Assembly: GCA_021833245.1 (NCBI GenBank)
Contig: JAKBGA010000001.1
Span: 7,466-71,465 of the forward strand
Length of the DNA: 64,000 nt
Direction of reading: 5' to 3'
Origin: a bacterium
GTDB lineage: Bacteria > Patescibacteriota > Minisyncoccia > Phycocordibacterales > Phycocordibacteraceae
Shown: in pieces, positions 1 to 64,000 of the stretch
Layout of the letters: every line of letters begins with the position of its first letter
Numbering within the stretch: the first letter of the stretch is position 1
The notes under the pieces: model-generated
What the model saw: only the letters and a program-made list of their open reading frames with translations
Told to the model about the DNA's origin: nothing
Databases searched by the model: none
Made by a program: the position numbers and the translations under genes

Positions 1-588
1 GGACATCTAATCCTTTATCTCTTTTACGTCTGGGCGCCACTGTATATTCCTATATATCTTCATAACGTACTTGGCATCCCATGGTCCAACCTCGGCTGGA
101 CATTCTCGGTCATGCTTATTCCCTACGTTCTCATTGAGTACCCTGCTGGATGGATTGCCGATCGAATCCTCGGTGATAAGGAGCTTATGATTACCGGCTT
201 CTTGATTGCAGGTATGGCGCTCGCGTCGGTCAGCCTACTTACTTCTACCTCACCAATATTCCTCATTCTTTGTATTCTTATCAGCTCTCGCATTGGTGCC
301 GCACTTATTGAAAGTATGAATGAGGGACACTTCTTTCGCCGCGTTACAGAACGAGACATAAATTCGGTAAATATATTTCGCGGTGTTTGGCCACTCGCCG
401 ATACTATCGGACCAATCATCGGCAGCCTCATTCTTCTGTTTGGTAATTATCAGATACTTTTCGCTGTCACGGGTGGATTTGTTGGCATCACGGGCGTAGT
501 CGTAACCTTATTAATAAAAGATTTTAATCCGCCAATGCGTAGCATCCGTCAACTTTCTTCACGAGTCCTTCTGTCAGAAGGGCCCTAA
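1..588 (+). CDS. MFS-type transporter, C-terminal portion (5' end truncated by the window edge)
   Basis: The frame stays open from nt 1 to the stop at 588 with no upstream stop, so the ORF-track M at 112 is internal. The translation is a string of hydrophobic helices (GHLILYLFYVWAPLYIPIYLHNVLGIPWSNLGWTFSVMLIPYVLIEYPAGWIADRILG...) typical of the second half of a major facilitator superfamily transporter. Confidence 0.55.
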   Translation, partial: GHLILYLFYVWAPLYIPIYLHNVLGIPWSNLGWTFSVMLIPYVLIEYPAGWIADRILGDKELMITGFLIAGMALASVSLLTSTSPIFLILCILISSRIGAALIESMNEGHFFRRVTERDINSVNIFRGVWPLADTIGPIIGSLILLFGNYQILFAVTGGFVGITGVVVTLLIKDFNPPMRSIRQLSSRVLLSEGP

Positions 589-1345
589 GTGCTGTGCGCA
601 GTTGCGCACGACGTGAAACTTTGAGCAATCCCATAAGACGTGCGTGCGAAGCGACTCCCTGGACCAGTTCACGCAAGAGAACACCTCTTGCTTCGCGGAG
701 AGATCCGAAAAATTTCGACTGCTTTACATATTTCTCACTCCGCGCGTTAAGCGATATACCGGAACGTTTCAAGTACGCGCCATAATCCATAAGCGCACTG
801 TGCCACTCGCGTGATCTTCCTTTGGGAAGCACTTTTTTCAGTACCTCGGACACCTCGATGTCTTTGACGTCTGAACGTTTTGAAAAAAAGTGATGGAAAA
901 TAACGGTGCGAATATTCGTTTCGATAACCACAACATCCTTGTTATAAGCAAACGCCGCAACGGCGCGAGCAGTGTACGGCCCGACACCGGGAAGTGATTC
1001 TAGTTCGATGGTACTCTTAGGGAGTCTCCCGTTGTACCGTGTGAGAATATCCCTCGCTGCTGCTTGCAGCATCTTCGCCCGGCGATTGTAGCCGAGTCCT
1101 TGCCACATCCTCAGGACTTCAGACAGTGGCGCGTCAGCAAGCTCGCGTGGCGTAGGAAATTTCTGTATAAATTTTATATAGAATGACATAACCCGTTCGA
1201 CTTGCGTCTGTTGTAGCATCACTTCCGAAATGAGTATGCGATACGGATCACGAGTGCGCCGCCACGGTAGACCATGTCGTCCATATTCTCGATAATAACG
1301 CCACACCAGTGGTCTAAATTTTGCGATTGTTATGTCATTAGCCAT
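524..1345 (-). CDS. HhH-GPD family DNA glycosylase (MutY/adenine glycosylase-like catalytic domain, no C-terminal NUDIX-like domain)
   Basis: MANDITIAKFRPLVWRYYREYGRHGLPWRRTRDPYRILISEVMLQQTQV... is the canonical MutY/EndoIII N-terminus, and LPGVGPYTA is the HhH-GPD motif. The start is refined to the internal Met (codon 41 of the 313-aa ORF). No 4-Cys Fe-S cluster motif is visible. The 3' end overlaps the convergent transporter ORF by about 65 nt. Confidence 0.7.
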   Translation of the reverse strand: MANDITIAKFRPLVWRYYREYGRHGLPWRRTRDPYRILISEVMLQQTQVERVMSFYIKFIQKFPTPRELADAPLSEVLRMWQGLGYNRRAKMLQAAARDILTRYNGRLPKSTIELESLPGVGPYTARAVAAFAYNKDVVVIETNIRTVIFHHFFSKRSDVKDIEVSEVLKKVLPKGRSREWHSALMDYGAYLKRSGISLNARSEKYVKQSKFFGSLREARGVLLRELVQGVASHARLMGLLKVSRRAQLRTALRALLTEGLVKKVDGCYALAD

Positions 1346-1355
1346 AAACAGAAAA

Positions 1356-2015
1356 CTATCTCGACTTCGGCCAACGAAGCGCGGCAGGCGGCCAAAGTTT
1401 AGTGAGTGGGTGCACCTTGCAGTTGTGTGGACGAGCTGGACAGATATAGCGACCGTACAGGACAAGACCGTTATTTACATATTTCCAATCCTTCTTCGGG
1501 ATAAGCGCTTCTAGATCTTTCGAAATTTTTGTTGGATCATTTGCACTAGTGAGATCAAAGCGTTTGGCGAAACGTTTGACGTGTGTATCAGTCGCGATGC
1601 CATCCCAAGTATCGTAGAGTTCGCCGAGAATGACGTGCGCTGTCTTATACCCCACGCCTGGTAATTGCATAAGATCAGTTTCTGTGCGTGGCACAACTCC
1701 ACCGTATTGTGTTTCTATTACCTTTGCCGCACCGATAATCGCCCTTGCCTTATTGCGAAAAAATGGAATTGAGGAAATCTCTTTTGTAAAAATCATTGGA
1801 TTTGCTTTCAAAAAATCATTAAGTAATGTGTACTTTTTAAAGAGCGTTGCCGTAAGTTTATTTACTGCTTTATCAGTACATTGTGCCGAAAGAATAACTG
1901 CAACGACGAACTGGAATGGCGTCATATATGTGAGTTCACTTTTAGGTGCCTGGTATGTTCTTTTTAAATAAGCAACGATTTTCTTTGCTCGAATTGCACG
2001 GCCAACGCGACTCAT
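1356..2015 (-). CDS. nth: endonuclease III (DNA-(apurinic or apyrimidinic site) lyase)
   Basis: MSRVGRAIRAKKIVAYLKRTYQAPKSELTYMTPFQFVVAVILSAQCTDKAVN...LPGVGYKTAHVILG is the classic Nth HhH-GPD sequence. The start is refined to the Met at codon 106. Its ATG overlaps the TGA of the upstream gene (ATGA coupling). Confidence 0.85.
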   Translation of the reverse strand: MSRVGRAIRAKKIVAYLKRTYQAPKSELTYMTPFQFVVAVILSAQCTDKAVNKLTATLFKKYTLLNDFLKANPMIFTKEISSIPFFRNKARAIIGAAKVIETQYGGVVPRTETDLMQLPGVGYKTAHVILGELYDTWDGIATDTHVKRFAKRFDLTSANDPTKISKDLEALIPKKDWKYVNNGLVLYGRYICPARPHNCKVHPLTKLWPPAALRWPKSR

Positions 2016-3175
2016 GATATTTGTGATACCTCTTTGTGGGGGAAGGCGAAGTAGAAAAATATTTGCAAAAGCGTACCTGCTGAAAAAGCAGTAAGAATGA
2101 ACGCCGCAAGAAGCCCAATCACTGGCACAAGCGCAATGAGTGAAAGTATGAACATACCGAGCATGCCATCCTGCCAAAGTATCGTTTCTCGTCGCATGTA
2201 ACGACGCGCGAAAGCGCCACCGAGTAGAATTCCAGCATACAAAAATGCGAGGAACACAAGAAATATATATGCAATGAACAGCAGCAAAGCTAGACCAATA
2301 CCCACAAATGTCAAAGTAAGCATTATGCATAGGATCGGTGTGACGGCAAATACCGCAAAACCAAGAAGTGTGGCTAGTAACATGTCACGTAATCGACCCG
2401 TATATACACGATCGACCACCATTTCCGCAAGCTTCGGGAAAAGACCTGCAAGGAGACCGGCGAGGAGAAGCGCTCCGAGAATGCGTGCGAAAACGAAAAA
2501 TCCTACACTCACTAACGCAAGAATTCGTGATGTACCAACATCAGGAAGATACGAAGCGTTCGTGTATTTGATACCACCAGCTATCATTACGGATTTTGGT
2601 ATATTAGCCAGCTCAGGTGCTTCGTATGAGAAGGTTCCCTGTATTGTGGTACCCGCTGCAAGTGCGACACGACCACTTGCAGATACATTTACGTTACCTG
2701 AGAAATTCCCTGAAAGAAAAACGTTGTTGCCATAAATAATGACTGGACCTGAGGCGCCATTTGTTAAATCAGTATTTGCAGCAACGATGAATACACTTCC
2801 GCTCGCACGGCCCGCATCATGTACCGCATAACCAAAGGCAACAATATCGCCCTGGACTGGCTTATCGATGGTGATACTTCCTCCGGCAGCTCTAAAACTA
2901 CCGCCTACGGGAGCACGTGAGTATATCGAGCCACCAATAAGAAGATCATCACCCGTGACTGATGCCGCGGTGGTAATAGAGCCACCCGCAGCTGAGAAAT
3001 CTCCGGTAACTGGTGCGACGAGTACTACAGAAGCACCAGCGACATATGCATTCCCTGGTGACGGAGTCGTCGTAAGGAGTGACTGTCCAATTGAAAAAGT
3101 TGCGGGCGGATGCGCCGCAAGTACACTCATCGGAAAAGTGAGAAATATGAGTGCAGCGAAGAGTGTGCGGCACAT
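2012..3175 (-). CDS. hypothetical envelope protein: signal peptide, Gly-rich beta-helix-like repeats, C-terminal multi-TM bundle
   Basis: N-terminal signal peptide (MCRTLFAALIFLTFPMSVLAAHP). A repeated G-x-S-I/V...AGGSIT motif resembles bactofilin/DUF4097-type beta-helix repeats. The C-terminus has 4-5 predicted TM helices. It is translationally coupled to nth. Confidence 0.5.
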   Translation of the reverse strand: MCRTLFAALIFLTFPMSVLAAHPPATFSIGQSLLTTTPSPGNAYVAGASVVLVAPVTGDFSAAGGSITTAASVTGDDLLIGGSIYSRAPVGGSFRAAGGSITIDKPVQGDIVAFGYAVHDAGRASGSVFIVAANTDLTNGASGPVIIYGNNVFLSGNFSGNVNVSASGRVALAAGTTIQGTFSYEAPELANIPKSVMIAGGIKYTNASYLPDVGTSRILALVSVGFFVFARILGALLLAGLLAGLFPKLAEMVVDRVYTGRLRDMLLATLLGFAVFAVTPILCIMLTLTFVGIGLALLLFIAYIFLVFLAFLYAGILLGGAFARRYMRRETILWQDGMLGMFILSLIALVPVIGLLAAFILTAFSAGTLLQIFFYFAFPHKEVSQIS

Positions 3176-3184
3176 GCCGATTTA

Positions 3185-3691
3185 CTATGCCGTAGGCGGC
3201 ATCGAAAAGTGTGGCGGAGACTGCTGAGACGGTGTACCTATAGTGGGTGATGCGAGGTCCCTTTGCTTCTTAAAAGGCTCAATTAAACTTGCGAGAATGA
3301 GAATAAGAATTGTGATGAAAGCTGACGCAAGACAGTATATGCAGAATGCGCGAATGAGAAATATCTGAATAAGGGTGAAATAAAGTGATGCAAAAACTCC
3401 AATAAAGGACATGACTTGAAGTATGCGTCGTAAGAGTTTGTCAAAGATGACGATCTCAAGAGCAGCGAGAACAAAAATGATGCTATAAAATAAAACTCCG
3501 AATTCAGAGAGTGGTATACCGAGGAAATGTGAATACGGGCTTGTTGCAACAACATTGCATCCATTCAAATTTTGGATATTACTACATAGAAGCGGCGTGC
3601 CATTTACTTCGTGTTGGGTAATATACATAGAGTCCACAAGCCCAAAAAAGGATAGGAGTAAGATACCTATGACACTTGCACGTTTCATCAT
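3185..3691 (-). CDS. vitamin K epoxide reductase (VKOR) family disulfide-bond-forming membrane protein
   Basis: Loop cysteines (CSNIQNLNGC) are followed by the membrane-embedded CxxC (CIYC), and the TM pattern is typical of bacterial VKOR/DsbB analogues. Confidence 0.7.
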   Translation of the reverse strand: MMKRASVIGILLLSFFGLVDSMYITQHEVNGTPLLCSNIQNLNGCNVVATSPYSHFLGIPLSEFGVLFYSIIFVLAALEIVIFDKLLRRILQVMSFIGVFASLYFTLIQIFLIRAFCIYCLASAFITILILILASLIEPFKKQRDLASPTIGTPSQQSPPHFSMPPTA

Positions 3692-3767
3692 ATTATCTAG
3701 AATACACGTCTTCCACCTGTGCGCAAACAGGTTCCCCTACGGAAATCTGTTAAAATAAAGGATCCGC

Positions 3768-4349
3768 ATGTTCCAATTTCTCTTCCACCTTATTGATGGT
3801 TCGATTAGTAGCACGGCGCTCCTTTCACTTGCTATCATCTTCTGCACCTTCATCCTGGAAGATCCGACAACAGTTGTCGTTGGGTTGCTCGCGGCTAGTC
3901 ATAGTATCGGGGTTCCCATCGCTCTTTTCTCACTCTACGCAGGCATTGTATTTGGTGACATTGGTTTTTACCTTCTCGGTTGGCTCGCAAGCACTTCATC
4001 TCGTCTTAAACGTTATATTGATCATGATTTGCTCGCCCCTTTCCGCGCTTGGCTCGAAACTCGTTATGTACTTACTATATTTATGGCTCGATTCATACCG
4101 GGCTTACGGCTTCCAACTTATACAGCAAGTGGGTTCTTTCGATCACCACTCTCAACCTTTGTGGTAACGGCAATTGCCGCAACGTCAATCTGGACGACAC
4201 TCCTCTTTTCCGCCTCTTATTGGTTCGGTGATTTTACGTCCCATTGGATCAGCCCCGTACGCTGGGGAATCGCATGTGTCTTTCTCCTCACACTCTTCCT
4301 TATTGCCCGGCATAATCTCGCAGCATATCGAGCGAAAAAAGCGTCTTGA
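3768..4349 (+). CDS. DedA/SNARE-associated (VTT domain) family membrane protein
   Basis: The LEDPTT motif and ARFIPGLRLPTYTASG are DedA hallmarks. It is divergent from the VKOR gene. Confidence 0.75.
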   Translation: MFQFLFHLIDGSISSTALLSLAIIFCTFILEDPTTVVVGLLAASHSIGVPIALFSLYAGIVFGDIGFYLLGWLASTSSRLKRYIDHDLLAPFRAWLETRYVLTIFMARFIPGLRLPTYTASGFFRSPLSTFVVTAIAATSIWTTLLFSASYWFGDFTSHWISPVRWGIACVFLLTLFLIARHNLAAYRAKKAS

Positions 4350-4443
4350 GTACCGATGCGGATATCCGCACACAATCTAACCACTAACGAAAGTGGATCA
4401 AAAAGGTCTGGAATTTATTATTCGCTTATATTCCGTCGCATTA

Positions 4444-4983
4444 TTATGACGCACGGTCAAAAAGAATCCCGAGTGCCTTCACGAGTAACTCCTTAGTAGA
4501 TTCGTTATTGATATTTCCATCTGCGTCAAAAATTTCCTGTGCCGGTCCGAGATAAAGTTCCGGCTGGCCGATAACATCAGCATTAAGATGAAGCATGATT
4601 TGTCGCAAGTGACTCTGTGCAACAGCAGTACCAATCTTTCCAAGTGAGACACCTGCGATCAAAATCGGCTTCCCTACGAAAGAATTTTCTCCATATGGAC
4701 GACTGATCCAGTCGATCGCATTCTTCAATACACCGGGAATAGAACGATTATATTCCGGTGTTGCCATAATAATGCCATCGGCAGCTTCAATTTTTTCTTT
4801 GAGTGCTCGCGCTTCTTTAGGGAATGCGGTTTCGGTATCCTGACTATAGAGAGGAAGATTACCGATTTCTACAATTTCGATTTGCATGTCTGATGGCGCG
4901 AGTAGCTGCAAAGCACTCAGTAACACAGTATTGAGCGACTCTTTTCTTAAACTTCCTGAAATTGCTATAACATTCATGATCAT
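4444..4983 (-). CDS. NAD(P)H-dependent FMN reductase family protein
   Basis: MNVIAISGSLRKESLNT...ATPEYNRSIPGVLKNAIDW is the NADPH-dependent FMN reductase fold (SsuE/ArsH-like). Confidence 0.75.
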   Translation of the reverse strand: MIMNVIAISGSLRKESLNTVLLSALQLLAPSDMQIEIVEIGNLPLYSQDTETAFPKEARALKEKIEAADGIIMATPEYNRSIPGVLKNAIDWISRPYGENSFVGKPILIAGVSLGKIGTAVAQSHLRQIMLHLNADVIGQPELYLGPAQEIFDADGNINNESTKELLVKALGILFDRAS

Positions 4984-5210
4984 AAAATTATGTGTACTGA
5001 TATAGAGTACGCCATCAACACTGGGAACACTGTGTGGATAACTATAACGTCACATTACTATATGCTCCTCGCTATTCGTTAATCCACCACATAGTGATTA
5101 TATGGCTGCCAAACAGATAATGCTATATAAAACAAACTCGCTGTAATTTATCGATTCTTAATCAAAACCATGTCTGGGGTACAAAATATCTCTCTTCAAG
5201 ATAAACATGC

Positions 5211-5816
5211 GTGCAATCTTTTTTTGTGCTATTATTGTATAAATTTCCAGTGGCTACCGACCGACTTCATATAAATAAAGAGATCCGCGCGCAAGAATTG
5301 CGTGTTATTGGTGCGAATGGTGAAAATCTTGGAGTACTTCCGCTTGCGGCGGCGCTTGCGGCGGCAAAAACGGCTGAACTTGACCTTATTGAAATTTCGC
5401 CCTTGGTCGTTCCGCCCATTGCGAAGATCATGGATTATGGTAAATTTGAATACGAGCGGAGCAAGAAGGAAAAGGCGACGAGGGCTAAGGTAAAAATATC
5501 AGAGACCAAGGAGATCCAGATTAAGGTGGGTACTGGTGATAATGATATGGCACTTAAGGCAAAAAAAGCCGCTGAATGGCTCGCCGAAGGTCATCGAGTA
5601 CGAGCCGAACTTTTCCTTAAGGGTCGCTATAAAGGTATGAATGAGGAATTTCTAAAAGCCCGCCTTGAGAAGTTTCTCTTGCGTGTTCCTTATGCCTATA
5701 AGATGGCTGAACCTATAACGAAGAGCATAAAGGGATTCGCTGGCGTTATAGAACGTGACCTTGCGACACAACAAAAACGAAATAAGGAATTGAAACAAAA
5801 AAATGAAAACCAATAA
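5211..5816 (+). CDS. infC: translation initiation factor IF-3
   Basis: INKEIRAQELRVIGANGENLGVL...KISETKEIQIKVGTGDNDMALKAKKAAEWLAEGHRVRAELFLKGR is conserved IF3. The IF3 homology begins near 5271 at an in-frame ATA/Ile codon, while the in-frame ATG at 5211 would add a 20-aa hydrophobic extension. A non-AUG start is likely, as in other bacteria. Confidence 0.85.
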   Translation: MQSFFVLLLYKFPVATDRLHINKEIRAQELRVIGANGENLGVLPLAAALAAAKTAELDLIEISPLVVPPIAKIMDYGKFEYERSKKEKATRAKVKISETKEIQIKVGTGDNDMALKAKKAAEWLAEGHRVRAELFLKGRYKGMNEEFLKARLEKFLLRVPYAYKMAEPITKSIKGFAGVIERDLATQQKRNKELKQKNENQ

Positions 5817-5988
5817 ATCATATTCAAAACGAATTCGTGTCACACGCCAAGGGAAACTTGTAGTGCGCCGGCCTGGACAAAATCATTTTAATGCGAAACA
5901 GAGCGGCTCTGAACGTTCACAGAAGCGCCGTCCCATCACGATAAACTTGACCGCAAGAGTTCGTCGCCGTTTTCTTCCAGGTTCCTAA
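5803..5988 (+). CDS. rpmI: 50S ribosomal protein L35
   Basis: The product is a 61-aa basic protein (KRIRVTRQGKLVVRRPGQNHFNAKQ). It overlaps the infC stop and sits in the canonical infC-rpmI-rplT order. Confidence 0.85.
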   Translation: MKTNKSYSKRIRVTRQGKLVVRRPGQNHFNAKQSGSERSQKRRPITINLTARVRRRFLPGS

Positions 5989-6011
5989 TTAACTAACTTT
6001 AAAATTATTTT

Positions 6012-6359
6012 ATGACAAGAGTCAAGGGTGGAATCATGGCGCAAAAGCGTCGTAAGAATGTCCTCGAGAGAGCCAAAGGATATCGTGGCATTCGTTCTAA
6101 AAAGGAGCGTTATGCGCATGAGGCGCTTATGCGTGCGGGTCGATATGCATTTGCACATCGCCGTGATAAGAAAACAGATTTTCGTCAGCTCTGGATTGTT
6201 CGCCTGAATGCCGCCGTCCGTGCAAATGGCCATGCTTCTTACAGTACATTCATTGCGAAGTTGAAAAAAAATGGGTTCCAACTCGATCGTAAAGTCCTTG
6301 CACAATTCGCTTCTGAGCACCCTGAGATTTTCTCCCGCATCGCAAAAAAAATCGTTTAA
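6012..6359 (+). CDS. rplT: 50S ribosomal protein L20
   Basis: MTRVKGGIMAQKRRKNVLERAKGYRGIRSKKERYAHEALMRAG is the L20 signature. Confidence 0.9.
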   Translation: MTRVKGGIMAQKRRKNVLERAKGYRGIRSKKERYAHEALMRAGRYAFAHRRDKKTDFRQLWIVRLNAAVRANGHASYSTFIAKLKKNGFQLDRKVLAQFASEHPEIFSRIAKKIV

Positions 6360-6509
6360 ATAATTGAAAAACAGCCAGATTATTTCAATCGTCTTGCGGA
6401 TAAGCATATGCAACACGATCTTATAGATCGTCTTTATTTCTAGCTTTAGCTGTTTGGCTAAACGTAGCGTTCGAAATGGATGGAGTGGTATTGCATAAAT
6501 AGTGTGTCA

Positions 6510-7901
6510 CTAGACTCTCTTCGCAGAGTCTTTCGTGATTTCCCATGTCTGATATACCTCAGGAACAATAGCGCGAGCACCGAGATAGTCATGAATGCGC
6601 TGTGCGAGGAAACGCTCGGCCGAGGGTTCACCTAGAGCTGTGAATATCGTTTTGACGCGCTTATCCGTAAGCGACGCTTCCGCGAACTTCAAAAGTTCAT
6701 CGCGATCGGCATGCGCCGACCAGCCTTCGAGTTTTTCAACCTTTGCTTTTATTTTTATCTCGCTGTTCACGAGTCGCACGCTCGATGCGCCTTCCATCAT
6801 GCGCCGCCCAGGCGTCCCGGGTGCTTGGTATCCAACAATGAAGAGTGTTGTGGTTGGATCGTGGAGGTAGCGTGCCTCCCAGTGGCCGATACGACCACCG
6901 TGGCTCATACCCGCACCAGCAATGATCATTTTTGGATTTGGAGTTTCTTCTATCGCTATGGATTCCTCGTGCGAGCGAGTTTGTTTCAAAAACGGAAATT
7001 CAAAAATGCTCCCCTCCCTTTTCATCTCATCCTCGGCTTCAGGTTTGAAGTATTTCAGCCCCCATTTTTCGTATACTTCAGTCACGCGTATTGCAAGTGG
7101 CGAATCGAGAAAGACTGGAATTTTCGGAAGATCTCCTGCCTCAAAAAAATTCGAAAGCTCATAAAGCATGAGCTGTGTGCGTTCGAGCGAGAAGGCGGGG
7201 ATGAGAATCGTACCACCCCTTGTTATCGCTTTCGCTAGCGTGTCCCTAAGAAGTTCAACACGGCGTTGCTGTGCAGGATGCAATCTGTCGCCATACACAC
7301 TCTCCATAACGATTGCGTCGGCGTCGCTCACTGGTTCCCAATCAGGCAAGAGTGGCGAGGGCGAATTGCCAATATCGCCTGTGAGCGCAATGGCGACACC
7401 TGCTTCATCTTTTATCCGCACACTCGCCGAGCCGAGAATGTGACCAGTGTTACGCAGGTAGACCGAGAGTCCTGGGGCAACCTCTTTTTCAACATGATAA
7501 TCGAGCGCCTCGACGAGCGAGAAGGCGCGATCAACGTCTTCTTTTTCATAAAGAGGAGCTCTGCCGTGAGTGTTGGCTTCTTCACTAAGAATACCGACAG
7601 AGTCATACAAAATGAGCTCGGCTAGGTCGCACGTCGGCGGCGTCATATAAATCTTTCCATGAAAGCCGTCCTTCACCAGTTTCGGGATGCGGCCGACGTG
7701 GTCAAGGTGCGCATGAGTAACAACGAGCGCATTGATCGTCTTCACATCATAAGGAAACGGCCCGTAAACGTGCGCTCTGCTGAAATCGGCACCTTGTTCG
7801 ATACCGCAATCAATAAGGACTTTCCCACGATCGCCCTCAATTAAGAAATTGGAACCGGTAACTTTACCCGCACCACCATCAAAACTAAGTCTTAATGCCA
7901 T
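6510..7901 (-). CDS. MBL-fold beta-CASP family RNA-metabolising metallo-hydrolase (CPSF73/RNase J-like)
   Basis: The metallo-beta-lactamase motif HAHLDHVG, a beta-CASP region and a C-terminal RNA-specificity region are present. Length is 463 aa. Confidence 0.7.
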   Translation of the reverse strand: MALRLSFDGGAGKVTGSNFLIEGDRGKVLIDCGIEQGADFSRAHVYGPFPYDVKTINALVVTHAHLDHVGRIPKLVKDGFHGKIYMTPPTCDLAELILYDSVGILSEEANTHGRAPLYEKEDVDRAFSLVEALDYHVEKEVAPGLSVYLRNTGHILGSASVRIKDEAGVAIALTGDIGNSPSPLLPDWEPVSDADAIVMESVYGDRLHPAQQRRVELLRDTLAKAITRGGTILIPAFSLERTQLMLYELSNFFEAGDLPKIPVFLDSPLAIRVTEVYEKWGLKYFKPEAEDEMKREGSIFEFPFLKQTRSHEESIAIEETPNPKMIIAGAGMSHGGRIGHWEARYLHDPTTTLFIVGYQAPGTPGRRMMEGASSVRLVNSEIKIKAKVEKLEGWSAHADRDELLKFAEASLTDKRVKTIFTALGEPSAERFLAQRIHDYLGARAIVPEVYQTWEITKDSAKRV

Positions 7902-7925
7902 GTATGAACTGTAGCACGGCGCATT

Positions 7926-7962
7926 CCGCGAAAATCCCCCTTTAAGAGAGGGATTTTCGCGG
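7926..7962 (-). promoter_or_regulatory. 13-bp perfect stem-loop in the 5' leader of the beta-CASP RNase gene, about 215 nt downstream of ndk
   Basis: CCGCGAAAATCCC...GGGATTTTCGCGG, 25 nt upstream of the start codon on the minus strand. No U-tract follows it. Confidence 0.4.
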
Positions 7963-8177
7963 AGCCATTCCTTATTGCAACTTTAATCTTGCCAGGTGGG
8001 TGCCCGAATAGCAGCTATCGGATCTCCTTACGGAATTCGCCAAGCACGCCTAAATGCAAAGCTCCCAAGAATTAGGCAAGTTGCGTTTTTAAGAACGGCT
8101 CCAACTCCTAGTATACCCTACTTCCACAAGAAGTTGAGGTAACATGACTCAAAAGTCTCGCGGTAAGAGCTTCTGAG

Positions 8178-8783
8178 TCATTCGAGAATTCCTTTCATAT
8201 CAACATCGTATAGCGTAGCTTCGTGCGGCACATGATACCTAATGATTTCTTCAGATTTGAACCAATGCGGAATCTCCTTCTCCGCTTCAGGAACCGTACC
8301 GGACGCATGGATTAAATTACGGATCGCACGAGTATCCGTATCTGCCATCTGATAAGAATCGAGGACGAAATCGCCACGGATAGTGCCGATACTGGCGCTG
8401 CGCGGCTCGGTACTGCCGGTAATCTTGCGTACAAGCTCAACCGCGTGACCGCCCTCCCAGACCATAGCGATGACTGGTCCGCTTGTCATGTACTTCTTCA
8501 AGCTCACAACGACGCTGTCCGCCACCTCGATCGGGTCAGTTGAAGGCGGTTTCTCGCCTTTCTTCACGTAACTTGAAATCGCCTTCTCACCAACACTCTT
8601 TTTCCAATTCGGATCAAGAAGATAGTGCTCTTCGATCATCGCTTCGGTTGGAATAAGCATCTTGAGCGCGACAAGCTTCAGGCCAGTTCGTTCGTAACGC
8701 CTAATAATCTCGCCAATAAGCGCGCGCTGAATGCCGTCCGGTTTCACGATAACGAGCGTTCGTTCAGTTTTAGGGTGTGCCAT
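8178..8783 (-). CDS. ndk: nucleoside diphosphate kinase (with lineage-type internal insertion)
   Basis: TLVIVKPDGIQRALIGEIIRRYERTGLKLVALK, IRGDF and NLIHASG motifs are present. At 201 aa it is about 60 aa longer than typical Ndk. Confidence 0.85.
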   Translation of the reverse strand: MAHPKTERTLVIVKPDGIQRALIGEIIRRYERTGLKLVALKMLIPTEAMIEEHYLLDPNWKKSVGEKAISSYVKKGEKPPSTDPIEVADSVVVSLKKYMTSGPVIAMVWEGGHAVELVRKITGSTEPRSASIGTIRGDFVLDSYQMADTDTRAIRNLIHASGTVPEAEKEIPHWFKSEEIIRYHVPHEATLYDVDMKGILE

Positions 8784-8812
8784 AGTTTCAAAAATAAAAT
8801 CGCCTGCGGCGG

Positions 8813-9577
8813 TTATTGGGTTATGATACGCGCTCCTCTTCTTTCAATCAAGATGGTGTGCTCGAAATGTGCGGAACGCGAACCATCTTTTGTACGAAAT
8901 GTGTAACCGTCAGCTGCTAGCGTGATCGCGGCCTTGCCTGCTGTCGAAATAGGTTCGAGAGCAAGTACCATGCCCTCGACAAGCAATTCCCCTTCACCTG
9001 GGCGACCAAAATTTGGAATGAAGGGCTCCTCATGAACAAGATTACCAACGCCATGCCCACCGAGCTCTCTTATGACCTTGAAACCCGCATGTTCAATCTC
9101 CTCCTGGATAGCATATGAGATGTCACCGATGTGTTTCCCAGGATTAGCAGCAGCTATGCCCTTCGCGAGGGCACGCTCGGTTGCGTCAAGAAGTAAAGAA
9201 ACTTCTTGACCTATTTCGCCTACCGGCACGGTGATAGCACTGTCGACGACGATACCATTGTGAGTAAGACCGAGATCAAGTCCAACGATATCACCCTTCT
9301 TCAATACCTTCACCGATTCATTCGGGATACCATGCACAACTTCATCATTTATAGAAACACAGAGCGTTGCGGGATATGGCCGTGAGGCACCTTCAGGTGT
9401 ATAGCCAAGGAAGCACGGCTCGTCACCTTTTGCGCGAATGAGCTCTTCCGCCAGATCGTCGAGTTCTTCAGCAGTGACATTGGGCACCACTTTCGCCTTA
9501 AGCGCACGGAGTACGACTGCGAGACGCTTCCCCGCTTCGATAAGATTTGCCCGCTCAGTATTGTTCGTAATTATCAT
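8813..9577 (-). CDS. map: type I methionine aminopeptidase
   Basis: The pita-bread fold motifs are present (GDIVGLDLG, HGVGNLVHEEP, ALEP). Confidence 0.9.
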   Translation of the reverse strand: MIITNNTERANLIEAGKRLAVVLRALKAKVVPNVTAEELDDLAEELIRAKGDEPCFLGYTPEGASRPYPATLCVSINDEVVHGIPNESVKVLKKGDIVGLDLGLTHNGIVVDSAITVPVGEIGQEVSLLLDATERALAKGIAAANPGKHIGDISYAIQEEIEHAGFKVIRELGGHGVGNLVHEEPFIPNFGRPGEGELLVEGMVLALEPISTAGKAAITLAADGYTFRTKDGSRSAHFEHTILIERRGARIITQ

Positions 9578-10140
9578 TGGATATCGAGTGCTGCATTAAT
9601 TTCGGCAGCGATTTTTTCAGGTGACGGCTCGCCGTCCAACTCGATAATATCGCCACCCATACGAAACATTCTGATAACCGACTCGGTATGAGCATAATAT
9701 TCTTTCAAACGTTCGCTAACTACATTGTCATCGGCACGATCTTCGATTTCTTTGCGGAGAGCAAGGCGACGATGAATTTCTTTATCGGACACGCGCAGAT
9801 AAATGACTGAGAACAGCCGCTCGAGCCATACGAGAGATTCCTTAATAAGTTCTGCTTCGTGCAACTTACGGTTGAATCCGTCAAAGATGATGCTTGCGCC
9901 CTCGGGAAGTGCAAAAATGTCTTTCAAAAAAAGATAGGTTGGGAGCCACGATGGCATGAGAAGCCCGGCATCCATCTGGTGTTTCATCTTCCGCCCTACA
10001 GATGTGTCGAGCGCCGCCATCGCCCGGAGCGTGTCACCAGCTGACATGACTTTCCAACCAGTTTTATCCGCAAGAAACTTTGCCTGAGTCCCTTTCCCAC
10101 ATCCAGGTTTTCCAATGAAGAATATCGTTTTTGTTTCCAC
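9574..10140 (-). CDS. adk: adenylate kinase
   Basis: The P-loop GKPGCGKGTQA is present, and the gene overlaps the map start by 4 nt. Confidence 0.85.
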   Translation of the reverse strand: METKTIFFIGKPGCGKGTQAKFLADKTGWKVMSAGDTLRAMAALDTSVGRKMKHQMDAGLLMPSWLPTYLFLKDIFALPEGASIIFDGFNRKLHEAELIKESLVWLERLFSVIYLRVSDKEIHRRLALRKEIEDRADDNVVSERLKEYYAHTESVIRMFRMGGDIIELDGEPSPEKIAAEINAALDIQ

Positions 10141-10279
10141 GAATTATACTTTAGCATTCTTCTGTAGAAGGTGGTAAGTACTGTGTCAAAGCGGTGTTGC
10201 ACCCGTTATTGATGCTGTACCGTTTATAAGTATTTGAAAAGTTGAGGTATGTGAATTAAGAACGGTTTTCGATTTGACT

Positions 10280-11554
10280 CTAATATTCACGAAGTGAGAC
10301 TTGGGCATCAATTTTTTGCGCGAGGTCGAGCGCAACCTGAACTGCAATAAGGAGCGCAGTGCCACCCAAGACAAGTGTCGTTATGCCGGTGAGGCCTTGT
10401 ATAATCGAAGGTGCTACAGCAAGAAGACCGAGGAAACAGGCTCCGGGAAGCGTAACACGATTCACCACCTTGCCTATATATTCTTCAGTTTCACGGCCTG
10501 GGCGCACACCGGGGACAAATGCACCAGTCTTCTGAAGATTTTCTGCAACGCGCTTCGGTTCAAACGTCACTGCAGTATAAAAATAAGTAAATAGCACCAC
10601 GAGCAGGAAATAGATTGTACCGTACTTCCATGGATTTGAAAGAAATGCGGTGTACCACAGTGCCGCGCTTGTCGCGAATGAGATATGTAACGCTCCAAGC
10701 ATTGAGAGCGCCATCTGCGGCAAAAGCAAAAGCGACAATGCGAAAATGATAGGTATCACACCTGCTTGCAGGAGCCGGATCGGCAAATAAGTCGCCGCAC
10801 CTTGTGAAAGCGCCGCGCCGCGTACTGCTCGCGCATATGCGATTGGTATTGAGCGCTCGGCGTCAGAGACAACCACGACCGCGTAAATCATTGCAAGCGC
10901 GAGCAGTATAAATGCGAGATATGCTGGAATGTTTGCCGCGGTTGAGGCAAAAAGCGTTTCTGAAATGCCGGAAGGTACTCGTGCAAGGATACCCGCGAGA
11001 ATTATAAGCGATACACCGTTACCGATACCGAACTCGGTCACAAGTTCACCGAGCCACATGAGAAGCAAGGATCCTGCGGTAACAAGTGCGATATTCGCGA
11101 TAAGTGCTACAGAGCCAAGGTGGCTTATCACATTTTGACCTTCAAGCAGAAATAGGAAACCAACGGCCTGCAGAACGGCAATTGGTATGGTAAGAAGACG
11201 ACTCCATTCGATAAATTTCGCGCGACCAGCCTCACCTTCCTCAAAATATGCTTGCTTTACTTGTGGAAACACCATGGTACCAAGCTGCATAATTATTGAA
11301 GCAGTGATGTAGGGCCCAACGCCGAGCATCACGATTGAGAGCTGGGAAAGACCGCCTCCTGAGAATATGTTCAAAAGACCAAAAAATTGGTTGTTTGCGA
11401 AAAAAGAAGCGAGTGCAATACGGTTGACACCTGGAATCGGAATCGCCGCAAGCAAACGAAAAAGTGCGAGTGCGCCAATAAGAAAAAATATACGAAAACG
11501 GATCTCGTGATCACCAAAAGAAAGCTTGAGTTTACGAATAAAAGAATTAAGCAT
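10280..11554 (-). CDS. secY: preprotein translocase subunit SecY
   Basis: Ten TM helices follow a conserved N-terminus (MLNSFIRKLKLSFGDHEIRFRIFFLIGALALFRLLAAIPIPGV). The start is refined to the Met at codon 71 of the 494-aa ORF, since the upstream extension is not SecY-like. Confidence 0.85.
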   Translation of the reverse strand: MLNSFIRKLKLSFGDHEIRFRIFFLIGALALFRLLAAIPIPGVNRIALASFFANNQFFGLLNIFSGGGLSQLSIVMLGVGPYITASIIMQLGTMVFPQVKQAYFEEGEAGRAKFIEWSRLLTIPIAVLQAVGFLFLLEGQNVISHLGSVALIANIALVTAGSLLLMWLGELVTEFGIGNGVSLIILAGILARVPSGISETLFASTAANIPAYLAFILLALAMIYAVVVVSDAERSIPIAYARAVRGAALSQGAATYLPIRLLQAGVIPIIFALSLLLLPQMALSMLGALHISFATSAALWYTAFLSNPWKYGTIYFLLVVLFTYFYTAVTFEPKRVAENLQKTGAFVPGVRPGRETEEYIGKVVNRVTLPGACFLGLLAVAPSIIQGLTGITTLVLGGTALLIAVQVALDLAQKIDAQVSLREY

Positions 11555-11999
11555 GGATGGTACCGAGAGCGGCAAGAAGTACGGTACGTGCAGCAGTAGA
11601 TACATCGCATCCCTCAATAATGAGAGCCTTCGTGAGAATACCAGTGCCGAGAATTTTAACGATTGGTGTACGCCCTTTTGCGCGGCGAACAAGCCCCTTC
11701 GCAAGAAGAGTCTTAGGTGAGACCATTTCACCAGTTTCGTAGGCAGCTTCAAGAACAGAAACATTCACAACAGAAGTCGGTATTCGATTCGTCCGAACTG
11801 TACGTGCACGATTTTTCCCGTAACCCCGACGCTTGGGGACTTTCTTTATGAAATCGCGAGCTTCTGGACGAATCTTGTGTCCAGCACGCGCAGTCTGTCC
11901 CTTGCCACCTCGTCCGCTCGTTTTGCCACGTTTACCACCTCGTCCAACGGGTGGATTTTTTTTATTTCTTTTGTGTGGAGAAAGTGTATGGAGTTGCAT
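11547..11999 (-). CDS. rplO: 50S ribosomal protein L15
   Basis: The Gly/Arg-rich N-terminus (GRGGKRGKTSGRGGKGQ) is typical of L15. It sits immediately downstream of S5, with no L30 gene between them. Confidence 0.85.
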   Translation of the reverse strand: MQLHTLSPHKRNKKNPPVGRGGKRGKTSGRGGKGQTARAGHKIRPEARDFIKKVPKRRGYGKNRARTVRTNRIPTSVVNVSVLEAAYETGEMVSPKTLLAKGLVRRAKGRTPIVKILGTGILTKALIIEGCDVSTAARTVLLAALGTIHA

Positions 12000-12017
12000 A
12001 TATATTATGTATAGAGA

Positions 12018-12656
12018 TTATTTTGCACGAAGCTTTTTCAAGGCAACAACAGTTGCGCGCGCAATAGTGAGTTTATTCTTAGAGCGTGTGTGAATTTTTG
12101 TTACAACGTCCGTTACGCCAGCGAGATCGAGCACCGTACGTACCGCCGACCCAGCAACGAGTCCACGACCTTCAGAGGGAATAATCTCAACCGTCGAAGA
12201 CGCGTATTTCGCTAAAACCTGATGTGGGATCGATCCTGAGGATGCGCGTGGAACCGTAAAAAGATGTTTCTTTGCGTCACGCATCGCTTTATCTATAGCA
12301 AGAGCGGTATCAACGCCCTTCCCTAAACCTACTCCAACGCGACCTTTCCGGTCACCGATAATTACCACAAGACTAAAGTTAAAACGACGGCCGCCGGCCA
12401 TTACGCGCGCTACACGTCGCGCATCAATCGTTACCTGTTCAAACTCGCCACGTTCACGTTGTGGACGACCGCGTCCACCGCTAGCACGTGGCGCGCGACC
12501 CCGTAGAGACACACGGCCGCCAGCACGCGCGGACGACACGCGTGCTGCGGACGCGCTGGTCTCAGCAGCGGTAGAAATTGTCTCAACGACTACCTCCTCC
12601 GCCACCGGTGGCATACCTTCTGCATCTTGTGTGGTCTTTTGTTCCGAAATAGTCAT
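12018..12656 (-). CDS. rpsE: 30S ribosomal protein S5 (with N-terminal extension)
   Basis: GRRFNFSLVVIIGDRKGRVGVGLGKG...AVRTVLDLAGV are conserved S5 segments. Confidence 0.9.
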   Translation of the reverse strand: MTISEQKTTQDAEGMPPVAEEVVVETISTAAETSASAARVSSARAGGRVSLRGRAPRASGGRGRPQRERGEFEQVTIDARRVARVMAGGRRFNFSLVVIIGDRKGRVGVGLGKGVDTALAIDKAMRDAKKHLFTVPRASSGSIPHQVLAKYASSTVEIIPSEGRGLVAGSAVRTVLDLAGVTDVVTKIHTRSKNKLTIARATVVALKKLRAK

Positions 12657-12667
12657 AGAGAGGTATA

Positions 12668-13018
12668 TTAGAAAACGAGACCGCCAGCGCGTGCAGCATT
12701 CGCAAGCACCTTAACCTGGCCATTATAATGATAACCACCGCGGTCGAAAACAATCGTTATAATACCAGCCGCCTTTGCCTTCTTTGCTATCATGGCGCCA
12801 ACGGATATGGCTTGTTCCGTTTGCGACCCATTAAACTCACGTCCGTGTGCTGCGGCAACCGTTTTCCCAACAACATCATCAATGAGTTGTGCGGAAACGT
12901 ACCGATTACTTCGGTATACTACGAGTCGCGGGCGTTCCGCTGTCCCTTTAATAAGGGCACGTATTCGCGCATGACGACGTTTACGAAATTCGCTGGTTGA
13001 TGTGGGTTTACGATTCAT
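12668..13018 (-). CDS. rplR: 50S ribosomal protein L18
   Basis: RKRRHARIRALIKGTAERPRLVVYRSNRYVSAQLIDD is the L18 N-terminal motif. Confidence 0.9.
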   Translation of the reverse strand: MNRKPTSTSEFRKRRHARIRALIKGTAERPRLVVYRSNRYVSAQLIDDVVGKTVAAAHGREFNGSQTEQAISVGAMIAKKAKAAGIITIVFDRGGYHYNGQVKVLANAARAGGLVF

Positions 13019-13027
13019 AAGTTATGT

Positions 13028-13558
13028 TTAGAGCGCCTTTTTGCCCTGCTTACGACGAATAACTTCATTATCATAACGAATACCCTTCCCGAGATACGGT
13101 TCTGGTGGTTTTACACGTCTGATATTTGCGGCAAATTGCCCAACCGAATCCTTGTTTGTGCTCTCGAGCTTAATAGCGTTCTTCTCAACTGTCGCTGTGA
13201 TACCTTCTGGTATCACAAGTGGCACTGTGTGCGAGAAACCGACCGAAAGTACTATCTCCTTCCCTTTTACTTCCATTTTATAACCAACGCCCTCGAGAAT
13301 GAGTTTTTTCACGTACGGTGTTTCGACTCCCGTAATCATGTTTTTAACGTGCGACGCGAAAGTTCCGGTAAGTTGTTTAGCGAGGCGAGATCGGTCTCTT
13401 GGCGTGACCAAAACTCCGGTCGGTTCAATAGCAATTTCAATCGAAGGGTGTATGCGTTTGGTCAGCGTTCCCTTGGAACCCTTGACTGTCAGCACACCTC
13501 CAGTCACTGAAACATCAGTCTTCCCTACTGCTATTGGTTTTTTCGCAAGTCGGCTCAT
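13028..13558 (-). CDS. rplF: 50S ribosomal protein L6
   Basis: MSRLAKKPIAVGKTDVSVTGGVLTVKGSKGTL is the L6 start. It was refined to the Met at codon 9. Confidence 0.9.
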   Translation of the reverse strand: MSRLAKKPIAVGKTDVSVTGGVLTVKGSKGTLTKRIHPSIEIAIEPTGVLVTPRDRSRLAKQLTGTFASHVKNMITGVETPYVKKLILEGVGYKMEVKGKEIVLSVGFSHTVPLVIPEGITATVEKNAIKLESTNKDSVGQFAANIRRVKPPEPYLGKGIRYDNEVIRRKQGKKAL

Positions 13559-13575
13559 GGTGAATATGTCTTGTA

Positions 13576-13974
13576 TTACCAAATCTCGAAAAGCTCTTCG
13601 CCGCCAATATGATTCTTGCGCGCGTCAGCGTCTGAGATAACGCCCACTGGGCTCGAAATAATGCGTGCTCCTGTACCACCCTTCACACGATGTACGGCAG
13701 TATAAGGTGCATAGAGTCGACGCCCGGGCTTACTTATACGTTTTACGCCGCGTAACTTTGCCCGATCATGTTCATCGTATGTAAGTGTTACGATAAGTGT
13801 TTTTTGGGGACCATCCTCTATGTCAACCTCAGTGGTCATTAAAAATCCGAGCTCTTTGAGTTTCTTCGCGATGGCAGCAATGTGTGCGGAATATGGCACC
13901 GATACTTCACGCTTACCGATGTGGGCAGCATTTTGGAGACGTATGATGAAGTCACCGACGCGGTCGTTTACCAT
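13576..13974 (-). CDS. rpsH: 30S ribosomal protein S8
   Basis: [29 protein letters not shown] is the S8 N-terminus. Confidence 0.9.
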
Positions 13975-14237
13975 GATGCTTTCTTAATGCCCGGAATCTT
14001 ACCTTCTCGCGCAAGTTCTCTGAATTGGATGCGCGAAAGACCGAATGTTCGCATGTAACCGCGCGAACGGCCAGTAATTGAGCAGCGATTTTTCAGACGC
14101 ACAGGGGAAGAATTTCTCGGAAGCTTCTGAAGACCCGCAGAATCGCCAACCAGCTTCAAAGCTGCACGCTTTGCAGCGTACTTCTTCACGAGTTTCGCCT
14201 TCTTTGCATATCTTGCCAGCTGAGATCTTTTTGCCAT
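13968..14237 (-). CDS. rpsN: 30S ribosomal protein S14
   Basis: [28 protein letters not shown]...[28 protein letters not shown] is an S14 sequence. Confidence 0.85.
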
Positions 14238-14742
14238 AAAAAATAAAGCTCCGAAGAGCGTATGAGTACTGTATCACTCCATATCTACGCCGTCAAACAT
14301 TTGTGCGAATCCGGTACTTTTGAGTATTTTCGCTCTGGTAATTTACCAAAAATAACGCAATAGAGACACGAGTTCAAGGCTCAATGCGGACCAATGGATG
14401 GTTTTATACCTATACCATGAAAGAGAATCCATCAACTTCTTGTTGAAGAGGTCAGTACTATGGGGAATACGGCGAACGGTGATATGTGATGAACATATCG
14501 AAGAAAGTGCAATAAACCACACGATCTCAGTATTCTGTTTGGTAGAGTGCTAATACGTGTTGAAGGTGCATATATCTCACCGATTAATAAGCGCCGTACA
14601 GAAATGAGTGATTGTCAGTGATGCACAAAATAGTGAGACGCGAGACATATGCAGGAGACGAAAAGCCCAATAACCTATTGTTCTCAATATTCTGCAATTA
14701 TATTCTTATAAACTACAAATTACCTTGAAGACCCTATATAGA

Positions 14743-15297
14743 CTATTTCTTAGCCGTACTCGGTTCAGCTATAAGCGGCATGCCGATGTGACGAAAAAAA
14801 GCTTCAGCTTCAGCCTTCGTATGCGCCGTGGTAACAATGGTGACAGCGAAACCGAAGACATCCTTTAGGTCTTCATCGGAAGTCTCTGGAAAAATCGTAT
14901 GTTCTTTGACGCCAATAGTGAGGTTACCCATATCATCGATCGCTTTCGCAGAAAGACCGCGAAAATCACGCGTGCGTGGAAGCGCAACGTGAATAAGCTT
15001 ATCAAGAAAATCGAACATACGTGCACCTCGGAGCGTTACTTGCAGGCCGACTGTATCGCCCGCACGCACTTTGAAGGAAGCAATGGAAATGCGCGCGGGG
15101 CGCGAAGACGGTTTTTGCCCCGTAATTCTCGCGAGACGGTTTTCGATAATCTCGACTTGTTTTTTATCACGCTTTTTCCCTACACCAGAAGAGACGATCA
15201 TCTTAAGAACACGAGGGCTCTGCATCGGACTCGTGTAGCCAAAGATTTCCTTGAGGGCGAGATATGCTGTTTGTTGTTTTTGTTTGGTAAGAGACAT
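14743..15297 (-). CDS. rplE: 50S ribosomal protein L5
   Basis: MIVSSGVGKKRDKKQVEIIENRLARITGQKP is the L5 signature. Confidence 0.9.
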   Translation of the reverse strand: MSLTKQKQQTAYLALKEIFGYTSPMQSPRVLKMIVSSGVGKKRDKKQVEIIENRLARITGQKPSSRPARISIASFKVRAGDTVGLQVTLRGARMFDFLDKLIHVALPRTRDFRGLSAKAIDDMGNLTIGVKEHTIFPETSDEDLKDVFGFAVTIVTTAHTKAEAEAFFRHIGMPLIAEPSTAKK

Positions 15298-15300
15298 GTT

Positions 15301-15519
15301 TTATTTTTCCATTCGCTTTACATTTGACACATGGATCGGCCTAGACTTCTCAACGATACGTCCAACTTTCCCCGTGCCACCTTTTAAGTGACGTTTATAT
15401 AACGCCACACCCTCGACTATAATCTTATCCTCGCGAGGGAAAGCACGCATAATAACACCGGACTTGCCCTTGTCTTTCCCTGTTATTATTTGCACCTTAT
15501 CTCCTTTTTTTACATGCAT
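15301..15519 (-). CDS. rplX: 50S ribosomal protein L24
   Basis: [23 protein letters not shown] is the L24 KOW start. It was refined to the Met at codon 22. Confidence 0.85.
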
Positions 15520-15542
15520 ATATAAAGAAATTAACGTAATGA

Positions 15543-15926
15543 CTATACGACTTCTGGCGCTAAGGAAACGATGGAATGCCAACCACGCTCGGACAACTCA
15601 CGTGGCACAGGACCAAAGATACGATTCCCCTTGGGCCCCATTTCCTTACCCTGTTTCTCGATGAGAACGACTGCGTTCTCATCGAAACGAACATATGAGC
15701 CATCCTTACGTGCAAAAGGTTTTGTCTGTCGAACAACAACGGCACGATAGATGTCCTTTTTCTTAACTGCCTTGCGTGGTTCAGCGGTCTGAATGGAAAT
15801 AACAACAACATCCCCAATGCCAGCGTAACGACGTTTGGATCCGCCAAGTACTTTGAAAACTCTAGCGAATTTACCGCCAGAATTATCCGCAACTGCCACG
15901 ATAGATCGGTCCTGTAACATACTCAA
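15543..15926 (-). CDS. rplN: 50S ribosomal protein L14
   Basis: [21 protein letters not shown] is the L14 signature. The start may be the second Met at 15920. Confidence 0.9.
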
Positions 15927-16186
15927 TTACCAATAATTACTTTCTCATTAATAATACGGAAGTGTTTTGATTTTGAGATCGGCCGCGTTGCCACTATAGT
16001 AACCGTATCACCAACTTGCACCGTGTTGCCGGGATTGTGCACAAGATATTTCTTAGATCGCACAAGATATTTCTTGTACTTAACATTTTTCACGTAACGA
16101 TCAACCTTGACGGTTGCCGTATCTTTCATCGCTGTCTTAACAACGACGCCGACAAATGACTGGGGGCGAGTAATTTTTTGTTCCAT
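15923..16186 (-). CDS. rpsQ: 30S ribosomal protein S17
   Basis: FVGVVVKTAMKDTATVKVDRYVKNVKYKKY is an S17 sequence. Confidence 0.9.
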   Translation of the reverse strand: MEQKITRPQSFVGVVVKTAMKDTATVKVDRYVKNVKYKKYLVRSKKYLVHNPGNTVQVGDTVTIVATRPISKSKHFRIINEKVIIGN

Positions 16187-16192
16187 ACGATT

Positions 16193-16393
16193 TTAGACGG
16201 ATTTCAGCACACGAATATGTTGTTCGGTCAGTACGCGAGCAATCGTTGCGCGCAGTCTTCGTGCAGCGTTCGGATTCTTGGCGCGTGCACCAGCTGCAGA
16301 AAAACGCTCGGCGCGAAGCAGGGCACGCGTCTCAATAAGAAGCTTATTGAGTTCCTGGTCAGTTTTCATTGTCATATTATCTCTTTTTGTCAT
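16193..16393 (-). CDS. rpmC: 50S ribosomal protein L29
   Basis: A 66-aa helical protein with ELNKLLIETRALLRAERF, in the expected operon position. Confidence 0.85.
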   Translation of the reverse strand: MTKRDNMTMKTDQELNKLLIETRALLRAERFSAAGARAKNPNAARRLRATIARVLTEQHIRVLKSV

Positions 16394-16414
16394 ACAAATA
16401 CTATAAAAGCAAAT

Positions 16415-16834
16415 TTAACGTGCAATGATTGCAGTTTTTATTGGCAGTTTCATACCTGCTTGCCGCAAATATGCACGAGCAATATTCTCAGGGACCCCAT
16501 CGATCTCGAAGAGGATACGTCCAGGGCGTACCTCAAACACGTAATGCTTCGGATCACCCTTACCGCTACCCATGCCAACTTCAGCTGGCTTTGCGGTCAC
16601 TGGACGATCAGGAAAAATGCGGATGGAAAGTTTTCCTGTTTTTGCAGTCGCACGTGTAAGTACCTTACGTACTGACTCGATCTGATTACTAGTCACACGC
16701 GCACTCGAGAGCGCCTTAAGTCCAAATGAGCCAAAAACAATAGTTGTGCCACGCGTATCTGGACGATTCAAACGTTTTGCGCTCTTGCGCTGAGTCTGCC
16801 ATTTACGATGTTTTACTTTTTTAGGAAATAACAT
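16415..16834 (-). CDS. rplP: 50S ribosomal protein L16
   Basis: MLFPKKVKHRKWQTQRKSAKRLNRPDTRG is the L16 N-terminus. Confidence 0.9.
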   Translation of the reverse strand: MLFPKKVKHRKWQTQRKSAKRLNRPDTRGTTIVFGSFGLKALSSARVTSNQIESVRKVLTRATAKTGKLSIRIFPDRPVTAKPAEVGMGSGKGDPKHYVFEVRPGRILFEIDGVPENIARAYLRQAGMKLPIKTAIIAR

Positions 16835-16843
16835 ACAAAAATA

Positions 16844-17548
16844 TTATCCACGAGAAGGCGCCCCCTCCTGTATACGAACCGAAGTTTTCTTCTCCTGGTA
16901 TACGTTACCTCGGTAAATCCACACCTTAATACCAATAACACCGTAAGGTAAATACGCCTGTTCATGTGCAAAATCTATATCTGCACGGAACGTTTGTAGT
17001 GGAATACGACCCTTCTTAAGCTCCTCTTTACGGCTCATTTCCGCTCCGCCAAGCCTTCCTGAAATTGCGATACGCACTCCCTCAACCTCACGCACGGCTA
17101 TAACCTTTTCTATCGTCTGTTTAAGTACCCGACGAAATGGCATGCGCTTCTCGAGCCCTTCAGCAACCATGTAGGCAACTACGGAGGCGTCCGTTTCAGG
17201 TTGTCGTACTTCAACGATATCGAATTTGAGAGTTCGACGGTCGGTCGGCGCAATACGGCGCACAAGATTCAAGAGTTCTGTGCGCAACTTGGCCGCGTTT
17301 TCACCAGAACGTCCAATAACGAGTCCGGGACGTCCGGTGGAAAGGACAACGCGTAATTCGTTTGCTGAACGCTCAATCTCGACGCCACTTGTATAAGTAC
17401 CACGCAAACGTTTCGTTAGGAAACGACGAATTAATTCATCTACCTTTATATTCTCGCGGTAACTTTTCTTATCCACAGCAAACCAACGACTTTTCCAGTC
17501 TCTGATGATACCGAGACGGTGCGCATAGGGATGTACGGTGTGCGTCAT
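16844..17548 (-). CDS. rpsC: 30S ribosomal protein S3
   Basis: A KH domain (GRSGENAAKLRTEL) and MTHTVHPYAHRLGIIRDWKSRWFA identify S3. Confidence 0.9.
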   Translation of the reverse strand: MTHTVHPYAHRLGIIRDWKSRWFAVDKKSYRENIKVDELIRRFLTKRLRGTYTSGVEIERSANELRVVLSTGRPGLVIGRSGENAAKLRTELLNLVRRIAPTDRRTLKFDIVEVRQPETDASVVAYMVAEGLEKRMPFRRVLKQTIEKVIAVREVEGVRIAISGRLGGAEMSRKEELKKGRIPLQTFRADIDFAHEQAYLPYGVIGIKVWIYRGNVYQEKKTSVRIQEGAPSRG

Positions 17549-17558
17549 AATTCTAAAT

Positions 17559-17879
17559 TTAAACGAGTGTGACTTTCACACGACTTTTCCGACGGCGGAT
17601 GAGTGAGGCGCGACCGAAAGCACGAGGCATATATTTTTTCAATATGCCAGCATTTTCAACCGTAATTGACTGTACTGTCATTTCATTAGGATCCTTACCT
17701 TTTTCCTTTGCATTCGCCGCCGCACTCCTGATAAGTTTCTCAATGGGTTCAGCTGCACGCTTCGGAAGAAACTGAAGAATCGTGAGCGCTGCCGGGATTT
17801 TCTTTCCTTTCACGAGATCCGTAACGAGACGGACTTTGCGCGGTGTTTGATTATAACTCTGGAGAATTGCTTGTGTCAT
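17559..17879 (-). CDS. rplV: 50S ribosomal protein L22
   Basis: PRKVRLVTDLVKGKKIPAALTILQFLPKRAAEPIEKLIRSAAANA is an L22 sequence. Confidence 0.9.
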   Translation of the reverse strand: MTQAILQSYNQTPRKVRLVTDLVKGKKIPAALTILQFLPKRAAEPIEKLIRSAAANAKEKGKDPNEMTVQSITVENAGILKKYMPRAFGRASLIRRRKSRVKVTLV

Positions 17880-17888
17880 ACAAAAATA

Positions 17889-18233
17889 TTACTTCGCGGT
17901 AGACGTAACAGATGTCTTTGCCGCCTTTGCTGAAGCAATCTCTGCCTTCTGCTTCTTCTGCTCCATTTCTTTCTGCATCTTGCCTCCATGACGAATAAAC
18001 TTTTTAGTTGATGAAAATTCACCGAGACGATGCCCGACCATTTCCTCGGAAACAAGTACCTCGAGATGCTGTTTACCATTATGAACGCCAAAAGTAAATC
18101 CAATCATGTCGGGGCTTATTTGACTTCGGCGTGCCCACGTCTTAATAACGCCTGCCGATGCAGGTTTCGCATTCAAGACCTTCTTCAGGAGCTTAGCATC
18201 CACGAAAGGTCCTTTTTTAAGTGAGCGAGCCAT
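17889..18233 (-). CDS. rpsS: 30S ribosomal protein S19 (Lys/Ala-rich C-terminal tail)
   Basis: [19 protein letters not shown]...[35 protein letters not shown] is an S19 sequence. The start was refined to the Met at codon 37 of a TTG-initiated ORF. Confidence 0.9.
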
Positions 18234-18387
18234 GTGAAGTAATGAAAAGCCCGCGCAAGCGCGAGACAAGTAAAAGATACAGGAATGTTGCAAACCCGTC
18301 AAATATTTGTATTCGTCTACACAATACCTGTCCATATACAATATTAATTGTGTACGCTACATCACCTTTTGGATATACTTATAATGT

Positions 18388-19101
18388 GTGAGAAAACTTG
18401 CAATAAGTACTGTCGCAATTACCCTCGTCATCCTTGTCGGGATCGGGCTTTATTTGTCAGTAAAGCCCATATCCACAAAAACACCAGAGGTTACCTTACC
18501 CGTGGGAGGAAGTTACAGTGAACATACAAAATATTACGATATCGCTACGAATTATCCGGTAACCACGTCACTCGCTGGAACCGCAAACGGTCCTGCACTC
18601 GTACTAATACGAAGTTTTATCGGCCAAACCATAAAACAGTTCAAAACTAGTTTCACTGCCTTTGCTCGGGGGCGTAAGAGCGCGCTCCAGATCACCTATC
18701 TCATCGGTTCCTCTATAAACACACTCTCGTACATATTTACCGTCTATGAAAATATCGGTGGAACACACAGCATGTTTTTCCACACATTTGTGTTCGATAC
18801 CACAACTGGACAGAATCTTTCACTCGCAGATCTCTTTCTACCTGGCACCCATTACCTAGACACACTCTCCCAGATAAGCCGTGCTGAATTGCCAACTGTC
18901 ATCGGTATCGGTGCAACAGACCTCGCTACCATCACCAGCGGCACGAAACCATACGAGAAAAATTTTTCGGACTTCTTTTTTGATAACAATGACTTCGTTC
19001 TTCTGTTCCCACCTTATCAAGTAGCCTCCTATGCGGCAGGTCCACAAACATTGCGTATACCACTTCAGAAACTTTCCAGTATTCTGAAATCAAAATATTA
19101 A
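18388..19101 (+). CDS. membrane-anchored DUF4163/DUF3298 (RsiV anti-sigma-factor extracellular domain-like) protein
   Basis: An N-terminal TM anchor is followed by the C-terminal FPPYQVASYAAGPQ motif characteristic of DUF3298. It has a GTG start. It lies opposite-strand between rplB and rpsS, with a hairpin plus T-run immediately downstream (about 19108-19131). Confidence 0.6.
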   Translation: MRKLAISTVAITLVILVGIGLYLSVKPISTKTPEVTLPVGGSYSEHTKYYDIATNYPVTTSLAGTANGPALVLIRSFIGQTIKQFKTSFTAFARGRKSALQITYLIGSSINTLSYIFTVYENIGGTHSMFFHTFVFDTTTGQNLSLADLFLPGTHYLDTLSQISRAELPTVIGIGATDLATITSGTKPYEKNFSDFFFDNNDFVLLFPPYQVASYAAGPQTLRIPLQKLSSILKSKY

Positions 19102-19150
19102 ACACAGAATCCCCGTCTGGACGAGGATTCTTAAATTCTAGAGAATTTTT

Positions 19151-19363
19151 TTACTTTTCTTCTTGAAAAGACGGCTCAGAACCTGTTTCAAGAGATCTCA
19201 AATAACAGCGGGCATCCGGTCTGCAGTGATAAATGAAAACCGTTATTTTTTTTTCATCTTCTACGCTAATCTCAGTATATCCGTCTTTTAGAGCAACTTC
19301 TTTCCGACATGCTGAAGATGCACATACTATTACTCTTTCAAGAGCAAGGGTGAGTACGTTCAT
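19151..19363 (-). CDS. small hypothetical Cys-containing protein (possible ORF between rplB and rpsS)
   Basis: A 70-aa ORF with two CxxxC/CxxxxxC pairs. It is on the same strand as the ribosomal genes and shows no homology I can recognise. Confidence 0.25.
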   Translation of the reverse strand: MNVLTLALERVIVCASSACRKEVALKDGYTEISVEDEKKITVFIYHCRPDARCYLRSLETGSEPSFQEEK

Positions 19364-19426
19364 GGCAATACCCCTCCATGTCTACCTTCTACGGATTAAG
19401 GATAGCACCAAATTTAAGGACTGAAT

Positions 19427-20275
19427 TTAACCATTGCGCTTCTTGCCAACTTTACGACGTGAAATTATAAATGTATTTGAATACTTTTTTGGAGTACGTG
19501 TTTTTTGACCCTTGCCCGAGGGTTTACCCCACATGGTCTTCGCGCGGCGCAATCCACGACCTTGTTTACCTTCGCCGCCACCGTGCGGGTGATCAACGGG
19601 ATTCATAGCGGTACCGCGAACTGTGGGACGAATACCCATCCAGCGACTACGACCAGCTTTGCCAATAACGACTAGATTATATTCTTCGTTACCAACAGTA
19701 CCGACACTTGCCCACGCGAGATCCGATATTTTGCGTATCTCAGTTGATGGAAGTTTTAGCTGTGCATAACCTGCATCATGCGCAACTACTTCGGCAAAAT
19801 TTCCTGCGGAACGGACAAGACGTGCTCCAGCACCAGGTGAAATCTCAATATTATAGACGAAAGTACCCACCGGTATCGAACCGAGCGGAAGGCGGTTACC
19901 CAAAGCAATCGGTGCGTCGGCAGAAACGATAAAAGAATCGCCGACTTTCATTGCTTTTGGCAAGACAACGTAACGCCGCGCGCCATCCCGATAAAGCACA
20001 AGTCCGATGAATGCAGAACGGAATGGATCATACTCAATGGTTTCAATTTTTGCCGGTATATTTTTTTTATCATAGTAAAAGTCCACATCACGCAACCGAC
20101 GCTTGTGACCACCGCCCTGGTGGCGCGTAGTGATGCGGCCAAAAGCGTTTCGACCACCTTGCCGTTTCTTTTTTTTCAATAAAGGTTTGTATGGTACATC
20201 ACCGGAAAGAAGCTCCTTGTATGGGAGTGTGGTCATAAAACGACGACTTTTTGTGGTTGGACGATAGGATTTCAT
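19427..20275 (-). CDS. rplB: 50S ribosomal protein L2
   Basis: GRNAFGRITTRHQGGGHKRRLRDVDF...GTAMNPVDHPHGGGEGK is an L2 sequence. Confidence 0.95.
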   Translation of the reverse strand: MKSYRPTTKSRRFMTTLPYKELLSGDVPYKPLLKKKKRQGGRNAFGRITTRHQGGGHKRRLRDVDFYYDKKNIPAKIETIEYDPFRSAFIGLVLYRDGARRYVVLPKAMKVGDSFIVSADAPIALGNRLPLGSIPVGTFVYNIEISPGAGARLVRSAGNFAEVVAHDAGYAQLKLPSTEIRKISDLAWASVGTVGNEEYNLVVIGKAGRSRWMGIRPTVRGTAMNPVDHPHGGGEGKQGRGLRRAKTMWGKPSGKGQKTRTPKKYSNTFIISRRKVGKKRNG

Positions 20276-20281
20276 AAAATT

Positions 20282-20656
20282 TTAAGCAAATTGTATGCTG
20301 TCACCATCAGCAAGATAGACGTAGGCCTTATGGCGTGATGTTCTGGAGCCCTCGCCACGCCGAGTGCGTAATGCTTTGTGCTTCGCTGGAAGATTAACAA
20401 TATGCACCTTACGCGGCTCTACATTATAAATCTCTTTGAGAGCACCTGCGATTTCGGCCTTCGTCGCACGTGCAGGGACCTCGAACGTATAGACTCCCTT
20501 TTCGGTCATGATAAGTGCCTTTTCGGAAAACCATGGCGCATGAATTACATTATGCGCAGTCCCGTTAGTGGGCGTCGTGCTACGTACACGATGTGTGCGC
20601 GTGGCTTTACCTTTCTTCTCTTTCTTATTTTTCACTGTAGTACCAAAAATTGCCAT
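20282..20656 (-). CDS. rplW: 50S ribosomal protein L23 (N-terminal extension)
   Basis: HNVIHAPWFSEKALIMTEKGVYTFEVPARATKAEIAGALKEIYNVEPRKVHIVN is an L23 sequence. Confidence 0.85.
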   Translation of the reverse strand: MAIFGTTVKNKKEKKGKATRTHRVRSTTPTNGTAHNVIHAPWFSEKALIMTEKGVYTFEVPARATKAEIAGALKEIYNVEPRKVHIVNLPAKHKALRTRRGEGSRTSRHKAYVYLADGDSIQFA

Positions 20657-20662
20657 AGTAAT

Positions 20663-21397
20663 TTATTTAGATTTGACCCGGGCGGAAAGTGCAGCAAATG
20701 CAACCTCCGGATTTTCAATAATGAGATACTTGTGCGTCAAAATATCGACAGGATTCAGATTGCGAACCTCTTCAGTCATTATGTTCCCGAAATTATTAAA
20801 ACTTTTAGTGGTGTGCGCATTGTATGTGGCAAGCGCAAAAAGCACTGCGTTCTTCCTTTTTGTGGCAATATCCGCTATAGCGGTGCCCTTCGCGAGCTTT
20901 TCTAGCATACTCTTTGCGATCATCGTCCTTGGCGCATTAAACGTAAGGGCATCAATAAGGATTATTTCACCATCTTTAGCTTTCCGAGAAAGCACTGAGA
21001 CGAGCGCGCCAATACGCATCTTGCGGTTAACTTTCTCACTATAATCACGCTCGCTTCGCGGACCGAACGTTATCCCCCCATGACGCCAGATTGGTGAACG
21101 ACTAGAGCCGTGACGCGCCTGTCCAGTTCCCTTTTGTTTCCACGGCTTCTTACCCCCACCCGAGACTTCTGCACGATTTTTAGTATGCGCACGGTTCTGA
21201 CGTGCATTGGCCTGCATTGCCGTTGTTACCTGGTGTACAAGATCAGCTCGCCATGGTGCACCGAATATGCTCTCTGGAAGGGTAGCTATGCCAACCTTTT
21301 CACCATCCATGGAAAAAACTGGCATCTCACGCGGTGCTATCATAGCTTTTGTCGAAAATCTCGACTTCTTTTGAGGAGTTTTCTTTGCGAAAGTCAT
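20663..21397 (-). CDS. rplD: 50S ribosomal protein L4
   Basis: SGGGKKPWKQKGTGQARHGSSRSPIWRHGGITFGP is the L4 signature. The start was refined to the Met at codon 30. Confidence 0.9.
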   Translation of the reverse strand: MTFAKKTPQKKSRFSTKAMIAPREMPVFSMDGEKVGIATLPESIFGAPWRADLVHQVTTAMQANARQNRAHTKNRAEVSGGGKKPWKQKGTGQARHGSSRSPIWRHGGITFGPRSERDYSEKVNRKMRIGALVSVLSRKAKDGEIILIDALTFNAPRTMIAKSMLEKLAKGTAIADIATKRKNAVLFALATYNAHTTKSFNNFGNIMTEEVRNLNPVDILTHKYLIIENPEVAFAALSARVKSK

Positions 21398-21404
21398 AGT
21401 ACGT

Positions 21405-22019
21405 TTAAATAGAAACAACCTCGAGGAGCGTGCCACGACGACCGGGGACAGCACCCGAAACAATGATCTCGCCAGCCGCCACATCGACCGCGAGCACTTT
21501 AAGATTCGCCACGGTTACGCGATCGCCACCCATGCGACCAGCCATACGCATACCCTTTGCGACACGACCACCTGCACGACCACCCGACCCGCCGATGGAG
21601 CCTGGTGCACGCTCAGTATGCTTTTGACCATGCGTGCGCGGGCCACCGTGGAAACCGTGCCGTTTCACCACTCCTGCAAAACCTTTGCCCTTAGTGATGC
21701 CAGAAACTCGTACTATATCGCCCACTGTAAAGACCGACGCGTCAATCGTGTCGCCAATCTTCGCCACATCTTCGGTATGAAACTCGCGAATAGCCTCATA
21801 GCCTCTTCCTTTAGTATGCCCAAGAACAGCCTTGCTAATGTTTTTCGTTTTACGATTACCTTGACCGACTTGAGTTGCCGCATAACCATCTCTACCGTCT
21901 ACAGTCTTCACCTGCGTTACCGTTACTGGATCGGCGATGAGAATGGTTCCTGCGCGAGCACGACCATCCTCCCCGAACACACGGGTCATGCTTTCCTTCT
22001 TGGCAAGAATAAATTTCAT
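21405..22019 (-). CDS. rplC: 50S ribosomal protein L3
   Basis: MKFILAKKESMTRVFGEDG...FAGVVKRHGFHGGPRTHGQ is an L3 sequence. Confidence 0.9.
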   Translation of the reverse strand: MKFILAKKESMTRVFGEDGRARAGTILIADPVTVTQVKTVDGRDGYAATQVGQGNRKTKNISKAVLGHTKGRGYEAIREFHTEDVAKIGDTIDASVFTVGDIVRVSGITKGKGFAGVVKRHGFHGGPRTHGQKHTERAPGSIGGSGGRAGGRVAKGMRMAGRMGGDRVTVANLKVLAVDVAAGEIIVSGAVPGRRGTLLEVVSI

Positions 22020-22132
22020 TTTTAAAGCAAAACGCGCAACAGCAAGTCGCTTTGCGCGAGGTTGCTATAGGACCAGTCGTGGGCACCGTTCGTAGCGTTA
22101 ACAGCACTCTACACAAAATCATAAAAATATGC

Positions 22133-22163
22133 AAGAAAAAACCACATGTCCAAAAAAGACATG
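22133..22163 (-). terminator. rho-independent terminator after the inserted sugar transferase gene, overlapped by a promoter-like element for rplC
   Basis: The minus strand has a CATGTC/GACATG stem with a 7-nt loop, followed by GGTTTTTTCTTGC. Further downstream on the minus strand are TTGCAT, a 17-nt spacer and TAGAGT (about 22106-22134), which look like -35/-10 boxes. Confidence 0.5.
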
Positions 22164-22166
22164 CGG

Positions 22167-22739
22167 TTAAAGGCCATTACGCCCTAAAACTGTTTTGACG
22201 GTTCGGGAAAGAATATATAGATCAAGTAGGAAACAATGGTGGTTAATATAGAAGGATTCTAGACGGAAAACACATCGAATACCGCGTTTGAGCGACCACA
22301 TTCTCCCATGGATCTGCTCAAGCCCGGTCAACCCGGGCCGAACGTTGTTAAGTCGAAGCGCGTATTCAGGAATCTCCTGGATACACTTTTCAACAAATTC
22401 AACCCGATGAGGACGTGGGCCAACTAGACTCATCTGCCCCAACAACACATTGATAAGCTGTGGTAGTTCGTCAATGTGCGTTTCACGCAAAAACTTTCCC
22501 GGCACCGTAATTCGGTTATCACCCAACAAAACCATGTCGAACGGATACCCACTTCCATCCTTCATGGTTCGAAACTTAAAGATGACAAATGACTTACCAC
22601 GATAACCAACACGAGTCTGCCGAAAGATAATCGGCCCAGGTGAAGTTACCCTAATCCAAATCGCAATAAAAAGAACCAGCGGGGCTGAAAAGATCAAGAT
22701 TATGAATGTGCATATGAGATCAAATATTCTTTTGCTCAT
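22167..22739 (-). CDS. small bacterial sugar transferase (polyprenyl-phosphate glycosyl-1-phosphate transferase; WbaP/PglC-like catalytic domain)
   Basis: One N-terminal TM helix and the Bac_transf motifs (RQTRVGYRGKSFVIFKFRTM, DELPQLINVLLGQMSLVGPRP). The start was refined to MSKRIFDL. It is inserted between rpsJ and rplC. Confidence 0.75.
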   Translation of the reverse strand: MSKRIFDLICTFIILIFSAPLVLFIAIWIRVTSPGPIIFRQTRVGYRGKSFVIFKFRTMKDGSGYPFDMVLLGDNRITVPGKFLRETHIDELPQLINVLLGQMSLVGPRPHRVEFVEKCIQEIPEYALRLNNVRPGLTGLEQIHGRMWSLKRGIRCVFRLESFYINHHCFLLDLYILSRTVKTVLGRNGL

Positions 22740-22862
22740 CACTTCCTCCTTAAAAGCGGTAAAAGTGATAGTCGCTGTATACCACAAAAATATGTATATC
22801 GTCAAGTACAAGAAACCGCCCCTACAAGGGGCGGTTTCTTGTACTTCTTTTACAGCATCATT

Positions 22863-23303
22863 CTAAACCATCTTGACGTCTATCGTAACCCCAGAAGGAA
22901 GATTAAGGTTCGTGAGGGCCTCGATCACCTTGGGCGATGGGTTCAGGATATCGACGAGTCGCTTATGAACGCGCATTTCAAACTGTTCGCGTGCATCCTT
23001 ATGCACGAACGTTGAACGATTCACTGTCCAACGTTTGGTCTCAGTTGGAAGCGGTACGGGGCCGACAACAGTTGCGTCAAAGCGGGCCGCGGTATCCATA
23101 ATCTGTTTCACCGAAAGATCAAGAATCTTATGTTCATAGGCACGAACACGAATTCGAAGTTTGTGTTCTACTGAGGGTGCTGTAGCAACTTTTTTTGAAC
23201 CGACTTTTGTCCGCGATATCTTTGATATTGTGACTTTCCCTACTTTTGATTTTGTTGCTACTGTTGTTGCCATACGAGTACTTCCTGATCCGAGTATCGG
23301 CAT
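22863..23303 (-). CDS. rpsJ: 30S ribosomal protein S10 (N-terminal extension)
   Basis: KLRIRVRAYEHKILDLSVKQIMDTAARFDATVVGPVPLPTE is the S10 core. The true start may be the Met at 23273. Confidence 0.9.
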   Translation of the reverse strand: MPILGSGSTRMATTVATKSKVGKVTISKISRTKVGSKKVATAPSVEHKLRIRVRAYEHKILDLSVKQIMDTAARFDATVVGPVPLPTETKRWTVNRSTFVHKDAREQFEMRVHKRLVDILNPSPKVIEALTNLNLPSGVTIDVKMV

Positions 23304-24502
23304 TACGCTGTAATCTTGGTCACGACACCAGCACCAACGGTCTTACCTCCTTCCCGGATAGCAAAACGTTGCTGCTCCTCAAGAGCAACTGGTGCCACGA
23401 GTTTCACCTTGAATGTGACTGTATCGCCAGGCATAACCATTTCCTTACCTTCTGCGAGAGTTACTTCACCGGTCACATCCGTCGTACGAATATAGAACTG
23501 TGGTTTGTATCCAGAGAAGAATGGCGTGTGTCGTCCACCTTCGTCCTTACCGAGAATGTAGACCTCTGCTTCAAAGTCAGTATGCGGCGTAACTGAGCCA
23601 CTCTTGGCGAGAACCTGACCGCGATGTACGTCCTCTTTCTTGGTTCCACGTAGAAGAAGACCGGCATTGTCACCCGCTTGACCTTCCTGAAGCTGCTTAT
23701 TGAACATTTCGATGCCTGTGACAGTCGTCTTCGACGTCGCCTTGATGCCGACAATTTCGACTTCCTCACCAACTTTTACAGCACCACGCTCAATACGCCC
23801 AGTGACTACCGTGCCTCGACCTTCAATCGAGAAGATGTCCTCGATGGGCATGAGGAATGGTTTGGTGAGCTCACGCTGCGGCATGTCGAAATAAGTGTCC
23901 ATTGTGTCGACAAGCTCTTTCACCTTCATGGCGTACTCGTCATTGGCGTCCTTCGCCTCAAGAGCGCGGAGACCGGAGCCACGGATAATTGGCGTGTTCG
24001 CACCGTCATAACCCTGCTTCGTAAGCAACGCATGAATCTCCTCTTCGACAAGATCAACGAGATCTTTGTCGGCCACCATATCCACCTTGTTAAGGAAAAC
24101 GATTAACTTCTTGAGGCCAACTTGCTTCGCGAGTAAGATATGCTCGCGCGTCTGCGGCATTACACCATCAGTTGCGGCAACTACGAGGATTGCGCCGTCC
24201 ATTTGGGCAGCACCCGTGATCATATTTTTTATGTAGTCGGCGTGTCCTGGGGCGTCAATGTGCGCGTAGTGACGATTCGGTGTTTCATATTCAGAGTGGT
24301 GGAGGGCAATAGTAATACCGCGTGCTTTTTCTTCTGGGGCGCTGTCAATTTTATCGACGCCTTCAACACGAGCGCTATAGCCCTGTCCTGAAAGCATCGA
24401 AAGAACGTGTAGAATACCCGCCGTGAGTGTCGTTTTTCCATGGTCCACATGACCGATGGTGCCAACGTTCATGTGCGGCTTGTTGCGATTAAATTCTGCC
24501 AT
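23303..24502 (-). CDS. tuf: elongation factor Tu
   Basis: [17 protein letters not shown] and NKVD are the GTPase motifs. Length is 399 aa. Confidence 0.97.
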
Positions 24503-24764
24503 ATTAAATCGGATGATCTTAAGTTAATAAATCACGAATTAATCCGACGTCTGTCTTGCCGACAAGACAAGTGAGTCGGAACAAACTCTCGAGCTTGCCG
24601 ACCCACAAAAGCAGACAAGCCAAAGAGCGACGCCAAGATGCGTTATAGGCACTATACGCAAACGCGTTTATAAATGCAACTCACCCACGTGGATACACTG
24701 TGAAAATTATTTCCTGCTCGCGCTGATATCTTGAACGATGTCTATAGTGAATCAACTCTTCCAC

Positions 24765-26126
24765 TTACTGACTGAGTGTCCCGATCCAAACACCACCTTG
24801 AGACGTAAGTGCCACGAGGCGCATACCATCGGAGGAAGAGATAATGCTACTCCAGGAGTGCAAGCCTGCGCTCGTTTGAGCGTTCCATGTACTGCCAGAG
24901 TCGGAAGACGTATAGATATAGCCTCCAGTACCAGCGCCGGCGTCATAGATTGCCGCGAGATGCGTACCGTCGGCGGAAGAGACAATACCACCCCAGTAAC
25001 GCTGACCGGCACCAGTTTGAGCGGTCCATGTAGAACCAGAGTCCGATGATGTATAAATGTCACCGCCGCTCCCAGTTCCGCCGTCAGACGCTGCGAGATG
25101 CGTACCGTCGGCAGAAGAAACGAGACCAGACAAGGCACCCGTTGCGTCCCCCATACTATGCATGATCCATGTGGTGCCAGAATCCGAGGATGTGAAAACA
25201 CAGCTACCCACTTCGGTACACGTAGTGTCAATGACTGCGAGATGCGTACCGTCGGCGGAAGAAACAATATGACCGAGCGCGATTTGATAAGACGTACCAT
25301 CTTGAGGTAGCGTGTGAGTAGCCCAAGTAACGCCGAAATCGGCAGAAGTATAAACAACATCAAGCCCTGCAACCGCGAGATGCATACCGTCGGCGGAGGA
25401 CGCGATTCCCGATGCGTTTGTAATTTGACCGGCAGTACCAGTAATGGCGCGCTTAACCCAGGTGACACCGGAATCAGCGGAAACATATACTTCTTTGCCG
25501 TCGGTACCAGCGGCTGCGAGATGTGTACCGTCAGCGGAAGAAGTTATATACCACAATGATGATCCCCCGGGGACGGGCCGATAAACCCATGTGGTGCCAG
25601 AATCATTGGAAGTATATACACCTCCATTTGGGAGGGTATCAACTGCTGCGAGATGCGTACCGTCGGCGGAAGAAGTGATGGTGGAAAAATATAAGGTTGA
25701 TGAACTTTTTGCTTTATATGAACCTTCTGCATTGTGTTCAGCCCAGGTCCAAGAACCCCCCGTGTTATTAATCGGCTCTGTCTGGGGCGCGGAAACATTA
25801 GAGTTATTAGAGTTAGAGTATGTAAAATACGCGAAAACCGCTCCTCCGCCAATAATGGCAATGGCGACCAAGACGATGAGTTTTGTAGAAATTGCTGCCC
25901 CTCTTTTATTTGATACATGATTTAGACTTGTTGCAGATTGCTGTTGGATCGGTGTTGAGAGGTGTGAAGAAATAGATGGTGTCGGAATACTCATTGCGGC
26001 AAATGCTGCACTGATGTCTGAAACCTGCCATCCGTTCGTCGTGAGTTCTTTTGTGATATCTTCCCTTGAAATGCCAGAGGCCATTTGTTGGCGGATGTAA
26101 TTCAGGAGTTGTTCGTTGGGCATCAT
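24765..26126 (-). CDS. membrane-anchored BNR/Asp-box repeat (beta-propeller) protein with a conserved about 40-aa cytoplasmic N-terminal module
   Basis: The N-terminus (LLNYIRQQMASGISREDITKELTTNGWQVSDISAAF) is followed by a TM helix and then about 7 repeats of SSADGTHLAA...YTSxDSGxTW, the S-x-D-x-G-x-T-W Asp-box/BNR motif. It is inserted between fusA and tuf. Several overlapping frame-shadow ORFs are repeat artefacts. Confidence 0.7.
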   Translation of the reverse strand: MMPNEQLLNYIRQQMASGISREDITKELTTNGWQVSDISAAFAAMSIPTPSISSHLSTPIQQQSATSLNHVSNKRGAAISTKLIVLVAIAIIGGGAVFAYFTYSNSNNSNVSAPQTEPINNTGGSWTWAEHNAEGSYKAKSSSTLYFSTITSSADGTHLAAVDTLPNGGVYTSNDSGTTWVYRPVPGGSSLWYITSSADGTHLAAAGTDGKEVYVSADSGVTWVKRAITGTAGQITNASGIASSADGMHLAVAGLDVVYTSADFGVTWATHTLPQDGTSYQIALGHIVSSADGTHLAVIDTTCTEVGSCVFTSSDSGTTWIMHSMGDATGALSGLVSSADGTHLAASDGGTGSGGDIYTSSDSGSTWTAQTGAGQRYWGGIVSSADGTHLAAIYDAGAGTGGYIYTSSDSGSTWNAQTSAGLHSWSSIISSSDGMRLVALTSQGGVWIGTLSQ

Positions 26127-26245
26127 AAGAACAGGTTATGTATATGCTGCAAGCGTAGCACAATCGCCGCCGTTTCGAACAGCAGTTGTTTACAAGCCCT
26201 CTCGTGGTGATTCATTTACAGTTCGCGATGACCAAACACGTGTCC

Positions 26246-28393
26246 TTATTTTCGCGAGGCGATTATGTCTTGGGCGACATTGTTCGGGACAGTATCGTAG
26301 TGATCAAACTCCATTGTCATACTTCCGCGTCCTTCGGTCATTGAGCGGAGCGTCGTGGTGTAGCCGAACATCTCGGAGAGCGGCACCTTCGCTTTAATTG
26401 TCTTGTTCATGCCGCGATCCTCCATACCCTCGATCTGACCGCGCTTACCCGAGAGGTTGCCCGTAATGTCGCCCATGAATTGCTCAGGCACAGTAACTTC
26501 CACGCGCATAATTGGCTCGAGAATGACCGCCTTTGCCTTCGATGCAGCTTCCTGGAAAGCCATTGATGCCGCGATCTTGAAGGCGATTTCGGATGAGTCG
26601 ACATCGTGATAGGAACCATCGTAGAGATCTACGGACACATCAACCATCGGGAATCCAGCAAGGAAGCCACGGGCCATCGCCTCACGAACACCCTTTTCCA
26701 CCGCCGGAATGTATTCCTGCGGAACAACACCGCCCTTTATATTGTTGATAAACTCGAAATGATCTTCGCGTGTAATATTCTTAGACACCTTTGCACCCTC
26801 TACGAGAGGTTCTAATTTCTTCATGCGGATCTTCACATGACCATACTGACCACGACCACCAGTTTGTTTAATATATTTACCCTCGGCCTCTGAAGAACCG
26901 AGAATGGTTTCACGATACGCTACTTGCGGTTTCCCTACATCCGCAACAACATTGAACTCGCGCTTCATGCGATCTACGAGAATCTCCAGATGAAGCTCGC
27001 CCATGCCAGAGATGATAGTCTCGGCAGTCTCATCATCAGTTTTGATTCGAAAGGTCGGATCTTCATCTGCAAGCTTACGAAGCGCAATGCCCATCTTCTC
27101 TTGATCTGCTTTTGTCTTAGGCTCAATACGCAAACTTACCACTGGTTCTGGAAATTTTATCTGTTCAAGCACAATGGGATTCGCCTCGTCGCAGAGCGTG
27201 TGTGAAGTTTTCGTGTCCTTCAGACCAACGGCGGCGGCAATCTCACCAGTGAATACTTTCGCGACCTCTTCACGTTTATCCGCTTGGAGACGCACAATAC
27301 GTCCGACACGCTCCTTGGAACCTGTTGTTGAATTATATACGTACGAACCAGCAGCGAGAGTTCCAGAATAAACACGAAAGAATGTTAATGCTCCAACGAA
27401 AGGATCAGTTTGAAGTTTGAAAACAAGCGCGCAAAACGGCTCATCATCTGATGCGTGACGTTCAATTGATTCGCCCGTCTTCGGATTTGTGCCAGTTGCA
27501 GGCGGAACATCGAGCGGACTTGGTAAATAATCGACAACGGCATCAAGTACGAGCTGAACACCCTTATTCTTGAGTGCGCTCCCGCAGTAAACTGGAAACA
27601 CCTCATTCGCGATAACCGCTTTACGTAGAATTGCCTTTAACTCAGAAAGTGAGGGTTCCTTGCCTTCGAGGTATGCGTTCATTACCGTATCATCTTGTTC
27701 AACAATGCGTTCTATGAGTTCAGCACGGTACTTCTTCGCATCTTCAAGAAGATTCTCTGGAATTTCTCCTTCAACTACCTCCTCGCCCATATTCCCCACG
27801 TAGGTGTACGCTTTCATTGTGAGAAGGTCGACCGCGCCCTCGTGTGCTGCCTCTTCACCAATGGGGATTTGCATGCGAATAGCCTTGGGTGAAAGTCGAT
27901 CAAGAATACTCTTGTATGAATTTTCAAATGATGCTCCAAGCCGGTCAAGCTTATTGACGAAACAGACGCGCGGCACTGACGCCTCGTCGGCGTAGCGCCA
28001 GTTGGTCTCGGACTGCGGCTCCACGCCCGCGACGCCATCGAACACGACAACAGCGCCGTCAAGCACACGCATCGAACGCTTTACCTCAGCAGTGAAGTCG
28101 ATGTGTCCCGGTGTGTCGATGATATTGAAACGGAATTTCTTGGATGCGTCCTTTTTGTCCTTCTCGCCAGTCTTGCTCCAGAAGCAAGTGATGGCGGCGG
28201 CAGTGATGGTGATACCGCGCTCACGCTCCTGCTCCATCCAATCGGTCGTAGTTTCGCCTTCGTGTACTTCACCGATCTTGTGCTGACTGCCCGTATAAAA
28301 AAGTACGCGCTCACTTGTGGTCGTCTTTCCTGCGTCGATGTGGGCAATGATGCCGAAGTTGCGCACTTTCTCAAGCGGATAATCACGGTTCAT
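26246..28393 (-). CDS. fusA: elongation factor G
   Basis: [15 protein letters not shown] and DTPGHIDF are present, with the domain IV/V sequences. Length is 715 aa. Confidence 0.97.
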
Positions 28394-28475
28394 AAATAAT
28401 AATGGATAAAAAAATAAAAAGCGCCGAGGCGTTCTCCAGAGAATAGCCTAGATAAAATAAATTGCAAAGTATGCA

Positions 28476-28506
28476 AAAATAAAAAGCCCACTCTTGCAGA
28501 GTGGGC
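28476..28506 (-). terminator. rho-independent terminator between the 136-aa hypothetical gene and fusA
   Basis: GCCCACTC-TTGCA-GAGTGGGC stem-loop. Read on the minus strand it is followed by TTTTTATTTTT. A 26-bp palindrome (TTATTGTGATTT/GAAAATCACAATAA) lies next to it and overlaps the ORF stop. A TTGCAA/TATTCT promoter-like pair sits downstream, before fusA. Confidence 0.55.
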
Positions 28507-28530
28507 TTAAAAATTATTGTGATTTGAAAA

Positions 28531-28941
28531 TCACAATAACTGATGCGCTTCCATGATAAAGATTTGCTGTGCCTGTGGAAGATCACAGAACAAATCTCTC
28601 AGTTCTGCCCTTGTCTTTGGCATAAGGATACTCGAGACAACGCGAATATTTACGCCATCGTAAGTCCCGTTCATTTGTAAGTGGATACGAAGAAGTACCT
28701 CTCCTGCTGGTGTACAGAATTCCACGCACTTCCGCTGATAGCGGTAGCGCACTCGGATACAAATCGCATCTCGAGTCATCTGGTCTGCAATTTCATCCAG
28801 CCGCGCCAGCAGACGGGAGATACGTAAATTTCTTCTCCATGGATTGAATTCCGCAATGCACGACAACCACGTTGGCATGTAGTATGAATTGCCGGTAACG
28901 TTCTCGCTCCTCTTTGGAACAAGCTTAACCGTTGATGACAT
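28531..28941 (-). CDS. hypothetical protein (136 aa) inserted between rpsG and fusA
   Basis: A clean ORF with a dedicated downstream terminator. No motif I can recognise, but it contains several cysteines. Confidence 0.45.
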   Translation of the reverse strand: MSSTVKLVPKRSENVTGNSYYMPTWLSCIAEFNPWRRNLRISRLLARLDEIADQMTRDAICIRVRYRYQRKCVEFCTPAGEVLLRIHLQMNGTYDGVNIRVVSSILMPKTRAELRDLFCDLPQAQQIFIMEAHQLL

Positions 28942-29062
28942 GATACGTCTCCCTATGTAATGAACAATGATAAACGGAAAATTTAACCCTGATCCGGATT
29001 TTTTGTAGCACTATTTAAATAAATAGTCAAGATTCGCACCTCCTCTACATCTTGCTTAACGG

Positions 29063-29527
29063 TTACCAGGCAAAATGTGCAAAAGCTTTATTAGCTTCAG
29101 CCATACGATGCATTTCGTCCTTTTTCTTTATCGCATCACCTTCATTCTTTGCGGCAAGGATAAGTTCATCGGCAAGCTTATCTGCCATTGGTTTACCTTT
29201 TTTTGCACGTGCAGCGTTGATAATCCAACGAAATGAGAGCGTAAGACGACGGTTCTGAGAAACTTCACGCGGCACCTGGTAATTGGCACCTCCAACACGA
29301 CGAGAACGAACCTCCATGAGCGGTGAAACGTTACGCAACGCTGTCTCGAATGTCTCGAGAGGATTGGTACCGTCTTTTTCAATGGTAGAAAACGCGCGAT
29401 AAACAACTGCACGCGCGGTGTCCTTCTTGCCATCCCACATGACAGCATTGATGAAACGATTGAGTGTTTCTGATCCATACTTAAGATCTGGGCGCCAAAC
29501 TCGCTTCTTTTTAAGAGGTCGACGCAT
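29063..29527 (-). CDS. rpsG: 30S ribosomal protein S7
   Basis: NAVMWDGKKDTARAVVYRAF...NYQVPREV is an S7 sequence. Confidence 0.95.
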   Translation of the reverse strand: MRRPLKKKRVWRPDLKYGSETLNRFINAVMWDGKKDTARAVVYRAFSTIEKDGTNPLETFETALRNVSPLMEVRSRRVGGANYQVPREVSQNRRLTLSFRWIINAARAKKGKPMADKLADELILAAKNEGDAIKKKDEMHRMAEANKAFAHFAW

Positions 29528-29529
29528 AT

Positions 29530-29943
29530 TTATTTTGCAGAAGGACGCTTCGCGCCGTAACGCGAGCGTGAGCGACGGCGTTTATCAAGACCAGCGGTGT
29601 CAAGCTTTCCACGCACAATAGTATATTGCACGCCGATATCCTTCACACGTCCGCCACGAAGTAGCACGACTGAGTGCTCCTGAAGATTATGCGTCTCGCC
29701 TGGGATATAAGCGGTAACCTCCATACCATTTGTAAGACGAACGCGTGCGATCTTTCTGATAGCTGAGTTTGGTTTCCTCGGAGTCTTTGTCGTCACTTTA
29801 GTACAAACACCGCGTTTAAAAGGTGATGGATAGAAAGTTGGACGATTCGAGAGTACGTTAAAGCCGCGCGCAAGGGCGGGTACCTTCGTCTTGGACGATT
29901 TGTTCTTGCGGCCTCTCTTCGAGAGCTGATTGATAGTTGCCAT
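29530..29943 (-). CDS. rpsL: 30S ribosomal protein S12
   Basis: PKKPNSALRKV-type motif ([30 protein letters not shown]). Confidence 0.95.
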
Positions 29944-30016
29944 GTAGAAAAGAAGACCCGAGGAGGGTCATCAAGTAATATAAAGGAATGCTGCGCGGAA
30001 TGCAACTACAGTACTC

Positions 30017-30790
30017 TTATGTTTCGTCAATCGGTTCGCGATAAGGATCGGATGAGTATGGTCTGACTGTTGGTGGAGCAGGCCGTGTGGACGAAGCGGG
30101 AGGTGTTATACCCGATGAACTTGGGGACATTGGCGAAGACGGCACAGATCGCGATAGAAGTGGCGCCGATGCTTTATTAAATTCAATGTGTGGCTCCTCG
30201 TGATCCTCAAGCAGTTTTTCGCCGGTTGAGAGCTTTGGAGCTGTGTTCGTGGCGGCGTGCACCGCGATCTTCGTGTCGACGAGGGAGGGGGGGGTGATGC
30301 GCCGTGGTACCGGTGGGTGCACAGGACTGGAAGAGGCGACATTGCCCTCTGGATACGAATAGCTTGGCGATTGCAATGGTGGCGCATACGTCGGTGCTGG
30401 CGTGGCCGTCTGTTGGCGGGGTGGAATGGGCTTCTGTGATTTTTCTTGCGCACTTATTGTGACTGCCTCACTCTTCATCTCTTCCTGGAGAGGAACAAAT
30501 ATTTGGTCGTTCACGTCTTGTGCAATACCATCAACGGTTTGTTGATCGAGCTGTGCGTCTTCAGTGAGCGTCTTGATGAATTCCGTAGGATTTTTAAGAC
30601 CGAGAAGAAGCAAAATTATTTCACGTTCCATAATGGTGCCTTGATCAATATGAAGCCGATATTTTTGCATGAGACCCCTTGCAATAACCTCCACCTTCCC
30701 ACTTATGAAAAAAGAACGGATTGGCATCGGCAATTGCGAAACTACTGTTGAAAGATCTTGATCAAATGTTGGTTCCTGTGATGTGTTCAT
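30017..30790 (-). CDS. hypothetical protein with a Pro/Ser-rich low-complexity C-terminal half
   Basis: A 257-aa ORF with a structured N-terminal part of about 110 aa, followed by a PxxP-rich tail. It sits 73 nt upstream of rpsL and 19 nt downstream of the polytopic membrane gene. Confidence 0.45.
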   Translation of the reverse strand: MNTSQEPTFDQDLSTVVSQLPMPIRSFFISGKVEVIARGLMQKYRLHIDQGTIMEREIILLLLGLKNPTEFIKTLTEDAQLDQQTVDGIAQDVNDQIFVPLQEEMKSEAVTISAQEKSQKPIPPRQQTATPAPTYAPPLQSPSYSYPEGNVASSSPVHPPVPRRITPPSLVDTKIAVHAATNTAPKLSTGEKLLEDHEEPHIEFNKASAPLLSRSVPSSPMSPSSSGITPPASSTRPAPPTVRPYSSDPYREPIDET

Positions 30791-30809
30791 AATAAGTAAT
30801 ATTGATTAT

Positions 30810-32852
30810 TTATTCCATATCCTTATCTTCTTTTGCTGCTGCTTTTTTTAAATTCGCGACAAACTCATCAAGCATCCGCTGTTCCTTTGTTTTGCTAATA
30901 TCGGCACTGATACGAGATCCGGCTATATTTGCGGCCGTTCCAAGAATTGGAATCTTACCCCATTTATTCTTAAGCCTGTCTGCATATTCTTGTTTAGAAC
31001 CTTTTTCGGAAGTTACGAAATCAACAGCAGCCTTTATCTTAGCTTCTTCTGCTTGAGCCGCCTCAAAATTCGTGGTTGCTTGCGCGAGTTTCGTACTTGT
31101 CGACGCAAGGTTTTGCTCGCCTGTCGCAAGATTTTTACGTGCGGTTCCTAATTGTCGTTCGGTTTCTTGCGCGGGAGCGTCATTGACGTGAAATGCGTCA
31201 TTTCTTGCTTTTTCTTTCTCGAGACGTTCAACTTCCTCTTTCAACCTTGCCTGTTCCTGTTTGGCTGTTTCGTGTTCGTCTTTTGCCGTACTATGCGCGG
31301 CCGCCACCTCTGCCGTTTTATCTGATGCTTTTTTGAGCGACTTTGTTTCCTCAGCGGTTCTACCACGACCTTTCACGTCAGCTGCTATTTTGTTGTACGA
31401 TTTTACGCTGGAATTAAGGTCTGCGGTATAGCCGCCCTTATGCCCTTTCCCGAGATCGAGACCGGCTCCTCTTGCCATTCCGGCTAATTTCGTGTTGCGA
31501 ACGTCAAAGCTCGCATTCGCCACTCGCTTTTCAAGTGTATCCGCGATACCCCTGCCGACAAAGGTGCGGCCGAATGCCGTGTTACTCAATTTTTTTGCGG
31601 CATAACTACCACCAAGCCCTATAGTGTGTCGTCCCGTCCAGCCAATGCCACCTGCAGCAAGAGTTGCTCCGGAGAGTTTACTGGCTAGCTTAGTCGCCCC
31701 CGCAGCACCGATAGCACCCAGGTCCTTCGCCTTGATGGTTACGTAGAGTAGGAGTCCCATTGCGACGAGGAAGGAAAGCAATATTCCAGCGAAACCGGTA
31801 AGATTTGTGTTATTCAAGAACCCGAGCCACCCTCCAGACGCCACATTAAACCCAGTAATGAAATGCGCATCGGTAATAACGGCAAGCGCAACGTAAAGTA
31901 GAAGGAGGAGAACTGGTGCCGTTATAGTTTGCTTAAAAAGCGCATCACGCCACTCTTTCGATTTTCCAGAGAGCGCGGGTACTGCAAAGCCCGCAAAACC
32001 AACCGGTGAAAGAATGATGAGAAAGATAAGTGCGACAAAACGCGCGATGAGTATAAACGCGAGCGAAAACATCACAAATGCCGTGGTCATAAATAGTATG
32101 ATGCTCAAAAATCCAATGAGCCATGAGTGATTGCCTGTGTAGATAGATGGATTACTCGTTGGATATAGGGTTGAAAATCCCAATTGAGACATGATTGCAG
32201 TCGAGATTCCTTCGTTCGAAGGACTCGTATTCGCCAATGAGGCAGGCGTCGGCAAAGAGCCTCCATTAATTTGCGTATAGAACTGGGTTGCAAGAAGATT
32301 GCCTACATCGATCACTGCCTCAGACAGGAAGAGGGAAAAATTAAGGAAGATTGCTGAAATGAGCAGAGCGGGAAGCATCTTTTTCCCCCATCCATAAAAA
32401 TCAAGATCGAGAATCGTTGCAATTCCAGCGGCAAGAAAGCCGAATATTAAAAATATATTTCCGAGATCGCGCATGATTCTCCATGCGGTGCCAACGGCGG
32501 AAAGGTGTGTAACATAGGCACCCATGTTTATAACGGTATAGTATACCGAGTAGTCAAGCGTGAGTGCCGCGACACCAACGAGCCAGGCAAATAGACTTAC
32601 AATCCACGTCATAATGCTATTAAATCCGCTAGCGGTAGTCTGTCCTGGATTTGAATTAATAGGCGAATCTGAGCCGAGGGGAACTGAGGCACTCGCTGAT
32701 ACCGATGTAGCTGGCGCGACTGTAACTGTGGAGGATGCAGCATGTACAGCGTGCGCAATACCCACCGTACTTGTAATGAGTGCTAGGGTTATGATCGAAA
32801 TGAAGAGGAAGCGACGCATAATTATCCGCCGAGAGATGCCGGCAAGGTGCAA
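30810..32852 (-). CDS. polytopic membrane protein with signal peptide and long charged coiled-coil C-terminal tail (TrbL/VirB6-like architecture; assignment tentative)
   Basis: Signal peptide, a Ser/Thr linker, about 6-8 TM helices, then about 230 aa of K/E/A-rich tail. The start may be the second Met (about 32819), 2 nt after the upstream gene's stop. Confidence 0.5.
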   Translation of the reverse strand: MHLAGISRRIIMRRFLFISIITLALITSTVGIAHAVHAASSTVTVAPATSVSASASVPLGSDSPINSNPGQTTASGFNSIMTWIVSLFAWLVGVAALTLDYSVYYTVINMGAYVTHLSAVGTAWRIMRDLGNIFLIFGFLAAGIATILDLDFYGWGKKMLPALLISAIFLNFSLFLSEAVIDVGNLLATQFYTQINGGSLPTPASLANTSPSNEGISTAIMSQLGFSTLYPTSNPSIYTGNHSWLIGFLSIILFMTTAFVMFSLAFILIARFVALIFLIILSPVGFAGFAVPALSGKSKEWRDALFKQTITAPVLLLLLYVALAVITDAHFITGFNVASGGWLGFLNNTNLTGFAGILLSFLVAMGLLLYVTIKAKDLGAIGAAGATKLASKLSGATLAAGGIGWTGRHTIGLGGSYAAKKLSNTAFGRTFVGRGIADTLEKRVANASFDVRNTKLAGMARGAGLDLGKGHKGGYTADLNSSVKSYNKIAADVKGRGRTAEETKSLKKASDKTAEVAAAHSTAKDEHETAKQEQARLKEEVERLEKEKARNDAFHVNDAPAQETERQLGTARKNLATGEQNLASTSTKLAQATTNFEAAQAEEAKIKAAVDFVTSEKGSKQEYADRLKNKWGKIPILGTAANIAGSRISADISKTKEQRMLDEFVANLKKAAAKEDKDME

Positions 32853-34576
32853 ACTGCGCGCAATGTGGCCGAATTCGCGTTTGTACTAATTAGATTCATT
32901 TGATCGACGAGTGTGCCGCCCGAGACCGTAAGCGAGACGGTATTTGCTGGAGTCGATGTCGCTCCTCCGAAGACCTGTGCGTTTTGCTGCGCACTTGCAA
33001 CATCATTTGCTGAAGGGGGCATTCCGGCGAGAGTTTGAGTATCAGTACCTAATGTGGAAGAATCTGTCGTATCTACCGTCTCGATTTTGTTCACGAGTGC
33101 TTGCGTAGGCGCAACATAGCCGAGCGCATTCTGTGCCTGTGTTATCACGGGATTTATTTCGGTCTGAATTGCGGCCTGTGCCGCGTTCGCTTCAGCCGTT
33201 GAGGAGGCGATAAACGTCATGAGTTCTGAATTTGAGATTTGCGATAAGGTTGGATTGCCGCTTGTGAAAGCGGTCGACGGTGATGAGGAAGAAACTTCCA
33301 GAGAAGTATTCGCTGCATTTGCGGCTGCTGTGCAAAAACTTGCGAGTGACGCCGCGCTTGTCGAGGCATTATTCGCGGCGGATGCGATCGTGTCCCACGC
33401 AGTTGTATAACTTGTAACGTTATTTGATACCGTCTGTGCCATTGCAGTCGCCGCTGCCGCCACGGATGTCGTATCTGGTGAGTAGTTATTTAGTTGTGTA
33501 GAAAGAGATGGGCTCACTGAACTTGAAGACTGTGAAGCTCCGAGGAGACCATTAACACCCCCCATTACTTGACTAAAGATGTCTCCTACAATCGCGCTAA
33601 GTGCACCATCGATTTGGTTTGCAGAGATAAGTTGCGCATATTCTTGACTGAAACCTGCGTCAACAACAGCCTTTTGCGCGTAACCGGAAATAACGGAACC
33701 CGGAGTCTCCACATAGCCAGGGGAGCCATCTTTATTGAAACAGGTAGCGCTCGTGGTAAATCCATTTGATGTTGGTGTAAATCCGCTATTTGTTGATGTG
33801 GTGGGATCGTAGGTAGGAGGTCCTCCGCCACACCATGAAAGAAATCCTCCTGATTGGAGCAGATCTTGTTGTCGATTCCCTTGCGCTTGACTCACGAGAG
33901 CGCCGAGTTGGCCCTGTGCCGCTTGATCGAGCATATAGGGGTTATTTTGAGACTCGGTTGTAAGCGCGAGCCATGAACCAACACCTCCTTGCGACCAGTT
34001 ACCCGCGAGATAAGAATTTATATCGGGAGATGATTGGTCAAGTGTGCACTGATTCGCCGCGTAGAAACCGGCGAGATCTGTCCCACGCACGTAAGAATTC
34101 TGAAGTGATTCAGCGATTGCACTCCCGAATGGCGAATTAAATACACCCTGGGAGATTTCGCCTATGAAAGGTTCTGCGACTGCATCTCCAACCGCTTGTA
34201 AATTCACTGCAATATTCGGTACAAATGATGGTTGACCAGTACTATTAGATCCATTGATGAAGTTAATTATGCGTGCCGTCATGCTTTGCAAGAGTGTTTT
34301 AATAGCCGCCTGAGCCAATGGGATAAGTATTATTGAATTTATGCACGAACCTAAAGTCGCACCTGCCGACATGTTTGTCGTCATATCCTCTACCCCAGAG
34401 TTATTGGGAACACTTGCGGCGCTACTGAATGCGCTGGCGGCGGCGCTAACAAGACCCCCCATACAACTTGGCCCGGAAGCTAATACCGGCTGCGGTGCAC
34501 TGAAAAATACTGCGGATACCACAAGCGTGAGAGTGAGTAGTATCGCGAGCACGTTGGTAAAAGGTTTTTTGCTCAT
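32822..34576 (-). CDS. secreted Ser/Ala/Thr/Asn-rich surface protein (unknown function)
   Basis: N-terminal signal peptide (LAILLTLTLVVSAVFFSAPQPVLASG) and a 584-aa low-complexity polar sequence with scattered Cys. Its ends overlap both neighbouring genes, implying translational coupling. Confidence 0.5.
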   Translation of the reverse strand: MSKKPFTNVLAILLTLTLVVSAVFFSAPQPVLASGPSCMGGLVSAAASAFSSAASVPNNSGVEDMTTNMSAGATLGSCINSIILIPLAQAAIKTLLQSMTARIINFINGSNSTGQPSFVPNIAVNLQAVGDAVAEPFIGEISQGVFNSPFGSAIAESLQNSYVRGTDLAGFYAANQCTLDQSSPDINSYLAGNWSQGGVGSWLALTTESQNNPYMLDQAAQGQLGALVSQAQGNRQQDLLQSGGFLSWCGGGPPTYDPTTSTNSGFTPTSNGFTTSATCFNKDGSPGYVETPGSVISGYAQKAVVDAGFSQEYAQLISANQIDGALSAIVGDIFSQVMGGVNGLLGASQSSSSVSPSLSTQLNNYSPDTTSVAAAATAMAQTVSNNVTSYTTAWDTIASAANNASTSAASLASFCTAAANAANTSLEVSSSSPSTAFTSGNPTLSQISNSELMTFIASSTAEANAAQAAIQTEINPVITQAQNALGYVAPTQALVNKIETVDTTDSSTLGTDTQTLAGMPPSANDVASAQQNAQVFGGATSTPANTVSLTVSGGTLVDQMNLISTNANSATLRAVCTLPASLGG

Positions 34577-35628
34577 TGTTTTCCAGTCGCAGCCTGTTGT
34601 CGCGCGGTCAGATTAGCCATGGCATTTACAAATAACGCCCCTGGCGTTCCGGCAGGAAGCGTGACACCCGCCACCGCGTAAATATTGGCAAGGGTGGTAA
34701 ACGCGTCCTCGACATTGAGTTCCGTCGAGGGGTACTGTTGAAGTGCGAATATCGTAGCCAAAGGGTCGGTGTTTACTCGTGCAAAGTCTGCGTAAATTTC
34801 ACTCAGACGCATAATCGAGTTTATGATTACCAGATCGACAGGCGCAAGTTCTTGCGGCACTTGAAGCACCGCAATTCCGCTAGCTAATTTTCTATACGCA
34901 TTTGAAAGTGTGACGAGGTTGGCAAGTGCGGAGGTGTTACCGTCTTCCACGACAGACTGCAAATATCCGACTCCACTCATCGTCGTGTTAACTGCATTTT
35001 CTTTTAATACCGCTCCCGCTGCGACTGCAAAATTCTTAAGCGCAGAAGTTCCCGTACCGTAAACCGCAAGGTCTTTCGCATTTTTGAAATCAGCCGTTAA
35101 TGACACTTGCTGCAAAAGTTGGGTTATAGCCTGCTCGGCGAGAGTATTTTCCTGACTAGCCGTGAGACCGACACCGCCGTTTGTCTGTTCCGCCGAAAGG
35201 TAGAGTGTGAAAAAATCTTTCGCAAAAGTATCGGTTAGGGTGCCTTCGGTCGGAGCGGTGAGTCCGTATGTGGCATAGTCAATGCTGGTACTTGCCACGG
35301 GTGTTGAGGTTGCAATTGGAATATCTGCGATTGCTTTGGGGACAATGAGACCTTTTGCAACAGCTTCTCCATCAGTCATACCGAGGTGGAAATAGTCGGT
35401 GGTGGTGCTATTTACGGGAATTCCATATAGCGGTTTCTCCCAGTCAGGAAGGCCGTCACCATTTGAATCTTTTGTGGCTATTGCTTGCAAGAGAGCCGTT
35501 TCGGTAAACGCCTGCGCCACGGGTGGATCCCCGACACCACGCGCAAGCACGTATACACCAACAATAAGCGCAATTGAGAAAAGCGTTGCGGCTGGAACTC
35601 TCCAATTTCTAAGAAATTTTCCCCTCAT
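34573..35628 (-). CDS. bitopic membrane/secreted protein with an Asp-rich Ca-binding-like loop (unknown function; VirB8/TcpC-like topology is speculative)
   Basis: An N-terminal TM helix followed by an extracytoplasmic domain containing DSNGDGLPDWEKP. It is the first gene of the minus-strand run 35628 to 30017. Confidence 0.45.
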   Translation of the reverse strand: MRGKFLRNWRVPAATLFSIALIVGVYVLARGVGDPPVAQAFTETALLQAIATKDSNGDGLPDWEKPLYGIPVNSTTTDYFHLGMTDGEAVAKGLIVPKAIADIPIATSTPVASTSIDYATYGLTAPTEGTLTDTFAKDFFTLYLSAEQTNGGVGLTASQENTLAEQAITQLLQQVSLTADFKNAKDLAVYGTGTSALKNFAVAAGAVLKENAVNTTMSGVGYLQSVVEDGNTSALANLVTLSNAYRKLASGIAVLQVPQELAPVDLVIINSIMRLSEIYADFARVNTDPLATIFALQQYPSTELNVEDAFTTLANIYAVAGVTLPAGTPGALFVNAMANLTARQQAATGKQ

Positions 35629-35704
35629 ACGTATGCTGCCCTTAAAGTATAGCAGTCATGACGAAAAGAACTGTCGTAATCTGTGCATATGATATTATTT
35701 CACC

Positions 35705-36679
35705 ATGAAAAAAATCGTGCGGATCTGTTTACTGGGAATCAGTGTTTCTCTTGGTTTTATTTTTCTTTGTGGAAGCATTCAGAAGGTATCGGCTACTTCT
35801 GTTTTATTTGACCGCCCACTTATGATTGGCTCTCAGGGAAAAGATGTCTACGCGTTACAAAAAATCCTCAACAAGAATCCGGCAACACGCATACAGGGTG
35901 TCGGACCTGGATCCCCAGGGAAAGAAACTTTCTATTTCGGCTATCTTACGCAAAATGCCGTCATTCGTTTTCAGGACAAATATGCAGACGAAATCCTAGC
36001 GCCTGCAGGGCTTACCCAAGGCAGTGGATATGTCGGATATTACACGATGGATAAACTCAATGCACTTTCAACAGTAAACCCGAATTCTCAAACTATACCG
36101 TTAGCGGCTTCATCAACCGTGTTGTCTCAAAATCCGAATTTGGCTCACCTGAATGAATTCATCGCAGCAATAGATGCGCTTGGGAAGAAGCAAGGGATGG
36201 ACGCCACAAAACTCATATCTATCGAAAAAGCCATACGAACGACCGCGGCCTCCTCCACGACTGACTTTCGAAAAGAATTTCTCAAGGAGGCGCCGCTCGC
36301 AATCGCAGGAACAGCATATTCCTCCATGCCAGGATTCCCGGGCATCATCCGGGATGTTTTAGTATCCCTAGGTCTCGTCCATGTTGCGGAAGCAGGAAGT
36401 GGTGTTCCATTTGGAGGCGCACTCACATACGCAATTCCCTGCACATGTGCAGAGGGTGTCTGGTATATTTTTATCCGACCGCTACCTCCCTCATACGCAA
36501 CACTCTTGAGTTATGAAACGGGAACCCAATTATTCGAAAGTTACAACACACCAATGACAACTGAACTGCTTGGATTCTATACACCCGGTCCGCCTGCGTG
36601 TTGGTTTTATGCTGGGGTAACTTGCGCTTTTCTTCCCCAGGAAGGCCTCATTTCTCCCGTGCTCGGTTCTGCTCCGTAG
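35705..36679 (+). CDS. secreted peptidoglycan-binding domain protein (PG_binding_1) with Cys-containing C-terminal domain
   Basis: Signal peptide, then GSQGKDVYALQKILNK...FGYLTQNAVIRFQDKYA, the classic PGBD1 helix pair. It is divergent from the envelope operon, and its 3' end overlaps rsmA convergently by about 30 nt. Confidence 0.65.
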   Translation: MKKIVRICLLGISVSLGFIFLCGSIQKVSATSVLFDRPLMIGSQGKDVYALQKILNKNPATRIQGVGPGSPGKETFYFGYLTQNAVIRFQDKYADEILAPAGLTQGSGYVGYYTMDKLNALSTVNPNSQTIPLAASSTVLSQNPNLAHLNEFIAAIDALGKKQGMDATKLISIEKAIRTTAASSTTDFRKEFLKEAPLAIAGTAYSSMPGFPGIIRDVLVSLGLVHVAEAGSGVPFGGALTYAIPCTCAEGVWYIFIRPLPPSYATLLSYETGTQLFESYNTPMTTELLGFYTPGPPACWFYAGVTCAFLPQEGLISPVLGSAP

Positions 36680-37418
36680 AAAGCGCGAGCCACGCAGACA
36701 GCGACAGGTCTTCCGCGCGCGCCTTTTCCGGAATGTTCCCAGGAGAAAATCCCGCTTCGAGGAAATTTTTCCGCACAAATTTACGTTTATGTGCGAATCC
36801 TGCATGCAAAAGTTTGAAGAATTGTTTTTCTTCATTATGTGTAGAAAAACTCTTCCGTGAAATATTGCGGATAGTGAGCACAGCCGAATCCACCTTCGGT
36901 GCTGGTTTGAAAGCGCCGTGTGGAACTGTAAATTCATACTTTGGCGTACCGTACGCCTTCACTGAAAGCGAAAGGATGCTCTCTTTTTTTGAGCACGCAA
37001 TACGACGAACAACTTCCTTCTGTACCAAAAGAGTTATCGAGCTCGGTTGATTGCTTGATTCAAGGAACATGCGGAATATCTCGCCTGTAAGATAGTACGG
37101 TATGTTTGCGACAAGAACGTAGCCCTCTGGGAGTATCGTGGGATTGAAGGTGCGAATATCGCCTTCGGAAAGCTCGAGACGGCCTTCGGTAATCTCAGGC
37201 GCGAAATCAATACGCAGTTTTTTGAAAAGCTCCGGATCAGCTTCAAGCGCGATAACCTTCCTTGCCCGTTTTAAGAGTTCCCGCGTGAGCATGCCCGTCC
37301 CAGGGCCGATTTCAAACACGACTGCGTTATTCGCAAGCTCAGCAACCAGTGCGATGCGCTCTGCAATTCGCGCATGTACCAGAAAGTTCTGCCCGAGCGA
37401 TTTTTTAGCATACACCAT
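36648..37418 (-). CDS. rsmA: 16S rRNA (adenine1518/1519-N6)-dimethyltransferase
   Basis: LGQNFLVHARIAERI...VFEIGPGTGMLTRELL is the KsgA SAM-binding motif. Confidence 0.9.
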   Translation of the reverse strand: MVYAKKSLGQNFLVHARIAERIALVAELANNAVVFEIGPGTGMLTRELLKRARKVIALEADPELFKKLRIDFAPEITEGRLELSEGDIRTFNPTILPEGYVLVANIPYYLTGEIFRMFLESSNQPSSITLLVQKEVVRRIACSKKESILSLSVKAYGTPKYEFTVPHGAFKPAPKVDSAVLTIRNISRKSFSTHNEEKQFFKLLHAGFAHKRKFVRKNFLEAGFSPGNIPEKARAEDLSLSAWLALSTEQNRAREK

Positions 37419-37651
37419 ACTCCTGATGATAGCCTGTTCCTTGGCATTTTTCCGTATGTTGACAACTGGCGATGCGATACATATTCATCTACACAACCTA
37501 GCTTGGTAAATGCACAGACGTCACTATAGATTGATTGAGTGATGTCAGACTGAATGCTCGTCTTTTCTACAATTATAGCTTATTTCGTCGTAAATCCTAA
37601 CGCGATGTCTACATTGTTTTGAATGAATGGGCCCGTGGAAGAAATGATGAC

Positions 37652-38665
37652 CTACTGTTGAGTCGTAGTGGAATTCACATTGGGTTCATTGCCTATTAGG
37701 CTAGGCATAAAAAACGTAAAAAAGTAGTAGAAAGAGGCAAGGAGGACCAACAATCCCACAATGCCACTAGCGATGGGAAACCTTCGACCGGACGTCGGCT
37801 GCCTCGCGGCAAGTGCGGGTTTAAGAGTCGTGAGATTTTGATAGATTTTATAAAGATAAACGGCAGAAAAAGTGTTGATGAGCAACGTGATTATTGTGTT
37901 AATTATTATAAGCAACGTTATTTCTCCAGGCATGGTTATAAAAACAACACTTAGTAGCACCCTTAGTAGGTATATAGGTATGGTACATATATAGAGTAGT
38001 AAAAGTCTTACACAAATATCCCACCAATAACCCCGCACATACTCACGACTCTGGAGTAGCGCATTTAGCCCGCGTTTCCCTTCGATAACCAGCACGAAAG
38101 GACTGAATGAAAACCATATAGACATTATGACGCCCGGAACGATAAGCATGACAAAGCCGCCAGTCATAACGAAAAATATGAGAATCGCCACCCAGAGCAC
38201 GGAGAAAAGTAAGGAGAAACCAGCGCGAAATGATTGCATAATCCCGTCTCCCTTAGATAGAGCGTAGATGACACCCGTACTCGCAGGGAAAAGAAGCAAC
38301 AGGCTTAGAATATAGGCGAGACTCTGTGCCATTCCACCCATGATTTGCCCAAATCCTAAAAGAAGATAGGGAATGCCGATGAGTACTATGAGGGTCAGGA
38401 AGTGTTCTTTGTAAAGTGCGAAAGAATCTGAGAAAAGCTGTCCGATCGAGGCGAGCTCTTGGTTATTGCCAATCTGATTGGAAGGTATTACCGTTCGATC
38501 TCCATTTGACAATGGGGTTGGCGGTTGAGTCACGGTTGGATTCAGAGCCTCATTCACATCGGAAGCCTGCCATCCAGCGGCAATAAGGGATTTTGAAATT
38601 TCTTCTTTTGAGACCCCGGCGGCAAGCTGCTGCCGAACGTAGTCAAGGAGCTGTTGGTTAATCAT
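37652..38665 (-). CDS. polytopic membrane protein sharing the about 40-aa N-terminal module with the BNR protein
   Basis: The N-terminus (LLDYVRQQLAAGVSKEEISKSLIAAGWQASDVNEAL) is about 50% identical to the N-terminus of the 24765-26126 protein. A Pro/Thr linker and about 7 TM helices follow. Confidence 0.55.
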   Translation of the reverse strand: MINQQLLDYVRQQLAAGVSKEEISKSLIAAGWQASDVNEALNPTVTQPPTPLSNGDRTVIPSNQIGNNQELASIGQLFSDSFALYKEHFLTLIVLIGIPYLLLGFGQIMGGMAQSLAYILSLLLLFPASTGVIYALSKGDGIMQSFRAGFSLLFSVLWVAILIFFVMTGGFVMLIVPGVIMSIWFSFSPFVLVIEGKRGLNALLQSREYVRGYWWDICVRLLLLYICTIPIYLLRVLLSVVFITMPGEITLLIIINTIITLLINTFSAVYLYKIYQNLTTLKPALAARQPTSGRRFPIASGIVGLLVLLASFYYFFTFFMPSLIGNEPNVNSTTTQQ

Positions 38666-38721
38666 TGAAACTAATTATGGCAGATAAATTATCAGAAAAT
38701 TGGTTATCCACAGGGAGGTAT

Positions 38722-40629
38722 TTAGTCTATATGAATATCAATGCCTTCTGTTTCGTCGTAAACCGCAAGCGAACGGTCGAGGTCATCTAGGAAGGACGAG
38801 GGTTCGGCCGCAAAGTCGCTGCCGTATATCTTGCGTACGCGTGCAAGTGTGAGAAAGAGACGCTCTTTCGCGCGTGTCATCGCGACATAAAAAAGCCGTC
38901 TCTCCTCTTCCTTATCACGATTGTTATCGCCACCCATCCCTTGGTGCGGGAAAAGACCCTCCTCCATACCACTCACGAAGACTGTGTTGAACTCAAGTCC
39001 TTTTGCCGCATGAACAGTCATGAGTGTAATACCTGTTCCCTTGCCTTGATCCATCTCATCTTGATCGCTCGCGAGAGCCGCCTCGGCAAGGAAAGCAGCA
39101 ATACCTTCCCTACCGGGCAGCGTATCATGTCGTGCGGCGACTGACGCAAGCTCTTCAACGTTTTCGAACCGTTCGCGATTCTCTGTGCTCCCTTCATCGA
39201 AAAGCATCTTGCCCATGCCGCTCTTCTCAACGACGAGCTTCACGAATTCTGAGGGAATAAGCGAGAGCGCATCCCGTGAGAGCTCATTCACGATACGCTC
39301 GAACGTTTCGACTCTTGCAAGTTCTCCGGCACGGAGCACGGAACGCTGTCCCGCCGCAAGCTTGCCGAGCGTCACGCGGCCAATCCCACGCGAAGGGTTC
39401 GCAGCGGCACGCAGTTTGTCCGCTTCGCGCGATGGATCGAGCGCAAGCCGCACCCATGCGAGCGTATCCTTTACTTCCTTGCGCGCGAAGAAGCGTGTGC
39501 CGATCAACTTGTACGGCACACCAGCCTTAAGCAGACCTTCTTCAAGCGCGCGGGATTGAAAGTTAGTACGAAAGAGCACTGCGACTTCCTCGGAGAGGGT
39601 ACCGGTCTTCATTAACTCCCGTATTTTCAAAGCAATCCAGCGTGCTTCGTCTTCGGCAGAGCGCGCTAGATGGATGACGATGGGTTCGCCTGCGGCGTTC
39701 TTGGTCGTCGAAGATTTCTCTTTGCGATTTTTATTCTTTTCGATGACTGTGTTCGCCGCGTTTACCAGATTCCTCGTCGAACGATAATTCTGCGCAAGAA
39801 TAATCGTCTGTGCTCCTGGATATGTCTTATCGAACCCGAGGAGATTCTCAATTGTCGCGCCACGCCAGGTATAAATGGTTTGATCAATGTCTCCAACGAC
39901 GAAGATATTTTTGTGTTTCGCTACGAGCAGATTTGCGAGACGACCTTGAAGCGCGCTCGTGTCCTGATATTCGTCGATGTGCAAATAGCGCCAACGATCC
40001 TGTGCGAGGGATCGGACATTAGCATGTTCCTCAAGCAGACGAAGCGGGAGCGCAATGAGGTCATCGAAATCGAGTGCTTTCTCCGTTGCGAGCACCTTTT
40101 CATACTGGAGCCATGTCTCTGCAACAACGCGCGAACCAAAACTACCGTGCGCATACTTCTCATAGAATTCGCTCATGCGCATCCCTTCCCCTTTTGCCCG
40201 TGAAATGCGGCCGAGCACTGAGCGCGGCGAGAGTTCCTTCGTCCCAATATCGAGCGCCTTGAGCACGGCAGTTATTGCTTTTTCTGAATCATCGCGATCG
40301 AACACCCTGAAGAAACGCGGAATACCGATGACCTTGCCATGACTCTCCAGTAATTCTCGGCCGAGACCATGGAAGGTTGCGATAAACGGCACAGCACGAT
40401 CATCACCGAGCATCGCGCGGATCCTGTTTCGCATCTCGCGGGCAGCCTTATTGGTGAATGTGACGGCGAGAATTTGGTCAGCTGGAACACCCTCACAGAT
40501 AAGATGGTATATACGCGTTATGAGTACGCGTGTTTTACCACTACCAGCACCTGCAAGAACCGAGATGGGGCCATCCAGAGCGAGTACTGCCCGCTTTTGT
40601 TCTTCATTCAATCCTTCAAGATAGTTCAT
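38722..40629 (-). CDS. UvrD/PcrA-family ATP-dependent DNA helicase
   Basis: LNEEQKRAVLALDGPISVLAGAGSGKTRVL (Walker A), DEYQDT and the helicase IV-VI motifs are present. The start was refined to the Met at codon 12. Confidence 0.9.
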   Translation of the reverse strand: MNYLEGLNEEQKRAVLALDGPISVLAGAGSGKTRVLITRIYHLICEGVPADQILAVTFTNKAAREMRNRIRAMLGDDRAVPFIATFHGLGRELLESHGKVIGIPRFFRVFDRDDSEKAITAVLKALDIGTKELSPRSVLGRISRAKGEGMRMSEFYEKYAHGSFGSRVVAETWLQYEKVLATEKALDFDDLIALPLRLLEEHANVRSLAQDRWRYLHIDEYQDTSALQGRLANLLVAKHKNIFVVGDIDQTIYTWRGATIENLLGFDKTYPGAQTIILAQNYRSTRNLVNAANTVIEKNKNRKEKSSTTKNAAGEPIVIHLARSAEDEARWIALKIRELMKTGTLSEEVAVLFRTNFQSRALEEGLLKAGVPYKLIGTRFFARKEVKDTLAWVRLALDPSREADKLRAAANPSRGIGRVTLGKLAAGQRSVLRAGELARVETFERIVNELSRDALSLIPSEFVKLVVEKSGMGKMLFDEGSTENRERFENVEELASVAARHDTLPGREGIAAFLAEAALASDQDEMDQGKGTGITLMTVHAAKGLEFNTVFVSGMEEGLFPHQGMGGDNNRDKEEERRLFYVAMTRAKERLFLTLARVRKIYGSDFAAEPSSFLDDLDRSLAVYDETEGIDIHID

Positions 40630-40805
40630 CGTTCGAAATATAACGCACAAATCGTTCTCCACAGCTATCGACCGAGGCGGTTGACTGTTGACCTTTTTCA
40701 GCTACACTATAACTTGTAGCTGATTAAGGATGTATTCAAGAAATGGCTTATGTACATTGTATGTAGGCCATTTTTGTATGCGAAAGACTCACCAGATTCC
40801 CTTGT

Positions 40806-41900
40806 TTGTCTATTAAACTCAACCAACAATTTCTTATAATAGGGCTTGCTATTATTGCAGGAAGTGCGGTCATAGTAAGCGCCACAACATTCCTACCAAA
40901 TCGCGCATTCGCCTTTTGGCCGTTTTCTACAAACAATACAAATACCACGGATAGTACGATTATTCCAAGCGCTTCAACGCCTGCACTCATTGCGCCTGTA
41001 AACGAGAATCCGAATATAGAGACACCGCTTACGCTTGCTACTTCGGATGGTTCAGCGCTTGTTTCCTATACTGGAATAAGCGGAACAATTGCTGACATTT
41101 CAAATGTCACTCCCCCAGATCGAATTTCACTTTATGTTGTGCGTCCAGGTGATACGCTCTCGACGATTGCCAAAATGTTTGATGTTTCGGTTAATACTAT
41201 CGTCTGGGCAAACAACCTTCCGAGTACACGTGACATACAGCCTGGCAATACACTGCTCATCCTGCCGATTTCCGGAATCCAACACACGGTCACAAAAGGA
41301 GAAACACTCAAGTCGATTGCAGAAAAATATAGCGCTAATGCAAATGAGATAGCGCAATTTAATGGACTTGATTCATCCGTAGCTCTCACTGTTGGTTCGA
41401 CGGTAATTATCCCGGGTGGTGAATTCTCTCCATCGGGGATAGGGACATCTATACGTAAAAATGGTAAGTACCGAGTTGGTCCTGAGCCATATCTCGGGGG
41501 TAGTGGCCCCGCACAATCTGGTTATTACAGCAATCCGATGCCTGGCGGTATCATAACTCAAGGCATCCATGGTTGGAATGCCGTTGACATCGGTGCGCCA
41601 CTCGGCACACCAATCCATGCTGCCGCAAATGGTATAGTCATCGTGTCACGCGATAATGGCAGTTGGAATGGCGGTTACGGTAATTATGTCGTTATCACGC
41701 ATGATAATGGAACACAAACGCTGTATGCACACATGAAACGTTCTGCTGTTTCCGTGGGTCAATCCGTCTCATCGGGTCAGATCATTGGTTACGTTGGTAT
41801 GACGGGTCTTACGACCGGGCCACACGTCCACTTTGAGGTTCGTGGTGCAGCGAACCCATTTCGTAATTGCACAGTTGGCACTATTTGCGAACCGCAGTAG
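40806..41900 (+). CDS. LysM (x2) + M23 family murein endopeptidase
   Basis: Two LysM repeats (YVVRPGDTLSTIAKMF, HTVTKGETLKSIAEKY) and the M23 catalytic motifs (HGWNAVDIGAPLGTPI, HAHM, GPHVHFEV). Confidence 0.85.
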   Translation: MSIKLNQQFLIIGLAIIAGSAVIVSATTFLPNRAFAFWPFSTNNTNTTDSTIIPSASTPALIAPVNENPNIETPLTLATSDGSALVSYTGISGTIADISNVTPPDRISLYVVRPGDTLSTIAKMFDVSVNTIVWANNLPSTRDIQPGNTLLILPISGIQHTVTKGETLKSIAEKYSANANEIAQFNGLDSSVALTVGSTVIIPGGEFSPSGIGTSIRKNGKYRVGPEPYLGGSGPAQSGYYSNPMPGGIITQGIHGWNAVDIGAPLGTPIHAAANGIVIVSRDNGSWNGGYGNYVVITHDNGTQTLYAHMKRSAVSVGQSVSSGQIIGYVGMTGLTTGPHVHFEVRGAANPFRNCTVGTICEPQ

Positions 41901-42045
41901 CAGTTCCTGCTGTATAACCTGAATTACTTGAGCTCCTTTAGTAGAAGTACGAAGCTTCGTATATTTCACATGCGCCTATCTATCTTCCTTGTTCAATAGT
42001 TCAGACTTTGAAGTTTCCTACTTCAAAGTAAATCCTGAGACAGAA

Positions 42046-42393
42046 TTACAGGTGTTTAACACAAGTCGTGGCGGCGGGGTCAGCTTCAAGTCGTTTCTCT
42101 TCTATTTTGTCGCCACAAATTTCGCATTTCCCATATATTTTCTTTTCTATTCTTGAGAGCGCCGAAAGCACGATATCATAACGCGTCTCTAGATCCATAA
42201 GAATCGCGGCATTCCCTTCATGACTCATAACTACTTCTGCTTGATCAACAAGATCCGCTTCAGTTCCAATTTCCGTCGGAACAGGCTCCCAATCGTCTGG
42301 AACATGAGGATTCCTACGGCCAATACCTCCCATCTCCAATTCGAGTCGAATCTTTTCCGTTTCAAGTTTTTTTCTAAAATATTCAGTCTTCAT
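42046..42393 (-). CDS. DksA/TraR-family C4 zinc-finger protein
   Basis: C-terminal CEICGDKIEEKRLEADPAATTCVKH zinc finger with an N-terminal coiled coil. Confidence 0.7.
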   Translation of the reverse strand: MKTEYFRKKLETEKIRLELEMGGIGRRNPHVPDDWEPVPTEIGTEADLVDQAEVVMSHEGNAAILMDLETRYDIVLSALSRIEKKIYGKCEICGDKIEEKRLEADPAATTCVKHL

Positions 42394-42454
42394 ATTCGAA
42401 TGATAGCAAATGCTATTACAATAGATTTGGGGAGATTTTAAATTCTCCTACTTT

Positions 42455-43813
42455 TTAAGTACGTGAGGTTGCAAGTCGTTGCAGTATCTCAGTAAATGCC
42501 GCTGGATCGCGAGCTATAATGAGTGTTTTCTGATCCCAATAACCGTAAAGAAGAATGCTTTTCCCTGTAGAATCACGGTAGACACGCACATCATGATTAG
42601 CGATGGTTTCATCCGAAAAGACAGTTGAAGAAAGCGTTGGCGAAATCGCTGTTGTCGTTGTTGTGGCAAGAAACATGTTAATTTCTGCGAGGGTTTTTGG
42701 CCCGACCGAGCCATATCCCGTGGTAAAAGGTGAGCCGAAAGAAATTATGCTATGGGCAGACTGAAATGCCTCTACTGCTTTTTCAGTAAGTGGGCCATAA
42801 AAGCCGGTGGGAGGAACGGAAAGTAGGCCGTTATCTGCAAATGCCTGCTGGAGCAGCCTTACCTCTTCACCATGCTCTCCGAGGAAAAGGGTGGTGGTTA
42901 AAATGGGGATTGAGGTCACGGTTGAAGTTGCCGTTGGGTACGGTGGGAAAAGTAATCCGAGGTCACTACGTATGCTAGACTCCCACGAAAGCATTCCAGA
43001 AAATGTGTCGCGATATGATAGGACAGAGAGTATGAAAAATGGACTCTGTTTACCACCCACATTTATGACACCCGCCATGCTGCCAGCGGCCTGTATGTTA
43101 CGCAGCAAAATATCAGGTGCTGGCACGTTGAGTGCGGAAAAAATGCTCTCGGTATTGTCGGTCGAGCTCGCTGTATAGAGAAGTCGCACGGCACCTTGCG
43201 CAAGAGGGCGGTTAACTGACTCTTCAATCGCTTGCATAAGAATCGGGCCTGTGCCCGATATTTGTTCGCGATCGTCAACGAATATCGGAGCCGATGCACT
43301 TGGTATGAGCACTACGGGGGCCGTGATTTTCATATAGTGCATGTATGCGACATATGCACCACCCATACCGGCAATTAAGAGCAGCGTTCCTGCAATAATA
43401 TATAGAAGATTATTGTGCGAAGATTTTTGTGGGGTTGTTTGAGAAGCTACCTGCAGTGAGTCTTGTTCAGCTGCGAGAACGGTCGCCATTGAGGCGTGAG
43501 TTTCTTTCATTCGGTTGGAAAAGTCACTCGCGTATGTCTCAATTGAGGTCGATCGCACTGGCTCTGGTGATTTGATTGGCGGCGGCTCTAGTTTCTGGAC
43601 TGGGGGTGGTGGAGGTGGGGGTGGGGGTGGAAGAGATTTAACCTTTTCTAAGTCTAAGGCTGGCGTTACTTTTGTGGTGTTAATGGTTATTGGACTTTTC
43701 GCGAATGGCGTAAGGTCAGGGACGCCACCCTTTTTAAGAGTGGCCATATCGCTCTCAAGTGTGCGAATATATTTTTTAGGCGCGCCTTTCCCAAAAGGAA
43801 TATTTGTATCCAT
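42455..43813 (-). CDS. membrane protein with poly-Pro linker and C-terminal peptidoglycan-binding domain
   Basis: Cytoplasmic N-terminus, a P11 tract, a TM helix, and an extracellular domain containing GEHGEEVRLLQQAFADNGLLSVPPTGFYGPLTEKAVEAFQ (PG_binding_1). Confidence 0.55.
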   Translation of the reverse strand: MDTNIPFGKGAPKKYIRTLESDMATLKKGGVPDLTPFAKSPITINTTKVTPALDLEKVKSLPPPPPPPPPPVQKLEPPPIKSPEPVRSTSIETYASDFSNRMKETHASMATVLAAEQDSLQVASQTTPQKSSHNNLLYIIAGTLLLIAGMGGAYVAYMHYMKITAPVVLIPSASAPIFVDDREQISGTGPILMQAIEESVNRPLAQGAVRLLYTASSTDNTESIFSALNVPAPDILLRNIQAAGSMAGVINVGGKQSPFFILSVLSYRDTFSGMLSWESSIRSDLGLLFPPYPTATSTVTSIPILTTTLFLGEHGEEVRLLQQAFADNGLLSVPPTGFYGPLTEKAVEAFQSAHSIISFGSPFTTGYGSVGPKTLAEINMFLATTTTTAISPTLSSTVFSDETIANHDVRVYRDSTGKSILLYGYWDQKTLIIARDPAAFTEILQRLATSRT

Positions 43814-43900
43814 TGCTTCTTAATAATAACGTACTCGGAACAGCGAATAGTGAGTTATCCCTAGTAAATAACATCGACAGAATCAAACACTCTAATGAAT

Positions 43901-44416
43901 TTAACTTCGTGAAGAGATTATAAATTTATGTGGGTCGTCACACATGTCGGTAAACGCGTGTGTCGCCTCCTTAAGCTTGCTCGAGGAAGACTTCCCGAAG
44001 GAAATTACCTCTACCTGACAACCCTCGTTCATATCAAGATATTGTATGAGCGGAACAAAATCCCCATCACCTGTGACTAGAACAACGGTATCGAGCTTTG
44101 GGGCGAGTTTGACTGCGTCAATCGCTAGGCCAACGTCCCAGTCTGCTTTTTTCGCGCCATCTGCAAATACTTGAAGATCTTTTACTTTCGTTTCTATGCC
44201 AATTTTAGTAAGTGCTTCAAAAAAATTTTTCTCATCTCCACTTTCTGTCTTAATTACATAAGCAATGGCACGCACAAGGATACGTCCACCTACAGCCTCT
44301 TCGAGAATTTTCCCGAAATTGACACGCGCCTTGTAAAGATGTTTTGCACTGTGGTAAAGATTTTGCGTATCAATAAATACTCCTACGCGCTGTGCTGGAT
44401 GTTTAATAACTGTCAT
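43901..44416 (-). CDS. NYN/LabA-like (PIN-related) domain protein
   Basis: VGVFIDTQNLYHSAKH...VVLVTGDGDFVPLI is the NYN signature. Confidence 0.7.
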   Translation of the reverse strand: MTVIKHPAQRVGVFIDTQNLYHSAKHLYKARVNFGKILEEAVGGRILVRAIAYVIKTESGDEKNFFEALTKIGIETKVKDLQVFADGAKKADWDVGLAIDAVKLAPKLDTVVLVTGDGDFVPLIQYLDMNEGCQVEVISFGKSSSSKLKEATHAFTDMCDDPHKFIISSRS

Positions 44417-44491
44417 AAAAGTGCTTATGTAAATAAATAAGATAATAAAAGTAACAAAACGCTACTTTCCCATTCTACCAGAATAAAGGTG

Positions 44492-44758
44492 TTATTTCTT
44501 TAACCCGAGTTTTTTGATAAGCGCATTGTAGCGACGCTTATTGTTCGTTTCAAGATAGTGCAAGTGATTACGACGATCGGCAACCATCTGAAGAAGACCT
44601 CGGCGAGAATGAAAGTCCTTTGGATTCTTCTTAAGATGCTTTGCAAGCTCGTCAATTTGCTTTGAAAGAAGTGCGACTTGCACGTCCGGTGAGCCAGTGT
44701 CAGCATCATGTCGCGCAGTACTTTTTATAACCGCTGCCTTTTTCTTAGCCGTAAGCAT
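44492..44758 (-). CDS. rpsO: 30S ribosomal protein S15
   Basis: DTGSPDVQVALLSKQIDELAKHLKKNPKDFHSRRGLLQMVADRR is an S15 sequence. Confidence 0.9.
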   Translation of the reverse strand: MLTAKKKAAVIKSTARHDADTGSPDVQVALLSKQIDELAKHLKKNPKDFHSRRGLLQMVADRRNHLHYLETNNKRRYNALIKKLGLKK

Positions 44759-44855
44759 GGATAAGAGCTATCTTACCACGCCTTCCCCGTCTACGCAAGT
44801 TTTCTTGTGAATTTATCACGATTTCGCACAATATTAGTGGTACTATATTCTCGGT

Positions 44856-45776
44856 ATGCCTATTGAGATAGTAAAGCGGCAATTCCTTGAGTACCTCGAG
44901 ATCGAACGTGGCCGAGCGGTGAAAACCATTGAAAATTATAATCACTATCTCACTCGCTATTTCATCCAAATGAACATCGTGAACGTGAGGGATATCAACG
45001 AAAAGAGTGTGCGCGAATTTCGCTTGTGGTTGAACCGCCAACCGGGCACTAACACTGCCCTAATGAAACGTCGTACTCAGAATTACTATATGATTGCGCT
45101 ACGTGCATTTTTAAAGTTCTTACACAAACGTGATATACCAGCCATTTCCCCGGAAAAGATTGAGCTTGCAAAACTTTCAGAACGTCAACTCGATCTTATC
45201 ACCCCTGTCGAATTGGAACGCCTCATGCAAGCACCACGTGAGGCATTTAAAAATGAGAAGAATCGGGATAAAGCGCGAACTTACTTGCGAGATGGCGCGA
45301 TTCTTGAACTTCTATTCTCAACTGGACTACGTGTGTCCGAGCTCTGTTCGCTTAACACTGATATAGATTTAACACGTGACGAATTATCTATACGTGGCAA
45401 GGGTGATAAAGTTCGCGTTGTTTTTCTCTCGTCTGCCGCAAAAAGTGCGGTACGTGAATACCTGGGAGCGCGGAATGATATGGAAGAGGCGCTCTTCGTC
45501 GAAGGTAGACCGAATAAACTGCACCGAATTATTCCACGCGATGTGCAACGCCACCTTAAATCCTATGTTGCTCGTGCAGGTATCACGAGTGTCGTAACTC
45601 CACACACACTCCGCCATGCTTTCGCCACAGATTTGCTCAGTAATGGTGCTGACATTCGATCAGTGCAACAGCTTCTCGGCCATGCCTCTATTAACACGAC
45701 TCAGATTTATACACATATAACCGATGCTCACTTGCGCGAGATTCACAAAAAATATCATTCCCATAATCGTGATTAA
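44856..45776 (+). CDS. tyrosine recombinase XerC/XerD family
   Basis: HTLRHAFATDLLSNGADIRSVQQLLGHASINTTQIYTHI (R-H-R-Y catalytic region) and an N-terminal SAM-like core-binding domain. Confidence 0.85.
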   Translation: MPIEIVKRQFLEYLEIERGRAVKTIENYNHYLTRYFIQMNIVNVRDINEKSVREFRLWLNRQPGTNTALMKRRTQNYYMIALRAFLKFLHKRDIPAISPEKIELAKLSERQLDLITPVELERLMQAPREAFKNEKNRDKARTYLRDGAILELLFSTGLRVSELCSLNTDIDLTRDELSIRGKGDKVRVVFLSSAAKSAVREYLGARNDMEEALFVEGRPNKLHRIIPRDVQRHLKSYVARAGITSVVTPHTLRHAFATDLLSNGADIRSVQQLLGHASINTTQIYTHITDAHLREIHKKYHSHNRD

Positions 45777-45927
45777 TCTGAAGCGTTTTGTTCACCCCAA
45801 TAATCTTCAGATTTACCAACGTTCTCGATATCATCCCCGCATGAATGGTTAGCTCGGGTATTCCCTCATACTCATATTACGTTAGCTTGTGATAGGGTTG
45901 TTAATTTTGTACGGTACAATGTATTAC

Positions 45928-46692
45928 ATGCATATAGTCTCGTGGAATGTGAATGGACTGCGTTCGCTCACGAAAAATGATTATTGGGGGTCTTTTTTAA
46001 AAGGTGTAAAACCTGATATTTTTTGCCTTCAAGAAACAAAGGCAAGTCCAGAACAAGTGCCTGAAGTAATGCTTTCCCCTGCCGGATTTTCATCATTTTT
46101 CTCATCATCACGAGTTAGGAAAGGTTATAGCGGCGTTGCGATTTATTCAAAAATCGAACCTTTATCCATTATCTACGGCATGGGAATAAAAGAATTCGAT
46201 GAGGAAGGCCGTCTTGTCGGGACCGAATATAAAGATTTCTGGCTCTTGAATGCGTATTTCCCTAATGGCGGCCGTGGTCCTGAACGAATTAATTATAAGT
46301 TACGTTTTTATGATGCGTTCCTTGCGTTCGCGGAAAAATTGCGTAAGCGGAAACCGATCATATTCTGTGGCGACGTAAATACCGCGCATGAAGAATTGGA
46401 TCTCGCACGGCCAATGGAAAACAAAAATAATACTGGCTTTTTATCAGAGGAACGCGCATGGATAGACGAAGTTATAAACGCCGGTTATATCGATTCATTC
46501 CGTCATTTTCATCCCCGTACAAAGGGGGCTTATACTTATTGGGATTTGTTCACTCGTGCACGTGATAGAAATATCGGGTGGCGTCTTGATTATTTTTTTG
46601 TTTCGAATGAGCTCATAAAACGAATTAAGCGAGCGGGAATCTATGCCGACGTTTATGGCTCCGATCACTGCCCTATCTCAATAACATTATAA
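45928..46692 (+). CDS. xth: exodeoxyribonuclease III (AP endonuclease)
   Basis: HIVSWNVNGLRS, CLQETK and the C-terminal GSDHCPI are Xth motifs. The start was refined to the Met at codon 14. Confidence 0.85.
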   Translation: MHIVSWNVNGLRSLTKNDYWGSFLKGVKPDIFCLQETKASPEQVPEVMLSPAGFSSFFSSSRVRKGYSGVAIYSKIEPLSIIYGMGIKEFDEEGRLVGTEYKDFWLLNAYFPNGGRGPERINYKLRFYDAFLAFAEKLRKRKPIIFCGDVNTAHEELDLARPMENKNNTGFLSEERAWIDEVINAGYIDSFRHFHPRTKGAYTYWDLFTRARDRNIGWRLDYFFVSNELIKRIKRAGIYADVYGSDHCPISITL

Positions 46693-46999
46693 AGGACACT
46701 TATCCACAAGCATGTCCTTTACATTTATATTTGCAAGGATATATTTATTAAAGAGCGGTAGTTCTTTCTTGGATCATTATCGGCATCAGAAATAGCGCAA
46801 AACCTTGAGGCTCCTGCTTTCGCAAGCGGCGATCCGCTACACAAGCCATAATGGCATGATTCCTTACATGGTTGAAGCGCTGGAAGAATACAAAACAAAA
46901 GCCACACCAAAACTCGGATTGAGACCCAATCATTTACGCCCCACAACTCCTATTTGTCTCAATCCATCATCGGGTGGCTTTGTTGTTTATGTAATAAAC

Positions 47000-47025
47000 G
47001 TTACACGTGTAACGTTTATAAATGC
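47000..47025. repeat. 24-bp perfect palindrome TAAACGTTACAC/GTGTAACGTTTA immediately downstream of cca
   Basis: Read directly from the sequence. It is a hairpin terminator candidate or a protein-binding site, and it lies between the convergent xth and cca genes. Confidence 0.5.
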
Positions 47026-47045
47026 CTTTTCATTAAAATAATACC

Positions 47046-48509
47046 TCAACACACGTGATGTTTCTCCATTATGTGCTTTATTTCCTCATCTTCTGCTGCT
47101 TCACGACGCCGTTTCCCAGCCTCTCCGAGCTTCTGCAAAGAATTATCAGACATGTTGAAAATCTCATCAGCTCGTTTATCAAGATATTCCAGTGTGTTGA
47201 GACTTGAATTATCAAGAACTTCTTCAAGAAGTGCATTGAGTATGTGGCCTATTTTTGGCCCTGATTTCACGTGAAACTTTTCCATTATATAGTTGCCATC
47301 GATTTTAAGCATTGTCACGGATATGGGATCACGGAGTGCCTGATCAACCATTGCCTTATATTTTCTGAAACGAAATGGCTGTTCTTTCGGCCTCCCTGTA
47401 CCGATTCGATCACAAATACGTAAGTTGAGCAGATCCCATATGTTATCCTTACCTACATTCTTTATCATACGACGAACGGCCGAAAGAGTAATCTGATCTG
47501 GATCCGAAAAAAACATATGCCAACGAACCAATTTTACAACTTTTTCTATTGTTTCCCGTGAAAAATGTAGATTCTCAAGCGCTTTTTTTGTTACACGTGA
47601 ACCAACAACATCATGGCCATGGAATGTCCAATCCTTTTTTTCATCTGACCAACGACGGGTCTCTGGCTTTGAAACATCGTGGAATAGACCTGCGAGGCGT
47701 ATATCAAAATTATAATTTTTATCTGCTGCATGTTGCACGGTGCGCATGAGATGGCCAAAAACATCGAAACTATGGGCCTGATTTTGTTTAACGCCAATGC
47801 CACGTGTTAGATCTGATGAGATAAATTCTAGGATACCAAGTTGTTGCGCTAGAATAAATGCATGCATTGGTTGATTTGATTTGAGTATTCTAACAAGCTC
47901 ATCACGAATTCTTTCACGTGAAACATTGTTTAAATGTTTACTATTTTTACTAATCGCTTCAGCAGTCTCACCATCTATACCGAAATCAAGTTCGGCAACT
48001 AGCCGTACTGCGCGTAACATACGCAATGCGTCTTCATTTAAACGTTCGTAGGCATTACCGACAGACCGTATTATTTTGTCTTTTATATCATTTTTACCGT
48101 TGAAAGGGTCAATGATATGTCCTTTAAAATCATCGAGTGCTATGGCATTAATCGTAAAATCGCGACGTGCAAGATCCTCCAGAAGCGAAACCCCGAACTC
48201 AACCTTATCTGGCCGACGTTTATCTGAATACCCAGATTCAATACGATAAGGGGTTATTTCAATAATATCGAGACATGTATTTTTTGAGTTAGTTTTTACA
48301 CCAACAGTACCAAAATTATTTTCATAAAATGACTCCGGAAATAGCGCCTGGATCTGCTCCGGTGTAGCGTTAGTAGTAATATCCCAATCTTTTGGTTCTC
48401 TTCCGATCATTAGATCGCGAACGCATCCACCAACGAGATACGCTTCGAATTTAGATTCACGTAACCTGCCTGAAACTATTGAGACCTCGACCGGGATGTT
48501 GTACGGCAT
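47046..48509 (-). CDS. cca: CCA-adding tRNA nucleotidyltransferase (PolyA polymerase head + HD domain)
   Basis: GGCVRDLMIGREPKDWDITT is the NT-transferase motif, and an HD domain (HFDVFGH...FHDVSKP) follows. The start likely lies at codon 54 of the 540-aa ORF. Confidence 0.8.
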   Translation of the reverse strand: MPYNIPVEVSIVSGRLRESKFEAYLVGGCVRDLMIGREPKDWDITTNATPEQIQALFPESFYENNFGTVGVKTNSKNTCLDIIEITPYRIESGYSDKRRPDKVEFGVSLLEDLARRDFTINAIALDDFKGHIIDPFNGKNDIKDKIIRSVGNAYERLNEDALRMLRAVRLVAELDFGIDGETAEAISKNSKHLNNVSRERIRDELVRILKSNQPMHAFILAQQLGILEFISSDLTRGIGVKQNQAHSFDVFGHLMRTVQHAADKNYNFDIRLAGLFHDVSKPETRRWSDEKKDWTFHGHDVVGSRVTKKALENLHFSRETIEKVVKLVRWHMFFSDPDQITLSAVRRMIKNVGKDNIWDLLNLRICDRIGTGRPKEQPFRFRKYKAMVDQALRDPISVTMLKIDGNYIMEKFHVKSGPKIGHILNALLEEVLDNSSLNTLEYLDKRADEIFNMSDNSLQKLGEAGKRRREAAEDEEIKHIMEKHHVC

Positions 48510-48687
48510 GGACGAATCAATCGTAGCACAATGTGGATGGTTTTTTAGCGATTGTGCCGTAATATGCATATACGCCCCGATAGTGAAACGGATATCACGC
48601 GACGCTTCGGACGTCGAATTCTGGGTTCGACTCCTGGTCGGGGCACTAGAAATCTTGATAAGTGCCATGCTATCATGCTGCGGAGAC

Positions 48688-48758
48688 GCGGGTATGGTTC
48701 AATGGTAGAACATCTGGTTGCCAATCAGATGATGGGAGTTCGATTCTCCCTACCCGCA
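48688..48758 (+). tRNA. tRNA-Gly (GCC)
   Basis: The cloverleaf was read directly. GCGGGTA forms the acceptor, T-arm GGGAGTTCGATTCTCCC, anticodon stem TCTGG/TCAGA, loop TTGCCAA. Length 71 nt, and CCA is not encoded. Confidence 0.85.
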
Positions 48759-48827
48759 CAGCAGTCAGCAGCCTATTTTCAGACCGCGAGGTCTCTATTT
48801 CAGTTCGCAACCGCGAGGGTCACTTGC

Positions 48828-48861
48828 ACACAAAAGCGCGATATTCGTCGCGCTTTTGTGT
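48828..48861. other. 14-bp perfect stem-loop downstream of tRNA-Gly(GCC)
   Basis: ACACAAAAGCGCGA-tattcg-TCGCGCTTTTGTGT. It is preceded by two copies of ACCGCGAGG within about 60 nt. No U-tract follows. Confidence 0.45.
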
Positions 48862-49656
48862 TAATCGGCGAGCGTGATGATGCGATCGCATGGATGTTCT
48901 AGCAGTTCACGCTTCTATTCATGACCTCCGTTCTTCAAGAGATACTTTGCGTATTTTCAGACGTCTATTTCTTTTGCCTTCAACTGAGGATGGTTCTCTA
49001 GTACTCAGTATTTTGGCCCTCTCTTAAGAGTCGTGATGCCAGAGCAACAGTGTCTATGGAGAAATAGTTTCATGAAATTGATATTTCAAATCCACGAGTT
49101 GGTCAGAAAAATGTGAGCAGGGTCATGCTGACACATTTTGAACTGACACATCCCGTGTGATTGGGTGTGGAATGAGATACATGTTTCGGAAATATGGAGG
49201 AAAATTTATACATATTTTATAAACTGGGTTACACCTTGTACTATTCTGAACAAGAACCCGTTGGACATGTGGCCATGTGTTTCGTGGTGTCCTTGTTTCG
49301 TATGCAGCTTCCAAAGTGATACAAAATGTAGACTATAAATTAAGTCTGTGATAAATTCACATCAGATGTAATCTGTGTGTGAATTTTCAAACAAATAAAG
49401 TGAGGAGCAAAGATAACGATGGAAATGGATGAGAACAATGGACGCGACGAAGCGTCTTACCACGTGAGTAAGATAATAGACGACCGCTCCTATGTGAGCG
49501 GTGCACCAATCGATCCTATGTTTAGGGTAGAGTGGGAAAGTAAAAAATCCACCCTTCTGGAAAGGATTGATCAGATCATTGCATCAAGGTCTGATAGATA
49601 AGTCCAGTAAGGAATATTACGACGAGCGTATCCGGTTAGTGGAGTACGCTCGTTTT

Positions 49657-50121
49657 TTATAGATGATTATCATTTCTCGAGTTATTGTACTTTTTATTTT
49701 TTAATATGATTCCGATTCCCACATTGTGTTCTATATAATCAATTGCGGTCTTGAGAAGACTCACACTGTTATTAAACTTTCCAAGACCAACTTTGCAGTT
49801 TAAACAAAGCAATCCCCGTACTACCATTGTTTCGGGGGAATAATCTAGCGCGGGTCTTTTCATCGGGGAACTACATATTCCACATAATCCATGCTGTTGT
49901 TCAAACAATTCCGCATACAGCTGTCTGTATAGGCTCGCTGTTCCAAACAATAAGGCTAATTTCTTATCGTCAAGACATTGCCGACAACATGTTTTTCCAT
50001 CAACTGGAGGATTCTTCTCGCAATTCGGACAGATACCCATCGCCTTAAGCGCAGCCCTGCGTTTCCTTTGATAATTTAAAAACCGTTGTCTATCATATTC
50101 TGACCTCCAAGATTTAGACAT
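49657..50121 (-). CDS. recombination endonuclease VII-like (phage T4 Endo VII family) Zn-binding nuclease
   Basis: GLCGICSSPMKRPALDYSPETMVVRGLLCLNCKVGLGKF matches the Endonuclease_7 HNH-like core. Additional CxxC pairs lie N-terminally. It sits in an AT-rich islet between two tRNAs. Confidence 0.65.
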   Translation of the reverse strand: MSKSWRSEYDRQRFLNYQRKRRAALKAMGICPNCEKNPPVDGKTCCRQCLDDKKLALLFGTASLYRQLYAELFEQQHGLCGICSSPMKRPALDYSPETMVVRGLLCLNCKVGLGKFNNSVSLLKTAIDYIEHNVGIGIILKNKKYNNSRNDNHL

Positions 50122-50449
50122 AAATTACTATCCACAATAATATACTGTGGATAATTGATAAAGTGGAAAAAGGTGTTAGTACTGGGGATAAAGGACAATT
50201 ACTCCTAGTAAGACTTTATTACCGTCCTAAAGTTTATCGAGTAAACAAGCCATATTTCTAAAAGTCGTAAAAACCTTCTATAAAGAGGGTTGATATATTT
50301 AATCTGACCGAAAAAAGTTGAGTTAAAGGAAAAAATTGTATCTAATTTTTAATTCTCAAATCCTATCTCTCTTGCTCTGAGTCGAATATTTGATACATTA
50401 CCTAGAACTATCTGCCGTGAATCGCTTAGAACTGTTAGGATGCTATTAA

Positions 50450-50520
50450 CGGGCCGGAGTATGCTGGCAGTACGCCTGCTTTGGGAGCAGGTAGACCGAG
50501 TTCGATTCTCGGCGGCCCGA
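50450..50520 (+). tRNA. tRNA-Pro (TGG)
   Basis: Acceptor CGGGCCG/CGGCCCG+A, anticodon stem CCTGC/GCAGG with loop TTTGGGA, T-arm CCGAGTTCGATTCTCGG. Confidence 0.8.
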
Positions 50521-50523
50521 TTG

Positions 50524-51633
50524 TTATGGCATATGTGCAACTAAAATCGCCTCAAGTATGGAGATATTTGTTGTAAAATTGGTTATCGAGATTGCAACTG
50601 GTTCAGCAAGAAGAGAATTGAGTGTTCTACCAGTCTCCATTGCATAATCAGCACGAATATATGATTCAGTAATGGCACTGAGCTCGCGCGAGCTTGTATC
50701 GCCAGAAATCGTACTTGTAGTGATAGTACCCGCAAGTTCTCCGCTGGCATTCGCGACTCCTCCACCAGAAGACCCTTCCTGCGCTGCAACTGAACCGCCA
50801 AGTGCAAGTACGTCGATTGTGCTCGTCGCAAACGTGAATACGTTTTTTACTGAACCGAAGACGACCGTAGGGAAGAGGGAAGACTGCACTTGACTTGGCT
50901 CAAGAAACTGAGCCCCATAGGAGGCAATAACGATAGGTGTACCCGCGAGAAGCGGTTTAGTTGCAAGCGGTATGAAGTGAAATGAGGAAGGAAGTGCAGC
51001 AAGAGTCGCGCTCTTAGTAATAGCGAGGAGTGCGAAATCATACTGGCCAGTTCCGCTTGGTGCGGTTTCAGTAAGCAAGCCAGCATTAGCATTAATCCAT
51101 GCAGGTGAAATAAATATGAGTGCCGCGTTATAGCTGTCCGTGGCTGGACTTCCCGAACGGATGATGCAAGAAACGCCGCGATTCGCAAGAAGAAAGTATT
51201 GTGCAACATGGGCGTTTGTGAGAATAATTCCTTTGGGATCGATAATAACCCCACTGCCACTTATGGAGTGTAGACCACTTCCTATAGGTACGTAGCAAAT
51301 TATGTTCACGAGTGCAGCACGTAAGATGGACGCTGATGTATCAAGTGATATATTTCCAGATGGGGATGGGGCGCTAGAATTTCCTTGATCAGTCACTGAC
51401 GCTGTAACAACTCCCTTGTGTTGCGTAGAGATTGTTGTTGTTTCTTTTGCGGTGTGGCTTGAATTGGTATGTACCGGTGGAAAAAATATTGTCGATACTA
51501 GAGGTGTCAACGATACAGACTTTGACGAAGGAATAATATTTGGTGCTGTGAGCATATACCGAAAAAAAACGATTGAAAAACTTCCAAGAAGCAGTGCGAA
51601 CATCATCTTAAGAAGATAGTGCGTGAAGCGCAT
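50524..51633 (-). CDS. membrane-anchored trypsin-like (S1/HtrA-type) serine protease, no PDZ domain
   Basis: N-terminal TM. The catalytic triad context is GSGVIIDPKGIILTNAHV (His), a D in ...SYNAALIF..., and GSSGGGV (Ser). Confidence 0.7.
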   Translation of the reverse strand: MRFTHYLLKMMFALLLGSFSIVFFRYMLTAPNIIPSSKSVSLTPLVSTIFFPPVHTNSSHTAKETTTISTQHKGVVTASVTDQGNSSAPSPSGNISLDTSASILRAALVNIICYVPIGSGLHSISGSGVIIDPKGIILTNAHVAQYFLLANRGVSCIIRSGSPATDSYNAALIFISPAWINANAGLLTETAPSGTGQYDFALLAITKSATLAALPSSFHFIPLATKPLLAGTPIVIASYGAQFLEPSQVQSSLFPTVVFGSVKNVFTFATSTIDVLALGGSVAAQEGSSGGGVANASGELAGTITTSTISGDTSSRELSAITESYIRADYAMETGRTLNSLLAEPVAISITNFTTNISILEAILVAHMP

Positions 51634-51672
51634 TGTTCATACGCTATCCTAAAAATGGTATTCTCGCACTAT

Positions 51673-51744
51673 GCGGGCGTGGTCTAACGGCTATGACGGC
51701 TGCCTTCCAAGCAGTCAGCGCGGGTTCGACTCCCGCCGCCCGCA
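51673..51744 (+). tRNA. tRNA-Gly (TCC)
   Basis: Acceptor GCGGGCG/CGCCCGC+A, anticodon stem GCTGC/GCAGT with loop CTTCCAA, T-arm GCGGGTTCGACTCCCGC. Confidence 0.8.
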
Positions 51745-51926
51745 CCGCGTAAAAAAGCCAATTGCGGAATTCATTTTCGCTCTGGTTTCCCACTTTTTAT
51801 AAAATTTAGATCAGAGTCATAATTTTATAAATTAGTTATTCTTTAAGTATTCATTCGTGAATTTTTTCATTTAATGCTACTCAGGAAAAACTGAAAATTG
51901 TTAAATGACTTATAATAAAACATTAT

Positions 51927-53105
51927 ATGTCCAGAGAATCGCTTGAAGGTCGGTCCTGCTCTAATGCGGGGTATACTCAAAAAGATCGAACGGGAGATTC
52001 GACGGGTAACCATGAATTGGTCCAGAGCCACGACGAGATACGTAATGCACGCGCAATTGAGATTGCGGGAGAAGGGAACTATGCAAAAATAATCGACTCA
52101 TTACGACAGGAGGGTCTTCTTGATAAAGAAAGTGAGCGTGTAAGACATGTGTATGCTCTCGATAAAATCCCGTTCTTAACTAAAAAAGATGAGGAAATGT
52201 TTACCGTCCTCGAACTCTATGATGTCGAGACAGCGAGACATTGTCTCGATACTTACAGGATTGCGCAAGACAAGATGAGTGTGGAGATCCTGCCTGGTGT
52301 AATACTCGAACACCTTCTACAAGAAGACGAGGGAATTTCACTTGAGCAATTCTACCGCGCATGCCTCTTCCATGACATTGGGAAAGTCGAGGTGATACGC
52401 CAGGTTATACAGCACGAGATGGGGGATGGCGCGATGCTTGGTTGCTTACATCGTGTTTATCACGACCTTTATGTTAAGAAGAGAATTCCGGGGTCGCTTG
52501 GACTCACGGAAAATCCTACAAATGCCGCACTCGCTGAAGCGCTTGAGGTTCATCATATACGTCCCATATACCTTGTTCCAGCGCGAGAGGTTCTTTCTGA
52601 AAAAGATCTTACCGAGCTCAAGCGTTTTGGGCTTTCTGGTGATGAGACGCTTATGGAGATAATCATGAAACATGAGCAGGTGTCAGGAGATATCCTCAAG
52701 GCCGCCGGGTTCCCTGTTGAGGCATACCTTGCGGCGCACCACCATAATTACAACAGAGAGCCACTTCAGTACCCGATCGCGGTTGGTACGTTGCATATAA
52801 GCATCGATTTCGCAGACATACTCCACATGGCCGATGTTACTGAGGCGGTCTCCTCTTTAGGCCGTAAATATCGTAAGACGTTCAGCATACCGCAAACAAT
52901 GCGAGTCATTGTTGAACATGTCGAGGACGGGAAAATTTCCCCATTCGCAGCTTATCTATGGTTAACAGACGAATTACGGAAATATGAGGATAATTTGATA
53001 GTGTCTGGTGACGCGCTGAATGACAGGGATGTTAAAAATCTCGCATTCGTCCGTTCTTTTCTCGAAAAAGAAAATGATATGCTCCCGTTAAAACAATCGC
53101 GGTGA
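51927..53105 (+). CDS. HD-domain metal-dependent phosphohydrolase family protein (unknown substrate)
   Basis: H...HD motif context (CLFHDIGK) and further His/Asp clusters (HHHNY, LHMAD). 392 aa with no GYP motif. Confidence 0.5.
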   Translation: MSRESLEGRSCSNAGYTQKDRTGDSTGNHELVQSHDEIRNARAIEIAGEGNYAKIIDSLRQEGLLDKESERVRHVYALDKIPFLTKKDEEMFTVLELYDVETARHCLDTYRIAQDKMSVEILPGVILEHLLQEDEGISLEQFYRACLFHDIGKVEVIRQVIQHEMGDGAMLGCLHRVYHDLYVKKRIPGSLGLTENPTNAALAEALEVHHIRPIYLVPAREVLSEKDLTELKRFGLSGDETLMEIIMKHEQVSGDILKAAGFPVEAYLAAHHHNYNREPLQYPIAVGTLHISIDFADILHMADVTEAVSSLGRKYRKTFSIPQTMRVIVEHVEDGKISPFAAYLWLTDELRKYEDNLIVSGDALNDRDVKNLAFVRSFLEKENDMLPLKQSR

Positions 53106-53187
53106 TTAATCGCAAGTAACGAGTTTAGATTGCGCTAATTATAAATAAACCAATACTGCTAGATGTTTTTGGTTTTTATAAGGGGAA

Positions 53188-53637
53188 TCATTCAATGATG
53201 CACGTACCGGCTGTACCATTACATAAGAAGCCGCCGCATTTTTCGCACTCCATCTTAAAGACGGAGAAACGCCCGCTACCGATGAGCGCAACAGCAAGAG
53301 AGACCATTGCGAGGTAAAACTCAATCCCGGGTCCATGACCAAAACCAACGATAAACGTGGCGACTAACATCTCTATACTGAAGAGTAGCGCGAAAAATCG
53401 CGTTGCGATGCCAAGAATAAGTGCCAAACCACCGATGAGTTCAAGCAAGGAGATGAAATAGGCGATTGGGGCTGAAAAACCCATATGAGCAAACATACCT
53501 ATGGTATTCCCCATGTTATTTACCTTCATCCAACCATGGAAAAAAAATATTAAACCTGTTGCTACTCGCAGAAGAAGAAGCCCGAATGCACGTTGATAGA
53601 AGTATCTGCTTATTGCATTTGCGGTATCAGTAAGCAT
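53188..53637 (-). CDS. DoxX-family membrane protein with C-terminal Cys-rich tail
   Basis: Four TM helices (RVATGLIFFFHGWMK...) and a C-terminal CEKCGGFLCNGTAGTC. Confidence 0.65.
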   Translation of the reverse strand: MLTDTANAISRYFYQRAFGLLLLRVATGLIFFFHGWMKVNNMGNTIGMFAHMGFSAPIAYFISLLELIGGLALILGIATRFFALLFSIEMLVATFIVGFGHGPGIEFYLAMVSLAVALIGSGRFSVFKMECEKCGGFLCNGTAGTCIIE

Positions 53638-53682
53638 ATGTCATTCATTAATTTGTTGGTGAGTAAGTACATTGAAACGAGA

Positions 53683-54012
53683 TTATTTTATCACCCTCAT
53701 TCCTAATTTTTCCCATTCCCCAAATCCTCCATTGAGATTATAACAATTGGTAAAACCAATCTCTTCCATCATTCGTACAGTCTTACTTGAACGACCACCA
53801 CTTGCACAGTAAACGATGTAGTTTTTTGAGCGGTCCAGCTTTTCAATTTCAGACCTGAAGTTCTTATCATAAAAATCTATATTATCACTCCCTTCTATGT
53901 ATCCAAACATACGCTCTTCGGGGGTCCGCACATCAAGAACACATACATTGCCTTCATTTATCCTCTTCTCCAAATCCACGACAGTTATATCACCATATTT
54001 CATAATGAACAT
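53683..54012 (-). CDS. rhodanese-like sulfurtransferase domain protein
   Basis: VLDVRTPEE...YCASGGRS is the rhodanese active-site loop. The start was placed at the internal Met. Confidence 0.75.
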   Translation of the reverse strand: MFIMKYGDITVVDLEKRINEGNVCVLDVRTPEERMFGYIEGSDNIDFYDKNFRSEIEKLDRSKNYIVYCASGGRSSKTVRMMEEIGFTNCYNLNGGFGEWEKLGMRVIK

Positions 54013-54091
54013 ATTAACACAAATAACAGTTCTCATGAAAAGACAACACGGCACTATGTGTGTGCCGTGTTGTCTTTTAAAACACGAAACC

Positions 54092-54364
54092 TTATTTCAC
54101 CGCATCCTTAAGCGCCTTTGCGGCACGGAATTTCGCCGTACGAGAAGCTGCAATGTGAATTGTCTCGCCTGTGCGGGGGTTGCGACCTTCACGCGCCGGA
54201 CGTGCCTTTGTTGCGAAAATGCCAAGACCAGCAATTGACACCTCTTCCCCGGACTTGAGGCCGGAAACGACCGCATCTATAACTGTCTCAACTGCACGCT
54301 CCGCGTCAGCTTTTGTCGTTCCGAGCACGCCATGCACCTTGTCTACAATGTCTGCTTTATTCAT
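54092..54364 (-). CDS. hup: DNA-binding protein HU
   Basis: MNKADIVDKV...GLGIFATKARPAREGRNPRTGETIHIAASRTAKFRAAKALKDA is an HU sequence. Confidence 0.9.
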   Translation of the reverse strand: MNKADIVDKVHGVLGTTKADAERAVETVIDAVVSGLKSGEEVSIAGLGIFATKARPAREGRNPRTGETIHIAASRTAKFRAAKALKDAVK

Positions 54365-54478
54365 GAGTATCTTCTAATTACTAATCCCACGGCCTGTCTT
54401 GGGTGGGCATGAAAGAAAGTATAGAAAACGAGCCATATTTCGCAATAGGCTTGCCAAGGAAACGTTGATAACGTGAAA

Positions 54479-55993
54479 TCACCGTGCAAATTCAACGACA
54501 CGATTTTCACGAATGACATTTACCTTGATTTCTCCAGGATATTTCAATTCTGCCTGTATACGTTTCGCTATGTCACGTGCAAGCGTGTGCATTGCGATAT
54601 CTGAAATCTTGCCTGGATTCACAAAGATACGTATCTCACGCCCTGCCGCGATAGCGTAAACTTTTTCAACGCCCTCAAAAGCTGATGTAAGCCGTTCAAG
54701 GTCACCGAGGCGCTCCAAGTAACGATCAACGGTGTCGCGACGTGCACCTGGGCGACTACTTGATATCGCGTCGGCAACCTGCACAATGACCGACTCTGGC
54801 GTTTCGTATGGATACTCTTCATGATGCGATTGCATGGCGCAAATGATGCGCTTATCGACACCAAATTTTTCTAAAATACGTCGTCCTATTTCTACATGGG
54901 TACCTTCAACCTCGTGATCAACTGCTTTCCCGATGTCATGTAGCAATGCCCCCGCGCGCGCGATAACTACATCAGCATGAAGCTCTGCTGCGAGCATCCC
55001 AGCAATATGTGCCATTTCAACTGAATGTTGAAGCACATTTTGTCCATAACTGGTACGAAAATGGAGGCGCCCGAGAAGTGCGATGAGTTTTGGATCAAGA
55101 CCTACAACACCGACCTCGTACGCTGCAGCCTCACCCTTTTGCTTTATGATGTCTGCAACCTCAGCACGAGTTTTCTTTATTGTTTCTTCTATCTTTGTAG
55201 GTTGGATACGGCCGTCAGTAATAAGCTTTTCGAGTGCAATCTTTGCAATAGCACGACGAAGTGGGTCAAATGAAGAGAGTGTTATCTTATCTGGCTCATC
55301 ATCGATGAGAACATCAACACCAGTGGCGCGTTCGAAAGCTTTTATATTACGGCCTTCCTTGCCAATTATCTTCCCCTTCACATCATCTGAAGGTAAGGTG
55401 ATTGAAAGGGACATGACTTCTGCATTTACCGCGTTTCCAAGACGATGGATAATGGTTGTTAGAATGTCACGTGCCTTATCCTCAAGCCGTTCTCGACCAT
55501 GCGCTTCAAGTTTCTGTAAGCGCATGAGGATCGCTTCTTCATAGGTATGTTCTATTTCTAAAAAAAGTTCCTCAAGGGCCTTTTTCTCAGAAAAATGCGC
55601 GATTTTTGCGAGTTCCTTGGCACGCTCGGCAGAAAGATTTTCTGCCTCATTTTTTGCACGTATTGTTTCCTGTTCGCGTACCCGTGCGCTATCTTCCTTC
55701 TCATCAAGATCACGTTGACGTGAATCCAGAAACTCTTCTCGTGATGCGAGACGCTCCTCCCGTGCGACAATCTTTTCTTCGCGTTCTTCAATAGGAGCAA
55801 GGCACTCTGTCTCAAGAACAGCGCTTCGGAATTCAGCATCAGCTATTATTCGAGCTGCTTGTTCTTTTGTATGAAGTAATTTCTGCCTTATATCGAGCTC
55901 GACTGAACCGCGTTGAGCAAGCCCAATGAGAACACGCAGAACGTATCCAAGTGCAATACCGCCCACGCCCGAGAGGGCAAGCATTATTAACAC
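54479..55993 (-). CDS. rny: ribonuclease Y
   Basis: N-terminal TM, coiled coil, KH domain (KGKIIGKEGRNIKAFE) and HD domain (ALLHDIGKA). Confidence 0.9.
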   Translation of the reverse strand: MLIMLALSGVGGIALGYVLRVLIGLAQRGSVELDIRQKLLHTKEQAARIIADAEFRSAVLETECLAPIEEREEKIVAREERLASREEFLDSRQRDLDEKEDSARVREQETIRAKNEAENLSAERAKELAKIAHFSEKKALEELFLEIEHTYEEAILMRLQKLEAHGRERLEDKARDILTTIIHRLGNAVNAEVMSLSITLPSDDVKGKIIGKEGRNIKAFERATGVDVLIDDEPDKITLSSFDPLRRAIAKIALEKLITDGRIQPTKIEETIKKTRAEVADIIKQKGEAAAYEVGVVGLDPKLIALLGRLHFRTSYGQNVLQHSVEMAHIAGMLAAELHADVVIARAGALLHDIGKAVDHEVEGTHVEIGRRILEKFGVDKRIICAMQSHHEEYPYETPESVIVQVADAISSSRPGARRDTVDRYLERLGDLERLTSAFEGVEKVYAIAAGREIRIFVNPGKISDIAMHTLARDIAKRIQAELKYPGEIKVNVIRENRVVEFAR

Positions 55994-56189
55994 AATTTTG
56001 AGTGAAATAAGCCTATTCGATTATGCCTGTCTCGCACCCGCGCAACAGGGGGGAGATTAAATGTGAAAAAGGGGACAGAAAACGCTCAAATTGGTCAGTC
56101 GGTGAGGCGGGATGAAGAAACCTTAACATAAAATCTTGTGTGGTTCATCTGCGTAAGCTTTTATTTCTCATGTGTTGTGTGCGCTTAGT

Positions 56190-56792
56190 TTATTTGTATA
56201 CCTGATCAATGAGGCCATATTTTTTTGCCTCATCTGCAGTCATGAAGAAATCACGTTCGACGTCTTTCTCTATTTTTTCGAACGGCTGTCCTGTATTCTT
56301 CGCAAGGATTTTATTGAGTCGTTCACGAAGCTTCAGAATCTGTTTTGCGGTAATCTCGATATCAGTCGCTTGGCCCTCGGCACCGCCATGTGGTTGGTGG
56401 ATCATTACTTCAGCATTCGGAAGTGCAAAACGCTTACCTTTCTCACCCGCAGAAAGCAGGATTGCGGCCCCTGAAGCCGCCATACCGACGCATACGGTCG
56501 AAACCGCTGGTTTTACATGATTCATCGTATCTACCATTGCCAATGTCGATGTAACCGAACCGCCGGGAGAATTTATATAGAACAGAATGTCCTTCTTTGG
56601 GTCCTCTGCCTCTAGGAAAAGAAGTTGTGCGATGACAAGATTTGCAACATCATCATCTATGGGACCTCCGAGAAAAACTATACGATCCTTGAGAAGACGC
56701 GAGTAAATGTCATAGGCACGCTCACCAAATTGACTTTTCTCGATAACCATCGGAACAAGCATAGAAGCACGTGGTTGTTTTTGTATGTTCAT
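56190..56792 (-). CDS. clpP: ATP-dependent Clp protease proteolytic subunit
   Basis: [20 protein letters not shown] and [14 protein letters not shown] are the ClpP catalytic Ser/His region. Confidence 0.95.
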
Positions 56793-56812
56793 AATTAAAA
56801 ATAATTTTGTAT

Positions 56813-57016
56813 TTATTTATTTTGCACGGTTGTTGGTACGTTAAACGTGTTTTCCTGAGTAATTCGATTGCTCCAGGAATAAAATGCACCCGTAATAATC
56901 ATGAGTACGATGATAATGATGGAAATAATGACCCCCCAGGACTGGGCTTTTCGTGACGGTATTTCTGGCAGGATTGTGCGATTCGGCGGGGTAGTGGGGG
57001 GTTCATTATATTCCAT
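56813..57016 (-). CDS. possible small single-TM membrane protein (67 aa)
   Basis: [48 protein letters not shown] lies downstream of ppa and overlaps its stop. Only the part outside ppa is credible. Confidence 0.3.
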
Positions 57017-57551
57017 GATGTTCCTTACTTGATGCGCGTGAATCACGGTACATTTTGAGTGCGCGATCGTATGCAGCGATCGCTGCCAAGTGCCCCTCAA
57101 AATCTCCCACGACGACTTCTTTGTTCTGGATCTGTTTATAAGTCGAAAAGAAATGCGCAATTTCTTTCAATACGTGTTGATTTGCGTCACTAATATCTTT
57201 TATAGAAGCGTAGCGAGGGTCGCCTGCCGCAACTGCGATTATTTTTTCATCTGCTTCACCGCCATCAGTCATATGCATGATGCCAACTGGGCGGGCAGAG
57301 ACAAGAATGCCGGGCACGAGTGGATACGTGGTTAGAAGAACGACATCTAAGGCATCACCATCATCCCAGAGTGACTGGGGCACAAAACCATAATCAAATG
57401 GATAATTCTGCGCACTGTGCATGACACGATCGAGTTTGATAATTCCAGTCTTCTTATCGATTTCGTATTTATTGTGCGAATCTTTTGGAATTTCCACAAT
57501 GACATTCATTTCTTCCTTGGTGCCAGGGTCAATGTCATGCAATAAATTCAT
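57006..57551 (-). CDS. ppa: inorganic pyrophosphatase (family I)
   Basis: DGDALDVVLL and HMTDGGEADEKIIAV match the PPase signature region. Confidence 0.9.
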   Translation of the reverse strand: MNLLHDIDPGTKEEMNVIVEIPKDSHNKYEIDKKTGIIKLDRVMHSAQNYPFDYGFVPQSLWDDGDALDVVLLTTYPLVPGILVSARPVGIMHMTDGGEADEKIIAVAAGDPRYASIKDISDANQHVLKEIAHFFSTYKQIQNKEVVVGDFEGHLAAIAAYDRALKMYRDSRASSKEHHGI

Positions 57552-57598
57552 ATTTGGTAATTATACCGCATCCTAAATTTTTTCAAAAGCTGACAACT

Positions 57599-58960
57599 CT
57601 ATCCATCTTTTGCCTTATCGCGATCTTCCTCCGCATCAGCAACAGTCTCGTCGCTATCAGGGAGATTGACTAACTCCTCCTCAGCGGGAAGCTCTGTTGT
57701 CTCTGTAATCTTGTCCGTAATAATTTCGGTGCTCTCGGTCGACATAATGCCAGCCTCTTCTGCGGTACTTCCTTCAGAAGGGCTAACGACGACCATCTCT
57801 CCGTCGGACTCTGCAACCTCGGTGCCGCCTGCTGAAACTATATCAATGTTCCACCCAGTGAGTTTTGCCGCAAGACGCACATTCTGACCACCACGACCAA
57901 TGGCAAGTGATTGTTCATCTTCAGCAACGGTGACTGTTGCACGATGGCCAACTTCGTCAAGCACTAACTCAAGTGGGGTAGCTGGAGAGAGGGCTTCTTT
58001 TACAAATTCTCTCGCATCGCTATTCCATTCAATGATATCAATACGCTCACCACCTAATTCACTCATTACCGTGGAAACACGCACACCGCGTTGACCAACA
58101 AGTGAACCGACTGGGTCGACGTGAGGATCAAGTGATGCGAGAGCGATTTTTGTACGACTACCCGGTTCACGCGCGAGTGCCTTCACCTCGATAGATCCCG
58201 CTGCAAGTTCTGGTGCTTCGAGCTCAAAAAGCTTCACTACAAATTGCGGATGTGCCCGGGAAAGCCGCAGGTATACGCCACGAAAACCTTCGTCCACCGC
58301 ATAAAGGTAAGCACGAATACGCTCACCAATACGATAGCGTTCACCTGGAATTTGTTCTTCATATGAAATGATACCGGTCGTGCGCCCAAGATCAACGAAA
58401 ATTGCCCCGCGCTCCATACGCTGGACAATCCCGCCCACAATTTGGCCTTTTTTCTCACCGAATTCTTCCATCATGGAGAGCTTTTCTGCCTCACGGACTT
58501 TCTGAATGACAACCTGCTTAGCGGTCTGTGCGGCAATACGACCGAAGTCATCTTGTGGCTCGAGTGGAAAAACAATCTCTTCACCGACAGAAACACCGCG
58601 TTTTATAAGTTTCGCATCATTTATGCGAATATGTTTTTCTGGATCAAAGCGGGGTAATTCACCTTCAGCAAGGTGCTCCTCTTCACCGTGAAATGAGCGT
58701 GCATGCGTCGATATTTCTGGTCCTTCATCAGGAGTATGAAAACGAACCGTTGTGTCATCTACAACGGTTTTTATTTGCTCAAAAGAGATTGTTCCTGTGT
58801 TGAGATTGAGTTTGGCATGAACGATTTGTCCACGTTTACCGTATTCACGCTTATACGCTGTCGCCATCGCACTCTCAATAGCATCAATCATCGTCGCGCG
58901 ACTGATACCACGATCTTCGAACTCCCCAAGTACTGTATTGATAGTTTTCAAATCAATCAT
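57599..58960 (-). CDS. nusA: transcription termination/antitermination factor NusA (acidic C-terminal tail)
   Basis: N-terminal domain, S1 and two KH domains (IGRGGQNVRLAAKLTGWNIDIV). The start was refined to MIDLKTIN (codon 18). Confidence 0.85.
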   Translation of the reverse strand: MIDLKTINTVLGEFEDRGISRATMIDAIESAMATAYKREYGKRGQIVHAKLNLNTGTISFEQIKTVVDDTTVRFHTPDEGPEISTHARSFHGEEEHLAEGELPRFDPEKHIRINDAKLIKRGVSVGEEIVFPLEPQDDFGRIAAQTAKQVVIQKVREAEKLSMMEEFGEKKGQIVGGIVQRMERGAIFVDLGRTTGIISYEEQIPGERYRIGERIRAYLYAVDEGFRGVYLRLSRAHPQFVVKLFELEAPELAAGSIEVKALAREPGSRTKIALASLDPHVDPVGSLVGQRGVRVSTVMSELGGERIDIIEWNSDAREFVKEALSPATPLELVLDEVGHRATVTVAEDEQSLAIGRGGQNVRLAAKLTGWNIDIVSAGGTEVAESDGEMVVVSPSEGSTAEEAGIMSTESTEIITDKITETTELPAEEELVNLPDSDETVADAEEDRDKAKDG

Positions 58961-59704
58961 ATGGAATATGTATGTAGCACCTTCTAAAAAGAAAGACCGC
59001 GCCGCGGACATTTCAGATATTATCAGGATACCAGGTGCTGGTTATATGTCAACTTAGCCGCTTGAATTCTAATTTGAAACGCAACATGCCTTTTTGAAAA
59101 TCGCGCAGAGAATACGCCAGCAAAGACTCGCGTGGCGTATGGCTCATGAAGTTCGCCACCTCATCGAGATCTTCTTGAGACTTGAGACACATGAGCCATA
59201 GCATCCCTCAATAGTCGCAGAAATCTCGTATCGCCTCGCGTAATCGGTGTGCATGAAGGTGGCGCCATATTGCCCCCGAAGACACCGATGCTCATATGAT
59301 CTCGGCGGTGCCTGAGAAAGATTACAAATCGAGCAAACGAACTTCGTTCAAATTTGCCTGCCCACGACTTCGAGCCCATACCATCTTCGTTTCTTCCTGT
59401 TCTGCAGCAGATGCTACTTACAGTTAATGCAACAAGAAATATCCACTGCAATGGTTAAGTCGTTCAACGTTCCTGTCGTACCTGCGGATATGCACTTTCA
59501 ACGCTTCAGCATTTGTTGCATTTCAAGAGGGAATTCAGTCCGTAATGTTTCATTAACTTATGAATACGCTAGGATAGTGAGGGGGTTGATTTTGGACATC
59601 TCCTAGATTAGGTTCCTGTCTCGGTAGATAACTCATAAAATAATATCGTGATACACGTCTGTATGTCGCAATAATACTACTGCGATAGTCTATAATTAAA
59701 AAGC

Positions 59705-60562
59705 ATGTCTGAAAAATACCCTATTTACCGAGACCCTGAACACATGCGAATGTTTGAGAGTTCATACTTGCGCCTAGATGAGGCTCATGAGCGTGCAAAA
59801 GTAGTTCTGACTGAGAACGAAATAAAACTCGAAAGGTTCGTTGGTTTATATGATGAAAATGTTCTTGCACGTGATGCTGAGAAAGTGAGGCGCCTTAAGG
59901 AAGGGTTTGAATCGTCACCAAGCAAAGCTTATGCCGATATTTTCGAAGCCATTGTCTGCGAACACGGGGAATTGAGCGATTGGTTCGGCTCAGGATGCGA
60001 GATTATTAAGACATCTCTTTTCGATGATTACGTGAACGGAATTGACATGGTTGCCGAGATCAAGGGAGAGCATCAAGGATTCTCGCATTTAGCTCTCGGC
60101 ATTGATGTGACATTCGGAAGCAAAGATCTGCGCAAAAAATTTGATCCGATACGCGCTGGAATAGATAAGGGCCATCTAGGGGAGATAAAATATTTTTATA
60201 CTGAACGCCAACATTATAGGGCACACTTGGAGAAGGTACCGCAAGTGGTGGTAGGAGTTGAAATAGAGAGGTTAAAAGATCTCGCTCTTTTATGGATGAA
60301 TAGAAAGAATAAAGAGTTAAGTAGACACCCAGCTCAAATTATAATCCTTGAAGAAATCGCCTTACAACTTGAAACCTTCGAGAGTTACGCCAAGAAAAGT
60401 GATAGGCGAGAGGTAAAAAGTTTAGCTCCTATCATGGAAAGAGAATTGTGGAAAATACGTGGGCTTCTTGAAGAGAAAAAGAAGAATGGAATTGTAGGAG
60501 TGAAAGGTGATAGGGTTTTTGAAGAGATACGCAGAAACCTGCATTCCTTCATGCCGATTTAA
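59705..60562 (+). CDS. hypothetical cytoplasmic protein (285 aa) immediately upstream of pilB
   Basis: A clean ORF 105 nt upstream of pilB on the same strand, with no TM and no motif I can assign. Confidence 0.45.
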   Translation: MSEKYPIYRDPEHMRMFESSYLRLDEAHERAKVVLTENEIKLERFVGLYDENVLARDAEKVRRLKEGFESSPSKAYADIFEAIVCEHGELSDWFGSGCEIIKTSLFDDYVNGIDMVAEIKGEHQGFSHLALGIDVTFGSKDLRKKFDPIRAGIDKGHLGEIKYFYTERQHYRAHLEKVPQVVVGVEIERLKDLALLWMNRKNKELSRHPAQIIILEEIALQLETFESYAKKSDRREVKSLAPIMERELWKIRGLLEEKKKNGIVGVKGDRVFEEIRRNLHSFMPI

Positions 60563-60667
60563 TTTTAATAACACATAATACTTTTACCATCACTCATATC
60601 TAGATGAAGAAGGTGTTGTGAAATGCGTCATCTTGACGGAGTAGAACACGCTATACTGTGACATAAT

Positions 60668-62416
60668 ATGCACGTCATGGGGGAAGAAATAAAAGAGTTC
60701 ATCATCGATTCTGGGCTTGTTGCTAAGAAGGACATTGACGCTGCTATCGATGAGTCAAAGAAACGTGGGCAATCTCTTGGTGACGTACTCGTTTCGCGCG
60801 GCTCTCTAAGTGAAGACGCGCTTCGACGTATTCAGGCATACATGCTTGGTATCCCATTTGTAAATTTAAAAGAACATCATATTCCAATTGATATTCTTGC
60901 CCTCATTCCAGAACCAATTGCGCGCACACATAATATTATTGCATTCAAAAAGGATAATGGGTCACTTGAGGTCGCAATGCTTGATGTCGAAGACATCGCC
61001 TCAATAGATTCGGTACGAAAAAAGACTGGTCTTAAAATACTCCCACGATTGACTGATACAGAGAGCATAAAATATGCGCTTCTACAATATCAAAAATCTC
61101 TAAAAGATGAGTTTGGAGATATCATATCGACTGAGGCTGGAAAGATTCACATTGTTTCTCAGGATGGGAAGGAGCTCTCGGGTGAGGAACTAAAAAAAAT
61201 GGCCGAGGATCTGCCGATCGTACGTATCGTCGATACACTTCTAAGACACGCCGTTGTGCAAGGTGCTTCAGATATTCATATTGAGCCGATGGAGGATGAG
61301 GTATTAGTTCGCTATCGTATAGATGGCATGCTTCATGACGCAATGACGCTTCCATCTGCTGCTGCCGCTGGTATCGTCGCGCGCATCAAGGTGCTTTCAA
61401 ACCTAAAGCTTGATGAAAAACGTCTTCCACAAGATGGACGTTTCAAGATGGAAACTGAGAACGATCGCGTCTCCTTCCGCGTCTCAATCCTTCCGACATT
61501 CTTTGGCGAGAAAACAGTCATGCGTCTTTTGCGTGAGACCGGTGAAGGATTCACGCTTGACGTGCTCGGTCTTCACGGCGAAAACATGGAGCGAATTCAT
61601 CGAGCGCTTACACAAACAACTGGCATTATTCTCGTCTCAGGACCAACTGGTTCTGGTAAAACAACGACACTTTATACCATGCTCGATATCCTGAATCGAC
61701 CAGACGTCAACATATCGACGATTGAAGACCCGATTGAGTACCAAATGAAACGCATTAATCAAACGCAAGTGAATCCGCAAATAGGATTCACGTTCGCAAA
61801 TGGACTTCGATCGCTTGTACGCCAGGATCCTGATATTATTATGGTCGGCGAAATTCGTGATAATGAGACAGCATCGCTCGCGATTAATGCAGCCCTCACA
61901 GGCCATCTCGTACTCTCAACGATACACACCAACAACGCCGCGGGCGCCATTCCACGCCTTATCGATATGGGTGTTGAACCTTTTCTCCTCGTTTCTACTA
62001 TTCGGGTCATCATCGGACAGCGCCTTGTGCGTAAATTCTGTGAAGAAAAAGAAGAATACGCGATGGACAAAATCACACGTGCGAAAATCGCAAATGATGC
62101 TGAATTTAATGCAGCGTTTAAAGTGCTTCAGGACGAAAAACTTGTGAGAAAGGGGTCATCGCTTGATGAACTTCGTTTTTATCGACCCATTCCTTCAGCC
62201 GAATGCGAGGATGGCTACAAGACTCGCATCGGTATTCATGAAGTGCTCACCGTCTCATCTGCAATCCGGGAAATCATCCTGCATTCAAGTACGAGCGAGG
62301 CGATCGAGGAGCAAGCGAAGAAAGAAGGTATGCTCACCATGTTTGAGGATGGCCTTTACAAAGCAGCGCGCGGCATCACAAGTCTTGAGGAAGTTTTGCG
62401 TGCGGTAACCGAATAA
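60668..62416 (+). CDS. pilB: type IV pilus assembly ATPase PilB / GspE family
   Basis: N-terminal T2SSE_N domain, Walker A (GPTGSGKTTTLY), Asp box, Walker B and His box. Confidence 0.9.
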   Translation: MHVMGEEIKEFIIDSGLVAKKDIDAAIDESKKRGQSLGDVLVSRGSLSEDALRRIQAYMLGIPFVNLKEHHIPIDILALIPEPIARTHNIIAFKKDNGSLEVAMLDVEDIASIDSVRKKTGLKILPRLTDTESIKYALLQYQKSLKDEFGDIISTEAGKIHIVSQDGKELSGEELKKMAEDLPIVRIVDTLLRHAVVQGASDIHIEPMEDEVLVRYRIDGMLHDAMTLPSAAAAGIVARIKVLSNLKLDEKRLPQDGRFKMETENDRVSFRVSILPTFFGEKTVMRLLRETGEGFTLDVLGLHGENMERIHRALTQTTGIILVSGPTGSGKTTTLYTMLDILNRPDVNISTIEDPIEYQMKRINQTQVNPQIGFTFANGLRSLVRQDPDIIMVGEIRDNETASLAINAALTGHLVLSTIHTNNAAGAIPRLIDMGVEPFLLVSTIRVIIGQRLVRKFCEEKEEYAMDKITRAKIANDAEFNAAFKVLQDEKLVRKGSSLDELRFYRPIPSAECEDGYKTRIGIHEVLTVSSAIREIILHSSTSEAIEEQAKKEGMLTMFEDGLYKAARGITSLEEVLRAVTE

Positions 62417-62418
62417 GC

Positions 62419-63633
62419 ATGAAGTTTCATGTGACTATAAGAAAGGGCGGTACATCAGATGAGGTGCGCGCTGTCGAGGCATCCTCGCGCTTCGCAGTGT
62501 ATGACCAAGTACAGAAAGAAGGAGGCACGGTTATAGAACTTGAGGAGGATGCTGAGAAACTTGCGCTTCCCGCATGGCTCAATATCTCTATTGGCACAGG
62601 TGTGAAACGCGCTGAAATAATCAGATTGGCTCGAAATCTTTCTGCAATGCTCAATGCCGGCCTACCACTTTCTCGAGCACTTTCAGTTATCGAACGACAA
62701 TCGGGTAATAAACATTTAAAGATAATCGTCGCGAAAATTTCCGACTCTATTAAAAAAGGTTCCTCGTTCCATGAGGCATTGGCCGTCTATCCGAAAATAT
62801 TTCCTGAACTTTTTATTGCTATGGTAAGGGCAGGCGAAGAATCAGGTTCTCTCACCGATGCACTTAATGTTGTCGCGATTCAGATGGAACGCTCAGAGAC
62901 ATTGGTGCGGAAAATAAAGGGTGCCATGATTTACCCATCAATCGTTATCACCGCAATAATTATTGTCGGTATTCTCATGCTGATTTTCGTCGTACCAACG
63001 CTGACGAGTACCTTTACCGAACTTCATGTGCCACTGCCGTTTGCTACTCGCGTTATTGTTGCCGTATCAAATTTTACAGTTGCCAATGTTGCATTTTTGT
63101 TCCCCGTGCTCATTGTACTTGTTGTTGGGGGTATTACGTTCGTTCGCTCTAGAGTAGGTAGCAATGTCATACTCTCAGGTGCACTTTATCTACCAGTCGT
63201 GAACGAACTCATACGTGAGACCTACACTGCACGTGCATCCCGTACACTCTCCTCTCTTCTTTCCTCTGGTGTTCCAGTACTTGAGGCACTCTCCATAACA
63301 AAAGACGTTGTGCACGCGACTGCCTTTGCAGCTGTAATAAGTGAAGCAGAAGAGCGTGTTAAGAAAGGTGAACTTTTATCAACTGCGTTCGCAGAGAACA
63401 CAAAACTTTATCCAGTTCTAATGGGTGACATGCTTTCGGTTGGAGAGGAGACCGGAAAAGTTGCTGAGATGCTGAAACAGATTGCCGAATTTTATGAAGA
63501 GGATGTCGCAGAAAAAACGAAAGACCTTTCGACTATCATCGAGCCGGTTCTCATGTTGTTTATCGGTACTATTGTTGGTATTTTCGCTGTCGCAATGATC
63601 GCGCCGATTTACTCTCTGTCATCTGCCTTCTAA
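62419..63633 (+). CDS. pilC: type IV pilus platform protein PilC / GspF family
   Basis: Two T2SF repeats, three TM helices and a conserved GEESG motif. Starts 3 nt after the pilB stop. Confidence 0.9.
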   Translation: MKFHVTIRKGGTSDEVRAVEASSRFAVYDQVQKEGGTVIELEEDAEKLALPAWLNISIGTGVKRAEIIRLARNLSAMLNAGLPLSRALSVIERQSGNKHLKIIVAKISDSIKKGSSFHEALAVYPKIFPELFIAMVRAGEESGSLTDALNVVAIQMERSETLVRKIKGAMIYPSIVITAIIIVGILMLIFVVPTLTSTFTELHVPLPFATRVIVAVSNFTVANVAFLFPVLIVLVVGGITFVRSRVGSNVILSGALYLPVVNELIRETYTARASRTLSSLLSSGVPVLEALSITKDVVHATAFAAVISEAEERVKKGELLSTAFAENTKLYPVLMGDMLSVGEETGKVAEMLKQIAEFYEEDVAEKTKDLSTIIEPVLMLFIGTIVGIFAVAMIAPIYSLSSAF

Positions 63634-63634
63634 T

Positions 63635-64000
63635 ATGCACTCGCCACGCGGATTCACACTCATAGAAGTCATTGTGTCAATATTTTTTGTTGGTATTGCC
63701 TTGATCATATTGCAATCGATCATTAGAAGTGACGTTCTTGTGCAAACTTCGAAAGATGAGGGTATAGCGCTCGCTATCGCTAGTGATGAACTTGAAAAGT
63801 TACGTATAAATGGATACACGTCACTTCCTCCAAGCGGCTCATTTTCAACGAGTTTAATGAGTACACTTCCTTCCGCAACTACCACACTCGTAGTTAATGT
63901 GTACAATGCAGGAACAGATCAGGTAACCGCGAGCGTCTTGTGGCAAGAACCTGGTTTAACTGCATCAAGTACGATTTCACTGTCAACACTTATTACACAG
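63635..64000 (+). CDS. prepilin-type N-terminal cleavage/methylation domain protein (pilin/pseudopilin), 3' end beyond window
   Basis: MHSPRGFTLIEVIVSIFFVGIALIIL is the class III signal peptide (G/FTLIE). The ORF starts 2 nt after the pilC stop and stays open to the window end. Confidence 0.75.
   Translation, partial: MHSPRGFTLIEVIVSIFFVGIALIILQSIIRSDVLVQTSKDEGIALAIASDELEKLRINGYTSLPPSGSFSTSLMSTLPSATTTLVVNVYNAGTDQVTASVLWQEPGLTASSTISLSTLITQ

Follow-up and report, generated by a model that had tools for sequence, protein, structure and literature searches.

Cluster anatomy and inserted genes

The window, which is the whole 64-kb stretch of DNA analysed here, belongs to an uncultivated Patescibacteria (Paceibacteria-type) genome and carries a str-S10-spc cluster whose features lie on the minus strand unless marked otherwise. 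The cluster genes and all five interrupted junctions were verified by Pfam at the positions given in the first-pass annotation. Reading from the 5' end, block 1 (29063-29943) consists of rpsL (29530-29943; S12) and rpsG (29063-29527; S7), block 2 of fusA alone (26246-28393; EF-G domains), and block 3 (22863-24502) of tuf (23303-24502) and rpsJ (ORF 22863-23303, the gene itself extending from 22863 to about 23273). Block 4 (19427-22019) contains rplC, rplD, rplW and rplB (the last at 19427-20275). Pfam and gene calls define block 5 (14743-18233), which runs from rpsS (17889-18233) through rplV, rpsC, rplP, rpmC, rpsQ, rplN and rplX to rplE (14743-15297), and block 6 (8813-14237), which runs from rpsN (13968-14237) through rpsH, rplF, rplR, rpsE, rplO and secY to adk and map. 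The L30 gene is missing between rpsE and rplO, no tRNA gene was found in the cluster, and the next gene after map is ndk (8178-8783; Pfam). An RNase J-type beta-CASP gene is located at 6510-7901. The junctions measure 669 nt (rpsG-fusA), 1743 nt (fusA-tuf), 843 nt (rpsJ-rplC), 1193 nt (rplB-rpsS) and 505 nt (rplE-rpsN).

The first junction holds a 136-aa ORF (hyp136; 28531-28941) whose start is preceded by a GGGAG Shine-Dalgarno motif. It has no family in Pfam, NCBIfam or PADLOC, and only two near-identical clusters were recovered from 5.8 billion proteins. Compared with its allele in L001, an independent MAG contig, its pN/pS is 0.18 at a pS of 0.34 (0.06-0.09 in the flanks), and it appears to be an ORFan under purifying selection. 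As no terminator separates it from rpsG, hyp136 probably closes the rpsL unit; the terminator of its own that had been assigned to it corresponds to a predicted hairpin with an 11-bp stem and a T-run on its 3' side (28484-28508). Between fusA and tuf, Pfam identified a Sortilin-Vps10/BNR protein (24765-26126), as annotated, with a single TM-like segment at residues ~73-104; the gene contains six internal repeats of ~141 nt, shows a pN/pS of 0.16 in the strain comparison and follows fusA with no terminator between them. Its product is predicted to be a membrane-anchored beta-propeller protein of this family.

The third junction opens with a 20-bp perfect inverted repeat lacking a T-run directly 3' of rpsJ (22804-22846). 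It is followed by a Bac_transf gene (ORF 22167-22811, Pfam 189 bits), whose likely true start is the ATG at 22739, preceded by an AAGGAGG motif, which would give a gene at 22167-22739 and a product of 190 aa. NCBIfam matches cover the C-terminal catalytic domain, and the product is a predicted small polyprenyl-phosphate glycosylphosphotransferase (pN/pS 0.20 in the strain comparison). The terminator and promoter-like element ascribed to this gene were both recovered, as a predicted hairpin with a 12-bp stem and a T-run (22140-22168) and a TTGACG-18-TATACA site. In the fourth junction, a 70-aa Cys-rich ORF (cys70; 19151-19363), not separated from rplB by a terminator, converges on a DUF3298 gene on the plus strand (18388-19101; Pfam 50 bits), and the hairpin between the two (19106-19131) is likely a bidirectional terminator. 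The cys70 start is preceded by a GGAGGGG Shine-Dalgarno motif; the ORF has no family in Pfam or NCBIfam, retrieved its own sequence only from the 5.8 billion proteins and differs from L001 by a single synonymous change. It is a putative coding ORFan. The DUF3298 protein has an N-terminal anchor and a pN/pS of 0.41. Its family and opposite orientation had been described correctly, whereas the RsiV-like label is weak, with 18 bits against an NCBIfam cut-off of 250.

The 505-nt spacer of the fifth junction (14238-14742) had been described as AT-rich and non-coding. It is 39% GC compared with 46% in the window and contains no ORF exceeding 68 codons, but its last ~60 nt form a conserved promoter and leader of rpsN. 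The other part, about 445 nt (14297-14742), is lineage-specific non-coding DNA with no Rfam match, no unusual folding and no homology in relatives. Shine-Dalgarno motifs are strong in hyp136, Bac_transf and cys70 and absent from the r-protein genes.

Recurrence of the five interruptions among relatives

Gaps of at least 450 bp were scored in Patescibacteria genome contigs (set 1) and metagenome contigs (set 2), with gap sizes taken from tblastn alignment ends and therefore approximate by up to ~150 nt. In set 1, gaps were observed in 8/24 loci at rpsG-fusA, 23/30 at fusA-tuf, 14/49 at rpsJ-rplC, 28/45 at rplB-rpsS and 12/32 at rplE-rpsN; the corresponding values in set 2 were 5/12, 17/18, 12/56, 24/39 and 14/19. 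The five junctions, which make up 21% of the junction instances of set 1, thus hold 85 of its 89 gap events, and 72 of 79 in set 2, although these counts are not independent, given the shared phylogeny of the loci and a possible overlap in organisms between the sets. Each of the remaining 19 junctions has 0-1 gaps in set 1. The rule is statistical and not absolute, since rplC-rplD is interrupted in 6/73 set-2 loci and rplW-rplB once per set. In 21 non-Patescibacteria outgroup loci, only two gaps were found at the five junctions, both in L080, the others being tight. The interruptions had been presented as an oddity of one genome; this synteny comparison instead makes the interrupted cluster a property of the lineage. 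Close relatives differ in which junctions are interrupted, and one locus of the lineage (L020) has all five open.

In E. coli, rpsG-fusA and fusA-tuf lie inside the str operon, rpsJ-rplC and rplB-rpsS inside the S10 operon and rplE-rpsN inside the spc operon. The canonical E. coli borders stay closed in our loci, with one gap in 92 at tuf-rpsJ and none in 67 at rpsQ-rplN (both sets). Complete fission was counted where at least 4 kb of non-cluster DNA flanks the cluster. In such loci the cluster was observed to start only at rpsL (9), tuf (10) or rplC (5) and to end only at rplB (5) or rplE (1). In archaea, cyanobacteria and plastids, the S10 gene is placed behind that for EF-Tu/EF-1alpha in the str operon and L3 heads the following cluster, which resembles the tight tuf-rpsJ block and the unit boundary between rpsJ and rplC seen here. 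We know of no breaks at rpsG-fusA, rplB-rpsS or rplE-rpsN, nor of variable boundary cargo, in those lineages. Another parallel is the system of PMC6735719 (2019), where a transcription-unit boundary takes up a handful of unrelated genes and then becomes the site of complete separation. Insertion and fission sites coincide here too, but the boundaries are different ones, str-S10 (tuf-rpsJ) and S10-spc (rpsQ-rplN) being essentially never opened, and the frequency is far higher, reaching 94% of loci at fusA-tuf.

The cargo of these gaps is heterogeneous. Among the gap ORFs, 189/241 are singletons, and the cargo covers 80 Pfam families, including toxins, kinases and metabolic enzymes. The insert proteins of the window were found in same-species assemblies only, apart from one Bac_transf homologue at the same junction in L081 (56% identical; the L3 proteins are 85% identical). 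Chromosomal integration hot spots are known in which horizontal gene transfer acts between conserved core genes. The five junctions are similar in that most of the variable genes are concentrated in a few core-gene intervals and content differs among close relatives. They differ in lying inside a cluster that the first-pass annotation called the most conserved in bacteria and in having no detectable mobile-element signatures at the inserts of the window.

Predicted promoter and hairpin leaders at the block starts

A composite signal was found among the cluster genes only before rpsL, fusA, tuf, rplC, rpsS and rpsN. It consists of a sigma-70-like promoter, a GC hairpin, a U-tract and an AUG without a Shine-Dalgarno motif. 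All promoters, starts of transcription and terminators given here are predictions from consensus matches only, and the sigma-70 consensus rules may not fully apply to Patescibacteria. The rpsL leader (29944-30005) has TTGCAT (30005-30000), a 17-nt spacing, TATATT (29982-29977) and, 7 nt on, the hairpin GACCC-tcctc-GGGTC (29969-29955) followed by a U-rich tail and the ATG at 29943; the same architecture is present upstream of rpsL in relatives. In the fusA leader (28394-28467), TTGCAA (28467-28462) and TATTCT (28445-28440) are spaced by 16 nt, and a short CGCC/GGCG hairpin (~28431-28422) precedes a U-run and the ATG at 28393, which lacks a Shine-Dalgarno motif. The promoter, hairpin and U-run of fusA also occur in L002, L004, L020, L022, L025, L028, L039 and L040. 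The rpsS leader (18234-18302) combines TTGACG (18302-18297), 17 nt, TATCTT and, after 8 nt, the hairpin CTCGCG-cttg-CGCGGG (18265-18250) with a U-rich tail and the ATG at 18233. A similar arrangement forms the rpsN leader (14238-14296), with TTGACG (14296-14291), 17 nt, TACAGT, 8 nt, the hairpin GCTC-ttcg-GAGC (14259-14248), a T-run and the ATG at 14237. This leader is the sole part of the rplE-rpsN spacer that is conserved in relatives, at 87% over 61 nt in L090, 85% over 40 nt in L004 and 96% over 24 nt in L003.

The tuf and rplC leaders are longer. A ~140-nt leader with its promoter (24503-24679) precedes tuf, in which TTGCAT (24679-24674) and TATAGT (24656-24651) are 17 nt apart and the hairpin ACGC-atcttg-GCGT begins 7 nt past TATAGT; it is 99.6% identical across strain types, and a gene-specific conserved motif was found upstream of tuf in 25/78 relatives. 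The rplC promoter and its ~80-nt leader (22020-22134), with TTGCAT (22134-22129), 17 nt and TAGAGT (22111-22106), are 100% identical across strain types. The leader contains a GGUCCUAUAG motif, observed upstream of rplC in 23/130 relatives and no more than once ahead of each of the other genes, and a hairpin (22057-22034) with a U-run adjoining the AUG. Two further elements of this leader are an internal-loop helix that is conserved (G[GA]ACC..U[AG]G) and a long-range helix with compensatory changes, the latter overlapping the 5' arm of the AUG-adjoining terminator-like hairpin. No Rfam family matched this leader, with E values up to 5 considered. Among autoregulatory r-protein leaders, the E. 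coli S10 operon has an attenuator controlled by L4. The rplC leader resembles it in its conserved helix and in the long-range pairing over a hairpin arm, an attenuator-like layout, and differs in preceding rplC and not rpsJ. According to PMC3616713, the autoregulatory r-protein RNAs of E. coli are narrowly distributed. Outside the six block starts, ndk has a similar leader extending to 8851, with TTGATT (8851-8846), TATCAT (8828-8823), a hairpin (8811-8801) and the ATG at 8783; its promoter-like site sits within the end of map.

The stems vary in sequence while the pairing is kept (AAGCUC/GAGCUU, CCCGC/GCGGG, GCGCC/GGCGC and others). A relaxed scan of the window returned four composites, all at rpsL, tuf, rpsS and rpsN. 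In set 1 the signal was detected at rpsL (5/25), fusA (5/40), tuf (5/43), rplC (6/56), rpsS (25/45) and rpsN (9/33), at none of the 19 internal genes, and at about 0-0.2 in shuffled sequences; set 2 gave 24/39 for rpsS and 7/19 for rpsN. The strict -35 rule caught only 10-15% of the fusA, tuf and rplC instances; many of these promoters have TTGCAT-type -35 boxes, which escape the scan. In the outgroup no composite was found upstream of fusA, tuf, rplC, rpsS or rpsN, and there was one match each upstream of rpsL and secY. Hairpins accompany 95/204 block-initial promoter-like sites compared with 3/129 internal ones (p = 2e-21, which overstates the significance since the loci are related). Terminator-like hairpins are almost confined to the five junctions, including intact ones, where they occur in 3/16, 3/7, 5/34, 6/15 and 8/17 loci (5' to 3') against 0-2 per junction elsewhere.

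Stem-loops at the 5' end stabilise bacterial mRNAs, as in the E. coli ompA leader and the Bacillus stem-loops that protect against RNase J. The hairpins described here would likewise start only a few nucleotides from the predicted 5' end, as those of the rpsS leaders begin 4-9 nt after the -10 box (search range 3-14 nt), and the RNase J-type gene in the window is a further likeness. They differ in the U-tract that directly follows, so that they also resemble intrinsic terminators, and their function is putative. A hairpin and U-run just past a promoter could terminate that promoter's own transcripts. We infer that the leader hairpin acts as a 5'-end stabiliser, an insulator or both, and that the promoter and hairpin signals function as such.

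Probable insertion-tolerant boundaries and competing explanations

We consider it likely that the supercluster, here and in Paceibacteria-type relatives, consists of six independently promoted blocks with insertion-tolerant boundaries, and that this organisation explains why relatives carry interruptions at the same five places. Each block would be transcribed from a sigma-70-type promoter into an RNA with a short 5' GC hairpin and a U-rich leader lacking a Shine-Dalgarno motif, with additional longer, gene-specific structured leaders for tuf and rplC. Termination and re-initiation signals would already be in place at the five internal boundaries, and DNA inserted there would therefore cause no polar effects and break no translational coupling. 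Accessory genes gather and turn over fast almost only at these sites, the cluster also splits there, and the five interruptions of the window would be their present cargo. The split into sub-operons proposed from the sequence is strongly supported by the comparative evidence. The junction pattern probably reflects tolerance of insertion and not targeted insertion.

The first-pass annotation had also proposed that the inserted envelope genes are co-expressed with the translation apparatus. In its extended form, such genes would be recruited so that their products scale with ribosomes and the envelope grows in step with translation capacity. TM-like segments are indeed present in the BNR, Bac_transf and DUF3298 proteins, so the envelope association of three inserts holds. 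Furthermore, hyp136, BNR and cys70 share the orientation of the cluster, with no terminator after the r-protein or EF-G gene that precedes each of them, the Bac_transf homologue of L081 occupies the same junction, and the cargo of relatives repeatedly includes surface-protein domains (PG_binding_1, PKD, Big_7, Kre9_KNH and pilin N_methyl) and a diacylglycerol kinase. However, the cargo is otherwise unrelated across genomes and is not enriched in membrane proteins, N-terminal hydrophobic segments occurring in 35% of cargo ORFs and 50% of flanking genes, and its co-orientation with the cluster (77%) equals that of the flanks (82%). The DUF3298 gene runs on the other strand, and Bac_transf comes with a promoter-like site, a Shine-Dalgarno motif and a terminator of its own, with the 20-bp hairpin upstream. 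Strong terminators end both Bac_transf and hyp136, the blocks downstream each start from a separate promoter-like site, and Shine-Dalgarno motifs mark the cargo genes and not the r-protein genes. We therefore regard co-expression as weakly founded and recruitment for envelope growth as unlikely.

It is similarly improbable that the junctions are primarily mutational hot spots, at which the promoter/hairpin/U-tract modules or terminators drive illegitimate or homologous recombination whatever the fitness effect. Near-identical short modules do occur at different block starts, AAGCUC/GAGCUU being found before rpsS, rplC or rpsN depending on the genome, and the tail of the hyp136 terminator matches that of the fusA leader at 77%. 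Between two strain types the hyp136 cassette is 87% and its upstream spacer ~76% identical while the flanks are 97-99% identical, a pattern suggesting that recombination replaced this segment between stretches of conserved sequence. The modules are just 12-30 nt in length, though, the inserts of the window have no flanking direct repeats, and the conserved signals at intact junctions would be left unexplained. Recombination of this kind is compatible with the six-block organisation and does not exclude it; the present data fit both permissiveness, which acts as a selection filter, and a hot spot of recombination, which acts as a mutational bias.

Targeting of the junctions by site-specific mobile elements such as integrative islands, toxin-antitoxin cassettes or transposons is very improbable. 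Four MazF/PemK toxin genes were found in the cargo of relatives, and in other bacteria transposable elements are reported to have integrated within or between the operons that make up this cluster (Brandis, 2021; PMC8046335). Nevertheless, the 25 commonest Pfam families of the cargo include no integrase or transposase, and the inserts of the window are flanked neither by integrase genes nor by repeats, target-site duplications or terminal inverted repeats. These inserts match no PADLOC defence family, and the cluster offers no tRNA gene. An assembly or binning artefact can practically be dismissed even though the source is metagenomic and ribosomal regions, with their atypical composition, are prone to binning errors (PMC9723686), because the window has no compositional break, about 100 other loci carry interruptions at these junctions, the 19.8 kb of window 12235-31994 align collinearly with L001 (97.5% identity), and the layout is not a chimera given the same order on 18 contigs from at least 8 NCBI/ENA assemblies and two strain types, one of these contigs being 100% identical to the window.

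The interrupted cluster and its inserted genes

The cluster was found to span positions 29943 to 8178 on the minus strand, and all of its ribosomal and elongation-factor genes were confirmed by a Pfam search of every ORF. Pfam and the gene calls together give the canonical order rpsL-rpsG-fusA-tuf-rpsJ-rplC-rplD-rplW-rplB-rpsS-rplV-rpsC-rplP-rpmC-rpsQ-rplN-rplX-rplE-rpsN-rpsH-rplF-rplR-rpsE-rplO-secY-adk-map, with the missing rpmD (L30) between rpsE and rplO as the sole departure, a loss that has been reported for CPR bacteria (PMC9297842). The supercluster is not contiguous: rpsG/fusA (669 nt), fusA/tuf (1743 nt), rpsJ/rplC (843 nt), rplB/rpsS (1193 nt) and rplE/rpsN (505 nt) are open, four of them with extra genes, and the remaining junctions are tight. 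The five interruptions claimed in the first-pass annotation are real, and Pfam returned the same gene order and insert identities. Strong terminator-like hairpins follow two of the inserted genes, hyp136 and Bac_transf, and another lies between the convergent cys70 and DUF3298 genes.

A chimeric mis-assembly could be ruled out. Contig L001 (JAJXVZ010000003.1), from an independent MAG, runs collinear to window positions 12235-31994 at 97.5% identity. An identical cys70 protein occurs on 18 contigs of several NCBI and ENA assemblies, and the same gene order was observed in all eight places among the matches listed, each from another assembly. One of these matches the window at 100%, and the remainder represent a second strain type of 97-99% identity. 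No break in base composition was found in the window.

Comparison of the two strain types provided pN/pS values for the inserted ORFs. The 136-residue hyp136 (28531-28941, minus strand, between rpsG and fusA) belongs to no family and shows 31 synonymous against 19 non-synonymous differences (pN/pS 0.18), and it is therefore regarded as coding. Values of 0.16 for the Sortilin-Vps10/BNR protein at fusA/tuf (24765-26126, minus strand), 0.20 for Bac_transf at rpsJ/rplC (ORF 22167-22811, minus strand) and 0.41 for the DUF3298 protein at rplB/rpsS (18388-19101, opposite strand) indicate purifying selection on all three, as on hyp136. The Cys-rich cys70 (70 residues; 19151-19363, minus strand, rplB/rpsS) has a good Shine-Dalgarno motif and varies too little between the strain types to be judged. 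The synonymous divergence of hyp136 (pS 0.34) is 4-5 times that of its flanks (0.06-0.09). Its ORF is 87% and its upstream spacer about 76% identical between the strain types (window 28531-29062), with the rest at 97-99%, and from this divergence the two together look like an allelic cassette exchanged by recombination. Homologues of hyp136 and cys70 among 5.8 billion proteins were restricted to the same species, which makes both ORFans, and the AlphaFold model of hyp136 (mean pLDDT 55) was too poor for fold searches.

Bac_transf matches PF02397 with 189 bits (cut-off 27) over profile positions 1-178 of 179 and contains a TM-like segment, while its NCBIfam matches align only to the C-terminal ~185 residues of long enzymes; by these profile matches it is classed as a small single-domain polyprenyl-phosphate glycosylphosphotransferase. 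Its true start is likely the ATG at 22739, which comes after an AAGGAGG motif. The BNR protein scores 42.9 bits against Sortilin-Vps10 (cut-off 33) and 26.6 against BNR_6 (cut-off 27) in Pfam, and its six internal repeats, spaced at 132-144 nt, agree with Asp-box blades; it is accordingly classed as a BNR/Asp-box beta-propeller of the Sortilin-Vps10 type. The label RsiV-like, proposed earlier for the DUF3298 protein, had to be withdrawn, as the protein reached 18.3 bits with the NCBIfam RsiV model (cut-off 250) and lacks a cytoplasmic domain ahead of the TM segment. An identity as the RsiV anti-sigma-V factor was rejected; the protein begins directly with a hydrophobic segment and matches only DUF3298 (50 bits). 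PADLOC returned no match for the inserts and no link to defence systems is apparent.

The fifth junction holds a 505-nt spacer (14238-14742) with a GC content of 39%, compared with 46% for the window. Its description as AT-rich and non-coding is correct in that no long ORF is present, and has to be amended for the last ~60 nt, which form a conserved, predicted rpsN promoter/leader. Conservation in relatives (tblastx, blastn) is confined to the last ~25-60 nt, and the remainder shows no ORF, Rfam match, unusual fold (RNA folding z = +0.59) or homology in relatives. Comparison of the spacer with all loci and with relatives' rplE/rpsN gaps (tblastx/blastn) demonstrated no decayed gene.

Usually, infA and the alpha operon (infA-rpmJ-rpsM-rpsK-rpsD-rpoA-rplQ) lie directly after map. 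Here map is followed by ndk and then by an RNase J-like beta-CASP gene, and no alpha-operon gene was found among the ORFs of at least 150 aa scanned over window 524-48668. The spc-alpha concatenation was kept in every genome analysed by Brandis 2021 (PMC8046335). Directly upstream of rpsL are four consecutive minus-strand ORFs of 257, 680, 584 and 351 aa (30017-35628), in which no Pfam family was detected. This position is that of rpoB and rpoC in many bacteria.

Recurrence of the junctions and variability of their cargo

Synteny at the same junctions was compared across CPR/Patescibacteria relatives, as the first-pass annotation had proposed, and the same five junctions were found to be interrupted in two sets of loci. 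Set 1 comprised 80 loci around L3 homologues from species-representative genomes, onto which the window's proteins were mapped; counts refer to about 57 Patescibacteria loci with L001 excluded, and gaps of at least 450 bp, derived from tblastn alignment ends, were taken as interruptions. Interruptions were observed in 8/24 loci at rpsG/fusA, 23/30 at fusA/tuf, 14/49 at rpsJ/rplC, 28/45 at rplB/rpsS and 12/32 at rplE/rpsN, and in 0-1 loci at each of the other 19 junctions, so that 85 of the 89 events fall at five junctions that constitute 21% of junction instances. The 80 metagenome contigs of set 2 gave 5/12, 17/18, 12/56, 24/39 and 14/19 in the same order (72 of 79 events), in loci that are phylogenetically related and in sets that may share organisms. 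The exceptions in set 2 were rplC/rplD in six loci and rplW/rplB in one. A minority of loci carry insertions of 1-4 kb inside the rplC-rplB block, at rplC/rplD (L105, L131, L139) or rplW/rplB (L015, L088).

An outgroup of 21 loci (Chloroflexota, Bacteroidota, Actinomycetota and others) is tight at the five junctions except in L080. The E. coli operon borders tuf/rpsJ and rpsQ/rplN are essentially never opened in the relatives. In loci with a physical split, the cluster starts only at rpsL, tuf or rplC and stops only at rplB or rplE. All five junctions are covered by 16 Patescibacteria loci of set 1, one of which, L020, has all five interrupted, and the average is about 2.6; the window therefore represents the high end of a lineage-wide trait and is not unique. 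Furthermore, the interruption states vary among close relatives in an L3+L4+L2 tree.

The cargo of these junctions is highly variable. The gap ORFs are mostly unrelated (189 of 241 are singletons) and match 80 Pfam families. These include surface proteins with peptidoglycan-binding or PKD/Ig domains, pilin-like proteins, diacylglycerol and histidine kinases, MazF toxins and various enzymes. Only one of the sampled relatives shares any of the window's cargo. Locus L081 carries a Bac_transf homologue, 56% identical, at the same junction, and its rplB/rpsS junction is tight; this intact copy was the only one seen, with no decayed Bac_transf remnants in relatives' rpsJ/rplC gaps. Co-orientation with the cluster is similar for cargo (77%) and flanking genes (82%).

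Two families recur. A small family lies directly upstream of rpsS in L026:9254-9646, L027:13421-13813, L034:10038-10508 and L039:15642-16031. It is probably the prokaryotic diacylglycerol kinase that is counted four times among the cargo, and would then count among the few cargo families that keep their position. A large, repeat-rich and apparently secreted protein family occurs at rpsJ/rplC, fusA/tuf and rplB/rpsS in different genomes (L002:8813-9787, L020:5939-6934, L031:6643-8199, L043:12619-14694, L045:5143-7709 and L049:12654-15674).

Promoter, hairpin and leader signals at the block starts

The five junctions divide the cluster into the blocks rpsL-rpsG, fusA, tuf-rpsJ, rplC-rplB, rpsS-rplE and rpsN-secY-adk-map. 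Upstream of rpsS in relatives we observed a TTGACA-like box, 16-18 nt, a TAnnnT box, 4-9 nt and a short GC hairpin, followed by a U-rich tract and an AUG without a Shine-Dalgarno motif. This composite signal, the promoter rules of which are borrowed from model bacteria and may not be the host's, was found in set 1 upstream of rpsL (5/25), fusA (5/40), tuf (5/43), rplC (6/56), rpsS (25/45) and rpsN (9/33). It was absent upstream of 19 internal genes in the same set, and shuffled sequence gave about 0-0.2 matches. Set 2 gave 24/39 for rpsS and 7/19 for rpsN, with three stray matches; the outgroup had no match before fusA, tuf, rplC, rpsS or rpsN and one each before rpsL and secY. A hairpin is present at 95 of 204 promoter-like sites at block starts versus 3 of 129 elsewhere (p = 2e-21, kinship ignored). 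The stems vary with pairing kept, as in AAGCUC/GAGCUU, CCCGC/GCGGG, GCGCC/GGCGC and CGCC/GGCG.

In the window, a relaxed scan of both strands of the 64 kb gave four matches, all at rpsL, tuf, rpsS and rpsN. On visual inspection the fusA and ndk leaders share this layout, and a promoter-like site and a leader of ~80 nt precede rplC. Terminator-like hairpins are almost confined to the five junctions in relatives, and this holds for loci with a short junction as well (3/16, 3/7, 5/34, 6/15 and 8/17), with 0-2 per junction elsewhere over similar scanned lengths. Rfam 15 at the gathering threshold, applied to the whole window, gave no cis-regulatory RNA or r-protein leader match in the cluster. Relaxing it to E<=5 over 8000-30500 yielded only weak terminator-like matches at 28454-28559, the hyp136 terminator, and a chance match of a snoRNA model at 26995-27076 in fusA.

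The r-protein and elongation-factor genes have A/U-rich upstream regions and no convincing Shine-Dalgarno motif (start regions, 8178-30005); a few short SD-like strings do occur, before rpsJ, rplD, rpsN and rplR, but they reflect chance or belong to a hairpin. Strong motifs were found on three of the cargo genes, hyp136 (GGGAG), Bac_transf (AAGGAGG) and cys70 (GGAGGGG), and the cargo therefore appears to consist of differently organised genes. These start regions suggest that two styles of translation initiation stand side by side in one cluster.

The rplC leader (window 22020-22104, minus strand) contains a helix with an internal loop and the motif G[GA]ACC(A/U)(A/C/U)U(A/G)G. A GCCAUUG stretch, able to pair with the 3' half of the motif helix (CAAUGGC), overlaps a terminator-like hairpin beside the rplC AUG in its 5' arm, an attenuator-like layout. 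The motif occurs upstream of rplC in 23/130 Patescibacteria loci, and no other gene has it upstream more than once; examples are L004:9920-10003, L028:9910-10003, L089:4491-4587, L110:4405-4487 and L115:9893-9997. Compensatory changes affect three of the five pairs of the long-range helix (RNAalifold), and MAFFT with RNAalifold, on an alignment that is not structure-aware, recovered one helix only. In a shorter variant (L013, L017, L022 and L095) the motif lies 5 nt from the AUG and no terminator is present. No Rfam match was found for this leader.

In addition, a hairpin with the sequence (G)UUCUCG(C/U)(G/A)(C/U) precedes tuf in 25/78 Patescibacteria loci (for example L010, L012, L014, L025, L030, L033, L040 and L053) and other genes in 0-7; the highest count, seven before fusA, probably reflects tuf loci that tblastn assigned to the wrong gene. 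A diverged version is present at window 24503-24650. The conserved hairpin is a candidate EF-Tu leader element.

A predicted repartition into six units

In textbooks the str-S10-spc cluster exemplifies conserved gene order as well as the autogenous control of ribosome synthesis at the level of operons. In the E. coli partition, unit boundaries lie at tuf/rpsJ and rpsQ/rplN, and none is internal at rpsJ/rplC, rplB/rpsS or rplE/rpsN. The window departs from this str/S10/spc partition, since composite signals are predicted before the six block-initial genes and terminator-like sites at the five junctions. On sequence evidence, the simplest account is that the supercluster of this lineage consists of six transcription units. 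The boundaries of these units would tolerate inserted DNA because termination and initiation signals are already present there, and insertions elsewhere, which would break co-transcription and coupling, would be selected against. At an opened boundary, cargo could be gained, replaced or lost and the cluster could split. The sub-operons predicted in the first-pass annotation are borne out by the promoter and terminator signals and by the recurrent junctions in relatives.

The finding is best regarded as one example of a repartition of the supercluster across the lineage, in which five boundaries tolerate insertions and candidate new leaders occur. Boundary opening followed by splitting was described by Brandis for classical operon borders in Gammaproteobacteria and Bacilli (PMC8046335); the process would be the same here and the location of the borders differs. 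Operon-boundary insertion is thus a known process, and the border positions and candidate leader elements are what is new. In the literature searched, the coverage of which was incomplete, we found no earlier account of ribosomal clusters being interrupted in CPR, Patescibacteria or Parcubacteria.

The block hairpin begins at about the predicted +1 and is defined by its GC stem, its U-tract and a fixed distance to the -10 box. Stabilising stem-loops at 5' termini begin near the transcript 5' end. The block hairpin resembles them in position, and an RNase J-like gene is present in the window. Such a hairpin could stabilise the 5' end of the transcript, and with the U-tract it could stop read-through from upstream cargo. 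The two main stem types, AAGCUC/GAGCUU and CCCGC/GCGGG, recur before different blocks in different genomes, and a recombination bias at short shared modules may contribute to the pattern. A reading that we consider unlikely takes the promoter-proximal hairpin and U-tract for a lineage-specific cis-regulatory module, by which a trans factor or attenuation would co-ordinate the six blocks; regulon-style control would have replaced operon coupling and so enabled fragmentation, and the rplC and tuf leaders would be further undescribed autoregulatory RNAs.

The suggestion that envelope proteins are co-expressed with the translation apparatus is weak overall. Co-transcription is plausible for hyp136, BNR and cys70, which share the cluster's strand and have no terminator before them; it is doubtful for Bac_transf and implausible for DUF3298. 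Envelope enrichment of the cargo was rejected, as membrane proteins form 35% of cargo ORFs versus 50% of flanking genes in a crude test (a Kyte-Doolittle window on mechanically called ORFs). With cargo so heterogeneous and without membrane enrichment, the data can be explained without invoking selection for envelope-translation coupling. Insertion of a mobile genetic element was also rejected, with no direct or inverted repeats flanking the window's inserts, no tRNA gene within the cluster and no recombinase domain in the inserted proteins (Pfam).

On the six-unit account, gene order can be conserved without the operon map being so; an uncultivated lineage of very large size appears to retain the order and redraw the predicted units, opening five new boundaries and closing the two classical ones. 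This yields predicted transcription starts and leaders that can be tested in organisms with almost no known transcription signals, and the leaders of rplC and tuf are candidate new regulatory RNAs. In phylogenomic and binning pipelines the ribosomal block is often taken to be compact and on a single contig, and in Paceibacteria-type genomes (an assignment based on record labels and the L3/L4/L2 tree, many MAG taxonomy labels being unreliable) insertions of 0.5-10 kb and splits occur at predictable positions. Variable cargo beside strongly expressed genes is also a place to seek strain-specific surface or accessory functions.

Two further elements were noticed in the window. The ndk leader (8784-8851) has a promoter, hairpin and U-tract like those of the block leaders, its promoter-like site lying within the 3' end of map. 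The other is a perfect inverted repeat of 20 bp (22804-22846), with a loop of 3 nt and no U-tract, which directly follows the stop codon of rpsJ and overlaps the -35 region of the Bac_transf promoter-like site; it is possibly a processing or stability element, or a U-less terminator that ends the tuf-rpsJ block.

Follow-up and report, generated by a model that had tools for sequence, protein, structure and literature searches.

The rplB-rpsS gap and its contents

The window, by which we mean the whole stretch of 64,000 nucleotides that was analysed, carries on its minus strand a str/S10/spc cluster with the gene order tuf, rpsJ, rplC, rplD, rplW, rplB, rpsS, rplV, rpsC and onwards to secY, adk and map. 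Since rplB, encoding ribosomal protein L2 (minus strand; Pfam Ribosomal_L2_N, E = 2.8e-29, and L2_C, E = 2.1e-48), occupies positions 19427-20275, and rpsS, encoding the 114-residue ribosomal protein S19 (minus strand; Pfam Ribosomal_S19, E = 2.8e-27), occupies 17889-18233, the region studied here (18234-19426) is exactly the 1193-nt gap between these two genes. The ATG start codon of rpsS, at 18233, was placed by means of a 10-residue protein motif. The gap contains an open reading frame on the plus strand (18388-19101), a GC-rich hairpin (19106-19131) and a second, 70-aa open reading frame on the minus strand (19151-19363). Its GC content (0.42-0.45, against 0.40-0.53 in the flanks) presents no anomaly.

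The plus-strand frame encodes a protein of 237 aa of the DUF3298 family, and this identification is based on Pfam, homologs, an AlphaFold model, fold matches and dN/dS. It starts with GTG, as had been annotated initially; this is right for the present strain, and the sister species L009, whose protein is 93% identical, has ATG at the same position. The gene converges with rplB and diverges from rpsS.

The S10-spc cluster is among the most conserved gene arrangements of bacteria, and figures as a single block in CPR phylogenomics. The canonical S10 operon has the order rpsJ-rplC-rplD-rplW-rplB-rpsS-rplV-rpsC-rplP-rpmC-rpsQ, with a leader controlled by L4. The cluster of the window is identical to it in the order and strand of all ribosomal genes, but differs in being broken between rplB and rpsS, where a predicted terminator, the opposite-strand gene and a new rpsS promoter with a hairpin leader are found. 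It is also broken between rpsJ and rplC by a sugar transferase gene, and inside its spc part rpsN is preceded by a promoter and leader built like those of rpsS, likewise unlike the canonical operon. An S10 cluster that forms a single transcription unit lies on one strand, with neither a promoter nor a terminator inside it. The sequence signals at this locus point to a different organisation, with the DUF3298 gene on the strand opposite to S10, and with both a hairpin (19106-19131) and a conserved promoter (18302-18274) inside the cluster. The description of the gene as lying inside the S10 operon is thus accurate for gene order, but not for the operon as such, as rpsS has its own conserved promoter and leader and a terminator hairpin stands between the convergent genes.

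Predicted promoters, leaders and terminators of the gap

The promoter predicted for rpsS (18274-18302, minus strand), identified by a promoter scan and by conservation, consists of TTGACG at 18302-18297, a 17-nt spacer and TATCTT at 18279-18274. Of 60 species loci, 56 have the pattern TTGAC-N16-18-T[AG]NNNT in this position, and the T, T and G of the -35 box are invariant in our alignment A3. About 7 nt past the -10 box there is a GC hairpin, followed by CUUUUCAUU. In the window this 5' leader extends over 18234-18265 (minus strand), and is composed of the hairpin CTCGCG-CTTG-CGCGGG (18265-18250) and then CUUUUCAUUACUUCAC before the ATG, which across the loci lies 28-41 nt past the -10 box where the hairpin has its standard length. 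No Shine-Dalgarno sequence was found in the rpsS leader.

The sequence of this leader is almost invariant across the clade, its motif is unique in the window, and strong conservation is also seen in the divergent region from rpsS to the DUF3298 gene. When metagenomes were scanned for the leader motif, 75 loci were retrieved, and in 72 of them rpsS follows about 37 nt downstream. Searches of Rfam, at the gathering threshold over the whole window and at E <= 5 over 18100-19500, placed no credible RNA family in the gap. The stem shows a single compensatory variant, shared by two related loci, and covariation is uninformative here because the stem is almost invariant. This near-invariance suggests sequence-specific recognition of the hairpin beyond simple stabilisation of the mRNA. 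We rank its function as an attenuator or terminator below that of a 5' stabiliser and translation leader, both because the hairpin would lie at about +3 to +18 of the predicted transcript and because the leader in front of rpsN is built alike but differs in sequence.

On the other strand, the predicted promoter of the DUF3298 gene has the -10 box TATACT at 18374-18379, 8 nt before the GTG. Of 60 loci, 56 have a TA(C/T)ACT-like hexamer whose distance to the start codon is 6-11 nt (mode 7-8 nt); an upstream TGn accompanies it in 44 of these 56, while a Shine-Dalgarno-like motif precedes the start in only 5 of the 60. Given this short distance and the scarcity of Shine-Dalgarno-like motifs, the DUF3298 mRNA is probably leaderless and transcribed from an extended -10 promoter, with a start site predicted from these motifs.

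Between the convergent 3' ends, a terminator scan identified the hairpin at 19106-19131, which is more stable when folded from the minus strand (-17.7 kcal/mol, z = -3.5) than from the plus strand (-12.8 kcal/mol). A second, small AT hairpin with a T7 run (19133-19160, plus strand; T run at 19143-19149) would complete the terminator of the DUF3298 gene. A bidirectional hairpin with a T run had been annotated initially at about 19108-19131, and both elements are indeed present. L003 and L005 retain the hairpin, its pairing preserved by a compensatory change, and in many relatives the DUF3298 stop codon is followed by perfect palindromic terminators composed of an A tract, a GC hairpin and a T tract. 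With its GC-rich stem-loop and U run, the element has the sequence of an intrinsic terminator, predicted to be usable from both strands. As the minus-strand hairpin is followed by a weak U tract, a fraction of transcripts may read through it, antisense to the DUF3298 gene.

Occupants of the gap and the proposed division of the cluster

Orthologs of the DUF3298 protein at 62%, 61% and 52% identity are also encoded antisense between rplB and rpsS, and one homolog at 51% identity is encoded elsewhere. Species-representative genomes were scanned with our alignment of homologs, which yielded 68 loci, and their flanks were identified by tblastn with the L2 and S19 proteins of the window. The gene lies antisense between rplB and rpsS in 55 of the 68 loci, down to 34% identity, a proportion that describes where homologs sit and not the share of the clade that has the gene, since the loci were chosen for having a homolog. 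One of the two flanks was seen in 6 loci and neither in 7. In L006 and L011 the copy has been relocated. A single recent insertion is ruled out by this clade-wide synteny.

Among the 75 metagenome loci with the leader motif, a DUF3298 profile match is present in 30, always on the opposite strand. A further 26 have rplB upstream and keep the rpsS promoter and leader, and have no DUF3298 gene. Two of them (L086 and L110) have the rpsS -35 box immediately after the rplB stop codon, and others have a terminator and a further conserved upstream element between rplB and the rpsS promoter. As judged by identity over S19 and L22, the loci lacking the gene are as close to those bearing it (81-92%) as they are to each other, and the two kinds are interspersed. 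This suggests repeated loss or relocation of the gene, a history that is read from short S19 and L22 markers. Strict functional coupling of the gene to rpsS is weakened by the 26 loci without it and by the relocated copy in L006 and L011.

Where the gene is present, its upstream spacer measures between 94 and about 2200 nt and its downstream spacer between 6 and about 2300 nt, and the gap of other species carries as cargo a 2OG-Fe(II) oxygenase gene, a DapD/HopJ-like gene and genes of unknown function. The gap is therefore tolerant of insertion; among its occupants the DUF3298 gene is the most widespread, yet it can be dispensed with. The rpsS promoter, being present in the 26 loci without the DUF3298 gene, is a more general feature than the gene itself. 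To judge from these loci and the other cargo, the gap is a place where insertions are tolerated and one occupant has stayed for long, rather than the seat of an antisense regulator; this speaks against any obligatory antisense or coupling role.

In our view, the S10 cluster of this Kaiserbacteria-like Patescibacterium (CPR) is split between rplB and rpsS into two transcription units, with an independent DUF3298 gene in the gap, a reading to which we assign a probability of about 70%. The upstream unit would have rplB as its final ribosomal gene and end past it (in this lineage, past the 70-aa ORF as well) at a hairpin terminator that serves both strands. The downstream unit would open with rpsS and start at a dedicated sigma-70-type promoter, giving an mRNA whose 5' part consists of a GC hairpin and a U-rich leader without a Shine-Dalgarno sequence. 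The gap between them would host an independent gene, divergent from rpsS, whose mRNA is probably leaderless and made from an extended -10 promoter. Three separate units, the first ending with rplB and the 70-aa ORF, the second consisting of the DUF3298 gene and the third starting with rpsS, would be the most economical reading of these signals. The position of the DUF3298 gene would then go back to an old, vertically inherited occupation of a gap that is neutral for transcription, accepts insertions and lies between essential genes. Most likely the mechanism is an ordinary one, and no regulatory antisense role is needed to explain where the gene lies.

The arrangement is a lineage-specific variant of the S10 cluster, in which an internal promoter and leader split the cluster and a conserved opposite-strand gene occupies the gap. 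A search of the literature on DUF3298 in Patescibacteria and on the S10 operon and CPR gene order, of incomplete coverage, yielded no prior description of it. No new regulatory principle is revealed. What the arrangement indicates is that a large CPR clade has its S10-spc cluster cut into what appear to be separate transcription units, each with its own predicted promoter and hairpin leader, and that a single envelope gene, on the opposite strand, has stayed in one of the gaps while the clade diversified. Promoter, leader and leaderless-start motifs also become concrete for uncultured organisms whose gene expression is otherwise unknown.

An unlikely alternative is that the two divergent genes share a bidirectional promoter, and that the envelope gene has stayed beside rpsS because back-to-back promoters make its expression follow ribosome synthesis and growth rate. 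About 20 species have a divergent region of only 94-110 nt in all, with the rpsS -35 region abutting the DUF3298 promoter, and in such species some co-regulation is possible; both promoter motifs are, besides, very well conserved. As a general explanation, however, a shared promoter agrees poorly with a spacing between the two promoters that varies from about 15 nt to about 2 kb, with the other genes that lie between them in many species, and with the absence of the DUF3298 gene from 26 related loci and its location elsewhere in L006 and L011.

A related proposal, which we regard as rather improbable, places the regulation in the RNA. According to it the rpsS leader (TATC-CCGC-loop-GCGG-GCUUUUCAUU, at the predicted 5' end) would be a cis-regulatory RNA of a new kind, present in Kaiserbacteria-like CPR and serving as the operator or attenuator to which one of the ribosomal proteins encoded in the rpsS unit binds, and the DUF3298 gene, kept beside the leader in many lineages, would be wired into the same growth-rate control through its leaderless promoter. 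If this is so, host-attached organisms would adjust a binding protein of their cell surface in step with ribosome production.

We consider it quite improbable that the gene acts as an antisense or convergent-transcription regulator, with plus-strand transcription colliding with the S10 transcripts or producing RNA antisense to them, and so tuning the output of ribosomal proteins. The DUF3298 gene does lie opposite to the operon in every locus, and the poor U tract of the minus-strand terminator makes read-through across it conceivable. Against this, a hairpin terminator is found between the convergent genes here and strong palindromic terminators in many relatives, extra genes have been inserted on either side of the DUF3298 gene in other species, and the rpsS promoter is kept in the 26 related loci that have no antisense gene. 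Nor does rpsS need transcription to read through from upstream, having a promoter of its own. The initial annotation foresaw antisense interference with the ribosomal operon; with a separate promoter and leader for rpsS and a terminator separating the convergent genes, such interference is not expected.

The DUF3298 protein and the 70-aa ORF

Over residues 147-226 the protein matches Pfam DUF3298 (PF11738) with 50.3 bits, against a gathering threshold of 24.1 (E = 4.8e-13; profile positions 1-83 of 84). The PdaC/DUF4163 domain (PF13739) reaches 15.3 bits by sequence, below its gathering threshold of 29.1, and is carried by 4 of 120 homologs among the matches listed. We retrieved 253 homologs with 45-93% identity, all from Patescibacteria, with source labels that include Minisyncoccota, Paceibacteria and Kaiserbacteria; an alignment of 26 sequences has 37 invariant columns. 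In comparison with the 62-65%-identical ortholog in L003, dN/dS is 0.19 and the differences are mostly at third codon positions. Whether the ORF is conserved in relatives had been set beforehand as one of the points to decide, and these data answer it clearly: the gene is real and under purifying selection.

An AlphaFold model computed from 26 homologs (pLDDT 89) begins with a helix (residues 2-25), after which comes a two-domain body of mixed alpha/beta structure, and it can be superposed over about 200 columns on 3CYG and 5JEN, both structures of two domains. Foldseek against the PDB returned the DUF4163/DUF3298 set, namely 3CYG, RsiV (5JEN), BF2082, PA4972, MPT64 and the N-terminal domains of SpPgdA, and a profile search of PDB sequences returned the same set. 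The ectodomain, as modelled, is of the DUF4163/DUF3298 fold, as in MPT64, 3CYG and the RsiV ectodomain, and the product is predicted to be a type II (N-in, C-out) single-pass membrane protein. A membrane-anchored DUF4163/DUF3298-type protein, encoded on the plus strand antisense between rplB and rpsS, is what had been annotated initially, and the ORF, the Pfam match and the modelled helix are all in agreement with it.

The closest relatives by profile and by fold are stand-alone proteins: 3CYG from Fervidobacterium (E = 6.6e-8 by profile and 1.1e-9 by Foldseek), BF2082 (3S5T), PA4972 (4E72), MPT64/Rv1980c (2HHI; E = 1.4e-6) and the Rv3036c exported esterase. These are exported or envelope proteins with no signalling domain, which is also the architecture of the window protein, although most of them are secreted or are lipoproteins, whereas the window protein appears to be anchored by an uncleaved N-terminal helix. 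The NCBIfam model for Rv3036c-type exported esterases (NF043047) gave 47.3 bits, below its cutoff of 200 and over the C-terminal half only. The protein is a new member of the stand-alone DUF4163/DUF3298 envelope proteins, nearest to 3CYG and MPT64, and to our knowledge no other member is known inside a ribosomal gene cluster. Most likely it is an envelope-associated binding module, and as a conserved surface protein it is a candidate for studies of the CPR cell envelope and host interface.

RsiV is the anti-sigma-V factor and lysozyme receptor of Bacillus, Clostridioides and Enterococcus, with the structure 5JEN. The window protein shares with it the organisation of a single-pass membrane protein with a tightly packed extracytoplasmic DUF4163+DUF3298 module, and its model matches 5JEN with E = 8e-9 and a TM score of about 0.6-0.66, at 14-16% sequence identity. 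Several homologs are, moreover, named 'RsiV family protein' by NCBI. It would nevertheless be very surprising if the protein were an RsiV-type anti-sigma factor and lysozyme sensor with a sigma partner encoded elsewhere. RsiV consists of a cytosolic domain that binds sigma-V, a membrane helix and the DUF4163 and DUF3298 domains (PMC5014341, S1 Fig legend). The window protein, unlike RsiV, has only three residues (MRK) before the helix, and its homologs 3-18, so there is no N-terminal sigma-binding domain, which that work counts as part of RsiV. The RsiV equivalog model (NF052658) gave 18.3 bits against a cutoff of 250. Lysozyme binding is also not general for the fold, as MPT64 does not bind lysozyme (PMC5014341).

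The absence of a nearby sigma partner, reported initially, was confirmed: there is no adjacent sigV, and the called genes within 10 kb on either side, all ribosomal or housekeeping, include no sigma gene. The suggested search for an ECF sigma factor elsewhere was run within the window, covering ORFs of up to about 210 aa beyond the 20-kb stretch around the gene, and found nine ECF-sized ORFs of unrelated families, none of which is a sigma factor. With no cytoplasmic domain, the protein cannot signal to a sigma factor. The relation to RsiV made in the initial annotation is therefore right at the level of the fold and the ectodomain family, but the protein cannot be an anti-sigma factor, a caution against automatic annotation as 'RsiV family'.

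Chance can produce long antisense ORFs, and a GTG start without a Shine-Dalgarno sequence looks weak at first, but a spurious ORF is already refuted by the conservation data, together with the Pfam match and the confident fold, and a recent horizontal insertion without consequence is practically excluded by the same position in 55 genome and 30 metagenome loci and by the unremarkable GC content.

The 70-aa ORF downstream of rplB (19151-19363, minus strand), identified from the ORF list and from relatives, has a GGAGG 8 nt before its ATG. It had been described initially as a Cys-rich ORF on the operon strand; the ORF is there, with its GGAGG, but with four Cys only the term is generous. No match was found in Pfam or NCBIfam, and a large protein search returned same-species copies only. 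The ORF is identical in L009, and in L003, L004 and L010 it has 62% aa identity and an in-frame 6-nt indel, with C14, C19, H46, C47 and C53 kept. Its dN/dS of 0.39 is a weak signal. In two assemblies of the same species (L001 and L002) the A10 run is A9, and the resulting frameshift reduces the ORF to 39 aa. Conservation of the ORF, which the initial annotation had proposed to look for, is thus confined to the nearest relatives. The ORF probably represents a genuine small gene, lineage-restricted and dispensable, and not a conserved part of the arrangement. In L005 the same place is taken by a different small ORF, with a CxxC...HxxC pattern and a strong ribosome-binding site.

A predicted promoter and leader for rpsN

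The gap between rplE and rpsN in the window (14238-14742, 505 nt) contains, especially in 14238-14296, a predicted promoter and leader for rpsN, formed in order by TTGACG, 17 nt, TACAGT, 7 nt, the hairpin GCTC-TTCG-GAGC, UUUAUUUUUU and the ATG. Judging from this arrangement of motifs, rpsN is predicted to have a promoter and leader of its own, with the same design as those of rpsS. Conservation in this gap is found in the first ~40-60 nt adjoining rpsN, which are kept in several of the other loci compared with the window, and the other ~440 nt have no match among the fetched loci and none in Rfam. The counterpart of this gap in locus L003 is just 36 nt long.

Another promoter-like site, TTGACA-17-TATCCT, is present at 59025-59052 on the minus strand of the window, upstream of a 470-aa ORF (57599-59011), and a GC hairpin and U-rich tract come after it. 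This genome may make general use of the putative design, in which a promoter is combined with a hairpin and a U-rich leader.

Variation in the gap between rplB and rpsS

In one sub-clade we identified a conserved element of ~55 nt (TTGTCAAGGTTCTGGAAT..CCTAGGATTTATGAGGGTG...), directly upstream of the -35 box of the rpsS promoter and absent from the window. The loci with this element are L014, L020, L021, L024, L027, L029, L038, L039, L078, L080, L094, L096, L108, L102, and L134, and it is present in sub-clade loci both with and without the antisense DUF3298 gene. Its sequence reads like a second, tandem promoter (putatively TTGTCA-17-TAGGAT).

The region between the DUF3298 gene and rplB also carries other genes in other species. 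In a deeper sub-clade (L052, L054, L057, L060, L062, and L069) a ~280-aa gene on the rplB strand is recurrent, and the L052 copy gives weak matches to 2OG-Fe(II) oxygenase and DIOX_N. The same place is occupied in L036 by a HopJ/DapD-like hexapeptide transferase, and L031 and L040 have in common an uncharacterized protein of ~155-185 aa.

In the case of the 70-aa ORF, the homopolymer at ~19250-19259 is A10 in the window and likewise in the sister species (L009), and A9 in L001 and L002, two assemblies of the window's own species (~10863-10871 in L001), where the shorter run cuts the ORF to 39 aa. This difference may be a true polymorphism or a short-read assembly error. The equivalent slot of L005 has a 60-aa ORF (MLIPEGTKCKACERGF...YYHKHCHEAS...; 4763-4945, minus strand) with a GGAGG ribosome-binding site; no homology between the two ORFs was detectable, and both have a similar C-x2-4-C ... 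H-x-C pattern.

Other apparent insertions in the ribosomal cluster and a tRNA cluster

The rpsJ/rplC junction appears to be a second place in the S10 cluster where insertions vary. In the window it holds a Bac_transf sugar transferase on the operon strand (22167-22811, minus strand; Pfam E = 6.6e-56), also found there in L003 and L004; in L005 the gene upstream of rplC encodes a PG_binding_1 protein instead, and a PaaX_M gene lies nearby in L007 and L008. The str operon is interrupted too, since fusA and tuf are separated by an ORF of 453 aa (24765-26126, minus strand) whose only matches, to BNR/sortilin, are faint, and a 136-aa ORF with no Pfam match (~28.5-29 kb) lies between rpsG and fusA.

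Further along the window, Rfam identifies four tRNA genes within ~3 kb (48574-51744), and amid them is an Endonuclease VII-family ORF (49657-50121, minus strand; Pfam E = 4.5e-13), which together may be a remnant of a mobile element.

Follow-up and report, generated by a model that had tools for sequence, protein, structure and literature searches.

Genes and features at the locus

The window analyzed here, a stretch of 64,000 nt (GCA_021833245.1, contig JAKBGA010000001.1, positions 7,466–71,465 of the forward strand), belongs to a genome of Candidatus Kaiserbacteria (Paceibacteria, Patescibacteria) and carries, on the minus strand like all genes described here, the ribosomal protein genes rpsJ and rplC with a gene for a small phosphoglycosyl transferase between them. 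The rpsJ–rplC pair is part of the most conserved bacterial gene string and of the marker set routinely used in the phylogeny of uncultured lineages. From the upstream end of the minus strand, the genes and elements around this junction are:

24651–24679, minus strand: promoter-like element of tuf, TTGCAT-17-TATAGT (one of three such sites in the window)
23303–24502, minus strand: tuf (EF-Tu), 399 aa (GTP_EFTU, E 1e-61, plus domains D2 and D3)
22863–23273, minus strand: rpsJ (S10), 136 aa, from ATG 23273 (Ribosomal_S10, E 4e-33)
22804–22846, minus strand: perfect 20-bp hairpin with a 3-nt loop, the presumed tuf-rpsJ terminator or insulator (inverted repeat and fold)
22776–22805, minus strand: promoter-like element of the transferase gene, TTGACG-18-TGgTATACA (read from the sequence)
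22745–22750, minus strand: Shine–Dalgarno sequence AGGAGG, 5 nt before ATG 22739
22167–22739, minus strand: gene for a small monotopic phosphoglycosyl transferase, 190 aa plus stop (Pfam, alignment to PglC and WbaP, dN/dS)
22133–22168, minus strand: intrinsic-terminator-like hairpin after the transferase gene, with 12 pairs, a 5-nt loop and the U-tract UUUUUUC (scan and folds)
22106–22134, minus strand: promoter-like element of the rplC unit, TTGCAT-17-TAGAGT (motif conservation)
22020–22105, minus strand: structured 5′ leader of rplC (covariation)
21405–22019, minus strand: rplC (L3), 204 aa

The genes rplD, rplW and rplB come gaplessly after rplC. The rpsJ product bears a Lys/Thr-rich N-terminal extension of ~35 aa, and in relatives the gene is called at 136–142 aa. 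At the gathering threshold Rfam finds four tRNAs in the window and nothing else. For comparison, L3 was used to retrieve 80 species representatives of Kaiserbacteria/Paceibacteria; the rpsJ–rplC region was compared over ~65 related species, and the motif before rplC was counted over 85 loci.

A small monotopic phosphoglycosyl transferase

The ORF at 22167–22811 matches the Pfam profile Bac_transf (PF02397) over positions 1–178 of 179 (E 6.6e-56; 189 bits, where the cutoff is 27). Its start is likely ATG 22739, for a product of 190 rather than 214 aa, because the AGGAGG lies 5 nt upstream and the orthologs, which are 189–193 aa long, begin at the same place; AGGAGGAAGTGATG or a near variant of it is found in orthologous transferase loci. 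The defining motifs of such enzymes are a catalytic Asp-Glu dyad (Asp93-Glu94 of PglC) and a PRP nucleotide-binding motif (PMC10186338), and the transferase has both: in the alignment with PglC its hiDELPQL pairs with slDELPQL and its SLVGPRP with SFIGPRP. Judged by profile and motifs, it is a member of the monotopic phosphoglycosyl transferase superfamily, as the earlier note had recognized. That note had also named degeneracy of the ORF in relatives as the observation that would speak against it; on this the outcome is mixed: the window's gene is intact and carriers keep theirs under purifying selection (dN/dS 0.06–0.20), but most relatives lack it.

Two kinds of characterized enzymes are closest to it. 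With the PglC of Campylobacter (structures 8e37/8g1n, E ~1e-30) it shares the size class (190 versus ~200 aa), alignment over the full length, the KFRTM, DELPQL (catalytic Asp-Glu) and GPRP motifs, and an N-terminal hydrophobic segment with a proline (FSAPLVL versus LTSPIII), which may be a re-entrant membrane helix, the Pro of its hydrophobic stretch LICTFIILIFSAPLVLFIAIWI being aligned in sequence to that of PglC. It differs in lying outside any pgl-like glycosylation cluster and in lacking the published fingerprint of UDP-diNAcBac enzymes, namely an aromatic box (Tyr118, Tyr122, Trp150, Phe154, Phe197), a GLLLP loop and a C-terminus ~14 residues longer than in other small members (PMC10186338). 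At the loop the transferase has LLG, reading DMVLLGDN where PglC has GELLPDD; there is no Trp or Phe at the W150/F154 positions, and the protein stops ~15 residues short of the PglC C-terminus. Hence, we rejected its identification as a PglC in the strict, UDP-diNAcBac-specific sense, and its sugar substrate is probably not diNAcBac. The best sequence matches are with the catalytic domain of the large polyprenyl-phosphate hexose-1-phosphate transferases WbaP and WcaJ, which is covered whole (WbaP structure 8t53, E 2.6e-31; TIGR03025, E 3e-70; TIGR03023 was also compared). Unlike these, the transferase consists of the catalytic core alone (257–442 of 445), without the N-terminal transmembrane and DUF domains, and scores under the full-length cutoffs.

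By homology to PglC and WbaP, the enzyme would sit on the cytoplasmic face of the membrane and move a sugar-1-phosphate from a UDP-sugar to polyprenyl phosphate, by which a surface glycan would be begun. An exact-sequence look-up of the window's transferase found no record. Genes for glycosyltransferases, a flippase or sugar-nucleotide synthesis are found nowhere in the 64-kb window, so the pathway that the transferase would begin is not seen there. The gene suggests that some Kaiserbacteria, a group whose envelopes have hardly been studied, make a polyprenol-linked surface glycan.

Putative transcription signals around the transferase gene and rplC

The transferase start lies 123 nt from rpsJ on the same strand. 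Just past the rpsJ stop, inverted repeat arms at 22804–22823 and 22827–22846 form a hairpin, overlooked in the earlier note, that folds with a z-score of −6.7 (0 of 200 shuffles fold as well). Its U-tract is interrupted in the window, with UUUCUUGUACUU within the 3′ arm, and the window fails a strict hairpin-plus-T test that 46 of 66 relatives pass at this position; since a clean U-tract is lacking, read-through into the transferase gene could be substantial. A GC-rich hairpin stands after rpsJ in almost every relative's locus that was folded, whatever lies downstream. Next comes a putative extended −10 promoter of the transferase gene's own: TTGACG (22805–22800), an 18-nt spacer, TGg, and the −10 hexamer TATACA (22781–22776), which ends in A and was skipped by the generic promoter scan for that reason. 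Of nine orthologous transferase loci, eight have TGnTAnnnn at the same position and distance from the ATG, and the ninth (L087) has TTGACA-17-TAAAGT instead.

Downstream, AACCGCATGTC-TTTTT-TGGACATGTGGTT at 22168–22140, followed by TTTTCTTGCA, forms the hairpin that the earlier note had taken for a stem and U-tract terminator on the transferase strand, and the analysis bears this out: it is the top terminator-like site within 19000–27000 and appears in both the MFE and the centroid folds. As a stem-loop followed by a U-tract it is of the intrinsic terminator type, with 5 of its 12 pairs GC, a TT in the stem before the tail TTTTCTTG, and the transferase stop TAA (22167–22169) in the foot of the stem. 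Homologous hairpins (T[A/G]ACCGCGCGC...GCGCGCGGTTTTT) occur at every transferase locus, including L003, where, as in L004, a 2-nt deletion makes the ORF 14 codons longer so that it runs through the intact hairpin. The promoter, UTR, ribosome-binding site and terminator of the cassette are homologous among carriers.

Directly after the U-tract of this hairpin begins the TTGCAT-17-TAGAGT element, which lies 86 nt ahead of the rplC start codon (ATG 22019). In a generic promoter scan a lone site of this kind is not above chance (7 sites versus 10.4 expected). For the pattern TTGCAT-N17-TAnnnT, in contrast, 0.82 sites would be expected by chance in the 64 kb and there are exactly three, each of them on the minus strand and immediately before rplC, tuf or rpsL. 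Before rplC the exact motif noticed earlier at 22134–22106 recurs, its spacer sequence varying, in 64 of 85 related loci, independently of the cargo and also where the gap is empty (150–250 nt). With hexamers conserved across relatives and a spacer that varies in sequence but stays within 17 ± 1 nt, it is an element of the sigma-70 promoter type. The tuf element is likely the promoter of the tuf-rpsJ unit, and would be the only candidate for an ‘rpsJ promoter’. The invariant TTGCAT-17-TA[G/T]AGT elements offer a first candidate promoter consensus for the Kaiserbacteria group. A 12-nt near-repeat is shared by two promoter spacers, and may be due to chance.

A structured leader of rplC

Between this element and rplC lies a leader that has no Shine–Dalgarno sequence and is predicted to fold into a variable hairpin (~22070–22091) and a GC-rich one with a U-rich tail (~22027–22065), which ends 8 nt before the AUG. 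Across relatives 95.6% of the cells in these stems are paired, as against 79.7% in shuffles, and 92 cells change on both sides, as against 31.5, with 0 of 500 shuffles matching the observed values. Changes on both sides are seen in 9 of 15 pairs, and slid controls pair at 25–51%. The strong covariation marks the leader as a structured RNA. A permissive Rfam search of 21950–22900 gave sub-threshold noise on hairpins only, and the leader and hairpins thus belong to no described family. The L4-responsive leader of the S10 operon in E. coli, which acts as an attenuator and a translational operator and whose type is confined to Gammaproteobacteria (PMC3616713), is comparable in being a structured leader with a terminator-like hairpin right before the first gene of a unit containing rplD. 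It differs in preceding rpsJ rather than rplC, and the Kaiserbacteria leader has no sequence or Rfam similarity to it. The latter is best regarded as a candidate regulatory RNA for Kaiserbacteria.

The rpsJ–rplC junction as a slot for accessory genes

Few bacterial gene strings are normally as rigid as the ribosomal protein supercluster. In the relatives compared here, the rpsJ–rplC gap ranges from 147 to 3859 nt: in ~17 species it is empty (250 nt or less), and in the other species it holds cargo of more than 25 unrelated families, of which the transferase is merely the commonest. Others include NYN, TrmB, CarboxypepD_reg, PG_binding+Trypsin, PaaX/Cas2-like, Fic and P63C. All ten transferase orthologs examined (50–97% identity) are in this slot, directly upstream of rplC, and a homolog of 49% identity is located elsewhere. 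One instance of the slot contains an IS1595 transposase; most carry no mobile-element gene.

Junctions longer than 400 nt were found at fusA–tuf (29 of 36), rpsJ–rplC (46 of 67) and rplB–rpsS (40 of 60). Only these three are variable: the other five measured never exceed 225 nt, the limit being 225 nt for the internal junctions of rplC-rplD-rplW-rplB and 219 nt for that between tuf and rpsJ (66 species). Thus, with fixed core flanks, differing content and invariant neighboring junctions, the rpsJ–rplC gap is a variable slot or hotspot.

A boundary at this place has a counterpart in cyanobacteria, plastids and archaea, whose str operon has the S10 gene after the gene for EF-Tu or EF-1alpha and is followed by an operon that begins with the L3 gene. 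The Kaiserbacteria arrangement is alike in joining rpsJ to tuf (29 nt) and in having the operon boundary between rpsJ and rplC. It differs in that the boundary is a hypervariable slot for accessory genes, that the gene order is collinear with the classical bacterial one, and that the cluster is also broken at fusA–tuf and rplB–rpsS. A further parallel is seen with the transfer hotspots between core genes, many of which contain no mobile-element genes, their turnover being attributed to recombination in the core genes on either side (Oliveira et al. 2017, PMC5635113). Fixed flanks, content that is quickly turned over among relatives and the lack of mobile-element genes in most instances are common to both, but here the slots are inside the ribosomal protein supercluster, and the comparison is among species of a candidate order or family rather than strains of one species. 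In a limited search of the literature, we found no description of inserts in the ribosomal operons of Kaiserbacteria. In a whole candidate lineage, three junctions of the string have become slots for accessory genes, and even the ribosomal cluster thus tolerates flexible content, given an operon boundary. Annotation and binning pipelines that expect a contiguous ribosomal cluster should allow for such inserts.

Origin and expression of the transferase cassette

We consider it probable that the locus represents an old terminator–promoter boundary that became a slot and now houses a self-contained transferase cassette. Under this proposal, the ribosomal string of Kaiserbacteria would be cut into fixed modules, rpsL-rpsG-fusA, tuf-rpsJ, rplC-rplD-rplW-rplB and rpsS onward. 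At the boundary between the second and third of these, the order would be a hairpin after rpsJ, TTGCAT-17-TAGAGT, the structured leader and rplC. That split would be ancestral, and accessory genes would have come to gather and turn over there as in two further slots. The cassette itself would comprise an extended −10 promoter, a 5′ UTR of ~30 nt, a strong ribosome-binding site, the transferase gene and its own terminator abutting the −35 of rplC. It would be old and vertically inherited, kept under purifying selection and lost or replaced in most relatives, and transcribed mainly on its own with some possible read-through from tuf-rpsJ. The autonomy of the cassette and the transcriptional split of the S10 gene string between rpsJ and rplC, both proposed in the earlier note, are in line with the terminator of its own and with a promoter-like element before rplC that is invariant over dozens of species. 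The cassette would not, as had been implied there, be the cause of the split: relatives with an empty gap (147–250 nt) already have the rpsJ terminator, whose T-tract leads straight into the TTGCAT −35.

The earlier note had the transferase transcribed from an rpsJ promoter, for which there is no room, the rpsJ ATG at 23273 being only 29 nt after the tuf stop. In a form closer to the map, tuf, rpsJ and the transferase gene would share one transcript, with the transferase third, running from the upstream ribosomal promoter to the 22140–22168 hairpin, so that glycan initiation would ride on the expression of translation genes. The common strand and the short distance to rpsJ are compatible with this, as are the failure of the post-rpsJ hairpin in the strict test and the imperfect −10 hexamer of the transferase element; moreover, intrinsic terminators are rarely complete. 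We nonetheless hold such co-transcription to be unlikely, given that the 20-bp hairpin intervenes and is followed by a promoter-like element and a strong ribosome-binding site belonging to the transferase gene, that strong hairpins are near-universal after rpsJ in the clade even where only the rplC promoter is downstream, and that most relatives have a proper T-tract there. The TGn extended −10 likewise keeps its distance from the ATG in nearly all carriers, the exception having the perfect TTGACA-17-TAAAGT, and in L009 and L010 an extra ORF and a further hairpin stand between rpsJ and the transferase gene. It would be still harder to maintain that the location itself is selected, with the transferase kept by ribosomal genes for the timing of ribosome synthesis or for a translation-linked role. 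The occurrence of every ortholog examined in the slot, while the nearest homolog outside the group is elsewhere, might be read in that sense, as might the position of the gene between what look like the window's strongest promoters. Yet the gene is missing from most species of the clade, its slot also takes families as unrelated as a transposase and a Fic protein, two other cluster junctions behave likewise, and the cassette has a promoter and terminator of its own. Because gene order in the ribosomal cluster is rarely rearranged, a gene once in the slot would tend to stay or be lost, and its fixed position can be explained without selection; we regard a functional position as very improbable.

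How the cassette came to its present distribution is a separate question. An origin borne by an insertion element or integrase was rejected, there being no such gene or repeat in the window; around the cassette, a search for target-site duplications or mobile-element ends gave only short two-copy matches. Alternatively, recombination in the conserved tuf/rpsJ and rplC flanks might move whole slot contents between Kaiserbacteria species. This would account for the nesting of L011, L087 and L010 each among non-carriers in the ribosomal-protein tree, and for the absence of the gene from L048 inside a carrier group; the flanks, 89–100% identical in protein across the clade, would be suitable substrates, and both the lack of direct repeats resembling target-site duplications and the recombination thought to drive many hotspots without mobile elements (PMC5635113) agree with it. 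The transferase tree, however, broadly follows the ribosomal one, neither having support values, with L010 and L087 deepest, L011 next, and the window with L003 and L005/7/8/9 as inner groups. Transferase divergence also scales with that of L3, and no convincing composition break is seen at the cassette. We judge lateral exchange rather unlikely, although the scatter of the carriers on a neighbor-joining tree without bootstrap support does not separate descent with many losses from the exchange of cassettes between species. 

A bolder reading, which we think improbable, combines this with the leader: fusA–tuf, rpsJ–rplC and rplB–rpsS would all be exchange sites with the ribosomal genes as homology arms, and the rplC leader would be a new attenuator that senses a ribosomal protein. 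If the exchange sites were real, these genome-reduced episymbionts would have a built-in way to swap envelope and defense-type genes, and the initiator of a surface glycan would be one such mobile cassette.

The rpsJ-rplC junction as a predicted ancestral operon boundary

Between positions 17500 and 30000 every gene of the ribosomal string lies on the minus strand, with the DUF3298 gene listed as plus:

29977-30005, minus: TTGCAT-17-TATATT, upstream of rpsL
29530-29943, minus: rpsL
29063-29527, minus: rpsG
28531-28941, minus: 136-aa ORF between rpsG and fusA, without a Pfam match
26246-28393, minus: fusA
24765-26126, minus: BNR/sortilin-repeat protein (453 aa) between fusA and tuf
23303-24502, minus: tuf
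22863-23273, minus: rpsJ
22167-22739, minus: transferase ORF
21405-22019, minus: rplC
down to 19427, minus: rplD, rplW, rplB
18388-19101, plus: DUF3298 gene between rplB and rpsS
below 18341, minus: rpsS and the remaining cluster

A scan based on L3 alignments, keeping one genome per species, recovered 80 loci, named Candidatus Kaiserbacteria, Paceibacteria, Parcubacteria or Patescibacteria; JAJXVZ010000003.1 (isolate BP5.bin54) shares 98.3% DNA identity with the window. Among these relatives the rpsJ-rplC gap spans 147 to 3859 nt, being ORF-free and <=250 nt in about 17 species and filled with unrelated ORFs in the rest; only a few of the 80 loci hold the transferase. Regardless of what the gap contains, a promoter-like element, with a spacer of varying sequence, is present ahead of rplC (the exact TTGCAT-17-TAGAGT in 64/85 loci, 76-193 nt before the ATG), and nearly all loci have a GC-rich hairpin after the rpsJ stop (46/66 pass a strict hairpin-plus-T-tract test). 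In genomes with an empty gap (e.g., the related loci L015, L036, L050, L052 and L075) the T-tract of this hairpin abuts TTGCAT, a position occupied in the window by the transferase's own terminator (...GGTTTTTTC-TTGCAT). Since these signals are kept with any or no cargo, we infer that the terminator-promoter junction predates the cassette, which settled in it and was not the cause of the split. Judged from sequence, this predicted terminator-promoter pair is an ancestral, lineage-wide operon boundary that doubles as a slot for accessory genes. Hence, the earlier note's proposal that the S10 operon is split here retains a real-looking boundary, but not one made by the cassette.

Signals around the transferase gene

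The terminator that the earlier note had placed after the transferase is borne out as a 12-pair hairpin over the stop codon and a U-tract next to it (22168-22133, minus), the best terminator-like site of the region, and so is the TTGCAT-17-TAGAGT element before rplC (22134-22106, minus). Two further features went unmentioned there: a perfect 20-bp hairpin (22804-22846; 3-nt loop) that separates rpsJ from the transferase and, directly after it, TTGACG, an 18-nt spacer and TGgTATACA (22805-22776, minus), an apparent extended -10 promoter located 36 nt ahead of the transferase ATG. The hairpin's loop (22824-22826) is inverted relative to the 98%-identical loci L001 and L012 (CTTGTAG in the window versus CTACAAG), as if the loop had flipped inside the inverted repeat. 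A 12-nt near-repeat, CATATTTTT[A/G]TG on the minus strand, occurs at 22120-22131 and 22783-22794, in the spacers of the rplC and transferase promoters, respectively; a partial promoter duplication may have left it behind, or it may be due to chance.

The same note had the transferase transcribed from the rpsJ promoter. This finds no support: rpsJ starts 29 nt after the tuf stop without a separate promoter, and the closest promoter-like element on its upstream side, TTGCAT-17-TATAGT (24651-24679, minus), precedes tuf. "Autonomous cassette", its name for what separates rpsJ from rplC, is well chosen. TTGCAT-N17-TAnnnT occurs at three sites in the 64 kb (0.82 expected), before rplC, tuf and rpsL; just past the -10, AGTGCnnnTAACGC is common to the tuf and rplC sites.

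A minimal phosphoglycosyl transferase

The transferase ORF, as had been claimed, is genuine, matching the Pfam Bac_transf profile along its whole length (E 6.6e-56). Its start is likely the ATG at 22739, which has AGGAGG 5 nt ahead and an equivalent position to the starts of all orthologues; the TTG at 22811, previously chosen, is unlikely. The entire protein can be aligned with the small transferase PglC, whose structure is solved (8e37, 8g1n; E about 1e-30), and it also matches the WbaP catalytic domain (8t53; E 2.6e-31); the Asp-Glu dyad (DELPQL), PRP, KFRTM and the Pro in the hydrophobic N-terminal helix are all present. NCBIfam models cover it by their C-terminal catalytic parts only; thus, it is a minimal, small monotopic phosphoglycosyl transferase. 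Unlike the diNAcBac-specific enzymes, whose published fingerprint comprises a GLLLP loop, an aromatic box and a longer C-terminus (PMC10186338), it has none of these three, so the label "PglC-type" holds only in a broad sense. With a dN/dS of 0.06-0.20 against orthologues, the gene looks functional by its sequence, its sugar and glycan product being presumptive. No glycosyltransferase, flippase or sugar-nucleotide genes occur elsewhere in the 64-kb window, where the only obvious surface-structure genes are a type IV pilus pair (60668-63633, plus) coding for an assembly ATPase (T2SSE) and a platform protein (T2SSF).

Distribution and history of the cassette

Protein searches yielded a tight group, mostly of 189-190 aa and 58-97% identity, beyond which identity is ~50% and lower. 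Of 11 homologous proteins whose genomic position was looked up, 10 (97, 83, 65, 64, 64, 62, 60, 58, 58 and 50% identity) are encoded directly upstream of rplC, and downstream of rpsJ wherever the contig extends far enough, with one additional unknown ORF separating rpsJ from the transferase in two; the eleventh, a homologue with 49% identity, is encoded at an unrelated site after rnc-smc. The whole cassette is homologous among carriers, which have in common a short UTR, AGGAGGAAGTGATG and a terminator of the form T[A/G]ACCGCGCGC...GCGCGCGGTTTTT; TGnTAnnnn is present in 8/9 carrier loci and TTGACA-17-TAAAGT in the ninth. In the carriers L003/L004 (5500-5552) a 2-nt deletion at the gene end loses the stop codon, and the ORF consequently gains 14 codons, running through the terminator hairpin into the rplC promoter spacer.

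Carriers are scattered over a neighbour-joining tree of six concatenated proteins, which the transferase tree roughly mirrors (neither has support values), and the divergence of the transferase scales with that of L3. We favor an old origin of the cassette, followed by many losses or replacements; exchange might also have taken place by recombination within the conserved flanking genes, a mechanism proposed for many hotspots (PMC5635113).

Variable slots in the ribosomal string

The Pfam-named cargo of the rpsJ-rplC slot includes NYN, TrmB, a CarboxypepD_reg surface protein, PG_binding with a trypsin-like peptidase, PaaX/Cas2-like, Fic, P63C and an IS1595 transposase; many slot ORFs gave no match in the Pfam search. 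The 3.9-kb slot of locus L088 (191-3808) carries an IS1595-family transposase, a P63C-domain protein and a Fic protein, and is the only instance seen with a mobile-element gene.

As a control, all junctions from fusA to rplV were measured, and just three are variable, with gaps >400 nt in 29/36 (fusA-tuf), 46/67 (rpsJ-rplC) and 40/60 loci (rplB-rpsS); tuf-rpsJ, rplC-rplD, rplD-rplW, rplW-rplB and rpsS-rplV are always <=225 nt. The fusA-tuf junction of relatives has unrelated small ORFs or nothing and is therefore a second variable slot; the window's BNR/sortilin-repeat protein there contains repeated SSADGTHLAA units. The rplB-rpsS junction is the third, its DUF3298 gene being found at the same place in L003, L010 and L011 and missing in L005-L007. 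The rpsG-fusA junction is only ~210 nt in L011, and the site of the 28531-28941 ORF may be a further variable spot.

TTGACG-17-TATCTT and, after it, a small GC hairpin (18240-18303, minus) precede the rpsS ATG at 18232, which suggests that rpsS onward forms another separate unit. The N-terminus of S10 (22863-23303) is extended by ~35 Lys/Thr-rich residues, and the Pfam domain begins at residue 50 of the 146-aa ORF (called lengths in relatives, 120-142 aa); the L4 (20663-21484) and S19 (17889-18341) ORFs likewise start well ahead of their domains.

A candidate leader RNA upstream of rplC

The stretch from the -10 to the rplC ATG is a conserved leader, 76-133 nt long (22020-22105, minus, in the window). 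An alignment of 43 species reveals two helices with many compensatory changes: 95.6% of cells form a standard pair (shuffled mean 79.7%) and 92 are changed on both sides (shuffled mean 31.5), values attained by 0/500 shuffles; sliding the helix partners leaves pairing at only 25-51%. Helix 2 is GC-rich with a U-rich tail and stops a few bases before the AUG, which has no Shine-Dalgarno. An Rfam search of the leader returned no family match. By analogy, in function only, with the S10 leader that L4 controls in E. coli (PMC3616713), we propose the rplC leader as a candidate autoregulatory element and putative new ribosomal-protein leader RNA. A structured leader is also present upstream of rplC in the related loci L005-L091.
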